Positions 1 through 64,000 of a stretch of DNA of 64,000 bases are shown in pieces. Numbering within the stretch: the first letter of the stretch is position 1; each line of letters begins with the position of its first letter. Both the position numbers and the translations under genes were made by a program. The DNA comes from Mustelus asterias (Eukaryota). The notes beneath the pieces were generated by a model. It searched no databases. It saw only the letters and a list, made by a program, of their open reading frames with translations, and was not told where the DNA came from. Location of the stretch: assembly GCF_964213995.1 (NCBI RefSeq), contig NC_135804.1, forward strand, positions 68,076,001-68,140,000, written 5' to 3'.

Positions 1-169
1 TGTCCAAAACAATGGCAGTGATATTCTGAAAATGCAAAACGATGCATATTTTCTAGCAGCTGCATGTTATTTAAAATTTGTTAATCATTTTGCCAATTTA
101 CATGTAAGCATCCAAATCTTCTGAAACATTTCAGTAAAAAGAGACATGAGGGCAAATAATATAATTCAG

Positions 170-520
170 TGCCCGGAATCAGGGTTTAGTTTCGGCCTGT
201 GTTGCCTGTCTCTGCGGTGTTTGCGTGTTCTTCCTTGTCTGCGTCGGTTTCCTCCGGGTGCATTGCTTTCCTCCCACAATCCCAAGATTTGCAGGTTCGG
301 CAGATGAGCCATGCTGAAATTATTCATTTTTGCCCAAAGAGTTGTAGGATCAGTGGATTACGAGAATAGATGGGCCTGTGGGAAATGACACTCGGCGTGG
401 GAGGAGTGCGGGTTGGAATGGCGGCAGTGATTGAGATCGGGTAAGATAGTCTTTTGGAAAGTCTGCGCAGAATCGATGGACCGAATGGCTCCTGCTGCAC
501 TGCCGAGATTCTATGGTTCT
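170..520 (+). mobile_element. HE1-type (V-SINE) shark SINE, diverged
   Basis: V-SINE core gtttgcgtgttcttccttgtctgcgtcggtttcctccgggtgc...cctcccacaatcccaagat and CR1-derived tail gatggaccgaatggctcct...attctatg. Confidence 0.75.
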
Positions 521-706
521 CCGAAGTAGACCAAACAGTCCATCGAACATTCTTCACGATACCAAATGGTCAATATTGGGCTTCAACTCCAAGTTGCTGC
601 TGCTCCTCATATCCCTTGATTCTCTCAGGGACCGTAAGATTATCCTAATCTGAAATGTAAAGGAACAGATGAAGTTGTGTTACTTTTAAATGGAAATAAC
701 CGGCTG

Positions 707-1446
707 TATGGTAGGACTCTTGGCAGAGTGGAAGATCAGAAGGATCTTGGGGCCCGAGTTCATAGGACGCTCAAAGCAGCTGTGCAGGTTGAGGCTGTGG
801 TTCAGAAGGAGTATGGTCTGCTGGCCTTCATCAATCGAGGAATTGAGTTGAGGAGTCGTGAGGTAAGGTTGCAGCTATATAAGACCCTGGTCAGACCACA
901 CTTGGAGTACTGTGCTCAGTTCTGGTCGCCTCATTACAGGAAGGATGTGGAAGCCATAGAAAGGGTGCAGAGGAGATTTACAAGGAAGTTGCTTGGTTTG
1001 GGGAGCATGCCTTATGAGGATAGGTTGAGTGAGCTCGGCCTTTTCTCCTTGGAGAGACGAAGGATGAGGGGTGACCTGATAGAGGTGCATAAGATGTTGA
1101 GTGGTATTGATCGAGTGGATAGTCAGAGACTTTTTCCCAGGGCTGAAATGGTTGCAACTAGAGGACACAGGTTTAAGGTGCTGGGGAGTAGGTACAGAGG
1201 AGGTGTCAGGGGTAAGTGTTTCACTCAGAGGGTGGTGGGTGCGTGGAATGGGCTGCCAGCAACGGTGGTGGAGGCGGATTCGATAGGGTCTTTTAAGAGA
1301 CTTTTAGATAAGTACATGGAACTTAGTAAGATAGAGGGTTATAGGTAAGCCTAGTAATCGCTAAGGGAGGGACATGTTCGGCACAGCTTTGTGGGCTGAA
1401 GGGCCTGTATTGTGCTGTCGTTTCTCTATGTTCTATGTTTCTATGT
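707..1446 (+). mobile_element. CR1/HER1 LINE, 5'-truncated 3' end (RT C-terminus plus 3' UTR)
   Basis: ORF 677-1348 has [35 protein letters not shown] and [13 protein letters not shown]; tail (ttctatgt)n at about 1422-1446. Confidence 0.95.
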
Positions 1447-1745
1447 ATGCAGTGCCGCAACCAGGTAATATCGCAAGCAGTATTGTTTCTTCGAATTCAA
1501 AACATTTTGCATTAAACCCATTTTCGTTGTTGCATTAATGTGTTAATTCAATGAATAAAGCACATCCTGTTCCAATTGATAGTGGGCACATTCGCTAAAT
1601 CATTGCATTACATTGAAACTTAAAATGATGATGCGACATTTTTGAAGACAATCTGCCTGTAGGTGAAGCAAATAACTAAAGAGTGAGAGTACAGCTGTCT
1701 TACTGAACGCAGGTTTAGTTTTAATTTTTAAAGGGGGAGAGGGTG

Positions 1746-2040
1746 TGTTGTTCGACTGTAACCAATGGCAACATTGGATCAGTTGTAGTGTGACCAATGC
1801 TAACAAGCTATAAGGGTCAGATGACCGAGTAAACTATGTAACCAATGTCAAAATGATGTGGTGGTCAGATGACCAGCTGACCTCAGTATAACTAAAAATC
1901 TGTTGGGAATTGGGGAGAGGTTGGAATCGCCGTGAGGCCTGAAGTGCTGCATTAAACCATTTTCTTTGATTTATGAATTGGAGCAAGTCTTGTTTTATTT
2001 TTTTGCCTACAGCTGAAGAGTTCCTTCTCGTGGATCAACA
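1746..2040 (+). mobile_element. LTR of a Ty1/Copia (GalEa-like) retrotransposon
   Basis: TGTTG...CAACA inverted termini; ATTAAA at 1951; followed by degenerate tRNA-iMet PBS ttagtcgcagagc (2041-2053); preceded by polypurine tract aaagggggagaggg (about 1730-1743). Confidence 0.7.
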
Positions 2041-4680
2041 TTAGTCGCAGAGCGAAACCCATTGTAACATGCTGTTTGTTTTGAAGAAGTGCTACAACCA
2101 TGACAGAAGGTCGAAGTAACCTGACGGGATTTGGTTGCCCTGCTACCACCCAACGCCGCACCACCCCCCCCCCCCCCACCCCTTCTCAGATGCCGAACTA
2201 TATCAGCAATGGAAGGCATAGGTGCAAATGTGGACCCTTGTCACTGCAGTACCGAAAACAAAGCAAAGCATGCCATTAGCGTTGTGCTTCCGCTTAAGAG
2301 CAAGATAAGGAGCAAGGTATTTTCTGAGTGGACGGCAAATGCCCTAAAAAAAGAAGGCCGACATCTCCTGCTACCAAACTTAGATAAGTTTCACCAAAAA
2401 GACGATTTCTTGGAGAATGATGTCGGACGTGTGATGTTTGACATGATTAGGAAATAAGATGTCCAGTCCATGGAGGAGTAGGTCATGGATTTTGATAGGG
2501 CCATAACAGGCTAAGTAAATTTAATTTGGAGATTCCAGATTGACCTTTGAGTTGTTGGATTGCGCATGTCTTTCGCGAATGGATATTCTTTCAGTAATGA
2601 CTGGAATGCAATTAAGGGGAACCGAACATTTCTTTGATCAAATAACATCATCATTCAAAAAGTTTTTCGAGAAACATTCGTTCCCCTCAACCTTTTTCAA
2701 TTTGGATTGGATTGCTAAAACACCCAGAATGGAGAAGTCAATGGTAACTCAGCCACATGCCAATGGTACACGAAGGCTCTTAAATAGAGACGGTTACGCT
2801 GATAACAGAAGTAGAGTTTAAATCGGATGTAACGGATATAACCATTTCATGACTTGGAAAGAGGACGCACATAAGAAACTGATAAAAGACATTTAACTCG
2901 AAGAAATGCTAAAAGGATTGCGAATCGCTGTTTCCAATGTGATTCCCCATACCACTGTGTAGTAAACTGCCCAAAAAGTAGAAATTGTTCTTTGAAATTA
3001 CATGTGATACAGAACACGTGGAAACCGACAGTGATGAGGATAATGACCAGCAAGTCATTGTTTTGGTGGCAGAAAAGTTGAATCCAATAATGAGCGCCCT
3101 GATGACAGATTATTTAGAAACATAGAAACACAGAAAACTACAGCACAAACAGGCCCTTTGGCTCCACAAGTTGTGCCGAACATATCCCTACCTTTTATGC
3201 CTACCTATAACCCTCCATCCTATTAAGTCCCATGTACTCATCCAGGAGTCTCTTAAAAGACCCTATTGAGTTTGCCTCCACCACCACTGACGGCAGCCGA
3301 TTCCACTCGCCCACCACCCTCTGTGTGAAAAACTTCCCCCTCACATTTCCCCTGTACCTACCTCCCAGCACCTTAAACCTGTGTCCTCTCGTAGCAGCCA
3401 TTTCCACCCTGGGAGAAAGCCTCTGAGAGTCCACCCGATCTATGCCTCTCAACATGTTATATACCTCTATTAGGTCTCCTCTCATCCTACGTCTCTCCAA
3501 GGAGAAAAGACCGAGCTCACTCAGCCTATCCTCATAAGGCATGCCACTCAATCCAGGCAACATCCTTTTAAATCGCCTGTGCACCCTTTCAAACTTTTCC
3601 ACATCCTTCCTGTAATGAGGCGACCAGGACTGAGCACAGTATTCCAAGTGGGGTCTGACGAGGGACTTATATAGCTCTGATGAGGGTTTTATATAGCTAT
3701 ATTTCAACGGTGTTATTTTAGATAGTGGATGCACGTTCACTCTCTGCGGCCAAAATTGGCTAAATTCTTACTTGGGGTCTCTTGATCAGAAAGACCGAAA
3801 GATAGTGAAAGAACATTATAGTTCTACCTGCTTTCGATTTGGAGATGACAATATTTTAATGTCGTCAAAAAGCGTGGTACTTCCTGTAGGGTTGCGGGAA
3901 TCAACTTATTCATAAGTACAGATGTCGTTTCCAGTGATATACCTTTGTTATGAAGAAGGTCTGCGATGAAGAACGTGCAGATGACCAATTGAAACATGAT
4001 AAAGCCGTGGTATTTGGGAAAACCGTGGCCCTGTATTTTACAAGATCTGGCCATTATTGTCTTCCCTTACGCAGACCAAATGTATCGGACCAAAGGATTC
4101 ATGATGCATTGGTATCACTTCCGGAGAGCAGCATGGTGGTCAAAACCATTATTCTGAAACTCCATAAGCTGTTTGCTCACCTATCATTACAGAGATCGAG
4201 AGCACTGTTGCAGGAAGCAAGTTGCTGAACAAAAAATATAATGATCTCACAGAACAAATACCAGCGCAGTGCGAAATTTGGTTAAAATATAGGATAAAAT
4301 ATGTGTTCAGTCGCGAGTCTACCACAAGCACGATATTTCAATGATGTCGCGCGATGGATCTAAATATATGGTATCAGGACAAAGGCATCTTTCTATTGCA
4401 AGTCGTGGACATGGCCACCCGGTTTAGCATATGTACGGTGATTTATAGCAAAGATAAAAAAATCATTATAGATAAAACTATGACCCACTATTTAAATATT
4501 TCTCCAACCAATATCTTGAAAATGTTGCTCCACTTCGTTCAGTTCTGACACATCGGTATCATTATTCCGTTCACATCCAGTGTCCCCACTGGATGTGGAT
4601 CCAGTGGCATGTTTCCGATCTTTAATTGATGATCATGTATTGAGACCGAAGCTATTCCATTTTGCATCATAAACTGGCAC
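2041..4680 (+). pseudogene. Decayed Copia (GalEa-like) gag-protease-integrase internal region
   Basis: Gag-like SKIRSKVFSE...LDKFHQKDD; CCHC knuckle CFQCDSPYHCVVNC (2929-2970); protease ILDSGCTFTLCGQNWL (about 3714-3762); TRSGHYCLPL; integrase KLHKLFAH and MDLNIW...VVDMATRFS; protease is followed directly by integrase (Copia order); many stops and frameshifts. Confidence 0.8.
3116..3676 (-). mobile_element. CR1/HER1 LINE 3' fragment nested in the Copia element
   Basis: ORF 3201-3740(-) has LVRPHLEYCAQSWSP...[14 protein letters not shown]; the 3' tail reads tagaaacatagaaac on +. Confidence 0.93.
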
Positions 4681-4699
4681 AAATCTACCACCTGATGTG

Positions 4700-5165
4700 C
4701 AACTCGGCTTGGATTGGACATAATTTCCCTTCGTACCGATATGCACCACGATAACAAAAAAAGCTTATTTCTCTCCAAATCATCAAAACTTGTGAAAACA
4801 CAGACAATCCCATGAGAGTCTCTGTTTCTGCGTTACAAAGTTGTCGTACAAATTTGCACACCATCAAGTTATAACACACCACTTTGCACACTGCATCAAT
4901 TTGTGTGATTTGTACTTCAATCCTTCCAAGGTCAGTATATATTTTACCGAGTATGTTGCCTCTAGTATTGTGCACCGGGATGCACATATATGACATTGTG
5001 CCGAATTTCTGTACGATTCCCGCAAAATTTATTTCGCCTTTAAATGTTCGTTGGATGCACCATATTAAGATTGCTTCTGATTTTTCACTTTGGATCGAAA
5101 AAAAATGGACGACATCGCATTCGCTGTTGTTGAACTGCATTTCCCACACTCTGCCCATTCACGTT
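4700..5165 (-). mobile_element. Old, degenerate CR1 RT fragment
   Basis: Minus-strand VWEMQFNNSECDVVHF resembles the CR1 motif WQMQFNxxKCEVMHF. Confidence 0.55.
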
Positions 5166-5169
5166 GATA

Positions 5170-5870
5170 GTAGGTTGAGTGAATGTGTGGGGATGGGTTT
5201 GTGAGGATATGTGTGCTGGTATATGTGTGAGGTTGATTGTGTGACCATAAATGTCTGTGTATGTGCGTGTGCGTCTGTGTGTGTGATGAGTGTGTGCCTA
5301 TTATGACGAGTTCGTGTGTGTTCGTGTGTGTGTGAGCGATTGAGTGTGTTTTCGTGTGAGAGGATGAGCGTGTGTGTGTGCATATCTGCGTGCGTGCGCG
5401 TGTTTATGTAAGCATGTGTGTGTGTACGGGTGTGTAGATGTGTGCGCGGAAGTGAGCCCATGTGTTTTAGGATGAATGTTTGTGCATCAGTGTGGATAAT
5501 ACGTGCGTGTACTAGAATGACTGATTGTGTTATGAGTGTGTGCATCAAGATGGATTTGTGTCTGTTAGAATGTGTGTGTATGTGAGTTTGATTATGTTCG
5601 AAGCTAATTGTGATCGTGTTTGCGACAATAAATGTGCGCGCGATAATCAGAATTTGCCTTTGAGGACAGTTTGCGTGGGTTATGTGTGCGCGCGTGCGCG
5701 TGTGTGGAGAGAACAAGATTAGTATGTGTGAGCGAGAGGTGGGGGATCAGTTCGATTGTCAAATAGAAGCGTGTGTGTGAGAGAGCGAGGGGTGAGCAGG
5801 AGAGGTGTCTGTGCGTGAATGTGAGGGAAAGAGGGGACTATGTATGAATGTGTGAGGGAGACGGAAGTGT
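5170..5870. repeat. Degenerate (TG)n/(GA)n low-complexity tract
   Basis: About 700 bp of interrupted tgtgtg/gagaga runs; this explains the His/Thr-rich ORF 5159-5716. Confidence 0.9.
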
Positions 5871-6532
5871 CACGGAAAGAGAAAATCTTGCGTCCGAAAC
5901 GAGAATCGGTTTTCCAGCATAATACCTGATATTTAAATTACAACGAGTAAGATTCCGTTATGTTCTAATACCACAACAGTGTAATTATTTTCAGCATAAC
6001 CACCCCTGTAGTCGACGCTATTACTTACAGGGGTTAGTGCTCAGCAGCCATTGGAAAATGGGTTGGGCTGGGATTAAAGTCAGCGGGATTTGTTGGAGAC
6101 GAATGTGGTGACTGGCCGGGATTCTACCATTGCGGTGTGCCCATTTTCGGGCGCGAAAATTTGGTAAAATCGGGCATGAGAGGAGTAGCACGATCTGTGC
6201 TCACTTTCGCGCCGCTTTGCACTTTACGAAGGCCTGAAAATGGCCCCATCGGAAACCCGCCCAAAACGCTCACGACTTCAAATGAAATATTTCTGCATGT
6301 ATTTCAATCCACTTAACGAGCTGCAGAATCAACTTTACCAACACTTTCGCAAATCTGGAATCGATGTGGAACAGGCATGTTCGATAAAAGTCTCATTCGG
6401 GCGCTCGATGAGTGGGGTTAGTAAGGAGGCAAGTGTCTACTGCCAGACAGCTCTGTGCTGCTCACCGGTGTCCTTTCGTGGTAGCCATGTTCCGTTTCGG
6501 TTCGGGAGGGCTCTGCGAGTGTGCGTGTGTGT

Positions 6533-6564
<32 letters not shown>

Positions 6565-7269
6565 GCGGAGCTTCAACTCCACAGAGTGATTGTTTGATGT
6601 GCAATTTGCAGCACGGACCCGGGTGTCAGCACTGACCTGGCTGGGTCTTGGGGATGCTGCTGGGTCCTAGTGCAAGCAGCACTATTCCAGCTGCGGGATG
6701 TGCCAAAAGCCTTTTGAACTTGCACTGCTCCAGCTCTAGAACTGTTTAAGAAGAAGTGTCTGCTCTGATTACTGCATACGTTCTGGGCATTACTGGGGGG
6801 GGGGGGGGGAGGGGGATGGGGAGCTCTGCTTTTGGGGGGCCTGTGGGTGGGGAATGGCAGGTCTGTATTGGTGGGGGGGGGGGGGCTGTGGGTGGGCAAT
6901 GGGAGGCTGTGTGGGTGGAGGGCCTTTGAGTTGGGGCGATGGGCAGTATGAGCAGTGTGTGTTGCTGGACGAGGATCAAGCAGCGGTCCATCGCCTCCCC
7001 TTCCTGAAATCCACCTTCCCCCAACGTTCAGATTGATGAGATGGCATTTGCAATGCAAACGATTGATCTTGTTGTTCTTTTTGTTGCTGCTTGAGCTGAG
7101 GATGTGGAACTGGAGTATGAATTGCGGACAAAGGATGTCTAGACCTTACCACTTGCAGGCGTAGAGGGATACGGTCAACGGCAGCAGGAAGTGTCCGCTA
7201 TTCGCCTAGGTGTGGGGGGGGGGGGGGGGGTTGCAAGTGAAGGAGGGAATGATGACCCTGGCAGTTCTG

Positions 7270-8200
7270 CACATGAGTGTCATTTGAACAAATGTCAGAC
7301 ACCGTGTGCCGCTGGCAGTTCTGGTTCCAAAAGGAGGCAGTAGAATGCCTGTGCAACTTGTTACAAATCCTGGCACTTCAGGGCATGGTGGTGGGTGCAC
7401 CCACTCTCAGTGGCTATCAAATTGATGGGTACTCTGAACTTTTATGCCACTCGCTCCTTACAGACCCCCAGCAGAAATATATGAGGCATTTCGCAGTCAG
7501 CTGTCCACACAAGTGTCAAGGATGTCATGGATCCCCTGCATGCCCAGGCTGGCCAGTATATCAGACTTCATCTGGACCAGGCCCAGCAGGAAGCCGTGGC
7601 CAATGGGGGGATGCCTAGCGTGCAGGGGACTATAGACTGCACCCACGTCGCCTCAAGGCCCCACTTCAAAATCAATGAAGATTCGCCAATGGAAAGAGGT
7701 TCCACTCCCGAAATGGGTAATTGGTTTGTGACCCTATCATGAACATTATGCACGTCTGAACCAGACACCCCTGGAGCTCCTCTGTTTTAGTCTGAGCTCA
7801 GGCATACTGGAGGCCTCTGTGGACGAGCCCAGAGTGGAGGGATGTCTCATGGATGACAAGGGCGACCCACTTTGGACTTGGCTGATTATGCCTGCATAGA
7901 GGCCTATGGCTGAGGCGGAGACCCAGTACAATCAGTCCGATGTTGCCACTCATTCTATAGTGGAGAGATGCATAGGGCTCTTGAAAATGCAGTTCAGGGG
8001 CCTGGTCCGCTCTGGCAGGGCCCTACCATACAGTCCCCTGATTTCTTCCCTGATTGCGGTGGTGTGCTGTGCCCTTCACAAAACTGCGCTGCTGAGAGGA
8101 GGAGGATGTAGAGGCCGACAGGCCGGGTGTCGCTGAGGAGGACACTGCCTAGCAGGAGCATGACGAAGAGGACCAAGAAGAGGAGGAGGATCACGCCGAA
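7270..8200 (+). pseudogene. Harbinger (HARBI1-like, DDE_Tnp_4) transposase, frameshifted
   Basis: GMPSVQGTIDCTHVA; WLIMP; AETQYNQSDVATHSIVERCIGLLKMQFRGL; IAVVCCALHK followed by an acidic tail. Confidence 0.88.
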
Positions 8201-10159
8201 CAATACCACCCAGGTGCTGAATGGTTGGCAGCAAAACGTGGCATACACGGGTGGTGTGGCACCCCTAATCACCAGGCACGTTTTGTACCAGGGACCCGTG
8301 ATTGTGCCAGTGGGTTTCATTCCTCCCACTCCTCAAGGTCCTATTATCTCCTGCAATACGGTAACACCAGAGTAGTGGTGGGCCTGGGTACGCTGTATTA
8401 GCGAGTTTCTCTGGCAGGCAGGAGGGTGATGGTGACTTGCTAAGCACCATTATGACGATGCCCTGGTGCAAATTAGTCTGACTGCTACCTGAGCTTTGCA
8501 TGCACGCTGGCACCTGGGCCCACAGCTGTCTAGTAGTTGAGGGATCAGTAAACCTCCATTCAGGGCACCAGGGCAGGTGGGATGGGGAAGGGGAGGGAAT
8601 CAGTCAATGGTTCTGGGGAACCAATGGCTTCATTTTCCCACTGACATATCATTGCGGGGCCTCCCCTCAAGGTAAATCTGAGACAAATTAGTCACAGGTG
8701 TGTGTAAACAAATATTTATTCATTACACAATGCCTCTAAATAATAAGTTCTAAGATATAAATGCATGAACGGAAAACTTAAACGTGCTTAAAAATGAATC
8801 AAACTAATGCAGCCCTCCACCAGTGCCAGCTTAGTGCAATTGCAACTTCCTAATCTTATCTGGCCTACTATTATGTCTTTGTGTCTCGCCAGAATGTATA
8901 TCAGAGGTGAAGGGGGCCAGCAACCTACCCTGCCCTATGGCTTGTGATGCCCTTGGCGGGTACCCTCTGGATAGCCTGGACTTTGAGGGCCGTGGCCAAC
9001 TTCATGGGGTCTGGGAAGTGTCCATGACACACTCTTCATTCCCCTGCACCTGAGATGCCCTGGCGCCAGGAAGGGGAAGTCAGAAGGTGTAGCCACAGGC
9101 ACAGTCTCCTGGCTGGAAGGCCTTGGAATGAGCTCAAACAGTTTCTCTTCCCTTGGGGTTTCTGTGGGCCTCTGGGTCGCTCCATGGGATGGCAGTGCTT
9201 CTGTAGTGAGCTCCAGAAGCTCTGGCATCACCTGGCTACTGCCAGTCCTGGAGACCACCTGCATCCTACCCATGGTGCTTCAACCCTCTGCAATGAGTTG
9301 GGGGCCATCTGTCAATGGCTGCAGCAAATGTTCCCTGAGACTGGGCCACGCTCTGCAGCCCGTCAGCTATGGCCCTCAGTGACTGGGCCATGTTCTCAAA
9401 GGTTTCTGTCTTAGCCTGCTGTGTCTCAGCACTGTCCCACTGGGTCTCATGCAAGCTCTGGAGTCTCTCCGCCATGGGCCGCAGAATGTTGAGAATCATG
9501 TTAAGTCCCTCAGCTGTGGCCTGCTGTGACTCGGCCATCACTTGGAGCCTGCCACTCATGGTGAGGATTCCCCGCCCCGGGCTTTCCAACGTGGATGCCA
9601 CCCTTGCAGTGTTGGCCTGGGAATCACACAGGACAGGCAACTGAAATTTTTGGGACTCCACCAACAGCCTCACATTCGGTTCAGTTTGGCCGTCAGCCCT
9701 GCCTGCATTTCTTGGCTCTGTTGCTGCATCTCTAGCACCTGAGGGAGAAGTGATCTCCGATGGCCCAGCATGTAGTCTGGGGCCACCTGAGTCCTCACCT
9801 CCGGCAGGAACCCGCGTGCCAGAGGCCTCAAACGTTCCCTCCTCCATCCGATGTACATTATCAGATATGCCTTGCTCACCACGGAGTGACTCAGAAGCTT
9901 CACCACTAACTGGACCTATTAAGATTATCTGGGATGGTGAGGTAGAAGCTGATGCCAAAAAGGTGCCACCTTTGGAAGTCACTTCACCTGCATCATCCGA
10001 GGATTCATCACAGTTCTCGGGACTGGATGTGCATGAACCGCAGTGGAGCCCCCAATGTCAGATTGCCCCGGGGTGTCCGTATCTGTTCCTGCAGCACATG
10101 ATGCAAGGTTAAGTGCAAGGGAGGGAGAGGAATCTGGGATGCAAAAGACCTTTCTCTAC

Positions 10160-10350
10160 TGAACATAGAACAAAGAAGAAAGAAGATTACATCACAGGAA
10201 CAGGCCTTTTGGCCCTCCAAGCCTGCAGCGAACTCCCCTGGCAGCGAGTTCCAGGTACCCATCACCTTCAATGTAAATAAACATGCCTCATACCTCTCCT
10301 TTAAACCTTGCACCTCACATCTTAAATCAATGCCCCCGAGTAATTGCCTC
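10160..10350 (-). mobile_element. CR1 3' end nested in Harbinger
   Basis: gaacatagaacaaagaag tail and a VMGTWNSLP-like translation on the minus strand. Confidence 0.7.
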
Positions 10351-10515
10351 AAATTGAGTGGAGGATGGACAGGTGCTCACTTCCTGAATCCACCCCAACC
10401 ATGCTGTCACTGACAGCCTGGGTGTCCCCTTCTGTGCATAGCTCCAGCGGCCACTCCTCAAAGGGGCTGACGACCCGGAGGTCACGCTCACCACCCCCTA
10501 TCTTCGCCCTCTTTT

Positions 10516-10795
10516 TGATTTGATTTATTATTGTCACATGTATTAACATACAGTGAAAAGTATTGTTTCTTGCGCACTATACAGACAAAACATACCGTTC
10601 ATAGAGAAGGAAACAAGGGAGTGCAGAATGCAATGTTACAGTTATGGCTAGGATGTAGTTAAAGATCAACTTAATGCAAGGTAAGTCCATTCAAAAGTCT
10701 GACAGCAGTAGGGAAGAAGCTGTTTTTGAGTTGGTTGGTATATGACCTCAGACTTTTGTATCTTTTCCCCGAAGGAAGAAGGTGGAAGAGCATGT
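10516..10795 (-). mobile_element. Rex-Babar (Rex1-like) LINE 3' end nested in Harbinger
   Basis: LLPSGKRYKSLRSYTNQLKNSFFPTAVRLLN; (gattt)n tail; same family as 13205-14062. Confidence 0.85.
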
Positions 10796-12029
10796 GATTG
10801 TCAGCCTTCTGTGGGGAGAGAAGGAGGCATGAGAGAAATGATGGTGTGACTCCTGCAGAATATCGGAGGTGGCCAGCAGAGGGCATGCACAGTGATACTT
10901 TTTTGTGGGGGAGGGGGCGGGAGGAGGTGCTTGGGGGTCAGGGGCTGCAAGCATGCAAGGTGCTGGAGGTGAGGGGATCCGGGGATGAATTGGGGGAAGA
11001 TGCTTGATGGGATAAAGCTGCCTGGATGAGGTCATTGACGTTCTTTCTGCACTGCACTCCTGTTCTGTTCTGGGGGCCAGTGCCATAGCACAAACCGAGG
11101 TGGCAAATGCCTCCCAGGCCGTTTGCCCGTAACCCACCCTGCGTCTGCATTCTGCTGGGGGGATGAGGGTGTCCCGCCTCGCCTCTGCAGCATCCAGCAA
11201 CCTGCTGAGTTTGCCCTCTGTGAATCTTGACGCTGGCTTCTTGGACATCTTTTCCTGCACTGCCTGCCTGTTTGGACTTTTTATGGAGTTGCCGTTGTTA
11301 TGGCGGATCTGCTGCAGGCAGTTTGAGAGAGTATTCCAGCAAGTTAAATACAGTTTGCTTGTTAGAAATGAGGGGGAGGCAATTAGACAGAGACTGGGGC
11401 CTTGTGCAGGTGGGTCTGGGGTGTGGGGAGGGGGGAGGCGCTGCCACTCTCACTGAGATCAGTAGAGAGGTGGTGACACTATGCCGGCAATCAGTGTGGG
11501 GAAGGGGATCGCTGCCACTCTGCATGCGATCGATAGTGGAGAAGGGGAACACAGCAATTCTGCCTGCAATCCAGTGTGGGGGAGCAGGACGCCATTGCCC
11601 TGAGTAGTGGTGGGGGGGGGGGGGGGTGGAATAAGGTTGGGTGGAAGATTGTGGGGGTGGGGGGGAATCAATGTCCATGGGGTTAGGGGGAGGCATTATC
11701 TGGCCCCGGCAGGATGGAGCAGTGGAGAGCATTATTTTATTTTTGCGCATGCCCATTTGAAGGCTCCGATCAGAGCTACAGGGCGTTGGGTGTGTCAAAC
11801 CCGGCCCACAGGTCTCTGCAGCTAGAATCGTACTCGCTGATAATTTTGCAGGCAGAGTGCTTATTGGGGGAGGGGGGGGGGAGGGGCGGTTGGTGGGGGG
11901 CGGGGGGGATGTGCGACACACGGGCCCAATGGACGGATCTGAAATTCTCCTTGTCTCAAGTCCGCCAGGCCCTTAGACAAAAAACGGTAAATAGCGCCTT
12001 GCCTCTTTCTCACATATTTATTGAGATTT

Positions 12030-13153
12030 GGCTGCAATTTTAGCATCACGTTGCGTCCGTTTTCGGGCGCCAAAAAGTGGGGAGTGAGCCAATTGGCATG
12101 AGCTGTGCCCATTTTCATGTCAGTTCCCACTTTACCAGGGGCAAGAAATCATCAAGATCAGGAGCCCGCCCAAAACGTGCGTGATGTCAACTTAAATATT
12201 TTTGCATTCATCTCAATGCGAGCTCCACTAGCGAGCTCCGTACCCCAATGTACCAGCCCACCTATTCTTACCACTTTGTTTGCCCCAGCAGGATTTGTCT
12301 GGAAAATATCTCCCCTTTAAAAGTCGGCTTCTGGCGCTCCATCAGTGGGGGTTAATAAGGAGAGCCTCCTATCAGATAGCTCAGTGGTGCTCACAGAGGG
12401 TCATTTCGTGGCGGCCATGTTGCGTTTCGAGTCGGGAGGAGTTGACAAGAGTTGGGAGGGCGGGGATCTGTTGCTGATCATGGTGTTCGATGTCCGGTTT
12501 TCAGCATACACTGGGGTCTCAGTACTGACCTCAGGTCTTGGCGATTCTGCTGGGTCCCAGTGCATGCTGCACTGTTGCAGCTGAGGGAATGTCCTGGAAA
12601 CGCTTTGAAGTGGCAGTGCTGAAGCCTCAGGAGTTCTCCAGCAGCACTGTCTGTAGTCACTACTGCATGGGTTCCGGGTGTATATTACTGGGTGGAGGAT
12701 GGGGGCGCTGCCACCCTGTCCGTTATTGGCTGGGGTGGGGGGGGGGGCGGTGGTGCTGCCACTCTAACTGCGATTGGTGGTGGGGAGGGCGTGATCTTTC
12801 TGGGTGGCAGGGGTTGGGGGATAAGTGGGCCAGTAATGTTGGGCGGGTTGGGGGGGGGGGCTCCATCCAATGTCTGCGGGGGCCAGGGGAAAGGTTTGCG
12901 GCCCGGGAGGGATCTGGCAGGGGAGCTACGTTATTTTATATTTTTTTCTGCGTATGGGCACTTAGAGGCTCCGGTCGAAGCTGCAGGCTTTCGGCACCTT
13001 AAGCCCCGCGCACAGGTTTCTGCAGCGAGCAACTGACTCGCTGAAAAATTTGCAGCCAGAGTACGTATGTTGGGGCCTCAAAACGAACCCAAAAAACAAG
13101 TCTCCCAGTTCCACCCACCCGGCGCTGAGACAAAAAGTGCTAAAATATCGCTC
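12030..13153 (+). mobile_element. Non-autonomous Harbinger derivative
   Basis: Termini ggctgcaattttagca and tgctaaaatatcgctc; subterminal blocks resemble 6140-6320 and 11740-11998; no coding region. Confidence 0.7.
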
Positions 13154-13204
13154 ACAGTCAGAAAAATCAGGTTTGCACTTGATTTCTGTGTTTGTACCTG
13201 TTTC

Positions 13205-14062
13205 GATTGTCAAGTTTGCTTACGACACCACCATTTTTGGTCGGATCTGAAACAATGACGAGACAGAGTAGAAGAATGAGATAGAGAATCTGGTTAACTG
13301 GTGCGGCGACAATAACCTTTCCTCAATGTCAACAAAATGAAGGAGATTGTCATCGACCTCAGGAAGCGCTTTGGAGAACATGTGCCTGTCTACATCCATG
13401 GGAATGGAGTAGAAAGGGTCGAGAGCTTCAGGTTTTTAGGAATCCAGATCATCAACAACCTGTCGTGGTACCCCCATGCTGACACTGTAGTTAAGAAAGC
13501 CCAGCAACGCCTCTACTTTCTCAGAAGACAAAGAAAATTTGGCATTTCAGCTACGACTCTCACCAACTTTTACACATGCAACATAGAAAACATTCTTTCT
13601 GGTTGTATCATAGCTTGGTATGACTCCTAATCTGCCCAAGACTGCAAGAAACCACAAAATGTCATGAATGTAGCCCAATCCATCACGCAAACCGACCCCC
13701 ATCCATTGACTCTGTCTACACTTCCAGCTGCCTCAGCAAAGCAGCCAGCATAATTAAGGACCCCACTCACCCCGGACATTCTCTCTTCCACCTTCTTCCT
13801 TCGGGAAAAAGATACAAAAGTCTGAGGTCACATACCAACCGACTCAAGAACAGCTTCTTCCCTGCTGCTGTCAGAACTTTGAATGGATTTACCTTGCATT
13901 AAGTTGATCTTTCTCTATACCCCAGCTATGACTTTAATACTATATTCTGCACTCTCTAATTTCCTTCTCTATGAATGGTATGTTTTGTCTGTATAGCGTG
14001 CAAGAAACAATACTTTTTACTGTATGTTAATACAAGTGACAATAATAAATCAAATCAAATGA
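13205..14062 (+). mobile_element. Rex-Babar LINE 3' portion (RT C-terminus)
   Basis: [42 protein letters not shown]; ends aataataaatcaaatcaaat. Confidence 0.92.
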
Positions 14063-14539
14063 AATCTAATCACAGCAACAAATGCACATTCACATTATAA
14101 GAATGCTTGGCGTTCTCGATGGTTTTGGGAGGTCAATACTTTTTCTGTGATTTGAAAGGGTTTGGAAACCCTGCTATAAACATTTATTCTGTTTAATGCT
14201 GCCAATATTTGAATATGACACAGGGAAGCGGGGCAAATCAACAGTTCGGACTGTTCCTTCAGATGACAATAAAGTGCTATCATCCGAGACTGTTTAACTC
14301 TGCATGGGAAATGTGGGATATGGAAATATTCCGGTTAATATATTGTAGCTTGGGGAACTTCTGCAAACATATAGCAAATTTAACAGCACGAGATAGAAGG
14401 CTCAGTATATGTGTCTGTGCGTGTGTGTGTTTGTGTATGACGGAGAGGGTGAAATTAAGACAGAACCTGTTCGGGATTTAACAAAAACATGTGGAGATGG
14501 AGGAGAAAGGTTCATGTCTAAATCAGTTGTTTGCTGTAA

Positions 14540-14835
14540 CTTGCCAGATCAGAAGATGAGGTGCTGCTGCTCCAGCTTGTGTTGAGCTTCAATCGAGCAT
14601 TGCAGCAGGCCAAGGAGGGTACGTGTCATTAGACGAAGGTGCTGAGTTGAAATGATAAGCAACAGGACGGTAGTGTCAATCATGAGGTCTGGGCGAAGGT
14701 GATCCACAAATCGGTAAAAAGTCTGTGTGTATCCTGCCCAATGCAGACTGGGACATGACATTGGGAACAGATAATATATTAAACCAAAGTGAAGGAGATG
14801 CAAATGAAACTCTGATTAAGCGGAAAGGAGTGTTT
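14540..14835 (-). mobile_element. Penelope-like element fragment (GIY-YIG C-terminus)
   Basis: LLGLLQCSIEAQHKLEQQHLIF on the minus strand resembles the Penelope endonuclease C-terminal RKLEEQHLIF motif. Confidence 0.65.
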
Positions 14836-14842
14836 GGGCCTT

Positions 14843-15170
14843 GAATCATCATAGAATCATCATTAAAACATTACAGTGTAGAAAGAGGCCATTCGGCCCA
14901 TCGAGTCTACACCGACCACAATCCCACCCAGTCGTGAGGATGGATGAGAGAAACGGGCGGGTGTTACTCATTGTGCGATTGCACTCTAGGATGGCCATGG
15001 AAATATTTTTGTAAACGTCAATCTGATACACGAATGAATGGAACCAAATGAAATCAGACAAACAGTCATGGACTTGACTCTTAGGTCTCTTCTGAAATGG
15101 CCAAGCACATCACATCCAATCAATACCAGGGCAATAAATGCTAGCCCAGCCACATGTGAGTAAGAATTTA
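14843..15170. mobile_element. HE1 SINE tail (-) abutting a second SINE fragment (+)
   Basis: atcatagaatc...ggccattcggcccatcgagtct; then ctgaaatggcc...gggcaataaatgc. Confidence 0.6.
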
Positions 15171-16154
15171 AAATAAAATATGGGATAACATCACCGCCCC
15201 CGTCCACCCGCCCCGAAACGTTCGTTCTATAAGAGTTAATTTAATCGCGTCAACATAAGTTTCAATAGAATTATAATCGTTGAGTCCCTCATAATTATCA
15301 TTAGCCAGGCGTGTGGCCGTGGGGCAGAACATGAGATGGAGTAGCAAAATAAATTCCGCGAGTACCAGTACAAGCAAAGGAATAACAGTTTGAGGCGAGT
15401 AAATTTTGGCTCCACAAAAGATCTAGCTAATCTATATGGCCCAACTCCGATGTGTGATGGAATGTTCCCCACTTTCCTGGACCAGAGTTTCCTAACACTT
15501 GCAAAGATCGACCAGCATCAACAGTTCCAGAAGTGTACTCCATTTTCTAGGTGCACTGAGGCAAATCACCAAGCGTCCTTCGGCAGCCGCTGTGGACAAC
15601 GCAAGTAATCGCCCACACCACACAAATAAACACGGCGGGCGATATAGTATCCTGATTTCGATCTTCCAGTCCCGTCGTAGTCGCTGTATTAAAATCCTGC
15701 AATTTATTTCCTAACAGCAGTGTTGACCTAAATACACGAGGTATACAGAAAGGTTGAACAAACCTTTATCTTAGCCCGAACAATTAGGCATGAACAAATC
15801 ATATTGAACTTGCTAGTGAACCAGTACAGATAAAACATTAATAGCGAGGCATGCATTCTCACAACATTGTGGAACCATTTTAAATGTTAAGATTCTTGAG
15901 TTGTGTTTACGTCTTTTGTCACATTATAAACATTTTATCATGGGGAAAGTCTCAGGCGTCAGGTATTATACATCAAAATTAGTATTAGAAGCTGCACCAG
16001 GCAATTTGAATTCGCACATACATTTGAAGATATTCACAATGTTATATATCGGTATTTCATGATATCTCATAAAAGTAAAAGTATCCAACAACTGCCGATT
16101 GCTACTTCATAGTAACAGGCCACAAACTATTGGAGAGGATACGTAGCTGTCACA

Positions 16155-19100
16155 TTACATAGAAACTAAGAGCAAGTGTAGGCCATAGGGCCCATTAAGC
16201 CTGTTCCATCAGTAAATGTGATCATCGCAGATCTACAATATCAATGCCTTGATGGCTTTAAAATCGAAATGATTTTTTTCTTGAATACATTCCGTGAATT
16301 GACCTTTAAAGCCGTCTTTGATACATAATTTCATGAATGACCAAACTTTAGGAAAAATAAATCTTTTCTCATCTCTGTCCTAAATGGTTGGCTCCGAATT
16401 CTGAGAGTGTTTCTCCTGGTTTGGGAGACCCCAAACAAGGAAAACAACCCTCCTTCATCTCGTCTGTCAATACCTGTTAGAATTGCATAGGTTTCAATGA
16501 GAGCTCTTCTCATCTTTCTAAACTCTCATGAATTCAGGCCTGGGTACATCAATCTCTCCTCACAAGAGAGTCTATGATTATGGGCAATTCATGTCCCGTT
16601 ACCAGCCTAATAAAACTCGCTGCACGCATTATATGGGAAGTGTGTGCTTTCTTAGATAGGGAGATTAAAACTGAATGCAATACGCCAGACGTTGTCTCAC
16701 CAAGGCCCTTCATAACTATTGGAAAACATTTCTACTTCTGAACTCAAATCCTTTGACAAGGGAAGGCCAAAATACCGCTTGTCTTCCTAATTGCTTGCTG
16801 CACATGGTTCTCCACTTTCACGGTCTGGCGCACTTAGGTCTCCTTGTACTCCAGTCCTTCCAATATATCAACAATTTAGCAATATTGTTTTTTTTTCTCG
16901 CGGAGGTATGTCAACTCACAATCAGCCACGTTGTACACCATCTGCCATGAGTTTACGCATTACTCTACTTGTGTAATTAACCTCGAAGACCCCTTGTGCT
17001 CTCTACACAATTCACAATTCCAACCAGTTATGTGTCGTGGTGGAATTGTGAATTGAAACTTGGAATCAGTTGGTACCTGTGCATTAATCCTTGTGTTTGC
17101 ACCACTAATCAAGGCCTGGCATAGGAAAAAAAATGCAATTTATTTTTCAAAGTTATTTTTCTGTCTGTCGACCGATTCACAATCCATGGCAAGACATTAC
17201 ACCCTTATCCCATGTGCTAATTGTGCATATTAGCTTCTTAAGATTGACCTTACCAAAAACTTTCAAGGCGTCAATTTCACCGCGCCAATGATTCTCCGTT
17301 ATCTATTCTACTTGTTATATCTTCAAAAATCTGTGATAGATTGTTGAAGCATGATAAACTTTTCATAAACCCATGCAGTATATATATTTTTTCCAATATC
17401 CCTGATGCTTCCCAGTCGTTGTCTTATGGAATCATTTGTTACGTACTCTAGCATCTTCCCCACTACTTGGCCATCTGATCTTTTCAACTTATTTGTTTTA
17501 CTTTCCCTTCTTTTTCAAAATAGCGGGGTTACGTTTGCAACCTCCAATCTGTAGGAACTGCCCCACTCTAAGGATTTTTCAAGATGACCATCTATGCTTC
17601 CAATATGTCGAGATCCACGTCCTGTAATAGTTATAGGGGAGAATACCATGCCCTCCTGATTTGTTAGTCATTTGCACTGTTAATTTCTGCAGCACCATGT
17701 TCTTACGAAAACAGATTTCCTTCAACTCCACCTCTCACTAGACTGTTGGTTGCTTCCAAATTCTCAGAGTTTAATAGTGCCCTCCTTTATGAAGACAGAT
17801 CAACATTATGTGTTCAATTTTCCAGCCATTTTTGGGTTTCCCATTGTAATTGTCTCGTCTTCCGGTTGTAAGGAAATTCCATTTGTGTTTTGAAATACTT
17901 TATCTTCATATATTTATGGAAACTTTTAAGAACAGTCGGCATGTTCCCTGCAATTTTACTCTAATACTAAACATTGATTTTCTAGACCAAGTAGTTTGTC
18001 TTATTTTGCTGAATTCTAAATTACTCCCAATAATGAGAGTTTCTTTTCTTCCAGCAGTTTTACATATCTCCTCTTTGGAGTTAATATTATGGTTACTATA
18101 TTTTTAAGCCAAGTTTGAGCCACCTTTCTTCTTCATTTTTGAACCAGAGAGGTTCCACAGTCTTCCCTAGCCAATTCGCACTTGGTAGCCTCGTATTTCC
18201 CTTCATTTAGATTCAGGACACCAGTTTCGGATTCGACGATTTCACACTCCAGCTTAATGATAAATTCTATCGTTTTATGGTTTCTCTTCCTCAAGATACT
18301 TAACTAATACTTTCTCATTGCACAGTGCCCATACCAGAATATCCTGCTGTCTGGTTGTTCACTCAACATATTTGAGTAAAAACCATCATACCCAAATTCC
18401 AGGAACTTCTCCTCCAGCATACCATTGCGAGTTTGGGTTGTCCAATATATGTGCAAATTAATGTCGCCTCGGATTTTAGTTGCATCTTTGTTTCACACAT
18501 CACTGGGTTTTAAAACATTACCTTACAGCTCTACTCATGTTTTGGGACCGACTGACACCGAGTGGAAAGGTGTTCTGTGTTTTGCAGATTCTGTTCTCCA
18601 AATATACACATTCCACACTTTGATTTTCCGATCCACACTCCTTCCTCACTATTACATTGATTCCATAAGACCATAAGACGTCGGAGCAGAATGAGGCCGC
18701 TCGGCCCATCGAGTCTGCTCCGCCATTCAATCATGGCTGACATTTTTCTCATCCCCATTCTCATGCCCTCCTTTACTACCAATGCTAACCCACATTCTCT
18801 CCCTTTTTGTCTGTCCTTCCTAAATAGTGAACAACCCTGAATGTCCAGTTTCCATATTTGTGAACCTGTCGCCATATCTCTGCTATTGAAGCTTACCATG
18901 ACAATTTAGATCTAGATGCGCTGTCAATTTCTTTCCATTGGTGCAAATGTGCTGTGTACTGAGATACAAAGCCTTGAGCCTTGACTTTTAAACCTTGATA
19001 GTTATCTTGACTTTATCTTGCACTATGATCCCATTTTCTACACCTTTGTTCTTTTTTTCCGCCTTACACTTTTTCTTATATTTTTGCGTTTTGAAACTAT

Positions 19101-19340
19101 CTTGTTGATCCTTCCTCTGCTTCCCAGCTTAGGTTCCCATCTCGCCGCCATTCTAGTTTGAACACGCTCCATCAGCACTCGGAGAACCCCCCATCCACTT
19201 GTCATCAGTGGACATTTGCAGCCCGTCGAAATGGACTGGTGGAAACCTCCGCAGAACTTGGCACAACGGCCGAGGGATCTGAAACCTTCCCTCCTGTACC
19301 AATTCCCCAGCTACGAATTCATCTGGTATTTCCCTTTCTG
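16155..19340 (-). mobile_element. Old CR1 LINE ORF2 (endonuclease plus RT), heavily decayed, with a younger CR1 tail inserted at about 18660-18770
   Basis: RRALIETYAILTGIDR...RSQPFRTEMRK at 16331-16513(-); endonuclease-like LDIQGCSLFRKDRQKGRECGLALVVKE at about 18770-18860(-). Confidence 0.75.
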
Positions 19341-21501
19341 GCTAGCACTTCGTATTGATAATAATGAATAGTTTATTTTGTTCTTACTGCTTAAATAGTT
19401 TCATGTATGGGTTGAGTATTAGCAACATATTTAACAGTGAACTAATTGAAACACAGGGCGTTACAAGTGTCACAGCCAAAGTGTGTTCCTTTGAGGATCG
19501 GGCAGGGTAAACTCAAAAGCCAACAGGAAATTATTAACTCAGTTATATATGTGCTGCATACTAGTCTGCTGAGGGAAATAAAACTTTATGTTCCAAGAGG
19601 CCCTGATCAGGGTCCCCCAGACCTCTTTGGATTTCTGGATGGTTGTTGCGGACTGCAGGTTTCTTAATTCTGCACTCCTCAATTGTGAACGAAATGATGA
19701 ACTATGCAACCGCATGACAGGAGACAGAGATTGACGAAGGTGGGGAAAAATGTGCGATCCATTAGGAGAACATCTAGCCATGAGTATGATGCTTGACATG
19801 GATCTGTGAACAGCAAATCACGGCTGAAGGTTTGCTTCAGTTTCGCTGAAGGTCATGCTTTTGGCTTACACTCATCAGGCATTCGCCAGCATACCGAATG
19901 CAAAGCAAATAAAAATTCGCGCTTCACGGGACGAGAGGGCTGATTGGTTGCAAACGGAAACTGACAGGTAGTTGCTTTGTCATGTAGAATGCAACTGTGA
20001 ACTAATGACTGACAGATAACCGCCAAGTCTCGCTGCAGTGAAATATGGCAAGTTGATTCTGATTGGTCAATGCTTTGCCCAAGTTAATCACCATCCTGTT
20101 CAGCTAAAACAGTGGCAACGTAGCAATGTATGTTAATGTTCATTCTCTCTGCAAAGAGGGTCGTGCTTATGAATGTATGCACCTTCTTGGACGCTTATTT
20201 TACCACAAAGCAAGCTCTATTGATGACAATAAATTGAATGTGCACGCCAAGCTGAGTGCAATCAGGATTGTTAGGCAAATGTTTTCCGATCGCCGAATCA
20301 AATCTGATGTTAGTCACTGTGATTTGAGTTTTGCAGGGACGGACTTTTTGTACAGTGTGAGTAGCTTGCCTAATGCGAAGAGCGACATTTTATGTTGTTC
20401 AATATGACCCACAAGTCTTTGAGGCGTCCGGCCGACATGTCTCAATTACTGGGACATTGATGTTCAGTAATAACGTTATTCATTGTTTTGATAGGCCAAA
20501 TGTATTTTTCGCCTGACGCTTTGTTACTTGTGAACATAAATTGCATTGCTGCTGCAAAGTAGAAACATGAAACAAGTAGCTTTAAGTGTTTTTTTTTTTT
20601 GCGAGCCTCACTCTTCTCGGTAAACTCGCCACTTTTTCTCAGACCGAAAGACGGGGCTTGAAGTCTATTCACGCGTTTGTTTGTGATCGAACTGAGGCGA
20701 TCTAATGAAGACAGGCCTTACTTTGCAGGATGGTTTCATGCCCCTTATTTCAGAAAAAGTTTGTTGTCGATTGTATGTTTATCCTCTTGTGTGCATAGTC
20801 GCTCAGAATGTTCTTTCTCGCAATAATAGACGCCGTAGCAAAATTGAAGCTTAGGTGACTATTAGGGAAGAAATAGCATGAAGCTGTAATTGGCAATGAA
20901 ACGGCATCATACCTTTGACGATTTTTATGCTTCCAATTGAAGTTTAAACGAGTTAAGCCACTGCCTCCCCACCACCCCCCTCCCCATACACACACACACA
21001 CACGCACACATACACACAAATACACAGTATCACCAACAGAACGAACTCGGCGGACAAACACATTTCCTCCAGGGCTTGGCGTTGGCCAAAACGTTGCTTT
21101 GGATGTTCTGCGGGTATATACTTATTTCGTCAATATTTATTTGATACATCCAGTTAAGTTGCCATTATTCCTTAGAACATACACCGCACTTTGAACTATT
21201 ATGTTCAATTGAACAAAAATGCTGTCAGCGTAATATTGTGTTTTATTAAATAATGTTTGAGTCCGAAACACAGTTGAATGAGTTGGAGAGCTGTGAGCTA
21301 AATGAAACGTTCTTCCTTTCGACTGGGACTTGGGAAAACGCAGCCAGACACTGTGACGCTAAGCGTGCCTATTGATATTTCCAATTCTGTTCTGCGATAT
21401 TTCGTGTCATTTCCTCTGGTGCACGTCAGAGTATATGATTATATCTCTATGCGAATCACCGTGCTGTTTGGCAGAGAAGACGTGGCTGCCTGTTCTCAAA
21501 T

Positions 21502-21556
21502 ATGTCTGTGCTCAATGTTGGTATTTTAATGCGGATCATGGCCATCTTTTGCACAG
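21502..21556 (+). CDS. Gene A exon 1, signal peptide [18 protein letters not shown]
   Basis: ATG, hydrophobic stretch and phase-1 donor acag|gttgtt 109 nt upstream of the V exon; parallels the gene B leader. Confidence 0.7.
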
Positions 21557-24500
21557 GTTGTTTTATTTCTCCCTGTGTTGTTTGTTGCCCATGACTGTTT
21601 GTTATCTTGTAAACTGTACTGCTACTATGTGTCTTTCATACAATCATTATTCTGTTTTATGATAGTTGGCATTCGCGCTAATTTCCAAGTCTCTCAAGCT
21701 CCTGAAAACACGAACGCTCTCTTGGGCACAAACGTCACCTTCTATTGCACATTCCCTATTTTTCAAAATGCCTTAAATGTGGAAGTTTACTGGTGGAAAC
21801 TGGGTGAAAACGGATTTCTGCACAGAAGTTCAGACAGCAGGAAGATATTTCTCCGCTTTAAGCAAGGGGGTGCCTCATTTCAGCTCCTGAATATCAGTGC
21901 CCCGGATGCCGGTGTGTATTACTGCGGTGTCAAAACCTTGGAAAACAGGACTGCAAATGGAACCGGCTCAACGATCAAAGTATCAGGTAGGTGACGTTCT
22001 GGCACGAAGAAAAGGAAAGCTCATAGATAGTGTGGTGTTGCCATTATTTTTCACATTACAATTGTTTATATAATTTGAAAATTCAATCAAATTCTCTTGC
22101 CGGTTATGGGCAACCTGACCGAAGCCTCCATTTGGAACAGACATAGCCACACCTATGTATTGTTTATGTTTTCAGGCAGGAGTAACATAGTTTAGTTCAG
22201 CGAACGTCGTTGTGCCAAGATATGTAGAGTCGTTGTTCCAGGTGTAGAGTTGAAAAGTGCCATACCTACTTGACATGATTTATTGGTTCTTACATAAGCA
22301 AACCTCAATTTCATTTAGTGCCCCGGAAACTGATCGAACAATGCCCCTACTTTCGCGTTAAAATGAACGAGTAGTACTATCCGGATAAAAGCCATATCAC
22401 AATTTCTTATCAATGCATTGTTCCCTCAATAAATATTTGAACCGTCTAACAAACGTGTGAACCAAACGCGAGCGAAACATTTGATGAAGTCTGCACAAAA
22501 TTAAATTTTACAACTCTATGGAAGTCTTTAAGTTAGGAATGCTTAGAGTGGATTTTCACAGTCCTTCTATGTTAAGAAACGATACCTTGCCAAAACACAA
22601 TTATACAAGGGACTCAATTAACTATAACCAACATTTGAGGAGAGCCAAAGTTCATTCAACTATAGCCTATGGCCCGGAATAGATATTGTTTTCACCATAG
22701 TTATGTCCCCATAGTACTATATATTACGAATCAACAAGCTTTGATCATCGCCTATTTCAATTTGCTCAACAAGACCCTTTTTGAAGTCTTAACGAAAAAG
22801 AATCTATACAGATCTCCCAACAATTGGAACTTACAAAACATTATTTTGTTGAGACTGAATTTCCTTTTGCCAGTTACCTGTTGGCAAGAATATGGTAAGG
22901 GCTATGTTCCTCTTATTAATTACAAATTTGATTGTTGAAGTCATATGAATTGGCCGTTCGTGGACTAAAAGGCTGCAGAGTGAGAGAAACATGCAACAGA
23001 CAAGGGAGATATTGGGTCAATTATGCTTGCGCTGCATCTTTGTAAAGTGTATTTATTAGTCCTGATTCCCTGCAATTTCCCAATAACCCTCGAATCTATG
23101 TTCAAACACTGACAAATATATTGGTAAATGATTTCCATGCAAGGAATACAAATTTGTTGCAGTTACTTAACGCTCAAGGAGATCACATCGGATAAAGTAA
23201 ATGTAATTTGTGCAATCAAGAGAAAACTAACCCATAAAATTATTCGTTTTTTTTATTTTGTACCCTTCGCAGTTCCACCAACTCCGTTGAAGATTTTTTC
23301 CAAAGTACATGAAGTAAACTCTTCTTTCCTTGATCTCCTGTGCGAAACCAGTGAGTTTTACCCAAACGTGCTGAATCTCAGTTGGTATAAAGATGGGATT
23401 GAGATCAGGAACTGCACAGTGACAACCAAGTCATTGAACATAAATGGACTTTATAAAGTTTCAAGTATATTAAACAGGATGCAACCTGTCAGGAGCACAA
23501 CTGTTTACACCTGTCAGGTTTCTCACGTCACACTCCCTGTCCCAGCTAAAGTGGAATTTACTCTTCTGAACCCCAAGCAAGGTAAGGACCGACATCGTTA
23601 ACAACTCAATAAACTGGCGATACACTACTGTGCATTTACATTGTAATTTAACATTGATGGGGCGCGACCGAGCTTCAAATACGTTTCAGACATGTAGCGT
23701 AGATTCGGAATCAGTTCATAACTCCAACGTAAGCGAATGCAAACTCCAGCAAGTCGGCAGCTTTTCGTTGTAACTCGTTGATTCGTCAGGGAGCTTAAAT
23801 ACGTTACTCTACACAAGTTTAGAAAATTATGCTTTGTAATTAAGTGTTTCAGAAATTGCAGCTGCACTCTCAAAGCCGAAATTGTACGTAACTTAGCAAA
23901 ATAGTTTGTTTCCAAAAAAAGAGAATCTGCTGAATTATCTGGGATCCTCAATCGTTTCATGGCAAAAACGCGAAACCCAACCTGATTATTGCAGTTGGAT
24001 GATGTTACCTCCTTAGTTTCTTATGTAGTGTGTTTTGTTTGTACTTTAGAAAGAATCGGACCTCTCAGGGACAAAAGAGGGGAATTATGCTTAGAACCAA
24101 AGGAAGTCGGAGAGATCCTAAACTAATACTTTGTATCAGTATTCACAAAGGAGAGGGACATGTTGACTGGTAGTGTCTCAGAGCGATGTGTTGACCCGTT
24201 AGAAAAAATCTCAATTACAAGGGAGGAAGTGTAAGGTTTTTTAGGAAACATTAAGACAGACAAATCCCCAGGGCCAGAATGGCATCTATCCTAGACTCCT
24301 CAGGGAGGCAAAAGATGAAATTGATGGGAGTCTAACAGAATTCTTTGTCTCTTCACTGGACACAGGTGAGGTACCAGAGGATTGGAGGATATCAAATGTG
24401 GTCCCATTATTTAAGAAGGGTAGCAAGGATAAACCATGTAATTATAGGCCAGTGAGCTTGACATCCGTGGTAGGGAAATTTTTGGAGAAGATTCCTAGAG

Positions 24501-27500
24501 ATAGGATATATGTGCATTTGGAACTGAATAATCTCATTAGTGATAGACAGCATGGTTTTGTACGAGGGAGGTCATGCCTCACAAATTTGGTTGAGCTTTT
24601 TGGGGAGGTGACAAAATGGATTGACGAGGGAAGGGCCGTGGATTTTCAAGGTGAGGGCGGCAAGGTTCAACACAGATGTCAGGAGGGCGTATTTTACACA
24701 GAGGGTGGTGGGGGTCTGGAATGCACTGCCAAGCAAGGTGATTGAGGTGGACACGCTGGGATCGTTTAAGACTTATCTAGATAGCCACATGAACAGACTG
24801 GGAATAGAGGGATACAAATGAATGGTCTGGTTGGGGATATGATCCGCACAGGGTTGCAGGGCCGAAGGGCCTGTGCCTGTGCTGTATTGTTCTTTGTTCT
24901 TGTTCTTTGTTCTTTATACCATTTTACTTTCGAATTTATTTGAGTTATCTGCAGACAACTCCATTATCTTGAAGATTTGCTCACACCGACTAACCGCAGG
25001 CCTCTGCTAACATTTCAACTACCGAATTTTCCTTTGGTCCTTTCTCTAAAACCAAATTTAAACGCCCACACTTGAGTCAATTATTAGCTGCGGGCAATAC
25101 TTTATAATGTATGATTCCCAAAACATGGGAAATTAATAAATTTGAATAGCCATTGGTATAACGGTCCATTAATTAATGAAATGGTAATTAACCCACTCTA
25201 TTAATTTCAGTTCCGAACTTCATAATCAACCCTGCTTCACTGCATTCCCTCGAATGCAATGGACATATAATTAAGTAACGAACCCAAACATTTGACCAAA
25301 CTTCAGACTTTACCGCATCTCAATGTTGTGTTAAAACTTCCATGGATGAACAAAGAACAGTACAGCACAGGAAACAGGCCCTTCGGCGCTCCAAGCCTGT
25401 GCCGCTCATTGGTCCAACGAGACCATTCGTTTGTATCCCTCCATTCCCAGACTGCTCATGTGACTATCCAGGTAAATCAGCGTTTCTGCCTCCACCACCC
25501 TACTTTGCAGCGCATTCCAGGCCCCCACCACTCTCTGTGTAAAAAATGTCCCTCTGATATCTGAGTTGTACCTCGCCCCTCTCACCTTGAGCCCGTGACC
25601 CCTCGTGATCGTCACCTCCGACCTGGGAAAAAGCTTCCCACTGTTCGCCCTATCTATCCCCTTCATAATCTTGTTCACCTCCATTAGATCTCCCCTCATT
25701 CTCCGTCTTTTCAAGGAGAACAACCCCAGTTTACCCAATCTCTCCTCTTAGCTAAGACCCTCCATACATACATAGGATGCATAAAATAATCATCCGGCCG
25801 TCAAAATAAACGCATCAGCTTCCTTCCTAATTCGTGGCTTTCCCGCAAATGGACACAAATTAATTTGATTGTCAACATTTACTAGCGTGGAATGGTTTTG
25901 CTGCTTCTCCATGAGCAATGCCGATGGTTAAACATGTTCCCATATTATGGTGCACTTGCCCACTTAAGTACCCAGACACTAAATTGACTGATTCCATTGC
26001 GAATAAACTGCATCGACTTCCCATCCCCCCGCCACCAACCGCCCCCCCCCCCACCCCCCGCAAGAAATAACAAAAATCCGCCTGGTGCTAAAAAAGCTTG
26101 AAAATCTTACACTTACTCACCGAATATGAGCTATTGATTTATTTTGTGAACACCACCGGCATAAAAATCGACATCTGTGGCAATCTAAAGAGTAGAGCGG
26201 TCTTATTGAAAGAAATTGTTTGCAAATGTATTATAGCTACCACTTTGCGTTTTTCGACATTCGACCTTAGAAAAAAATCACTCTCAATAATTTGTTCCAT
26301 GAGGCTTTCCTTGTGTAACACACTATTCAGCCTCCTTAATCGAGGAATCGTTTCTTTCACGTCAATAACGATACTTCGTTGCTGTGAAGCTAATTGAAAA
26401 TTTGTTCCACATTTTCATCATTCTTTGTTTATTACAGAGCACTGTTATGTGTGCCACTTTTCAATGCACGAGAGCCACTTCTCAGGGATAAATTTTCCTC
26501 AAATGTAATGGCCTTGTTTTGAACATATCCACGCACAAGTAAAAAACAAATGTTGTCATCTGATCACCACTCTTCTCCATTAACTCACTTAAGTAAGGCT
26601 CTGACCTGAATTTCATTTATTACCCGATGAGCAATACAGCAAAGTCTGCTTCGAAAATCGCATCCCAACATATTATTCTGGAAGTTTTTACTGAATGCAT
26701 TCCATGAACTCGGTCTGAAATCTATATTTCCCACTTGGGTTTGCTGAACCAATTCAGAAATAAAAGTCGCCCAAGAACATTATCCTTGTTATAAGGGCTT
26801 TTAAATGTGCGATATTTATCGCCCGAACCATTAAATTTGAAGGGAGCCGGGTTTGAAGATACTTCTAACATGGTGTTCTGACGCTTGCTTTTTCATCTAT
26901 GCACCAACCCTGAACATAAATGTTTATCTCCTGAGTTTGTAACCATTCATATCGCTATTCTAAATAAACCTTCATTACCCGGAATTACTTCTTCTTTAAA
27001 AAAAACTATTACCCAGAAATGTTTAGTCTCCAAGTGCCCCGCTTTTAGTTAGCGCTGCTAGATGAAACAATTATTATTTTATTTTTTAGTGTCGCTAGTC
27101 GGTTCACATTAACACTGCAATGAAGTTACTGTGAAAATCCCCGAGTCGCCACACTCCGGCTCCTGCTGGGGAACACTGAGGGAGAATTTAGCATGGTCAA
27201 TGCACCTAACGGACGCGTCTTTCGGAATGTGGGAGGAAACTGGAGCACCCAAAAGAAACCCACACAGACACGGGGACAACATGCAATAAGTGTTCAAAGC
27301 TGGGGATTAAATCCGGGTCCCTGGTGCTGTGAGGCAGCAGTCCTAACCACTGTGCCACCGCACCACACCAACTGTCCATTACGTTATATATCTCTTAGGA
27401 ACATTTGCTGATTTATCGGCGTTTCCTGACATGGAAATTGTCGCCATTAATCGAGTGCCATTCAGAATCCTCCTGCCATTATCATAGAAACACTACAGTG

Positions 27501-30500
27501 CAAAAAAGGCCATTCGGCCCACGGAGTCAACACCGGTGCTTTGACCAAGTATCCCACCCAGGCTCTCGCCACTGCACTATCCATGTAATCCATACATTTA
27601 TCTGGGGTCAGCTATCCAATACCTAAAAAAATAACCTAAAAAAATAACCTAACCTGCATATCTTTGGACTGTGGGAGGAAACAGCAACGCCCGGCGGAAA
27701 CCCATGGAGTTTTGCAGAGAATGTGTAAACGCCACACAGAGATCACCCAAGATCGAAATTGAACCCTGGTCCCTCTAACAGTTAGGCTAACGACTGTACC
27801 ACTGTGCCACTGTGTCACACGGCTTTATCTATTCTACTTCAGTCATAATATAGTTAGATAGATAGAACATTACTTACTTAATATGGTTCCTGTCATTATT
27901 TTTCGTTGTCAATCAGGTGCTAAATTCCTGTTCAACTATCAAGTTATTTATATGAGTACTGCAGGTGCATTCATATTTCTACTGATGATCGCCATCACTG
28001 GAAGCTACTGTCACCGAAATAAAAAAGGTAAATAGGTCTTTATTCCAGAGTAACCTCAAGATCGTCAAATGTATGACATTGAATAATTTGAGTGAAAGCT
28101 AAAAAATATATGACATTCGATTTGTAAAATGCAGTCACGTTCATTTGTTAAGTCCAGTGCCTCGGGGAATTTATAAAGTATCCTCTATATTTTGCTTCGT
28201 GGTAACTTAATTGAATTATATTTGCCTCACTTTGAGATGCAGTTTAAACAAAATTGTTACCTGGAACAGTAGAAGTCAGGCACTATGAAGCAGTTATTGT
28301 TCTTGTCGTCTGAGTCCTAAACTGTCTTTGCAGTTTTGTTACCATTATAGACGCACCAAACGGGCGGTACGGTAGCACAGTGGCTAGCACTGCTGCTTCA
28401 CAGCGCCAGGGAGCTGGGTTCGATTCCTGGCTTGGGTCGCTAACTCTGTGAAGTTTGCGCGTTTTCCCAGTGTCTGCATGGAGTTTCCCCCGGGTGCTCT
28501 GGTTTCCTCCCATCATTCTGGAAGATGAGTTGGTTAGGCCGCATTGACCCGAACAGGCGCCGGACTGTGGTGCCTCGGGGAATTTTGCAGTAACTTCGTT
28601 GCAGTGTTAATGTCAGCGTTACTTGTGACTAATCAATGCAGTTTACATTATCATTTAATTAATATTTGACATATATTTGGAAAAGAAAATCATCGCTCGT
28701 CCCACTGTTTTAGTCGTTTATTGTTGGAGGATTGCGTTTCCAAATAATATTTTCATACAAATGCCCAAGTTTTTAATGGAATCAGCCAGATTGTCCTTCT
28801 TTAGAATGTTGCTGATCAATTGAAATTCATGGCGGAATAATATTTTAATTCCTTATCAGGACTGTGCCGATATGTGGATACTTCAGAACTTCGTGAACAG
28901 CAGGTAATTTCATATCATGTTTGCTCATGTATGTTAAATAAAATAATAAATGATACGCCATTGAATCATTGCACTTAAACTCCACGTTGATCAAATTAAT
29001 TTTACATTTCTTTTTCTACTCACAAACGTTCACAAATATATGTAACCCTTGTGAAAAGGCTGCCCAGTGGCACAGTGGTTAGCACTGCTGCTTCAGCGCC
29101 AGGGCCTCGGGTTTCATTCTTGGTTTGGGTCACCGTCTGCGCCGAGTCTGCCAGTTCTCCTCGCGTCTGCGTGGGTTTCCTCCGCGTATTCTAATTTCCT
29201 CCCACAGCCCAAAGGACGTGCTGGTTCGGTGCATTGGCAATGCTAAATTCTCCTTCAGTATATCCGAACAGGCGCCGTTCTTGTGGCGAATAGGGAATTT
29301 TCACAGTAACTTCATTGCCGTGTTAATGCAAGTCCACTGTGACACTAAATAAAATGAAGAAACCGAGGAAACGGTAGTGTTCTGAAGAAATACAACTCCA
29401 GTTCCGACGATAGTGTGTGTACTGTATTTTTCGGAAGTGTATGCGTAGATCATGAACAGCGGAGACCAGTTATTGAAAGTTGTGCAGTTTCTTCTGTTGA
29501 TGATTTTGCGAATATCAATGCATGAGTGGATGCTCGGAATGTGCCACATCAGATTGCAGGCCAGAAACTGCATTGTCTCAGCTCAATGTAAAGAAAGTCT
29601 TCACAGGGAGGTATCAGAAGTGATCGAAGCCACACTTCAGTCAGTTTCCAAAACAGTGGAAGTGAAATGCCCTGTAAATCAAACAGAATATATAAATATT
29701 CCGGTGCGTATTGTCACAAATTGTCAACATTCGACATCAACGTTTCAACTTTCCATCTAGTTTTTTATATAATTTGGAAACCAGTTTAAAAACGGATTTT
29801 ATCTGTTCGTCTGTTTATAGATAGAGCAGAGGATGAACTAATGTTTAAATTGCATTAGGTTCGAAGAGTTCCGCTGTCTTCGAATGAAAGAATCCCTACA
29901 GTGCAGAAAGAGGCCATTCGCCTCATCAAGCCTAGTACGACCATAATCCCATCCAGACGTTATCCCAGTAATCCCACTTAATTATCCCCCTAATCTCCCT
30001 AATACTGAGGGACAATTTACCATGGCCATTCCAGGTAACCTGCACATCTTTGGAATGTACAAGGAAACTGGAACAATCGGAAGGAACTGACACAGGCAAC
30101 GGAAAAATGTGCGAACTCCACATAGACAGTCACTCGCGGCTGGTTATAAACAGGAGAGTTAACCCGCTAGAGAAATGGACAGCGTTTGACAAAGCACGGT
30201 GATAAACATAGCATAAACGTGCGTCAAAAGCCTATCCTTCACGCTGTTCCATTAAGTGCGATCCTTCTACCAAATTTTATATCAGCTATCTTATCCTTTC
30301 TTTTCGGGAAATTATTCAATTTTATAATTATGCATAAAGTGACCGAAAACTTTGAAATTAACAGAATCAAACCGCTGGATTATAGCAGGTAATAGCTGAC
30401 CAAAGTGATTGACACTTTTCCAGAAGTTGCTGAATGAGTGGAAAGAGAAATGCGGTGGCTGGTAACTATATGGATTATCAAAACGCTTCTGATAATAAAA

Positions 30501-33500
30501 GGCATTAGCGACAATTGAACTAAAGTTAAATTTAATTACATAATTCCGACAATGCAGAAAGAGGCATTCCGCCCATCAGGTCGACACGAAAATCCGAATA
30601 GAAGGCATTATACAGGCGTTCACATTCACTAAGACTAAACCATCTAACCTACACATCTTGAGACACTCAGGGACAATTTGAGATGGTCACTCTACTTAAC
30701 ACACAGGATAGAACCGATAGCAGGAAACTGTAACACCCAGTGGAAACTCATGCAGACATGGGGAGAATGAATTTGATTTGATTTGATTTGTTATTGTCAC
30801 ATGTATTAGCATACAGTGAAAAGTATTGTTTCTTGTGCACTAAACAGACAGAGCATAGCATTCATAGAGAAGACAACGAGAAAGTGCAGAATGTCGAGTT
30901 ACAGTCATTGTTAGGGTGTAAAGAAAGATCAACTTAATGCAAGGTAGGACCATTCAAAAGTCTGATGGCAGCAGGGAAGAAACTGTTCTTGAGTCCGTTA
31001 GCATGTGACCTCAGACTTTTCTATCTTTTTCCCGATGGAAGAAGGTGGAAGAGAGAATGTCCGGGGTGCATGGTGCCCTTAATTATGCTGGCTGCTTTGT
31101 CGAGACAGCAGGAAGTGTAGACAGAGTCAATGGATGGGAGGCTGGTTTGCTTGATGGATTGGGTTACATTCACAACCTTTTGTATTTTCTTGTGGCCTTG
31201 GCCAGAGCAGGAGCCATAGCAAGCTGTGGAAGGTGGTGACAGTTGTAGCTGACATGCCAAATTTCCTTAGTCTTCCTTAATCTTCTGAGAAAGTGGAGGC
31301 GTTGCTGGGCTTCCTTTACTATTGCGTCGGCACGGGAGGAAGAGGACAGGTTGGTAGTGATCTGGACACCTGAAAATCTGAAGCTCTTGACCCTTTCTAC
31401 TTCGTCCACATTGATATCGACAACGACATATTCTCCTCTATGCTTTCTGAAGTTGATGACAATCGGTTTCGCTCTGTTGACATTGAGGGAGAGATTGTTG
31501 TCCCCGCACCAGTTCACCAGATTCTCCAGCTCATTCCTGTACTCTGTCTCGTCATTGTTTGAGATCTGAGCCACTCTGGTGGTGTCGTCAGCAAACTTGA
31601 AAATTGAGTTGGAGGGGAATTTGACCACACTGTCATAGGTAAATAAGACGTATAGTAGGGGGCTGAGAACACAGCCTTGGGGGGCACTGGTGTTGAGGGT
31701 GATCGTGGAGGAGATGTTGTTGTCTATCCTTAATGATTGTGTCTACGGGTTAGGAAGTTCAGGATCCAGCCACAGAGGGAGGAGCGGAGGCCCAGGCCAC
31801 GGAGTTTGGAGATGAATTTCATAGGAATAATGGTGTTGACGGCTGAGCTGTAGTCAATAAATAGGAGTCTAACATCGGTCTTTGTTATCTAGGTGTTCCA
31901 GGGTTGAGTGCAGGGCCAGGGGGATGGCTCTGCTGTGGACCTGTTGCGGCAGTAGGCAAACTGTAGTGGATCCAGGCAGTCTGGGAGGCTGGAATTGATT
32001 CGTGCCATGACTCGCGTTTGAAACACTTCATAATGATGGATGTCAGAGCCATTGAATGATAGTCATTGAGGAACACTGCATGGCTTTTCATTGGTTCCGG
32101 GATCATGCTCGTTTTCGTGAAGCAGATAGGGACCTAAGATTATTGAAAGGAGAGTTTGAAGATGTCTGCGAATATCCCTGCCAGCTGATCATGCAGGATC
32201 TGAGTGCTCATCTGGGTACCCCATCGGACCAGTCGCTTTCTGTGGGTTGACCTTCGAGAAAGCTGCTCTGACAGCGGCAATGGTGACCTCATGTACAGGT
32301 TCATCCAAGACTTCAAGGGTGGAGGGCACGCTCTCACTGATTTCTTGCTCAAAACAGGCATAGAATGCATTGAGCTCCTCAGGGAGCGGTGCGTAGGAGC
32401 CCTGATTTTATATGCCTTCATCTTACAGCCTGTTATGTCTTGCAAACGTTGCCATAGTCGGCGGGGGTCTGTGTGGCTGGCCTGGGACTCTAGCTTGATC
32501 TGGAACTGTCTTTTGGCATCATTGATGGATCTCCTTAGGTCGTTTATGGCTTTCTTGGTTAGGTCAGGCTCGCCTGACTTGAATGCCTCAGACCTAGAGC
32601 AAGCAGCCACACAAATGATCTGCCGAGGCTGGAATCGAACACGGCTCCTAGGCACTGTGAAGTAGCATTAAATGAAATTATTTACATGGCATGCACATTT
32701 GCACAATGGTAGTCGACAGATATGAACAATAATAGGTAAACACTCCGATTGCCCGGATATAACTGGTTTATTCTGGTAGGGCTATGTTGAGACTTTGAAA
32801 ATTCATGGGATTTATTCAAGACTTCATGAAATAGAACACCACACATTGAAATTTCTTGATGACACAAATATAGGACAGTACGAAGTCTCACAACACCAGG
32901 TTAAAGTCCAACAGGTTTATTTAGTATCACAAGCTTTTGGAACGCTGCTCTCTTTCACCAGTGGGGAGGAGTGTTCACAAAGGCGGCATATATAGACAGT
33001 GACTCAATTGCAAGATAATGGTTGGAATGCGAGACTTTGGAGGTAATCAAGTCTTTACAGGTACAGATAATGCGAATGGGGAGAGTGATTACAGATTAAA
33101 GAGGTGTGAGTTGTCTCAAGCCAGGACAGTTAATAGGATTTTGCAAGCTCAGGCCAAATGGTGGGGGTTACATGTAGTGTGACACGAACCCAAGATCCCG
33201 TTTGAGGCTGTCCTCATGCGTGTGGCACTTGGCTATCAGTTTCTGGCTCGGGGATTCTGCATTGTCGTGTGTCTCGTGTGCCACAAGGGATGAACGGACA
33301 CCATGCGAGAATCACCAGACAGGAATGTTCCCTTCCTGTCGTGGAACACTTCAGTAGCCAAAGACATTCAGTCTTCGATCTTCAGGTAAGCGTTCTCCAA
33401 GGCAGACTTCAAGACACATGATAACGCAGAATCGCCGAGCAGAAACTGATACCCCAGTTCACACACATGAAGACGGCTTCAACCGTCTATATGTCACACT

Positions 33501-34712
33501 CCATGTAACCCCACCATTTGGCCTGGGCTTGCGCAATTTGTGTATGGAGTTGTGTGTGTTTGTGTGGAGTTTGCACATTCTCTTCGTGTCTGCATGGGTT
33601 TCCTCCGGGTGCTCCGGTTTCCCCCCACAGTCCAAAAATGCGCGGGTTAGGTTGATTGGCTATGCTAAATTGCCCCTTAGTGTCCTGAGATGCGTAGGTT
33701 AGAGGGATTAGTGGCTAAAATATGTAGGGATATGGACGTAGGGCCTGGGTAGGATTGTGGTCCGTGCAGACTCGATGGGCCGAATGGCCTCTTTCTGTAC
33801 TGTAGGGATTCTATGAATAATCCTACCAACTGTCCTGGCTTGAGACAATTCACATCTCTTTAACCTGTGATTATCCCTCTCTCCACTCGCATTGTTTCTT
33901 CCTGCAAATACTAGGTTGTCTGTAAAGACTTGTATTCCAAGCATTCTCTTGCAATTGAGTCTCTGTCAATATATGCCGTCTTTGTGAACCCACCTCCCCA
34001 CTCACCTGATGAAGTGGAAGCGCTCCGAAAGCCCGTGATACCAAATAAACCTGTGTTGTGAGACTTCTTACTGTACCCAGCTCAGTCCAACGCCAGCATC
34101 TCCACATCCAAAACATAGGAGTTATTCTAAACCTGTTCAAGGAAAGAAGGAAAGGCTTGAAGAGCTGTGCTATTTCATCCGTTTGGAGAGATATTCTGGG
34201 GACACAGCGACATTGTCTAAAAAACATATAGCTACAAATTTCAGGAGTGGAATTAGGAACAAATTCTAGAGGGAGGGAAAAGTTCTAACCTTTGTGGGAT
34301 TGCTTACAAACACGCGAATTGGTTTTGTTCGAATTGTTCCCCGAAACAATGTATTAATAGATACGTGCCGCGCGTGTAAATTCAAGGGCGACAGAGTCAC
34401 GAGGCGCTAAATAATTCGCCCTGTTCCAATGTTCCCATGTATGTTATTTTCACTCTTTTTGAATGAACATTGATGCAATTTTGTTGGCAGATAAATAAAA
34501 TGATGAGCTAACAACATTCTCCATTGTTGACTTCACAGATGGAGCAACTCACCACTGATAACAAGCTGACCTATGCTTCTCTTGATCTGAGTGGCTTCAA
34601 GAAAACTCGGAAACCGAAATCCAATGAGGCAAATACAGAACATGCTCAGCTTAGTACAACGATGCCAAGCAGAGCAACAGAGGTTATCTACACAGATACC
34701 AGAATCGCATAA
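21502..34712 (+). CDS. Gene A: non-rearranging VJ-C1-TM-ITIM IgSF receptor (SIRP-like), join(21502..21556,21666..21986,23273..23581,27917..28027,28860..28903,34539..34712), 337 aa
   Basis: All introns are GT-AG with matching phases 1-1-1-1-0; 1014 nt open through the stop; exon organisation is mirrored in gene B. Confidence 0.88.
21666..21986 (+). CDS. Gene A exon 2, V-set Ig domain with fused J-like strand
   Basis: [13 protein letters not shown]...VYWWK...DAGVYYC...NGTGSTIKV; acceptor gatag, donor gtaggt. Confidence 0.95.
23273..23581 (+). CDS. Gene A exon 3, C1-set Ig domain
   Basis: VPPTP...[10 protein letters not shown]...WYKDG...NGLYKVSS...YTCQVSH; acceptor cttcgcag, donor gtaagg. Confidence 0.95.
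24045..24915 (+). mobile_element. CR1 LINE with a large internal deletion (intronic)
   Basis: VPLFKKG...NYRPVSLTS...[14 protein letters not shown] jumps at about 24645 to FKVRAARF...[13 protein letters not shown]; (ttcttt)n tail. Confidence 0.9.
25345..25765 (-). mobile_element. CR1 LINE 3' fragment
   Basis: ORF 25406-25738(-) [15 protein letters not shown]...[13 protein letters not shown]. Confidence 0.9.
27080..27820 (-). mobile_element. Two HE1-type SINE copies (about 27080-27365 and 27480-27820)
   Basis: Reverse-complement V-SINE core tgtgggaggaaac...cccac and tRNA-like head gctgtgaggcagcag...aaccactgtgcc. Confidence 0.8.
27917..28027 (+). CDS. Gene A exon 4, transmembrane segment
   Basis: [37 protein letters not shown]; 111 nt, phase 1-1, same length as the gene B TM exon; no charged residue in the TM. 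Confidence 0.85.
28360..28640 (+). mobile_element. HE1-type SINE
   Basis: gggcggtacggtagcacagtggctagcactgctgcttcacagcgccaggga...gggttcgattcc (A/B boxes) plus V core. Confidence 0.88.
28860..28903 (+). CDS. Gene A exon 5, 44-nt cytoplasmic exon [15 protein letters not shown]
   Basis: ccttatcag acceptor, cagcag|gtaatt donor; same size and QQ ending as gene B exon 56864-56907. Confidence 0.85.
29060..29355 (+). mobile_element. HE1-type SINE
   Basis: gtggcacagtggttagcactgctgcttca head, V core and gtgacactaaataaa tail. Confidence 0.82.
29880..30770 (-). mobile_element. Two diverged HE1 SINE copies (about 29880-30140 and 30550-30770)
   Basis: cagtgcagaaagaggccattcg tails and aacctgcacatctttg core on the reverse strand. 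Confidence 0.65.
30771..32595 (-). mobile_element. Rex-Babar LINE, long 3' portion, decayed
   Basis: Minus-strand ORFs with [35 protein letters not shown] and LLPSGKR. Confidence 0.9.
32872..34110. mobile_element. Penelope-like element with inverted 3' segments, HE1 SINE inserted at about 33540-33815
   Basis: 32872-33280 is the reverse complement of the + strand 3' portion; + strand MNGH...VEHF...LQG...AEQKLI (GIY-YIG C-terminus); pLTR ctcacctgatgaag...ccgaaag. Confidence 0.85.
34539..34712 (+). CDS. Gene A exon 6, ITIM-bearing cytoplasmic tail
   Basis: [38 protein letters not shown]...VIYTDTRIA*; phase-0 acceptor cttcacag. Confidence 0.88.
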   Translation: MEQLTTDNKLTYASLDLSGFKKTRKPKSNEANTEHAQLSTTMPSRATEVIYTDTRIA

Positions 34713-35579
34713 CATTGATTCGTCGTGTGGCAACCAATTTAATGTTCCTCTTCATGTCATTTCTCTCTTAAGCATGATGTGTTTACACAGGTTTTCTAAA
34801 AGTTTTAATGCAGTTGAATTATTTGCCACTTCTGGAAGCATCACAGTCATATGATACCGATTGCAATTGCAATGAACAGTGCATTTTGGTTTCTAGAAGT
34901 ATTTGTTCATAAAGAAAAATTACCTCTATTCAATTCTGGAGAACACAATCTGTAGCTGTAAAAATGATGACTTGAAAAGTCGCTGAAGACGCTTTTTTAA
35001 TTTCAGTTCTGGCCGCTTATCAACATTTACAAATAATGCTTCCCTTGGAACGATCTTCGTTTCTTTTTTTCGCTGCTCTGCGTCCTTGTTTATTCTACGG
35101 GAAGAGCCCTTATTCCCTCATTTCAAACTGAGTTATTTACGATTGCTATTGCGTTTTACTGATCTGCTCATGGTTTTGATGATGCAATATATTTCGGAAG
35201 GTGCTGAGTTATCAACATGAAGCTGTTACATTCACGCACAGAGCACTTTCGAAAATTGTGCAATTTGCTTTTGAGACAAGGTAAATGTAAGGAAGCCTTT
35301 ATCAGAAGCAGAAGTGAAAAAAACAAATGAACCGATCATCACGCAATTCTGTCCGTCAATAATTCTATATTTTCGGCGATAATTCATTGTCGTGAATGTT
35401 AACTGAAACTTATTCTAAACCAGACCAAAGAAACTATTGATAATATTAGAGAAGAGATAGAATAGTGTGATGCGCAGTAAGAAAAACAGATTATGTTAAT
35501 TGTTCCTGGACGCAGATTGTCAACAGGAACGCACATTTTACAATTTCATCAAGTATGGCAGGTGAGAACCTATGACAGG

Positions 35580-37240
35580 TGAGAATCTAGAAACTATCAT
35601 TATCACGAAAGACGTAGTGTTGGGCAAGTAAATGGTGCTAAAGCTGGACAAGTCTCCTGGTCCTGATGGAATGCATCCCAGGGTGCTAAAAGAGATGGCG
35701 GGAGAAATAGCAATTGCACCAGTGGTAATTTACCAAAATTCGCTGGACTCTGAGGTGGTTCCCACAGATTGGAAAACAGCAAATGTGACACCACTGTTTA
35801 AAAAAAGGAGGTAGACAAAAGCAGGTAACTATAGGCCGGTTAACTTAACTTCTGTAGTAGGGAAAATGCTTGAACTATCATCAAGGAGGAAATAGCCAGA
35901 CATCTGAATATAAATTGTCCCATTGGTAAGACGCAGCATGGGTTCATGAAGGAAAGGTCATGTTTGACTAATTTGGTGGAATTCTTTGATAACATTACAT
36001 GTTCAGTGGACAATGGAGTACCTGTGGATGTGTGGAATCTGGATTTCCAGAAGGCATTTGACAAGGTGCCGCACCAAAGACTGCTACGTAAGATAAAGGT
36101 GCATGGTGTTACAGGTAATGTATTAGCATGGATAGAGGATTGGTTAACTGACAGAAGGCAAAGACTGGGGGCAAATGGGTGTTTTTCTGGTTGGCGATCA
36201 ATGACTAGTGGTGTGCCGCAGGGATCAGTGTTGGGACCACAATTGTTTATGATTTACAGAGATGATTTGGAGTTGGGGACCAAGTATAGTGTGTCAAAAT
36301 TCGCAGATGACACTAAGATGGGTGAAGGGCAAAGTGTGCAGAGGGCGCTGAAAGTCTGCGAAGGAATATATTTAGTCTAAGTGAGTGGGCGAGGGTCTGG
36401 CAGATGGAGTACAATGTTGGTGAATGTGAGGTCATCTATTTTGTAGGAATAACAGCAAAATGGACTATTATTTAAATGGTAAAAAAATGCAGCATGCTGC
36501 TGTGCAGAAGGACCTGGGTGTCCTTGTACAGGGATCTCGAGAAATTGGTTTGCAGGTGCAGCAGGTAATTAAGAAGGCAAATTGAATTTTGTCCTTCATT
36601 GATAGACGGATGGAGTTTAAAAACAGCGAGGTTATGTTGCAGCTGGAAAAGGTCCTGGTGAGGCCACACCTGGAGTACTGTGTACAGTTCTGGTCTCCTT
36701 ACTTGAAAAAGGATATACTGGCACTGGAACGAGTGCAGAGGAGATTCACTAGGTTGATTCCGGAGTTGAGAGGGTTGGCTTATGAGAAGAGACTGAGTAT
36801 ACTGGGGCTATCCTCATTTAAATTCAGAAGAATGAGGGGAGATCTCATAGAAACATAAGATTATGAAGGGAATAGATAAGATAGAAGCAGGGAAATTGTT
36901 TCTACTGGCGGGTAAAACTAGAGCTTGGGGCCATAGCCTCAAAATAAGGGAAAGCAAATTTAGGACTGAGTTGAGGAGGATCTTCTTCACACAAAGGGTT
37001 GTGAATCTGTAGAATTCCCTGCTCAGTGAAGCAGTTGAGGCTACCTCATTGAATGTTTTTATGGCAAGGATAGATAAATGTTTGAACAGTAAAGGAATTA
37101 AGGGTTATGGTGAGCGGGCGGGTAAGTGGAGCTGAGTCCACAAAAAGATCAGCCATGATCTTATTGCATGGCGGAGCAGGCTTGAGGGGCCAGATGGCCT
37201 ACTCCTGCTCCTAGATCTTATGTTCTTACGTTCTTATGTA
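35580..37240 (+). mobile_element. CR1 LINE RT region plus 3' UTR, frameshifted
   Basis: [44 protein letters not shown]; tail (tcttatg)n. Confidence 0.95.
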
Positions 37241-38264
37241 AGTATTGTCACATTCAATGTGTATATATATCTCGGAAAATTGGTTACCATTCCGATCAGT
37301 CTTTATATCCAAAATCAGATTTTATTAAATGGATTATCTATGTAGTCGACCTCTTGAATGCAATTGAAAGAGCAGTTATTGAATAGCATTCCATTCTCTC
37401 AAGTAATGTACTGTGGCACGGCAGTATATTAATATGCAATACTAATATGCTCTTATAATATGTCGCAATTCCAACATTGATTGAATATGTAAATAATCGC
37501 ATGTTTGCTCACCAAGCTTCAGAAGATCATCATCGCAATTCTATTATTTGCAACTACTGACAGGATGTAACCACATCATTTGCCTACTAGTCTATTCAGG
37601 TTTAAAAATTAAAACGTTGTAGGTATATTTAAGCCTAATAGATTTAGAAAATAAAAAACAACGATAATCTTCTATTCTAAAATCAAGCTTTATATCCAGC
37701 TAGAATAAAGAAATACATTATTTGTGCCTAAATTAAAGCCTCTTCGATATTTGACACATATCTCTCGCCATATTTGCCTTTTTCTTAATTAAATTGCCTC
37801 GGACATTTGGGTTTACAGTAACGTTTGTGTTTTTTTTTACTCTGGTAGCTGTGTCAGCACTTTTAATGTCAATCCGCTGAAGTAAATAACTGTGTGTATA
37901 CGATACACAGAACGGGAAAAAAAAACCGTTAGCACAATGCAAAGTGCTCGTAGCATTCTTACCGAAATAAACATGCAGCAAAGCATTCTTCATTGAACTC
38001 GTTATTTTATTTATCCACTGTTCCATGGGAAACTGTTTATTTCCAAAAGTCTCTGCCCAAATTATGTAACATCCCTTCTGTGGACTTGGACAGCCTTGCA
38101 CAGACACATTAACGTGTAAGATCAATGCCAAGATCAACATGAAAATTATTGCAATCCCTTGTGGGATTGATGTTTCCACAGCACCCAGCCATTCTAATAG
38201 CCATGCACCCATGGTAAACAATGACGGTTGTTTAAGTTTCTGCGCCTCTGTCCTGCTGTGAGCA

Positions 38265-38477
38265 CAGTAAGTACTTTAAGAACACCAGGTTAAAGTCCAA
38301 CAGGCTTATTTGGTAGCAAAAGCCACACAAGCTTTCGGAGCTCCAAGCCCCTTCTTCAGGTGAGAAGGGGCTTGGAGCTCCGAAAGCTTGTGTGGCTTTT
38401 GCTACCAAATAAACCTGTTGGACTTTAACTTAGTGTTGTTAAACTTCTTACTGTTTACCCAAGTCCAACGCCGGCAT
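38265..38477. mobile_element. Palindromic Penelope pLTR insertion with a 12-bp target-site duplication
   Basis: About 91-nt inverted arms (38265-38355 and 38363-38453); ctgctgtgagca at 38253-38264 and 38478-38489. Confidence 0.9.
38323..38364 (-). ncRNA. Minimal hammerhead-ribozyme motif (Penelope pLTR type)
   Basis: Minus strand CAC-CUGAAGA-A-GGGGC uugga GCUCC-GAAAG-CUU-GUG. Confidence 0.65.
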
Positions 38478-40059
38478 CTGCTGTGAGCAGCCAGAATAGT
38501 TATGTTTTCTGTACTATCTGGTATGTAGATACAACACTCTGAAACAATCACTGCACATGTCCCACCTCTCTCTGACAAAACATAATCCAATTCCAATCGA
38601 TGCTGAAACACCATATTACGCATGACAACCATCTCATTGTTTATTGCAGTTAGGACAGCAGCTGTGTCATTGGCTACTTGTTCCAAAATGGAGCGCAAAA
38701 TAAAGAAATGTCTTTAGCCACTCCACAGCTAGGAAACAGTACGCCAAAGAATCGTTCTCTTTATGAAATTGCCCGTCGATGTCTTGGCAAGGGAAGACTT
38801 TTCTGAGTGTGCTATATGTATGGGACCACACATCCAAGTTAACACGACCCCTTCCATCGAATAGGGAACCAAGGATATGCTTTATTTCCACAGAACGAAT
38901 AAATACCATTGGATGTTTGGGTAAGTATTGCCTCCTTTAATCTAATAGAATTAGATATATGACTGGTCCCTTTTGGGTGGACTCTGGTAGATCCGACTGT
39001 TTTGACCCACAGTGTAGTTGCATTAACTTACACCTAAATTCTTCCCGGGGCCTTTCAAACGCTCCACACAGTAAGTCCCCTTTGGTTTCGGGTTTGACTA
39101 TTTCAAAATCAGATTAGGAACTGACTTCTTTAGCTTATGGACAGATGTGCACCATCTCAAATAGCCAATCTTCCCTGCACAGCCCATACTGTTATCGAAC
39201 TTTCTCCACATAAAGGTCCTGAACAGTATTAAATAAGATGGCATATATTTAACATAAGGCACATCTACCCTTTTAGTTGATTAGATTACCTACCTCGGTT
39301 TCAAAGTGGATGAATAGGGTTTGCATCCCCTCGAATACAAGGCGAAAACTATTAAGGCAGCACGTGCGTCGAAGATCGCGATAGAATTGATCTCCTTCCA
39401 GGAAATATTCAATTCACATTGAAGGCCCCTGCCGAATGGACCAATCACCATGGCCACGCACACCAGCTTTTAAAATAACATCAACGCTGGAAGTGGGGAG
39501 GCATGCAGACAAAGGGCTTCAACCCAAGTAAAGTAGGCTTCGCAATCAACGGCATGCTCATTCACTTGCACCCGAGCAAACAATTAGTAGTCACTTGTGT
39601 GCGTCACTGTACGGAATTGGAGAAGTGCTATTCCACAGAATTACAGATGGGGTGGCGAGATCACATGTGTTTGCTTGGAGAACGTCGTCACATGCTGAGA
39701 AAAGATAGTTACAATTCAACAGAAAAAGCCTAGCAAGCATGTATGATTTGAAGGAATTTTACCAGTGCATCTGTAGGCCCCACTCCTGTCAGAACAAAAG
39801 CCATTGCTGGGGCTTTTCCTTGAGATATGCCACTGCCTCCTGTTGCCTCGGCTAAAGTGCAAAGAGGTGTCTTGCTTCTGACAGCAGACAACTGTACATT
39901 CCTGCATCGGGCGGGAACATAAATCCCTCATACAGTTGTGCTTTGTCACCTCCCACTGCCATATGCCGCATGGTGACCACTTGTGCTAAAGAAGATAGTG
40001 TTGGTTTTCACAATGTGGAGACCCTGCTGGTTTCACTGGCTGTCTTGTCTGGAGACAAT

Positions 40060-40315
40060 ACACATCTTTTTAGCCTGTCTTGATGCTCTCTCCACTCCCA
40101 TTGTTTTGTTTCTTAAAGACTTGATTAGTTGTAAGTATTCGCATTCCAACCATTATTCATGTAAATTGAGTCTGTGTCTTTATAAACTCTGTTTGTGAAC
40201 AGAATTCCCACTCACCTGAAGAAGGGGCTTAGAGCTTCGAAAGCTTGTGTGGCTTTTGCTACCAAATAAACCTGTTGGACTTTAACCTGTTGTTGTTAAA
40301 CTTCTTACTGTCTCA
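40060..40315 (+). mobile_element. Penelope 3' end/pLTR with hammerhead motif at about 40213-40250
   Basis: ctcacctgaagaaggggcttagagcttcgaaagcttgtg...aataaacctgttggactttaacc; same family as 38265-38477. Confidence 0.85.
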
Positions 40316-40329
40316 GATGTCCACATTAT

Positions 40330-42400
40330 GTAATGGACACAAAGCGAGCCATTGCTATTGCAGGTCAGAAAATGGTGCAGTTAGGCTGGCACTTCGACAA
40401 GGCAGAGTAAATGAAGACGTTTATAATGCAGGAATAACATAACGCGCAAAGCTGGGAGTGCCATTGTGGGGAGGGGTGGGGGGGGGAGGGGGTGCAGGAG
40501 GGTGGAGGAGTTGGCGGCATTCCGTTGCATCACCCCAGGAGCGATGGCCAGTGCTCCAAGCTGATGCATATCTTGGCCACACATGAGTGGGAATGTTGGC
40601 CGGAAAATACATCTGGAAGCCTGACATGAAAGAGAAATTGAACATAATTGCGTTTTTGGAAACGTTTCAGACAAAGCAAAGGCTCCAATATTGAAACTGA
40701 ACCCGTGGGAACGGACATGTCGTCCGTGGTTGAGCTTCATATAGATTTTGCTGGGCCCTTAATATGGGAGGGAGATGGGGCGGCGGCTGTCAGGTAACGT
40801 ACACAATGTTTGCCCATTCAGGGACTCCCGACACTGGCAAAACGATGCAACTCTGCCAGCGGCCCTTCAGCAATCGAAGGTACTTGATCCGCAGAAGAAG
40901 CGAATGAATTAGCTGCCCCTCATACTCGGCCATTGCAGGCCCCTCCTTGAGGCTCGTCCACAGAATTCGGAGGTTACCTTGGTCCAAATGTGGGCATCGA
41001 ATGTGTCAAGTTCACAAGCTGGTTTGAATGAAGCCGAAACTGGACCCACTTGCCTTCCGGAGCTGCATCCACCCTCTTACGCAAATGACCGACATGCTTC
41101 TTCACTCGAAGGCCCTGTGCCTCTTGGATATACGAAAGCAGCCCTGACTTCTCCATAAGTCTCCTTGGCAAACAGGATATTCTGGCAGCAAATATCCTTT
41201 CCAAAACGAGTTTGGTAATACTAAATTGTGGCACATGTTCTTAATCCTTGTAGATGCCCACTCCAAGTGGTTGTAGTGTCAGCTCATGTGATCCGCCATC
41301 ATTAAATCTACTGCTGATAAACTGAGTTGAATCTTCACTATCCATGGTCATCCTCAAGTGTTGGTAACAGAACATCGAACGGGATTTATGGCTGACAAAC
41401 TTCCGACTTTTGTGAAGCATAATGACATCGGTTGTGTCAGGGCGGTCCTCGACAATGCTGCCTGACATAGGTTGGAGGAGAGGGCCGTGAAGATATTAAG
41501 AAGCAGGCTTATAGACTGTTGCTATTTGGATTTTCAAGCATTTGCTGCCCTGCAGCACTCCACTTCATTTCACCACTGGGGTGACGTTTGCAGGACTGCT
41601 AATGGGTCAGTGGCTGCGTACTTGCTTAGACGTAATGTTCGCCAATTGTCGAGAAGGGAAGAGGTTAAGCAAGCCTCTCAGAAAGAGTACCATGACTCTC
41701 AGGAAAAAGACAGTCCTTTAGTGTTGATGACCTCGTTTTGAAAAGGAGTTTTGGTTGCGGAACCTCCTGCGTGTCAAGAAGAGTCGTAGAGAAGACAAGT
41801 CGGTTTTGAATGTCCTAGAGACACAGGGCCTTCGAGTGAAGAAGCATGTCGGCCACCTGTGTAAGAGGGTGGAGCATTCTTTCAATGCCTTCTCTATGAA
41901 AGGTACGTTTTGTCTGTATAGCGTGCAAAAAACAACACTTTTCACTGTATGTTAATACATGAGACAATAATAAATCAAATCACATCAAGTGGGTCCAGTA
42001 TCGGTTTCATCCAAACCAGCTTGCGAACTTGAGACTGTCGATGCCCAGTTTTGGACCAGCGAATCTTTGTATTCTGTGAACGAGACACCAGAAGGGGTCA
42101 GCAACGGCCTAGCATCAGAGGCAGCGACTCTATTCGCTTCTTGTGTGGATCATATACCTTCGACTGCTGAAGCACCGCTGGCAGGGTTGCATCGCTCTTC
42201 CAGTGTCCGGAGTCTCAGAACTGAACGACATTATGACCGACACCCAATCGCCGCCACCCACTCCCACCCCCTACCCACCAAAACCCCGCACCCACCCCCA
42301 TTAATCTTGCTGCCTGTAGCTATTATTATCGTTTGTTTCATCACAGTTGTGGCTCACAGAGTTCGGAGGGAAGGTGTTTCTTAGCGTGACACCTTTACGA
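40330..42400 (+). pseudogene. Ty3/Gypsy integrase remnant with an internal inverted fragment (about 40790-41240) and a Rex 3' insert (about 41865-41985)
   Basis: PW..LHIDFAGP (about 40724-40760), FLILVDAHSKWL (about 41238-41273); PPT-like ggagggaagg at about 42365. Confidence 0.7.
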
Positions 42401-42619
42401 GATGATTTTTCAGACCATGCGACCGCGCCGCAACAAATGGAGTGCAATCGTCCAAACGTTGGCCAATCAGCAACAAGAGCGCGCATTCCCAGGACTGAAA
42501 GTCGGCAGAGTCAATTGGGGAACTGTTAGGAGCAGACATGTTCTGCTGGGTTGCAAATTATTTCGATGTAAACTGTTGAATGAACATTTTTATGTTGTAC
42601 ACTTGCTATACCGAATCGC

Positions 42620-42960
42620 TGCAGTGTATTTATCACTTCATGCGATGTGGACGTCGCTGGCAAGGCCGGCATGTGCTGCCCATCACCAACTAGCATTAAA
42701 CTGAGCGACGTGTCACGGCTTTTCCGAGGTCAGTTAAGCTTCATCCACAATGATGTGGACTTTCAATCACACGTAAGCAAGACCAGGTATGATTGGGAGA
42801 TTTCCTTCCATAAAATCATTCATGGACGAAATGTTGGTTTTGCAGCAATACACGAGAGTTTCATGGCAATCATTGGACGTTTATTTATAGATTTTTGATA
42901 AACCAACTCGACTGTGGCGAGATTCATATATTGGAATTCAAAGCCTTAGCTAGGGTCTGT
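42620..42960 (-). mobile_element. tRNA-derived SINE (second family; + strand copy at about 53225-53510)
   Basis: Reverse complement of gaaggaaatct...gatgggca...gccagcgacg; matches 53225-53510. Confidence 0.55.
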
Positions 42961-45900
42961 AGATTCTTTCTCTAGTGATTAATATTCAATACGTTGCAAT
43001 TATTTGAACTGATTTGTTATGGTATAGGTTGAGCTTCAAGGACTATATCTTGTTTTCTGCGGCAGTAATCTAAGCAAAAAGTCCTTCTGTAGCAATTCCA
43101 TCATTTGCCTCTCACAAATATATTTCAATTGCTACTCACATTTAATATAAACATGCTTCAACACACAACCACACAGACTGCACTGTTACTCTGACCAATA
43201 TCAGGTTGCTTGCACACAGTGCAGCCTTTTCAATTATATCTAAACTCGGGTCATTGAAGTGTGCAATCACCGGATTAGATATTCTCACTAAGCATAGAAT
43301 GAAACATTAAATATGGACTTGATTTTCATGTGGTGAACTGGAGAGAGGGAAAGATATGGGGTCACCGGGGTGGGGTTATGGGCGGCAGTACCAAAGACAT
43401 CAGTTTGACAGAAGACAAGGCCATGCACTAACTTTACTGAAGAGGAGAAACATGAAACATCAGTGGGCAGACTGAAAGCAAGGAATGTCAATTATGCACA
43501 AATAAATGCGCGGCTCATTTGGAAGCCAGAATGAAAACGGCGTGCACTCAAGGTCATGAAGGACTCCAGCACCAATGTGGAGTATCACTTTATGCAGAAC
43601 TTGGAACACTTATTTTCCTTTACAGTACAGCTGCCCAAATTCACTAGTAATGTTGCGAACACAACTGTGACGACATATCTAATGGTCATTTCCACGTTTA
43701 CTTTGGAGTGCTTCAGTTAAAGCTCAGAATTACCTCCCACAAGCCGACATCTGTTGGTTGCGATTCTGACTGACAATTTGTATGTTCAGAGATTCGCTGC
43801 ATCCCTTCAAACTCGGTGGCCAGTGCCCTCCCAGAGCCACTGTGCATTCTTGTCGAATTAGTATGAACGTTCACTGCAATTATTGCTTCAGTCAGTGAAG
43901 TTCCGCTGTGTAGGACACATTATATTTCTATGAAAAGTGACATAAAATAATGTACAAACGTAATTATTGAAACTTTGGTGACCTGATAACTCAATTACAT
44001 CTGGAAAGCTTACGTTGTGGTGCCTTTTATTTTTGCTTTGTCGCCCTGAGCATTATTTCTCGGTCCGTGGCGGAAGAAACGGAAGAAGTATTGACGACTG
44101 GTGAACGGGGAAGGTCTGTTATAATTTCGGCATTACAGGAGAATAAGGTTAAATTGTAATCGCTGGAAGAAAGAGGCTGCTCAATTTTTGCCCAGCCATG
44201 ATTTCTTCCCACAAAGTCTCAATCGTTTCACTTGGCCGTCTCATTCATTTTGTTTCTCATAAGTATATCATGTGATAGTAGATTACAAGGTCTGTCCCTT
44301 CAGGTATTTTAAATTTTATATTTTATGGTAGCTTAGCACCATGGATGGTGAACAAGCATCAACAGATTATTTATTTATAATGATAATTGAAGGAAGGGAC
44401 ATTGTTGCTCCAGTACAACAGTGAGCTCACATACGCCAATTGTTGCAGCAAAATGGCCCGCCTTTTCTAAGTACTGCGTATGTTGCAAACTATGGTCATC
44501 AATAATGTTGCCATTAGATTAACCTTGTCGCCCAATATTCATGGAGTTGTGTTTGAAACATCGATGAGTCAGTGGAAATGTTCATCATGAAATCGTCGCG
44601 ATGTGCGCCAGAATGCCATTAACTGACCTGTTAATAAAATCCCTATGCTAACACACTATTTGGCGTTGAATCAACCGTTCTGCTTTCTGCACATGCAACA
44701 GTTTACAAAGGTTCTCTGCAATGCAATTGCCATGCAATAAATGGCGCACTTCATGGCGAAGGCAGTAATCTAACAAGCACTCTTTCCAACTCCCATCGCT
44801 TTTCTCTGGCAAGGTATATTGCATTCAAAATATTGTTTTTAAGCCGAAACTTAGTGTGCTCGCATTTGAAATATCATCTTGCCAATGCTGAAATGTTAAT
44901 AAGGCCTTATACTCAAGCCGCAAAGATGCCGAATGCATATCAGGATATTTAAAGGGGCAATTATTGCCTTGCGGCGAGATTGCAGCTTTGACTGTCGCAG
45001 TTTGCGGATTTCAGTGATGGAATCTTTATTGCGGTGTGAGCAACGCTTACACATTTCCTCGATCAGGTCCCATTGTGCGAATTGATTCCTTGAGACTATC
45101 AAGAGTTATGTCGTCATTTGCCGAAACGTGAAAACCTTCTTTCAGAGTTTGTCCTGCTATAGCTGCCTTTGATCATGCCCTGTTGCAGGTCTTCGGACTA
45201 CACTTTGAGGCACGTCTGGGCGCAATGAAATTTTACAGCAGTCCTGTAATTTTCATTAATAAATCATAAAACGTGCTGGAGAAACTGAAATATGGGAAGC
45301 ATGTGGACATCCGCGGAGTTTCAACAACATCTAGACAAAGGTAACTCAGGAATTAATCTATGAACATTGATTACGGCGTCCAGATGGAGCTGCCAGCAGT
45401 CAAAAGTCTGCACTTTCGCAGACCAATGTGTCGACCGAAATACCGTTTAAACTCCCAAAATCGAGCGCTGCAGAGTCCTCATTCTCACACAACATGTCTC
45501 ATTATGGATTTTTCAAGCTGATTTGTTGAAGAGACACATTGATGGCTGTTGTGCGCACGCAACTCACACCTCTTTAGAGGGCAGTCCATTTCAAATGATC
45601 TCCTGTAACCTAAAATTCCAGGTGAAAGGCCGGAGGAAACTGAGTGGGCAACAATACTTACAATGCATGGCCACAGCCGTTGTCTATCCTTAATTCATTG
45701 TCACAAATAAATTTTGAATGACATGTTTGTCCATTGCCCTTGTCCTTGTCTCTCTTATCTGGACCCTTGCACATTTCTACGCAGAATATACTCTCCTCAT
45801 TTCCTGTTCTTCTCAATATTTCCTGTAGGGAACCGCACCTGCCTACTTGAGGCGATTGGCTATTGTGTAGTGAATATTCTATGATCAATGGTCATGCGGC

Positions 45901-46808
45901 CTCCTTATCCTCCTGTACACTTGTCATGTATTACGTTGTTACAAACCTTCCTTTTGTCTTTATAACAGAAGTTTGTGCCTGTGTTACTGCCGTTTCAATC
46001 ATTCTCAGGCCAGTAAATTATGCAACAGGCCAAACTCTCCCGCCTCCCAACTCGTGACTTTTTCAGTGAATGAACCATGGGAAAGTTCGACTTTGCTGTC
46101 TTTTAGGAAGCAGAAACACATACTCTCGATCATAGCATACATTTGTTATATCAAACAGCCTAATAATACGAAGCTACAACTTGAAAACAAATATTATGCG
46201 TTACACGTGTTTTGCGTTGGTTATGCAGCAGTCTCCGGGGCTACGTATGGAGTCCTGGCTCATAACGTTGCAAATCATTCGCTATTTCCTACATTAGGGC
46301 TCCTAAGCATGTTTTTGTGCTATCTGGAGTGACGTGCGGTCATTCGTGGTTTTGTCTCAATTTTCACAATTTCAGGGTACATCTCCAAAAGAGGTGGAAA
46401 GGAAACCATGGAGGAAAAAAACAACGGGCCTGAAGTCGACATTCTCCTCTTTTATCAGCTGATTTTCTTGAGTAATCCTCAGCGAAATTTGGAGAATTTC
46501 TACCCATAAAATACAAAAATTCAGAAATCCACAATAGCCCAGGAAGTTTTGACCACTTAATTGTACATGGATCGAGGTCCAGGAGCGAAATGGACCGCGT
46601 TGTACCTGCTGAATCTTGAAATTGTGGTTTCTTCTAAAAAATATCCAACTGTTTTAGCAGATTTAAACAAAATAATGGCAACATGCTCTTGACACATCGA
46701 CCGGATGTTACACTTCATTGTCATTATTGAATACGTTGGCAACTTCGCGTTGTTGTAAACCAAAAGGCAGTTCAGACTCTGTTGCTGTGGCTCGTCGACT
46801 GGTTAAGA

Positions 46809-46857
46809 ATGTTGTCAAGTGTGGTGTGCTTCTCTGCTCTGGCGCTCATTTTCACAG
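46809..46857 (+). CDS. Gene B exon 1, signal peptide MLSSVVCFSALALIFT
   Basis: Hydrophobic leader, phase-1 donor acag|gttcca (weak). Confidence 0.72.
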
Positions 46858-49800
46858 GTTCCAGTTCATTTTCTATGCGGGTTGCTTGTTAAACCGCGCA
46901 ATTATCAAGCTGTAATTTAATTCATCATGTTTGCTTGTACTTGGGACAAATTAAGTAACTCACTAAACCCCGCGCTTTTTATCGTACTATTGCTCCGGAC
47001 TAATTCGGTTTTGATTTTCAGTAGGCTCTGGTCAATCTGTGGTGAAAGTAACTCAGCTACCTGCGAACGTGAGCAAAAACAAGGGGACAAATGTCTCCTT
47101 TCATTGCTCGCTTCCTTTCTTTCAAGACGGTCCGGCTGTGAGTATGCAATGGTGGAAACACGGTGACAACCAATATATACGTACAAAAGAAAATGGCCGA
47201 AAAGTAACTGGATTAAAGACAATATTCAGTGGTTTCCTTCAGATCAACAATGTGATCGTGCAAGACGCAGGGGTATACTATTGCACTGCCACTCATCGAG
47301 GCATTATTGCTGGTAATGGGACGGGCTCCAATTTAACTGTACGAGGTAGGTTTGGATGAAATGAGATTGAGATCCATAATGAATCATTCGCACGTCAAAA
47401 CATGTCTCGATTGTGCTTCGAATATTTTATATTGGATCCTAGCAGAAGGCTTTGTTACGGTTTATTGGGATTTGGATGTCACTGGCTGGGGCAAAATATA
47501 TTCGTTCATTCCCAATCCCCTTGTGCTCGGCTTTTTATAAAGATAGGTAAGATTAAAACACATTGCACTGGGCCTTCGTTCTCATATAGGCCAGAACAAG
47601 CAACGATGAAAGCAGAACCACCGGTTCAGCCACCTACGCAGTTTCCGATTGTTTCATATGTATATATTCACATTGCAATAATTATGACAATTGTTTCCTC
47701 TAATTGAAATTACAGTTTTCTATCCAGCAGCAAAAAAAAAAACACATGGACTCCGTATGCAGTTCATTTACTACTGCCATTCATGCGCTGTTAATTTGAA
47801 TTTAGCTTCGCTATTGCCATTGCTTTCATAGATCTATTTCTTATGATAAATGCACTGCACAGTCGAGATCTATGCTCAGCACAAACCAACGCGATCTAGT
47901 CTGCAAAGCAGCACAGTGTTTTCGAAAAAAGACCGAAACAGCAGAGGGACTGTTAAACTTTTTCGATGACCAAGTAAAGCATTTTCCCTTACCTTTTATT
48001 TCATAGTTCCACCAACTCCGCTGAAAATTAACTCTCAGTATCCTGAAAATGACTCATCCGCGCCTCCTGCTATTCTATGCTCAACGTCTCCATTTTACCC
48101 GAGGAATATCAATTTCACTTGGTACAAGGATGGCACCAAAGCTACAGGAATGGTAAAGACCATAATTGAATCCAAGACTGATGGACTATATGAAGCTTCT
48201 AGTCGTTTGCAAGAGACGCAGCCTATCCAGTTAGGAACTATGTACACCTGTCTGGTGACCCACAGCACCCTTCAAATTTCAGCGTCCGTCACTCACATTG
48301 TCACCAATCCCAATAGAGGTAAGCATTCTGATAGAGGAATATAATTTCAGAACACATGCAATCTGGCATATCAATGTCGGTTCTTTGGAGAAAGAAAATG
48401 TTTCATTTGGTCCCACGCCACAGATTTGCTTTAAATTAGTTTGCTTCAAACGTATCTTCAAATGCCTTTTTTGAAAAGTTATAAGTTCATTGTTCCTAAA
48501 ACTTCCTGCACCTCCCTAAAAATCGATGGAAAAGCGTTCTTCTCAAATTCAATTTATTTTAGACAAGAAAATCTACTTGACTGCGGCTTATATATGCAAT
48601 TTAAAAAGTATACGTGTATTTGCTCTCCATCGAAATCAGTCGTAACTCCGATTCATTCTTTCAAGTTGCATTTACGCTTCCCTTCTGTAATGGGAAAATC
48701 ATAGTGTCTCATATCTCTCAAAGTAACTAGAGAGTTTGAGCCCTTCCAAAGTCCTGGTCATTTTTGTCCTATGCTGCCTGAGGTGAACTGGCGATTATTG
48801 TGTTGAATTGTTCAGCCAAGAACTATGCAATCTCCGACGTTTGGCATAATACTTTGCGTTTTCTGATTTAATAAAGTCACTATTTATAAAATTCAATTAA
48901 TCCCTGAATCATCCCGAAGAAACTTACGGTCTTGTCCTGTCACGCCCAAAGACTTCTGCATGTGGAGCCTTACATTGTATTGATTTTGGCTGAAAATAAT
49001 CCCTTTTTGGCTACATTATTTTCTCCCCAAAAATCCAATTTTCATTATTATTCGTATTACATTGCACCTAAATTTCGTCTGTCCATGTTGGCAGTCTTGT
49101 TGTACTATTGTGAAGTTTGCTATTGTTGTGCACGCTGCATGCCACCATTCATATAATTTCTCTGATCCATTAACTTCGAAATTGTACTCGATATTTCCCA
49201 GTCTATGTCATTGAGTTTTTCATATCAAGCATTGGGTCTCACAATTATGGCGGCTAAAGATTGGGGTCTTGACACAAAAGATGGTCTTTATCAATGGTTG
49301 CTCAGTTTGCAGTTACCAATAGCCCACAAAATAAATTCTCACACACGCAACCTCTCCCCGTCACTGCCCCCACCCCGCCCAGAGGAAACATTAAATCAGG
49401 TCTTGATCTTGGTAAATTGCAATGTAAATTTGCCAACAATATCTCCTCTCCAAGCACCGTTTTTCCGTAGTCTCATACTTCCTCCATCTCCACTGAAAAT
49501 TAGGTCTCTGCAAACTGTCACTGATTTATCTCTCTATATTGCTGTTATTTTCGAGGAATCTCCCTCCCCCCCCCCCCACCAGCCACTCCCCCCCTCCCCG
49601 CCGCACATACACACGCCATTCCCCACCCCAACTCTCCCCACCCCCGCCAATCCCTGAAGAATGTCAGATACCATTTGAATAAGAATGTCTCCAAAATTAC
49701 AGTAGATATAAATAACATTGCTCAACTAATAACCAATGGGCCATAGGGAATTTGGTTTTGCAATGTTCCCAGCACATCAATTTTGTGCTTGCTTATGGCT

Positions 49801-52800
49801 ATCTGGAAAATTATATTATCCTCCATGTTTCAGCCACGGTGCTCACATTGTCACGTATATGGATGAAAACAAAATCTTGCGGGTGCTGGAAATATGAAAT
49901 GAAAAGCAGTAAATGCAGTATAAATTCATTGGGTCTGGCAGGATCAGTGGAAAGATGCAGAGTTAGCGTCTTGGCTCTAAATAGCCCTTCTGCAGAATAG
50001 TTTTGTAGGATGCTGAGTTTATCCAGCATTTTCCATTTTCATGTCACTTAACCTTACATCCGTAATGCACTTTGAATGAATTGTAGAAATATTAAGCATG
50101 CTTAATCCGTATAACCATTGTGCTTTTATGAAAGAGGATTCTAATTTATTTTCTCAGGACAGCTTGTTCCGATTCATTCTGCAAATGTAAACTCTTAAGA
50201 CATGTCTTTACTGGAAATGTATACATCAACTGCTATTATCATTCTTTCAGGTGGGTTTTGCCCACCGTCCACGATAGCATTGTTTTTCTCCTTTACTTTG
50301 TATTTGTTGACCATTTCTTTTTGCTATATGACATTGGTTTACCTAGCCGCTGTCCTTGCAGGTTGTTGCACCACACTCCCGCCAATGGACGTCTGCCTGT
50401 GTCTGTTATTAAATTTAATAGCCTCCTCATCTTATTTGCTCAAATTGCAAAAGCGGTGCTTCTCCAAACTCACCAGATCACTGCAGCCACACATTTCCCT
50501 AAATCTCTGCTCTGCAACTCCGTCTCCCCTCATCCCTGCTAAAAGTTGATGCCGATAATGGTACATATCAGTGTAGCAGAAGTACAACGCGTGATTTGTC
50601 AGCGCTTAACATGGTTTCTTGTTTTTCTATTTATCATCATCATCAACAGTCTAGAAATCTCGTAGACATCCAAAAGCACCTTAAAATCTTGCCGGCAAAA
50701 GCTCTTGAAAATTCTCCCTCCGTTTATGGTGTGTGTTACCATTCCTGCGTTTGATTTGTGTTATCCTGCAGTCCGCTACTCTCCCTACCTTTGAGAACAA
50801 GTTAGCATCCCCAAAATGTAATCAGTAAAATTCCGATATCAAGTAAAACATTCATCATCATGCTGATGGCTTGCGGGTACTAGTGCAGAGCACTCTCGTG
50901 TCGGATATAAAAACAATGGTGCTTCACCAATTTCTATCATCCATGAATTAGCTGCTGATGTGAAAAGGGAAATTCTTCGTCAGAATTTCATCATGTGAGA
51001 AGAGGGTTTGCGCCTTGCTGCTTGACTCAGTATTACATTTCGTCCATTGTAGCTCAGGAGCTTCACTCTGCCGGGACTGGTACACATGAAGCCAGTCGGC
51101 CGAGGGAGTGCAAAGTTCACCGGCCTCCGTTATTCTATTTTTGAAGTTGTTACGTTCATTGAGCCTGATGTGTTGGTATTTGCTGAATGGGGATTGTGGT
51201 ATTATTAATGACCAGCAAAGCAGAGAACTGGAATAATGTTCCCTGGTAAATTAAGGATAGTCAGCATGGCTTTGTCAGAGGGAAGTCATGCGGAACAAAT
51301 TTGACAGATTTTTTTCGAAAATGTGATCGAGTGTGTGGATGAGGGAAGTGGAGTTGACGTAGTATATATAAATTTCAGCAAAGCCTTTGATACTGTCGAA
51401 AAATGAGAGACTGAATGATAAGCTTGAAGCATATGGAGTTCAGGGGACTTGGCGAGTTGAATCCAAAACTTGTTGCGTAATATTGGACACAACGGGTGAT
51501 GTTGGAAGGCCGCTTAAGTGACTGGAGACAGGTGTCCAGTGGAATATCACAAGGTTCAATGCTGGCTTCCTTATCGTTAAATAAATACATTTTGTAGATG
51601 ATTGTGGCTGGGGTGGGGCACGTTTGCAATGAATACCAAGATTAGTAATGGCGTAAATAGTGAATATGACGGTTATAAGTTACAGAAATAAATAGATAGC
51701 TGGTCACATGGGCAAGCAGTGGCAAATTGTATTTTGATTTGATTTGTTTATTATTGTCACATGTATTAACATATAGTGAAAAGTATTGTTTCTTGCGCGC
51801 TATACAGAAAAAACATACCGTTCATAGAGAAGGAAACGAGAGAGTGCAGAATGTAATGTTACAGTCATAGCTAGGGTGTAGAGAAAGATCAACTTAATTC
51901 GAGGTAAGTCCATTCAAAAGTCTGACAGCAGCAGGGAAGAAGCTGTTCTTGAGTCGGTTGGTACGTGACCTCAGACGTTTGTATCTTTTTCCCGAAGGGA
52001 GAAGGTAGAAGAGAGAATGTCCGGGGTGCGTGGGGTCCTTAATTATGCTGGCTGCTTTGCTGAGGCAGCGGGAAGTGTAGACAGAGTCAATGGATGGGAG
52101 GCTGGTTTGCGTGATGAATTGGGCTACATTCACGACCTTTTGTAGTTTCTTGCGGTGTTGGGCAGAGCAGGAACCTTGCCAAGTTGTGATGCAACCAGAA
52201 AGAATGCTTTCTATGGTGCAGCTGTAAAAGTTGATGAGAGTCGTAGCCTTAGTCTTCTGTGAAAGTATTTAACTCTGATAAGTGAAAGGTGATTCACTTT
52301 GGAAAAAAATAACAAGACAGGGAGCATTTGATGAATGGTAGGACAGTAGGAAACCCAGAGCAACATATATGTTAGGGCACTTATTCACAGATCCCTGAAG
52401 TTGGCAGAAGCAGTTGCATCCCTTGTTGGGCCTTCGGCACAGTCGTGCAAACAAACTCCCCTGAATGTATTTCAGGTAATCCGCCTCCTCCTTGCTTTTA
52501 TTAGTCGTGGCATAGAGCATAAGAGCAATGAGGTAATGCTGGAGCTGTCCAGAACGTCGGTTAGCTCACATCTGGAGTACTATCTGCTGTTCTATTCATC
52601 TCACTGTAGGAAGGATGTGATTGCACTCGGAGAGGTTACATATGAGATTCATGAATATGTTAGTTAGGATGCAGCATTTGACTAGCAAGGAGAGACTGGA
52701 TAGGTTTCGTTTGTTTTCCTTAAAGCAGAAAATGCTGAGCGGGACATCATTGAGGTGTGCAAGATTATGGGGGGTTTGGAAAGGGTGGATAGGAAGTACC

Positions 52801-55800
52801 TCCTCCCCTTGGTTGAGGGTTCAATCAAGAAGTTGCATAGTGTTAGGTTAAGGGGCAGGAGATTCAGTGGGATTTGCAGAATTTTCCCCGAGCGTCCGCT
52901 GGATGTTCGTGCAATCCCGGCTGAGGCCAACCGAGAAGGCCGTTCTCCAATCCTCGCCCGCCCCCGGAATCGGGGCGGGCGTGCCGGTAAAATTCTGGTG
53001 ACCGGAAACTGGGATGAACTGCCTGGGAATGTGATAGAAGACGGAAAGCTTACAACCGTTAACAATTTTTTAGATGAGCACTTGAATCATCATAACACTC
53101 AAGGATATCGGACAAGTGCTTGCAAATTGGATTAGCACGAATTTGGTGATACTTATTGTCGGTGCGGACTCAATGGACCGAAGTGCATTTTCTGCAGTGT
53201 ACAAATCTATGATTTTGTGGCCTGGGTTCGAAACTTGCCACAGCAGTCGTTCAAATTTAAATTAAATAAAACATAAGAAATTAAAAATCTAATGATTACC
53301 ATAAAACCATTCCCCATTGTAATGCAATCCTACCTGGTCAAGCCCTTTCAGGAAGGAAATCTGCCATGCATTGTTGGTGTGGCCTTAACATGATTACGGA
53401 GGCGCAACATTGTAGGTGACTGTGAAATGTCCTCAGGCCAATGGTCATTACGGATGGGCAATAAATATCATTCCAGTTAGTTTTACCCACGTAACATGAA
53501 TTAATAATAAAATGCCTTTTGAAAATTCAGTCAACTTCAGGTGGTTTTCACTGACCATTCCTGTTGTCGACCAAATAATTCAACCAGATTCATCAGGCAC
53601 AATTTCTGCTGTAACATATCTGAATACTTCAGCTCTGATGAAGGCTCCTCCTAACTCGAAACCTTGGCTCTCCAAAGATGTTGTCGGACCTGCTGAAATT
53701 TTCTAGCATTTCCTGTTTTTGTTTCAGATTCCAGCATCCACATTCTTTCAGTTTTATCTGAACATTGCGTCCCTTCTGAACCAATGCCATTCTGGTGGCA
53801 TTTAGCTGACAAATGACCCTGTTATCTTTTACATATTTCGTTTCACTGACTCATAAGTTATCCGACTATTACCATGCAAGCACGCTGGCGTTGCGATCCA
53901 CCGCCCTCATTAATTTATTGTTACTTACTATCCTTGATATTCCAGCAGTTATTTTGTTCGAACGTCTTTGCAACTGTCGTATGGTATGGCATCTCCCATC
54001 CCAGTTTTTGTGAAGGTTTTGAAGTGTCTGAGTGCTTTCGACCGTAACTGAAAATTAATTGTTCCAGTCCAAACTCACCGTAGATGGACCATGGTCTACT
54101 GCATTGCTTATACCATGCTAGAATATACAAAGAGGCCTAAATTTGGGAACTGTTGTTAGCCATTTATTTTTTAAAAAACGAAAACTTCTTCACTCTGCGT
54201 TAGTGGAAGGAAACCGTTCCTCCGATTGATTATTGTCAATTTGATATTTCACACAAAGTAAATGTTTGAAGTCATATACTTCAGCCTTGTTTCACCCAGA
54301 AGCACAGGGACAACCAAAATGCCAATAAGGCCAAGGCACCTTAGCGATAAATGTGTTCTTACACTAATTTTACGAAATCGTCAAATAATCGTCAGCTGGC
54401 CGGGGGGGGCAGTCGGTGTCGAGGTTATGCATCCATTCAATTGATCCGGTTGATGCAGTTTGAATGGCTGTGATTCCAGCAGGAAAGGATCTATTAGGGC
54501 GGTAATGCAATATGTGGGTGATGCGCTGAATTAGATGGCCACGGTCACAAGTCAAACACTTCCATCAACGTATATAGTAGGGGCTTTGACCACACCTTCA
54601 CTGGACAGATATCTATCATCATAGAATCATAGAAACCCTACAGTGCAGAAACAGGCCATTTGGCCCATCGAGTCTGCACCGACCACAATCCCACCCAGGC
54701 CCTACCTCCAAATCCCGACATATTTACCCGTTAATCCCTCTAACCTACGCACCTCAGGACACTAAGGGGCAATTTTAGCATGGCCAATCAACCTAACCCG
54801 CAAATCTTTGGACTGTGGGAGGAAACCGGAGCACCCCGAAGAAGCCCACGCAGACACGAGGAGAATGTGCAAACTCCACACAGACAGTGACCCAAGCCAG
54901 GAATCGAACCCAGGTCACTGGCGCTGTGAAGCAGCAGTGCTAACCGCTGTGCAACCGTGCCGTCCTGGTGCTATCGCTGAAGTGTTGTTCAGATTTTCCG
55001 TGACAGAATCATGGAATTTCGACAGGTATCAGAGTGTGATCAATTGTGTTTGCAATTAAGTCGGAAGTAAGAGTTTCAACATTAATCACTTTGAGCGCAT
55101 GGAATGTGTTCCGGTATGTGCCTGTGTGTTGGTGTGTGTGTCGCTGTGGCGGAAGCATCGGATTTAACACATGTGCGCGTTTGTTTCGGTCCTCTGCCGA
55201 TGGGCTTCGGTCCTCTGCCAATGGGTTTTGTTAGTTGACGATTATTTGTGCTCCGGCGCGTTGTCACAAACGTGTTGCAACAGACTGTTTTCAGGCTATT
55301 TTCTCTCAATGTTCCGGAAATAATCCTCTCGACTTTCGTGAGTATTATATCTACGACATTTGAAATCTCCTGAGTCTGGTTGCGTAGCAGTGCGCTGCTG
55401 CCAGGTAAAATAGGAGGAGTGACGTCGTGCAGAGCGGGTTTAATCTGCAACACGGAGCACCCGGCACACTTGGTTTTGAGATTCGCATTCGCCTTAATAT
55501 TTCCATTAGGTTTCCGAGGTGCTGCCAGTAGTCCAAGAATGATGCAAAGGCATTTTGATCGCGCAGACATGACAAACTGCGGCATCTCCGAAATGATTAA
55601 TCCTCGCACTGTCTTTCTTCATAATATTTATCGGTGGCACTTCTCCCACAAAGTCGTGGTCATTTGTACATACCAACGATTGGACACTGGTTTTCCAGCC
55701 TAAACTACCCCAGAATATCCAAAAAATACACAGCAGAGATTTATTTCCTCTGAAAGCTTATTTCAGATAAGCTGAACTTCAGCGAAAGTGATGCCTATAC

Positions 55801-58800
55801 TATCGCTTCAGCACGAAATCTGAGAAACTCGATAGCCAGGGAAGATCATCATGCCGTGTTCTTTAGCTGATCCTCACCAACCACGAAGTGAGCGAAATGC
55901 ACGATCATTTAGGGCATACCTTCTCTGTTGAACTGGAGAGAGGAGCGCCTCAGGTTCATATGTTTCATTTGAACTCTGCAGATGGTACGATCACCCATTA
56001 CCTACTGATCTCTGCAGCTTCTTGTGGCGGATTTGTTTCATTGGTGCTGTGCCTTATAACTCTGAAGTGGCGTCTGTCAAAGAAAAATGACGGTAAGAAG
56101 TAATATACTCTTTTCGGTTCAAAGAAAATGCGTCTAAGAGCTTCCTGCTATGCGTACAGATCATAGAATCATCAAATCCTTATACGCAGAAGGAGGCTAT
56201 TCGGCCCATCAAGCCCAAACTGACAACAATCCAACTCAGTCCTTATCCCGTAATCCCATGTATTTACTCTGCTGATCCCCCTGATACTAAGGGGCATTTA
56301 GCATAGCCAATCAACCTAACACATATATCTTTCGGAGGGAACCGGAGCTGACTTTAACTGAATAGCAAGAACAATAGTTTGTTGCCTCCCAATGACGGAG
56401 ACATTGCTCAACATAACAGTATAGCCTAGTTTGAAGAACTATTGACACTTCGCAATCAGCTTTGCCCGCTTCATTTACGAAGATGGTAACTGTCCGTTTA
56501 TTGTACATGGTTTCCTACCAGTGTGACGCGAGCTTCGACTTTGTAAAGTGTGTCGGAATGTTTGAGACATGTCCATTAATCCGAAGGGACGTGTGGTCCG
56601 AAGTAGTTTCTAGCAAGCCAATCAGTTAACTGTCTTTGGTGTTACTCAACCTGAGTCATCATCTCCTGAATTTTCCAGTCAATGGCTGATTGTCCACCAG
56701 GCGCCTAAGGAATCCCCTTCCCGAAGGCAAAACATGTCAGAAATCAAATAATTCCTTTCAACAAATATTGATGTCTGTGTAATGTTATTATTTACATTGA
56801 CCTAACCAGATGTGTCTTTTTCGGATGATTAAATGTTTCATTTTAAATGTCATTTGTTTCCAGGAGTGCAAAAGTATGACAAAAGACTCAAATATCTTGA
56901 TCAGCAGGTACGTTTGCACAACTTCGACCTTAATGCAGCTGAACTCTAATCTAGTTAATGGAATGATAATCATGCTTTACCATATTGCTCCGAAGACTTA
57001 TACAACATAATACAGATTTAATTCAGCTCTCATGGAAAGAACACGTGGTAAAATGGAATGTCAAGTGCCCGAGACAGCTTAATTATAACAGCACTGTTCC
57101 TGTCGTTAACATGCTGATTAAAAGTCATTACAATGCAGGCAGTATGTCTTTGCTGGTGTACCATATATTCTCATTATCAAAAGCAGGGAGGAGTGCAGAA
57201 GTATCAAATTTGAAGACCCACCATTATAGTTTGAGATTGAAATTCAGTGCAAACGTGACGGGATTTATTCCAAAAGGTTGCTGAGCTTCGCAGAAAAATG
57301 AATCCACCGTCCTCAAGGTATATGAAACATCTATAACCCCAGTCAACACCGTCGGCTGTGGTCTTAAATCCGCTTGAAGTTTCTTTACAAAGCAGCACAA
57401 CCTGTTTGTTCAAGCAGTAATTAAAAATAATACCGTCCTTTCTGGCCATTCGCATAGTTTCATAATTAACATAACCTTCATCCTAAAGTCACAGGCTGCC
57501 GATGCCAGCATTGCAGTCTGGTGATCCAAATTCTGCCAAACTACAACGGTGGCAAAATAGATGCATTCGCTAAATCGGCAAAAAACCAGGAGATAACTGA
57601 CACGAAATCTTTGTTCCCTTCATTTGCCCCCTTCTATTTCCATAGAATCCAATTAGGAGTTGGATTCATGGCATATTCCTCTGCATGAAAATATATTTCG
57701 TCATGCCAGTGTATACTTTTCAATGTAGCGCAGAAGGTGCTCGTCAAAGCCATATATCTCGGTACATCCCCCCCCCCCCCCCTCTTGTACCCACCTCCTC
57801 TTGCCTCTGAAAGAACACGCTTGTCAGAGATAGAGGGCAAGGGTCATTCACAAGACTGGTTCGGCTCATGGAAGTATATTTGTATCAGGCAATATTGAGC
57901 AGAAAAGTTCCACAATCTCTATATTTTAGAAGATAGCGATGCTCTAGGTAAATTATATCGTTCTTTAGGGACTTGACAGATTTGAAGCGAAGACATGATT
58001 CAGTGGTTAAACATCCAAAATGCGTGTTCATTTTGTCAGGATAAGTATTGACAGAATTCTTCCTCAAATTAAGTATAATTGTGTGCGTTCTCTATATCAG
58101 AAACGTGGATGCACAATTGTTGACTACATTCAACAAATGCGCCGAATACTGCGGTAGTACTATGCGGCTAAATGACAGAGACATCATTCAGATCGTGAAA
58201 AGTTAGCTATATCTTATTCAATCCCGGAAGAGGCTGCAAGAGTAAAATGGCTTACTCCAATGCTTATTTCAAGGTTTCTTGTTGTCTTTCAGTAAATCTG
58301 TTTTCTAGAGTCTTTGGATGGTAATATTTTTTTCATTCTTACCCATAATTCTGAATGTTTACAGCGTCAGATTCAACTCGAAGCGAAAGTATGAAAGAAA
58401 ATCATAGACATAAGTAAACATGTATAGACATAGGTGCTTTATCTTTCAATCCATGCAGGAAGCAACAGATGTGATGACGCCTGGTGCTGCACTAGATATG
58501 AATAATTTCCGGAAGGCACCAAGACCAAAGCATCAAGAAAGGACAGTTTATGCCCAGGTAGATGTGCAAATAGCAATGCTTAGACGCAATCGAACTGTAA
58601 TGGTCAGGCTGGGGGTTCAGTGATTTTCTTTTGCGTGTGCAGTCATCTGGCGGTTTAGCAATAGCTTCCGCAATGCCAAGATGGAATGAAGCCCTCTAAT
58701 TCCTCAGCAGATTTTGTCAGCGAACAGTTTTCAGTGACGTGAATCTTTGATTGGTGTGCTCCACAGCTGCAGTCTTTGTTCCCTGAAATTCACGACTTGA

Positions 58801-59660
58801 GCCGATTTGCTGCACAACAGACTTGGTCATTGCGGAAAATGTTGAGGAGTGTCCAATGTTGCAAAGGGCGGTTAGGTTGTGGGATCTGTGATGGGAATTT
58901 TGTTTTAGTGCTGTTGTATTGGTTCCATTCATGCTGCTACAGGCTCTCTCGTGATATTTATTGGCATTATGGTATTGGTCATGGTGGCTGGTGCGTTTTG
59001 AGAGCAATAAATGTATTGGTAATGTCCTTGTGTAGCAGCTGCTTGGACTGATGTAAACCTTCTCAATGAGCCGTCGTGTTGCAATATCCCTGCTTATCAG
59101 AGGTGGCGCGATATTGATCACGACTGGGAACCAGTGGAGTTGAGTCGATCGGAGGGTAACCAAGTTGATATGCATTGTTATATTCTGCTGGGTATCTTCA
59201 AGATTAATAGAGAATTAATTTTCTATACTGGTGCACAGGACTCTGCAGCCTAATGGACGATGGCAATGGCTGAGATCCTTAAGATTTGTGCATCTGCACC
59301 CCGTGTCAGCCAACAAGTTGGTGAAGAGATTATTTCCAAGTTCATTTGAAATGAAATGAAATGCCTCTACTGCTGCCTTGAAATTGCTGCATTCACAGCA
59401 GTCTTGTGAAGCGCTGTCTATTACAATGTTTTGAGGAACATTAGACTTCAAACATATCGAACTAATGATTTTTTCTAATAATCTTTATACAGACTAAAAC
59501 AATTCCACGGGAAAGTAAGGTGACCTACGCTGCTCTAGCGATGGCAGCCCCAAAGAAAGCAGATAAGCCTGATTATAAGGAGAAGAGTACAGTGTACGTT
59601 CAGATTCGCATGGAAAAGCAGAGAGCAGACGCTGGTTACACGCAACGAAAGGACGAGTAA
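46809..59660 (+). CDS. Gene B: paralogous VJ-C1-TM-ITIM/ITSM IgSF receptor, join(46809..46857,47022..47345,48007..48318,55982..56092,56864..56907,[58459..58557],59493..59660), 368 aa with the bracketed exon and 335 aa without
   Basis: GT-AG introns with compatible phases; frame open throughout; exon-for-exon homology with gene A. Confidence 0.87.
47022..47345 (+). CDS. Gene B exon 2, V-set Ig domain with fused J-like strand
   Basis: VTQLP..GTNVSFHC...QWWK...DAGVYYC...GNGTGSNLTV; tandem acceptor cagtag, donor gtaggt. Confidence 0.95.
48007..48318 (+). CDS. Gene B exon 3, C1-set Ig domain
   Basis: VPPTP...[21 protein letters not shown]...DGLYEASS...YTCLVTH; acceptor tttcatag, donor gtaagc. 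Confidence 0.95.
49860..50050. mobile_element. Decayed inverted pair of Penelope-type pLTR fragments
   Basis: gtgctggaaat...ggtctggcaggatcagtggaaaga (-) facing gatgctgagtttatccagcattttc (+); same family as 53630-53760. Confidence 0.5.
51200..53220 (+). mobile_element. Old CR1 RT region interrupted by a Rex-Babar LINE and a short GC-rich insert (about 52880-53000)
   Basis: QHGFVRGKS, FSKAFD, SGISQGS; then LAFISRGIEHKS, HLEY and WDELP. Confidence 0.8.
51735..52262 (-). mobile_element. Rex-Babar LINE 3' fragment (young)
   Basis: ORF 51894-52133(-) [47 protein letters not shown]. Confidence 0.92.
53630..53760 (+). mobile_element. Penelope-type pLTR fragment with a degenerate hammerhead core
   Basis: tctgatgaagg...ctcgaaac followed by agatgttgtcggacctgctgaaattttctagcatttc. 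Confidence 0.55.
54615..54965 (-). mobile_element. HE1 SINE, full-length and young
   Basis: Complete reverse-complement tRNA head, V core and CR1-like (attctatg)n tail. Confidence 0.92.
55982..56092 (+). CDS. Gene B exon 4, transmembrane segment
   Basis: DGTITHYLLISAASCGGFVSLVLCLITLKWRLSKKND; 111 nt, phase 1-1, donor gtaaga. Confidence 0.88.
56160..56350 (-). mobile_element. HE1 SINE 3' fragment
   Basis: atcatagaatc...ttcggcccatc...ccaatcaacctaac. Confidence 0.7.
56864..56907 (+). CDS. Gene B exon 5, 44-nt cytoplasmic exon GVQKYDKRLKYLDQQ
   Basis: tttgtttccag acceptor, cagcag|gtacgt donor; homologous to gene A exon 5. Confidence 0.87.
58459..58557 (+). CDS. Gene B exon 6a, duplicated signalling exon (can read through to a stop at 58623)
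   Basis: EATDVMTPGAALDMNNFRKAPRPKHQERTVYAQ; phase-0 acceptor ccatgcag; internal donor cag|gtagat. Confidence 0.68.
58630..59460 (-). mobile_element. RTE-clade LINE 3' fragment, decayed
   Basis: LRSTQLHWFPVVINIAPPLISRDIATRRL on the minus strand resembles the RTE C-terminal pattern (LxxTPxxWLPVLxNIAPP). Confidence 0.6.
59493..59660 (+). CDS. Gene B terminal exon 6b, ITIM plus ITSM tail
   Basis: TKTIPRESKVTYAALAMAAPKKADKPDYKEKSTVYVQIRMEKQRADAGYTQRKDE*; phase-0 acceptor ctttatacag; not in the ORF track. Confidence 0.86.
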   Translation, partial: TKTIPRESKVTYAALAMAAPKKADKPDYKEKSTVYVQIRMEKQRADAGYTQRKDE

Positions 59661-61074
59661 TATTCCCATTCACTGCAGAAGCCTCTGTTATTGATACTTA
59701 TAGCGAAGTGAGACCCTATTATGCGAATACCGCGAAATGAGGCAGAGAACGACAGTTCAGAGAAATGCTACAAACCATCATAAAATATGACTCTTTCAGT
59801 AATTTAGGATCAAAAACATGCATTTTCAGTACAGCGAATGAATTCCGCTGTTTCAGTGTGAGGTAAATCTGATCTAATGACTCCTTATAATGCCAGAAAA
59901 CCCGGCTACGAAACTTTCCACCGTTCTACATTGACTTGATAGCCTTATTATTATCTGAAACCTTCTGTGGTCATTGTATCATTAATCTTATCACTCGAAG
60001 TGTAAAGTATTGTCACTGGCCCAAAGCGGGGTTGGGGGTGGGGAGCAGCATGATTAGGGGCGCAACGGAAGGAGATCAAACACTGTTGACTTCCAATAAA
60101 TCACTTACTTTCGGAACTTACTGCGGTAAATATGCTTTGAGTAACATAGCCAACATGAATGCTGCATATGGAGTAAATTCAGTAGATAGTATCAGAACTT
60201 CTTTTTCCTGATCGATCATTTGTGAGTTCGCCAGCTACTCCCAAGATGAAGTGCATTCACATTAAAAGCCCGCTTTAACGTTTAATAAATACACGAGTTT
60301 GGAATTTAAAAGTAAATCAATCAACTATTCGTGTTGTGCTGAACGTCTACGAACTAACCTCAGGACACTCAGGTGCAGGTTACGGTCGCTTCTTCAAGCT
60401 TCATGCATGGTGAGCAATGCCTCAGTGACCCCAGTTGCAGCACTCAGACCAATGAACAGATTCCTAATACATTGTCTATTTTTATAATCTGAAACATTGA
60501 ATATTGTTTAATGTTCAATCTTAAGAACGTATAGGTTTATTCTTTAAAATTTCACCCCGTGCAAGACTGTTATTTCTTCCTGGCAAGAGATTATCTGGCT
60601 TTTCTTGACTCCTCTGATTCAATGTCTGTCCTTCCAACAGCTAGCAATCAAGGCCTTGCGGGAAGTTTCTTGCTGATCTCAGGTCCCTGAAGGAGTTGAA
60701 GGGTCACTGCATTATAAGCAATTGACTAGCACATTCTCCCACGCTAACTTTTGTTAAATCTATTCATTTTCCCAAACAGGTAGCACATGAAAGAATAGAG
60801 ACAAGTAAGCAATACGAGTTCCATTGAAATGCATAGTTAGAGGTTATTTTTTATGGAATGGTTACTCGAAGGGGACTGTCGAACATAAACTAGGTTCCGA
60901 GTGTTTTATTTTCGGAACATGTATTATTGGTAAGATGGGAGATGAGATGATGCACATAAAATTCAAGACTGGCAATTCATCATTACATGCCCGTGATTTT
61001 GCTTTACGTTGTTACTACCAATATAGTCATTGTCATTACGTCCTAACATGGTATGGTTTTCGGAGTTTTATTGC

Positions 61075-61250
61075 CCAATGTTAGCATGACCAATCCACCT
61101 AACCTGCACATATTTGGACAGTGGGAGGAAGCCGGAGCACCCGGTGGAACCCCATGATTAGACCGGTATTAACTCCATTTAGGGAGCAACCCAAGGCCGG
61201 AACCGAACCAATGTCCCTGGCACTGTGAGGCAGCTGTGCCAACCACTTTC
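61075..61250 (-). mobile_element. HE1 SINE 5' fragment
   Basis: ttagcatgaccaatccacctaacctgcac...gtgggaggaagccggagcacccgg...ctgtgaggcagc. Confidence 0.75.
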
Positions 61251-62324
61251 TGCCAGTTCTGCCTAGTTCTGTGAGGCAGCTGTGTCAAAATTGTCTGCCA
61301 CTTCTGCCTGGTTCTGCCAGTTTTACACGAATACTTAATCTGAATGAGAGGAAAAGAAACACTTCTAAATTGAATGTAACTTTTTTTAAACAAACAATGT
61401 TCCACAAACTAGCACATTATAATCCATGTCCCAGCATGAATGCCACACAATTAATAAGTATTTTTGCAGTGTCTTCGTGATGGCTATTCCCATCAGATGC
61501 TTCTGTTGAACCAGCTGTTTTTGATTTCCTACCTTTATTGTTAAAACTTCCCGAATAATAGATAAAAGCTGCTTCTGATGCCAGGCAATCTGGTTTGTAG
61601 GTGTCTATTTACTCTTTCTCCTTTCTTGAATAGCGCTCTAATATTGCTATTTTCCAATTTAGTGGATCGGTTTTAGAAATGCTGCATTATTGGATCATTA
61701 TAGTCGGTCCATCATTTTCCCTATACTTATCTCGATTCGAAAAAGTTTTTTAAAGTTATTTAAAGTTATGTGAGGCAGCAGTGTGTGCCCGTGCTGCTGC
61801 ATACAACTGTATGAACATCAGAGGCCTTTACAGTGTCGATCAAAATGGTGACCTGAAAATAAGCCATCGAAGGTAAAGTTGAAGCCAAATGATGGAACGA
61901 CGTTCACCCCAAAGAGGACAAACTAAGATGAAGGCAAATGAAATCTGAAAACAAAAGATCTATGGTTCCAGATAGTAGACAAGAAGCAAACGTCACTCAG
62001 TTAAGTTGAAATAATAGACTTTTGGACTCGTAAACCTTCATGAACCAGAAGTTATTTGCAGTGTTTCGCATGGCATCAAGCAATTCACTGCTGAATGCAC
62101 CTTGCCAAATTATGCTTCCACAGCTCATCAATGTATTCCTGATCAGTACCATCTTGCAGCAAATAAATGTGAGTCCAATTCTGCCCCTTTCGACGAGAGT
62201 TCCAGATGCTCCCAAAAGCAGCCGAAAAACAAGGTAGAGTATCTTGAAAATATGATAATTCGCAAGGAAGTGTCAACGCCTAAAGATGGCTTTAGCAGCA
62301 TGGGTTGAGTGTGGTGGAAATACT

Positions 62325-64000
62325 CTTTTGAGGTACGTCTATTTCAATGCCAGGAGTATTGTGGGGAAGGCAGGTGAGCTGAAGGCGTGGATAGACACAT
62401 GGAAATATGTGTAACCAGAGAGGCAGTGCTGGGTAGACTAATGGGACTGAAGGTGGACAAGTCCCCGGGTCCGGATGGAATGCATCCCAGGGTATTGAAA
62501 GAAATGTCAGAGGTAATAGTGGATGCGTTAGTGATTATTTATCAAAACTCGTTGCATTCTGGGGTAGTGCCGGTTGATTGGAAAACGGCTAATGTTACGC
62601 CGCTGTTTAAAAAAGGAAGGAGACAAAAGGCGGGTAACTATAGGCCGGTCAGCTTAACGTCTGTAGTAGGGAAAATGCTGGAATCCATTATTAAAGAGGA
62701 GATAGCAGGGCATCTGGATAGAAATGGTTCGATCAATCAGACGCAGCATGGATTCATGAGGGGAAAGTCGTGCTTGACGAACATGTTGGATTTTTATGAA
62801 GATGTGACTAGGGCGGTTGATGGAGGAGAACCGGTGGATGCGGTGTTTTTGGATTTCCAAAAGGCGTTTGATAAGGTGCCCCATAAAAGGCTACTGAAGA
62901 AGATTAGGGCACACGGAGTTGGGGGTAGTGTGTTAAAGTGGATTGGGGACTGGCTATCCGACAGGAAGCAAAGAGTCGGAATAAATGGGTGTTTTTCCGG
63001 TTGGAGGAAGGTAACTAGTGGCGTGCCGCAGGGATCGGTACTCGGGCCGCAACTATTTACCATTTATATAGATGATCTGGAGGAGGGGACGGAGTGTAGG
63101 GTAACGAAGTTTGCAGACGACACAAAGATAAGTGGAAAAGTGAATCGTGTGGAGGACGGAGAAGATCTGCAGAGAGATTTGGACAGGCTGAGTGAGTGGG
63201 CGAGGATATGGCAAATGGAGTATAACGTTGATAAATGCGAGGTTATACACTTTGGAGGAAATAATAACAAATGGGATTACTATCTCAATGGAAACAAATT
63301 AAAACATGCTACCGTGCAAAGGGACCTGGGGGTCCTTGTGCATGAGACGCAAAAGCCCAGTCTGCAGGTACAACAGGTGATCAAGAAGGCAAATGGGATG
63401 TTGGCCTATATTGCGAAGGGGATAGAATATAAAAGCAGGGATGTCTTGATGTACCTGTACAGGGCATTGGTGAGGCCGCAGCTGGAATACTGTGTGCAGT
63501 ATTGGTCCCCTTATATGAGGAAGGATATATTGGCATTGGAGGGAGTGCAGAGAAGGTTCACCAGGTTGATACCGGAGATGAGGGGTTTGGATTATGAGGA
63601 GAGGCTGAGGAGATTGGGTTTGTACTCGTTGGAGTTTAGAAGGATGAGGGGGGATCTTATGGAGACTTATAAGATAATGCGGGGGCTGGATAGGGTGGAG
63701 GCGGAGAGATTCTTTCCACTTAGTAAGGAAGTTAAAACTAGAGGACACAGCCTCAAAATAAAGGGGGGTCGGTTTAAGACAGAGTTGAGGAGGAACTTCT
63801 TCTCCCAGAGGGTGGTGAATCTCTGGAATTCTCTGCCCACTGAGGTGGTGGAGGCTACCTCGCTGAATATGTTTAAAGCGCGGATGGATGGATTCCTGAT
63901 CGGTAAGGGAATTAAGGGTTATGGGGATCAGGCGGGTAAGTGGTACTGATCCACGTCAGATCAGCCATGATCTTATTGAATGGCGGGGCAGGCTCGAGGG
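62325..64000 (+). mobile_element. Young CR1 LINE with an uninterrupted RT domain (ORF 62387-63949, 520 aa) but a deleted endonuclease; runs off the window end
   Basis: [44 protein letters not shown], no stops; upstream YFNARSIVGKAGELKAWIDTWKY is the endonuclease N-terminus. Confidence 0.95.

Follow-up and report, generated by a model that had tools for sequence, protein, structure and literature searches.

Short V domains, probably shortened independently of VNAR, in germline-encoded VJ-C1 receptors of cartilaginous fish

Two intact VJ-C1 genes in the window

The 64,000-nucleotide stretch of the Mustelus asterias genome analysed here (the window) contains two genes, both intact with open frames and a leader-VJ-C1-transmembrane-ITIM layout that includes one C1 exon per gene (Table 1). 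Splicing from V to C1 to the transmembrane exon is seen in transcript-type contigs for gene 1 or a near-identical copy of it; the four runs searched gave no spliced contig for gene 2, which carries no weight either way. The two genes encode membrane proteins of antibody-like type, which from their sequence are likely inhibitory immune receptors. An earlier sequence-only reading of the interval 21666..47345, from the start of V exon 1 to the end of V exon 2, had proposed a non-rearranging receptor, and this holds: the V domain and the J-like strand lie within one exon in both genes, and no recombination heptamer is found from 200 nt before to 300 nt after either V exon. NAR-TCR-type V exons of the same genome do show a heptamer.

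Table 1. Positions of the exons of the two genes in the window.
Feature	Positions	Strand	Remarks
Gene 1 leader exon	21502..21556	+	55 nt, phase 1; tblastn with P0025 matches 18/18 residues; GT donor, open model
Gene 1 single-exon VJ (V exon 1)	21666..21986	+	Cys codons 21746, 21923; N-glycan site at J Phe/Trp position; spliced to C1 (contig 16, run X5)
Gene 1 C1-set exon	23273..23581	+	Pfam C1-set 45.9 bits; splice joints in runs X3, X5
Gene 1 transmembrane exon	27917..28027	+	hydrophobic core without charged residue; joined to C1 in X3 and X5 contigs
Gene 1 first cytoplasmic exon	28860..28903	+	open gene model
Gene 1 last exon	34539..34712	+	one ITIM-like motif, LTYASL; in the second, switch-type motif Tyr is replaced by His
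Gene 2 leader exon	46809..46857	+	49 nt, phase 1; identified by eye in the sequence
Gene 2 single-exon VJ (V exon 2)	47022..47345	+	Cys codons 47105, 47282; 58 aa between Cys; N-glycan site as in gene 1
Gene 2 C1-set exon	48007..48318	+	Pfam C1-set 51.5 bits
Gene 2 transmembrane exon	55982..56092	+	uncharged
Gene 2 first cytoplasmic exon	56864..56907	+	weak match by tblastn; AG/GT sites present, reading frame preserved
Gene 2 second cytoplasmic exon	58459..58557	+	first Tyr motif degenerate; acceptor choice inferred
Gene 2 last exon	59493..59660	+	ITIM-like VTYAAL and switch-like TVYVQI

The short V domain is a family trait

Exactly 58 residues separate the two cysteines in V exon 1 and in V exon 2, which reproduces the count of the sequence-only reading. 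The family alignment has 79 rows, made up of 22 V exons from the M. asterias genome and 57 database proteins that were chosen for a complete V domain and include isoforms and near-copies. The spacing is 58 in 59 rows, 57 in 5, 56 in 2, 55 in 3, 53 in 9, and 59 in 1; the relatives with this short V domain (range 53–59) come from sharks, rays, and a chimaera. The 58-residue spacing is a family trait and not a matter of chance. An assembly or splicing artefact was ruled out, since the Cys-Cys stretch lies in a single exon, is found family-wide, and is matched by transcript-type contigs.

The domains had been called short against conventional V domains of about 65–75 residues and close to IgNAR V at about 60. 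Within the same genome, the spacing is 64–72 in all 17 Ig/TCR V domains, with kappa V at 64 marking the bottom of the range of ordinary V domains; the window domains are thus short, against a reference range that starts slightly lower than first given. VNAR-type domains have 60 in 3/3, as claimed, and the NAR-TCR-type V domains 59 and 62 (n=2).

The WWK motif at the core tryptophan is present in both V exons, and WW[KR] occurs in 70 of the 79 rows. Its first Trp is the core Trp in 78/79 rows, and the second is kept in 71/79. The motif had been called unusual; it is a family marker but structurally ordinary, because the second Trp occupies the position that is Tyr or Phe in other V domains (WFRK in VNAR, WFRG in SIRP, and WYQQ in IgL), so that WWK departs only mildly from the common W-aromatic-basic pattern. 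WWK as a special tie to VNAR was ruled out for the same reason.

Predicted fold of the V domains

AlphaFold models of the two domains have pLDDT values of 92.8 (V1) and 91.2 (V2). DSSP assigns strands to residues 5–7, 10–13, 19–24, 34–40, 55–60, 64–69, 78–86, 91–93, and 97–101 of the V1 model; V2 has the same strands plus one bridge residue at 47. The predicted fold is A/A'-B-C-D-E-F-G, in which a 14-residue non-strand linker joins C and D, C'' is absent, and C' comprises one residue at most. The models therefore agree with the claimed loss of the C'/C''-CDR2 region, and neither has the full C' and C'' strands of a classical nine-strand V domain. The V-set core features Cys-Trp-Cys, D-x-G-x-Y-x-C, the D-strand Arg, and a J-like G-x-G are all present.

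Each of the three VIA searches put VNAR in first place, alone or tied (Z 15.0–15.4 and 14.6), consistent with the likeness initially suggested. NCAM Ig1, NCAM2, and basigin tie with it (Z 14.2–15.0), and NKp30/NCR3, PD-L2, and CD79b are also in the match lists. No SIRP V structure is among the fold-search matches listed, and one may stand further down. The fold ranking favours equal length.

With I-set domains (NCAM Ig1, basigin/CD147, titin) the family V domain shares, in its models, a split A/A', a C' that is very short or missing, the lack of C'', and a straight C-D linker; the first three features are those by which PMC8470474 defines the I-set. An ordinary I-set domain that never had a C'' and was joined to a C1 exon, with nothing lost, would explain this topology as well as the ties in the fold searches. 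Multi-domain I-set proteins also lead the PDB sequence search, V2, at 28.9, exceeds the Pfam I-set threshold of 23.7, and the W-x-K-x-G turn resembles the I-set signature. However, both exons score higher as V-set than as I-set (30.7 vs 20.0; 35.7 vs 28.9), with V1 below the I-set cut-off. The family also differs from I-set domains in its split G strand with a J-like diglycine G-x-G, its longer BC loop (14 vs 11–12 in 3 I-set rows), and its V-C1-transmembrane receptor layout. The best single-domain sequence matches include PD-L1 and amphioxus IgVJ-C2, and the nearest Atlas clusters are V-set (homologue P0006). An I-set assignment, named at the outset as what would speak against a loss, fits the topology, although the sequence scores higher as V-set, and we consider an I-set origin improbable.

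A shortening probably separate from that in VNAR

The length difference lies in the segment between strands C and D. The core Trp and the D-strand Arg are 16 steps apart in 70/79 rows and 14 in 9, compared with 18 in NAR V and 26–30 in Ig/TCR V (each counted to its own Arg). The family linker, K-x-G-E-x-x-Y/F-L-x4-D-x-R, is a conserved scaffold, whereas the linker of VNAR and NAR-TCR V is hypervariable and carries a different motif, x-P-G/Q-T...E-R/D-I-x-x-x-G-R, in all five NAR rows of the M. asterias genome. Comparison of the 79-row alignment with these five rows found no NAR signature in the family linker, and the conserved linker hydrophobic residue lies at Trp+9 in the family versus Trp+13 in NAR. 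When only the framework is compared with the family, the three VNAR-type rows rank 5th, 30th, and 37th of 43, and UrIg-type V domains, with a spacing of 73–74, come last; the family profile gives the germline-joined NAR-type row L063 37.5 bits, which places it 6th among the 43. A V-only profile run against the PDB retrieved no VNAR among the best 60 of 2945 sequence matches.

VNAR and NAR-TCR V resemble the family in a predicted topology without C''/CDR2, a vestigial C', near-equal length, and likely single-domain use. They rearrange, through V(D)J joining at recombination signals, whereas the family encodes V and J in one exon without signals; the FG loop is a rearranged CDR3 in the former and short and of fixed length in the latter. 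The family V domain is followed by one C1, a transmembrane segment, and an ITIM tail, in place of IgH or TCR constant regions. The two also lie on different contigs: a NAR-type query gave 58 genome matches, none on the contig of the family.

On this sequence evidence, the C'/C'' loss is most likely separate from that of VNAR, a case of convergence and not of shared descent. A VNAR origin is not supported: the family has a different linker sequence and breakpoint, its framework shows no more than unremarkable similarity, its C1 lies outside the Ig C clade (see below), and short V domains also occur in ray (an NKp30-related domain, 60), lizard (a SIRP-like domain, 59), and turtle (multi-V ITIM proteins, 59–62). 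C'' loss is known beyond VNAR from PD-L2 as well (PMC12051499). Of the two relations to VNAR/NAR-TCR V that the sequence-only reading had offered, convergence is thus favoured, and kinship is not supported, though no V tree rejects it.

Phylogeny and the sister group

Four V trees (1–4, with AU tests in trees 2, 3, and 4) and two C1 trees do not agree on a sister group of the family. A family + NAR clade, for which a phylogeny including VNAR had been suggested, is neither recovered in any of the four V trees nor rejected (AU p 0.42 in tree 2, 0.20 in tree 3, and 0.34 in tree 4). Of the three small trees, trees 2 and 4 put NAR V together with the antigen receptors. In tree 4, built with linker and CDR1 removed (64 columns, non-mixture model), the five NAR rows, two of them NAR-TCR V, fall weakly beside TCR; in tree 3, NAR rows are on the side of the family (83/89, unstarred). 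A family + SIRP V clade has AU p 0.20–0.30 (trees 2–4) and is not a supported clade.

The corrected C1 tree, from which seven rows were dropped (four long or mutually attracting, three redundant), places the family C1 outside a 15-row Ig/UrIg C clade (98/95), no TCR C rows being in the tree, and next to the Ig clade, as its sister without support (77/0). Grouping the family with one NAR/IgW/IgM subclade was not rejected (AU p 0.13). SIRP-type C1 was sister to the family C1 at 93/81 in the first C1 tree, in which one V domain (P0061) was mis-included as C1, but not in the corrected tree (p 0.18).

Descent of the family V and NAR-TCR/VNAR V from one already shortened single-domain V, with the family as the unrearranged sister, would explain why the same region is lost, the near-equal length (58 vs 59–62), and the top rank of VNAR in fold searches, and the AU tests do not reject it. 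The family V and NAR V are both chondrichthyan and occur in the chimaera too; NAR-TCR is described in C. milii (PMC3964593). Against such descent stand the different linker signature and anchor position, the lack of any special framework similarity to VNAR, the place of NAR V in two of the three small trees, the separate contigs, and the position of the family C1, while a fold ranking that rewards equal length also ties I-set domains with VNAR. Shared descent is in our judgement unlikely. We give little credence, too, to its extension, in which the family survives as the germline sister of NAR V: an ancient VJ domain, already short and unpaired, would have belonged to an innate on/off receptor, and the rearranging TCR-delta/IgH locus would have captured one copy to yield NAR-TCR and then the shark nanobodies.

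V tree 4 joins the family to B7H6-like and turtle domains with starred support (96/92). This would fit a short V domain older than cartilaginous fish, from a jawed-vertebrate B7/NKp30-related lineage that was also the source of the turtle multi-V ITIM proteins. Outside the family, the best matches are turtle domains (48.8, 45.9, and 42.0 bits), which are of similar length and in several cases share the G-N-G-T-G strand. However, the grouping is biased upward because the family profile itself had picked out the turtle and B7H6-like rows, and it is unstarred in V trees 1, 2, and 3. The turtle proteins are without C1, and in a further search with 19 matches all named ones were turtle. An origin of this age is doubtful.

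Comparison with SIRP, NKp30, and UrIg

Many family members are labelled SIRP-like in databases. Both systems have a single-exon VJ followed by C1 and are clustered, with ITIM/ITSM-tailed and short-tailed members, and SIRP-alpha (2wng) is third among PDB matches of the V+C1 profile. SIRP proteins, however, have a V and two C1 domains, whereas the family has one C1 (V spliced to C1 to transmembrane in run X5), and the spacing in the N-terminal V of four SIRP rows is 63–66 against 58. The transmembrane residue is Lys in SIRP-beta1 and Arg in the short-tailed family members. The human SIRP locus has NSFL1C and SNPH as neighbours; of these two markers, the only ones tried, the SEP and syntaphilin families are on contigs C7 and C20 and none on C4, the family contig. 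No V or C1 exon was found within 190 kb around the NSFL1C-like gene, nor, in a stricter first look, any genome match to a lungfish SIRP-like protein; neither result implies absence.

NKp30/NCR3, PD-L2, and CD79b are likewise non-rearranging immune receptors with shortened C'/C'' regions, and NKp30 is described as I-type (PMC5371597). NKp30 is without C1, which the family has, and a shark-type NKp30-like V lies on contig C8 together with MHC class II-like exons (labels from sequence). UrIg/UrIg2 and PRARP, the latter compared by description only, also join a single-exon VJ to C1 and do not rearrange. UrIg2 (9dmx) is the first PDB match of the V+C1 profile, owing to the several C domains that it contains; UrIg-type proteins have a long V and at least three C domains, compared with the short V and one C1 of the family.

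Proposed origin and role of the family

At least 58 family V loci lie on contig C4 of the M. asterias genome. The family is clustered and, as judged by motifs only, includes ITIM/ITSM-tailed members (21 of 50 proteins scanned) and short-tailed members with a charged transmembrane segment (transmembrane Arg, by eye, in P0017, P0026, P0027, P0060, and P0126). In gene 1, a single ITIM-like motif is intact. The N-glycan site at the J position occurs in 59/79 alignment rows as well as in both window genes. No published description of the family was found in a search that covered few subscription papers.

The window genes belong to a large cartilaginous-fish family of germline-encoded VJ-C1 membrane proteins. 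They are likely inhibitory members of a paired immune-receptor system, and the predicted C'/C'' loss in their V domain probably arose through a deletion independent of that in VNAR. Because Callorhinchus members share it, this deletion would be older than the divergence of sharks and chimaeras. The V would work as an unpaired single domain, given that the conserved N-glycan sits at the J position that packs between VH and VL in antibodies and that the C'/C'' edge is gone; the glycan likely keeps the V unpaired. The ligand of the domain, from a cell surface or a pathogen, would be bound by loops that vary in the germline or by the GFC face, with diversity coming from gene number and not from recombination. 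Ligand binding would lead to ITIM/ITSM phosphorylation and recruitment of SHP-1/2, and short-tailed sister genes with the transmembrane Arg would activate through an adaptor of the FcR-gamma/CD3-zeta type.

The short topology is itself known from VNAR, PD-L2, and the I-set, which limits the surprise. If convergence holds, a V domain was shortened in the same place at least twice in cartilaginous fish, once in rearranging NAR and once in a 420-million-year-old germline family of about 60 receptors. Loss of C''/CDR2 would then accompany single-domain use and not mark ancestry, which bears on whether the I-set-like fold of VNAR is primitive or derived. The family also supplies candidate on/off receptors of shark leukocytes, and its compact single domains form a natural library.

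Two germline VJ-C1 membrane-protein genes

Both V exons score above the cut-off as V-set domains in Pfam (V1, 30.7 bits; V2, 35.7 bits) and lower as I-set domains (20.0 and 28.9 bits, cut-off 23.7), and each lies upstream of a C1-set exon (Pfam). Gene models built from homologues mapped back to the window are complete, with GT-AG introns and open frames. No recombination heptamer was found in or near the V1 and V2 exons.

Positions and domain organization of the two genes and their V exons
Feature	Position	Strand	Description
V1 exon	21666-21986	+	58 residues between the two Cys; WWK at core Trp
V2 exon	47022-47345	+	58 residues between the two Cys; WWK at core Trp
Gene 1	21502-34712	+	337 aa; leader, VJ, C1, uncharged TM, tyrosine-motif tail
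Gene 2	46809-59660	+	368 aa; leader, VJ, C1, uncharged TM, tyrosine-motif tail

Gene 1 closely matches the Mustelus asterias database model P0025. Its V, C1 and TM exons are joined within one contig of run X5, and its C1 and TM exons within one contig of run X3; since the genome holds a V copy of 99% identity at a distance of 1.3 Mb, these joints show that either gene 1 or this twin is spliced. That copy belongs to a near-identical duplicate of the gene pair (G000:C4:69428555-69447652; L026/L032, L002), in which the V2 copy is 92% identical, with a stop codon where the core Trp would be. In gene 2, the homologue-expected acceptor of the second cytoplasmic exon (58446-58459) is AA, not AG; an in-frame AG is usable 9 nt downstream. 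The first tyrosine motif of this exon has lost its Tyr. LINE reverse transcriptase-like and Harbinger-type transposase-like fragments were seen by eye between and within the genes (638-1345, 7900-8133, 24245-24742, 31173-31742 and 62378-63946).

The genes belong to a cartilaginous-fish family of germline VJ-C1 membrane proteins, likely receptors, with a short V domain. Two genome searches (54 and 60 matches) yielded at least 58 distinct V loci, all on contig C4: one at 54.7 Mb, 28 at 58-60 Mb and 29 at 67-70 Mb. Sharks, rays and Callorhinchus have relatives, automatically named SIRP-like, lambda-like or tapasin-like, among other labels. In the defining features compared, the family does not fit VNAR, classical SIRP or NKp30. 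No description of it was found in the literature searched, including passages of PMC10751288, PMC3964593, PMC11599192, PMC5371597 and PMC7916673; a term search of PMC4279169 gave no matches.

Residues are missing between the C and D strands

Direct counting in V1 and V2 confirmed the 58-residue spacing reported by the sequence-only reading. Across a 79-row alignment (22 V exons of this genome and 57 database proteins, chosen for a complete V and including isoforms and near-copies), the spacing ranges from 53 to 59 and is 58 in 59 rows. Nine of the 79 (P0019, P0021, P0027, P0058, P0099 and others) have only 53 residues, having lost more of the DE loop, of the BC loop or of the linker (the segment from the C to the D strand) in ways that vary by subgroup.

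The distance from the first Cys to the core Trp is 14 in 71/79 rows, a little above the 11-13 of Ig/TCR V, and that from the D-strand Arg to the second Cys is 28 versus 27-29. The core Trp and this Arg are separated by 16 steps in 70/79 rows; the corresponding distance is 18 in NAR V (VNAR and NAR-TCR V), 22-23 in the bat SIRP and NKp30-like rows and 26-30 in Ig/TCR V. MAFFT set the family Arg two columns to the left of the Arg of other V domains; we infer that it is the D-strand Arg because the modeled D and E strands (55-60 and 64-69) fit that register. The loss is thus in the C'/CDR2/C'' region, as had been proposed.

AlphaFold2 models of V1 (49-row alignment, pLDDT 92.8) and V2 (79 rows, pLDDT 91.2) have A, A', B, C, D, E and F strands followed by a G strand in two pieces; between C and D the only strand-like element is one bridge residue in V2. 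The top VIA-align match among 48,161 chains was a skate VNAR for both V1 (Z 15.0, rmsd 2.0, 98 aligned) and V2 (Z 14.6, rmsd 1.9, 98 aligned), with the I-set domains tied: NCAM/NCAM2 Ig1 and basigin lie within 1 Z for both, as do CD79b, PD-1 and antibody domains for V1. Many top rows of a second VIA list are VNARs (Z up to 15.4), with Fabs at equal Z, and the top Foldseek rows mix PD-L1, VNAR, NKp30 and NCAM. VNAR and I-set domains are described as near-superimposable in PMC8470474, and PMC12051499 describes PD-L2 as lacking C'' and PD-1 as having a disordered one; the VNAR match is therefore a matter of equal length and topology rather than of kinship. The short spacing is a real, family-wide feature, and the models predict a VNAR/I-set-like topology.

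The short V is probably convergent with VNAR

The sequence-only reading left the compact V either convergent with or related to VNAR/NAR-TCR V. Comparison domains (VNAR, NAR-TCR V, IgH, IgL, TCR and NKp30-like) came from this genome, with class labels assigned from sequence, and from database matches. The family was monophyletic in all four V trees (support 96/98 to 99/98), none of which recovered it and NAR V as one clade, and its sister was unsupported in three. The framework-only tree (64 columns) grouped it with B7H6-like and turtle domains (96/92) and placed the NAR V clade (100/99) weakly beside TCR. A clade of the family with NAR V was not rejected by AU tests (p 0.42, 0.20 and 0.34), nor were groupings with SIRP, turtle or NKp30 domains. 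Framework similarity to three VNAR-type rows was middling (ranks 5, 30 and 37 of 43), VNAR was absent from the best 60 PDB sequences of the V-only profile, and profile-profile identity with VNAR was 27%.

The NAR V linker has an antigen-receptor-length C-C' loop and a hydrophobic anchor 13 residues past Trp, whereas the family linker turns tightly at K-x-G and places its anchor 9 residues past Trp, pointing to different breakpoints. Short V domains were also seen in an NKp30-related protein of a ray, in a SIRP-like protein of a lizard and in ITIM receptors of turtles; shortening is therefore recurrent. In the C1 tree the family lay outside a starred Ig/UrIg clade; AU tests rejected its grouping with one NAR C domain (p 0.037) but not that with another NAR/IgW/IgM subclade (p 0.13). 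NAR genes were located on C71 and on small contigs together with exons of IgH and TCR, which fits the linked complex reported in PMC12227049, and the NAR-type genome search found none on C4. We consider convergence likely and a shared origin with NAR V improbable.

Other short or NAR-type V domains were encountered. Outside sharks, the family V finds its best match in a turtle multigene family (P0120, P0130, P0175-P0181, P0187-P0205; multi-V, ITIM-tailed, V spacing 59-62), mostly on 43-47 Mb chromosomes under uninformative automatic names. The multi-V protein P0169 (Mobula) groups with NKp30-like V (97/95), and its repeats, with only 60 residues between Cys, form a further short-V lineage within cartilaginous fish. 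L063 (G000:C71:2929536-2929787) is a NAR-type V with germline-joined D/J-like sequence and has decayed relatives on several contigs (L187-L191, L201). NAR-TCR-type V exons with Phe replacing the core Trp (L192, L194 and many copies on C71 and small contigs) are numerous, with dozens of matches in the NAR-type search.

Proposed working of the V domain

VNAR offsets its lost CDR2 through a rearranged CDR3 and variable HV2 and HV4. The family, unlike VNAR, has a short FG loop of nearly fixed length and conserved linker anchors (Gly 91%, Tyr/Phe 85%, Leu/Met/Ile 91%, Asp 80%, Arg 89%); variation in the 79 rows falls on the BC and FG loops and on four positions in the middle of the linker. In antibodies the J-position Phe/Trp packs in the VH-VL interface; here that position is Asn in 85% of rows, with an N-glycan site in 59/79, including both window genes. 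A rough regex scan of 50 family proteins found ITIM/ITSM-like motifs in 21 and a TM arginine in several short-tailed members, five clear by eye; six models lack the TM. These sequence features suggest an unpaired single V domain that would bind a putative ligand, with a repertoire supplied by gene copies. The proteins would work in the manner of SIRP/NKp30-type paired receptors: ITIM/ITSM tails may deliver an OFF signal, and adaptors paired with the TM arginine an ON signal.
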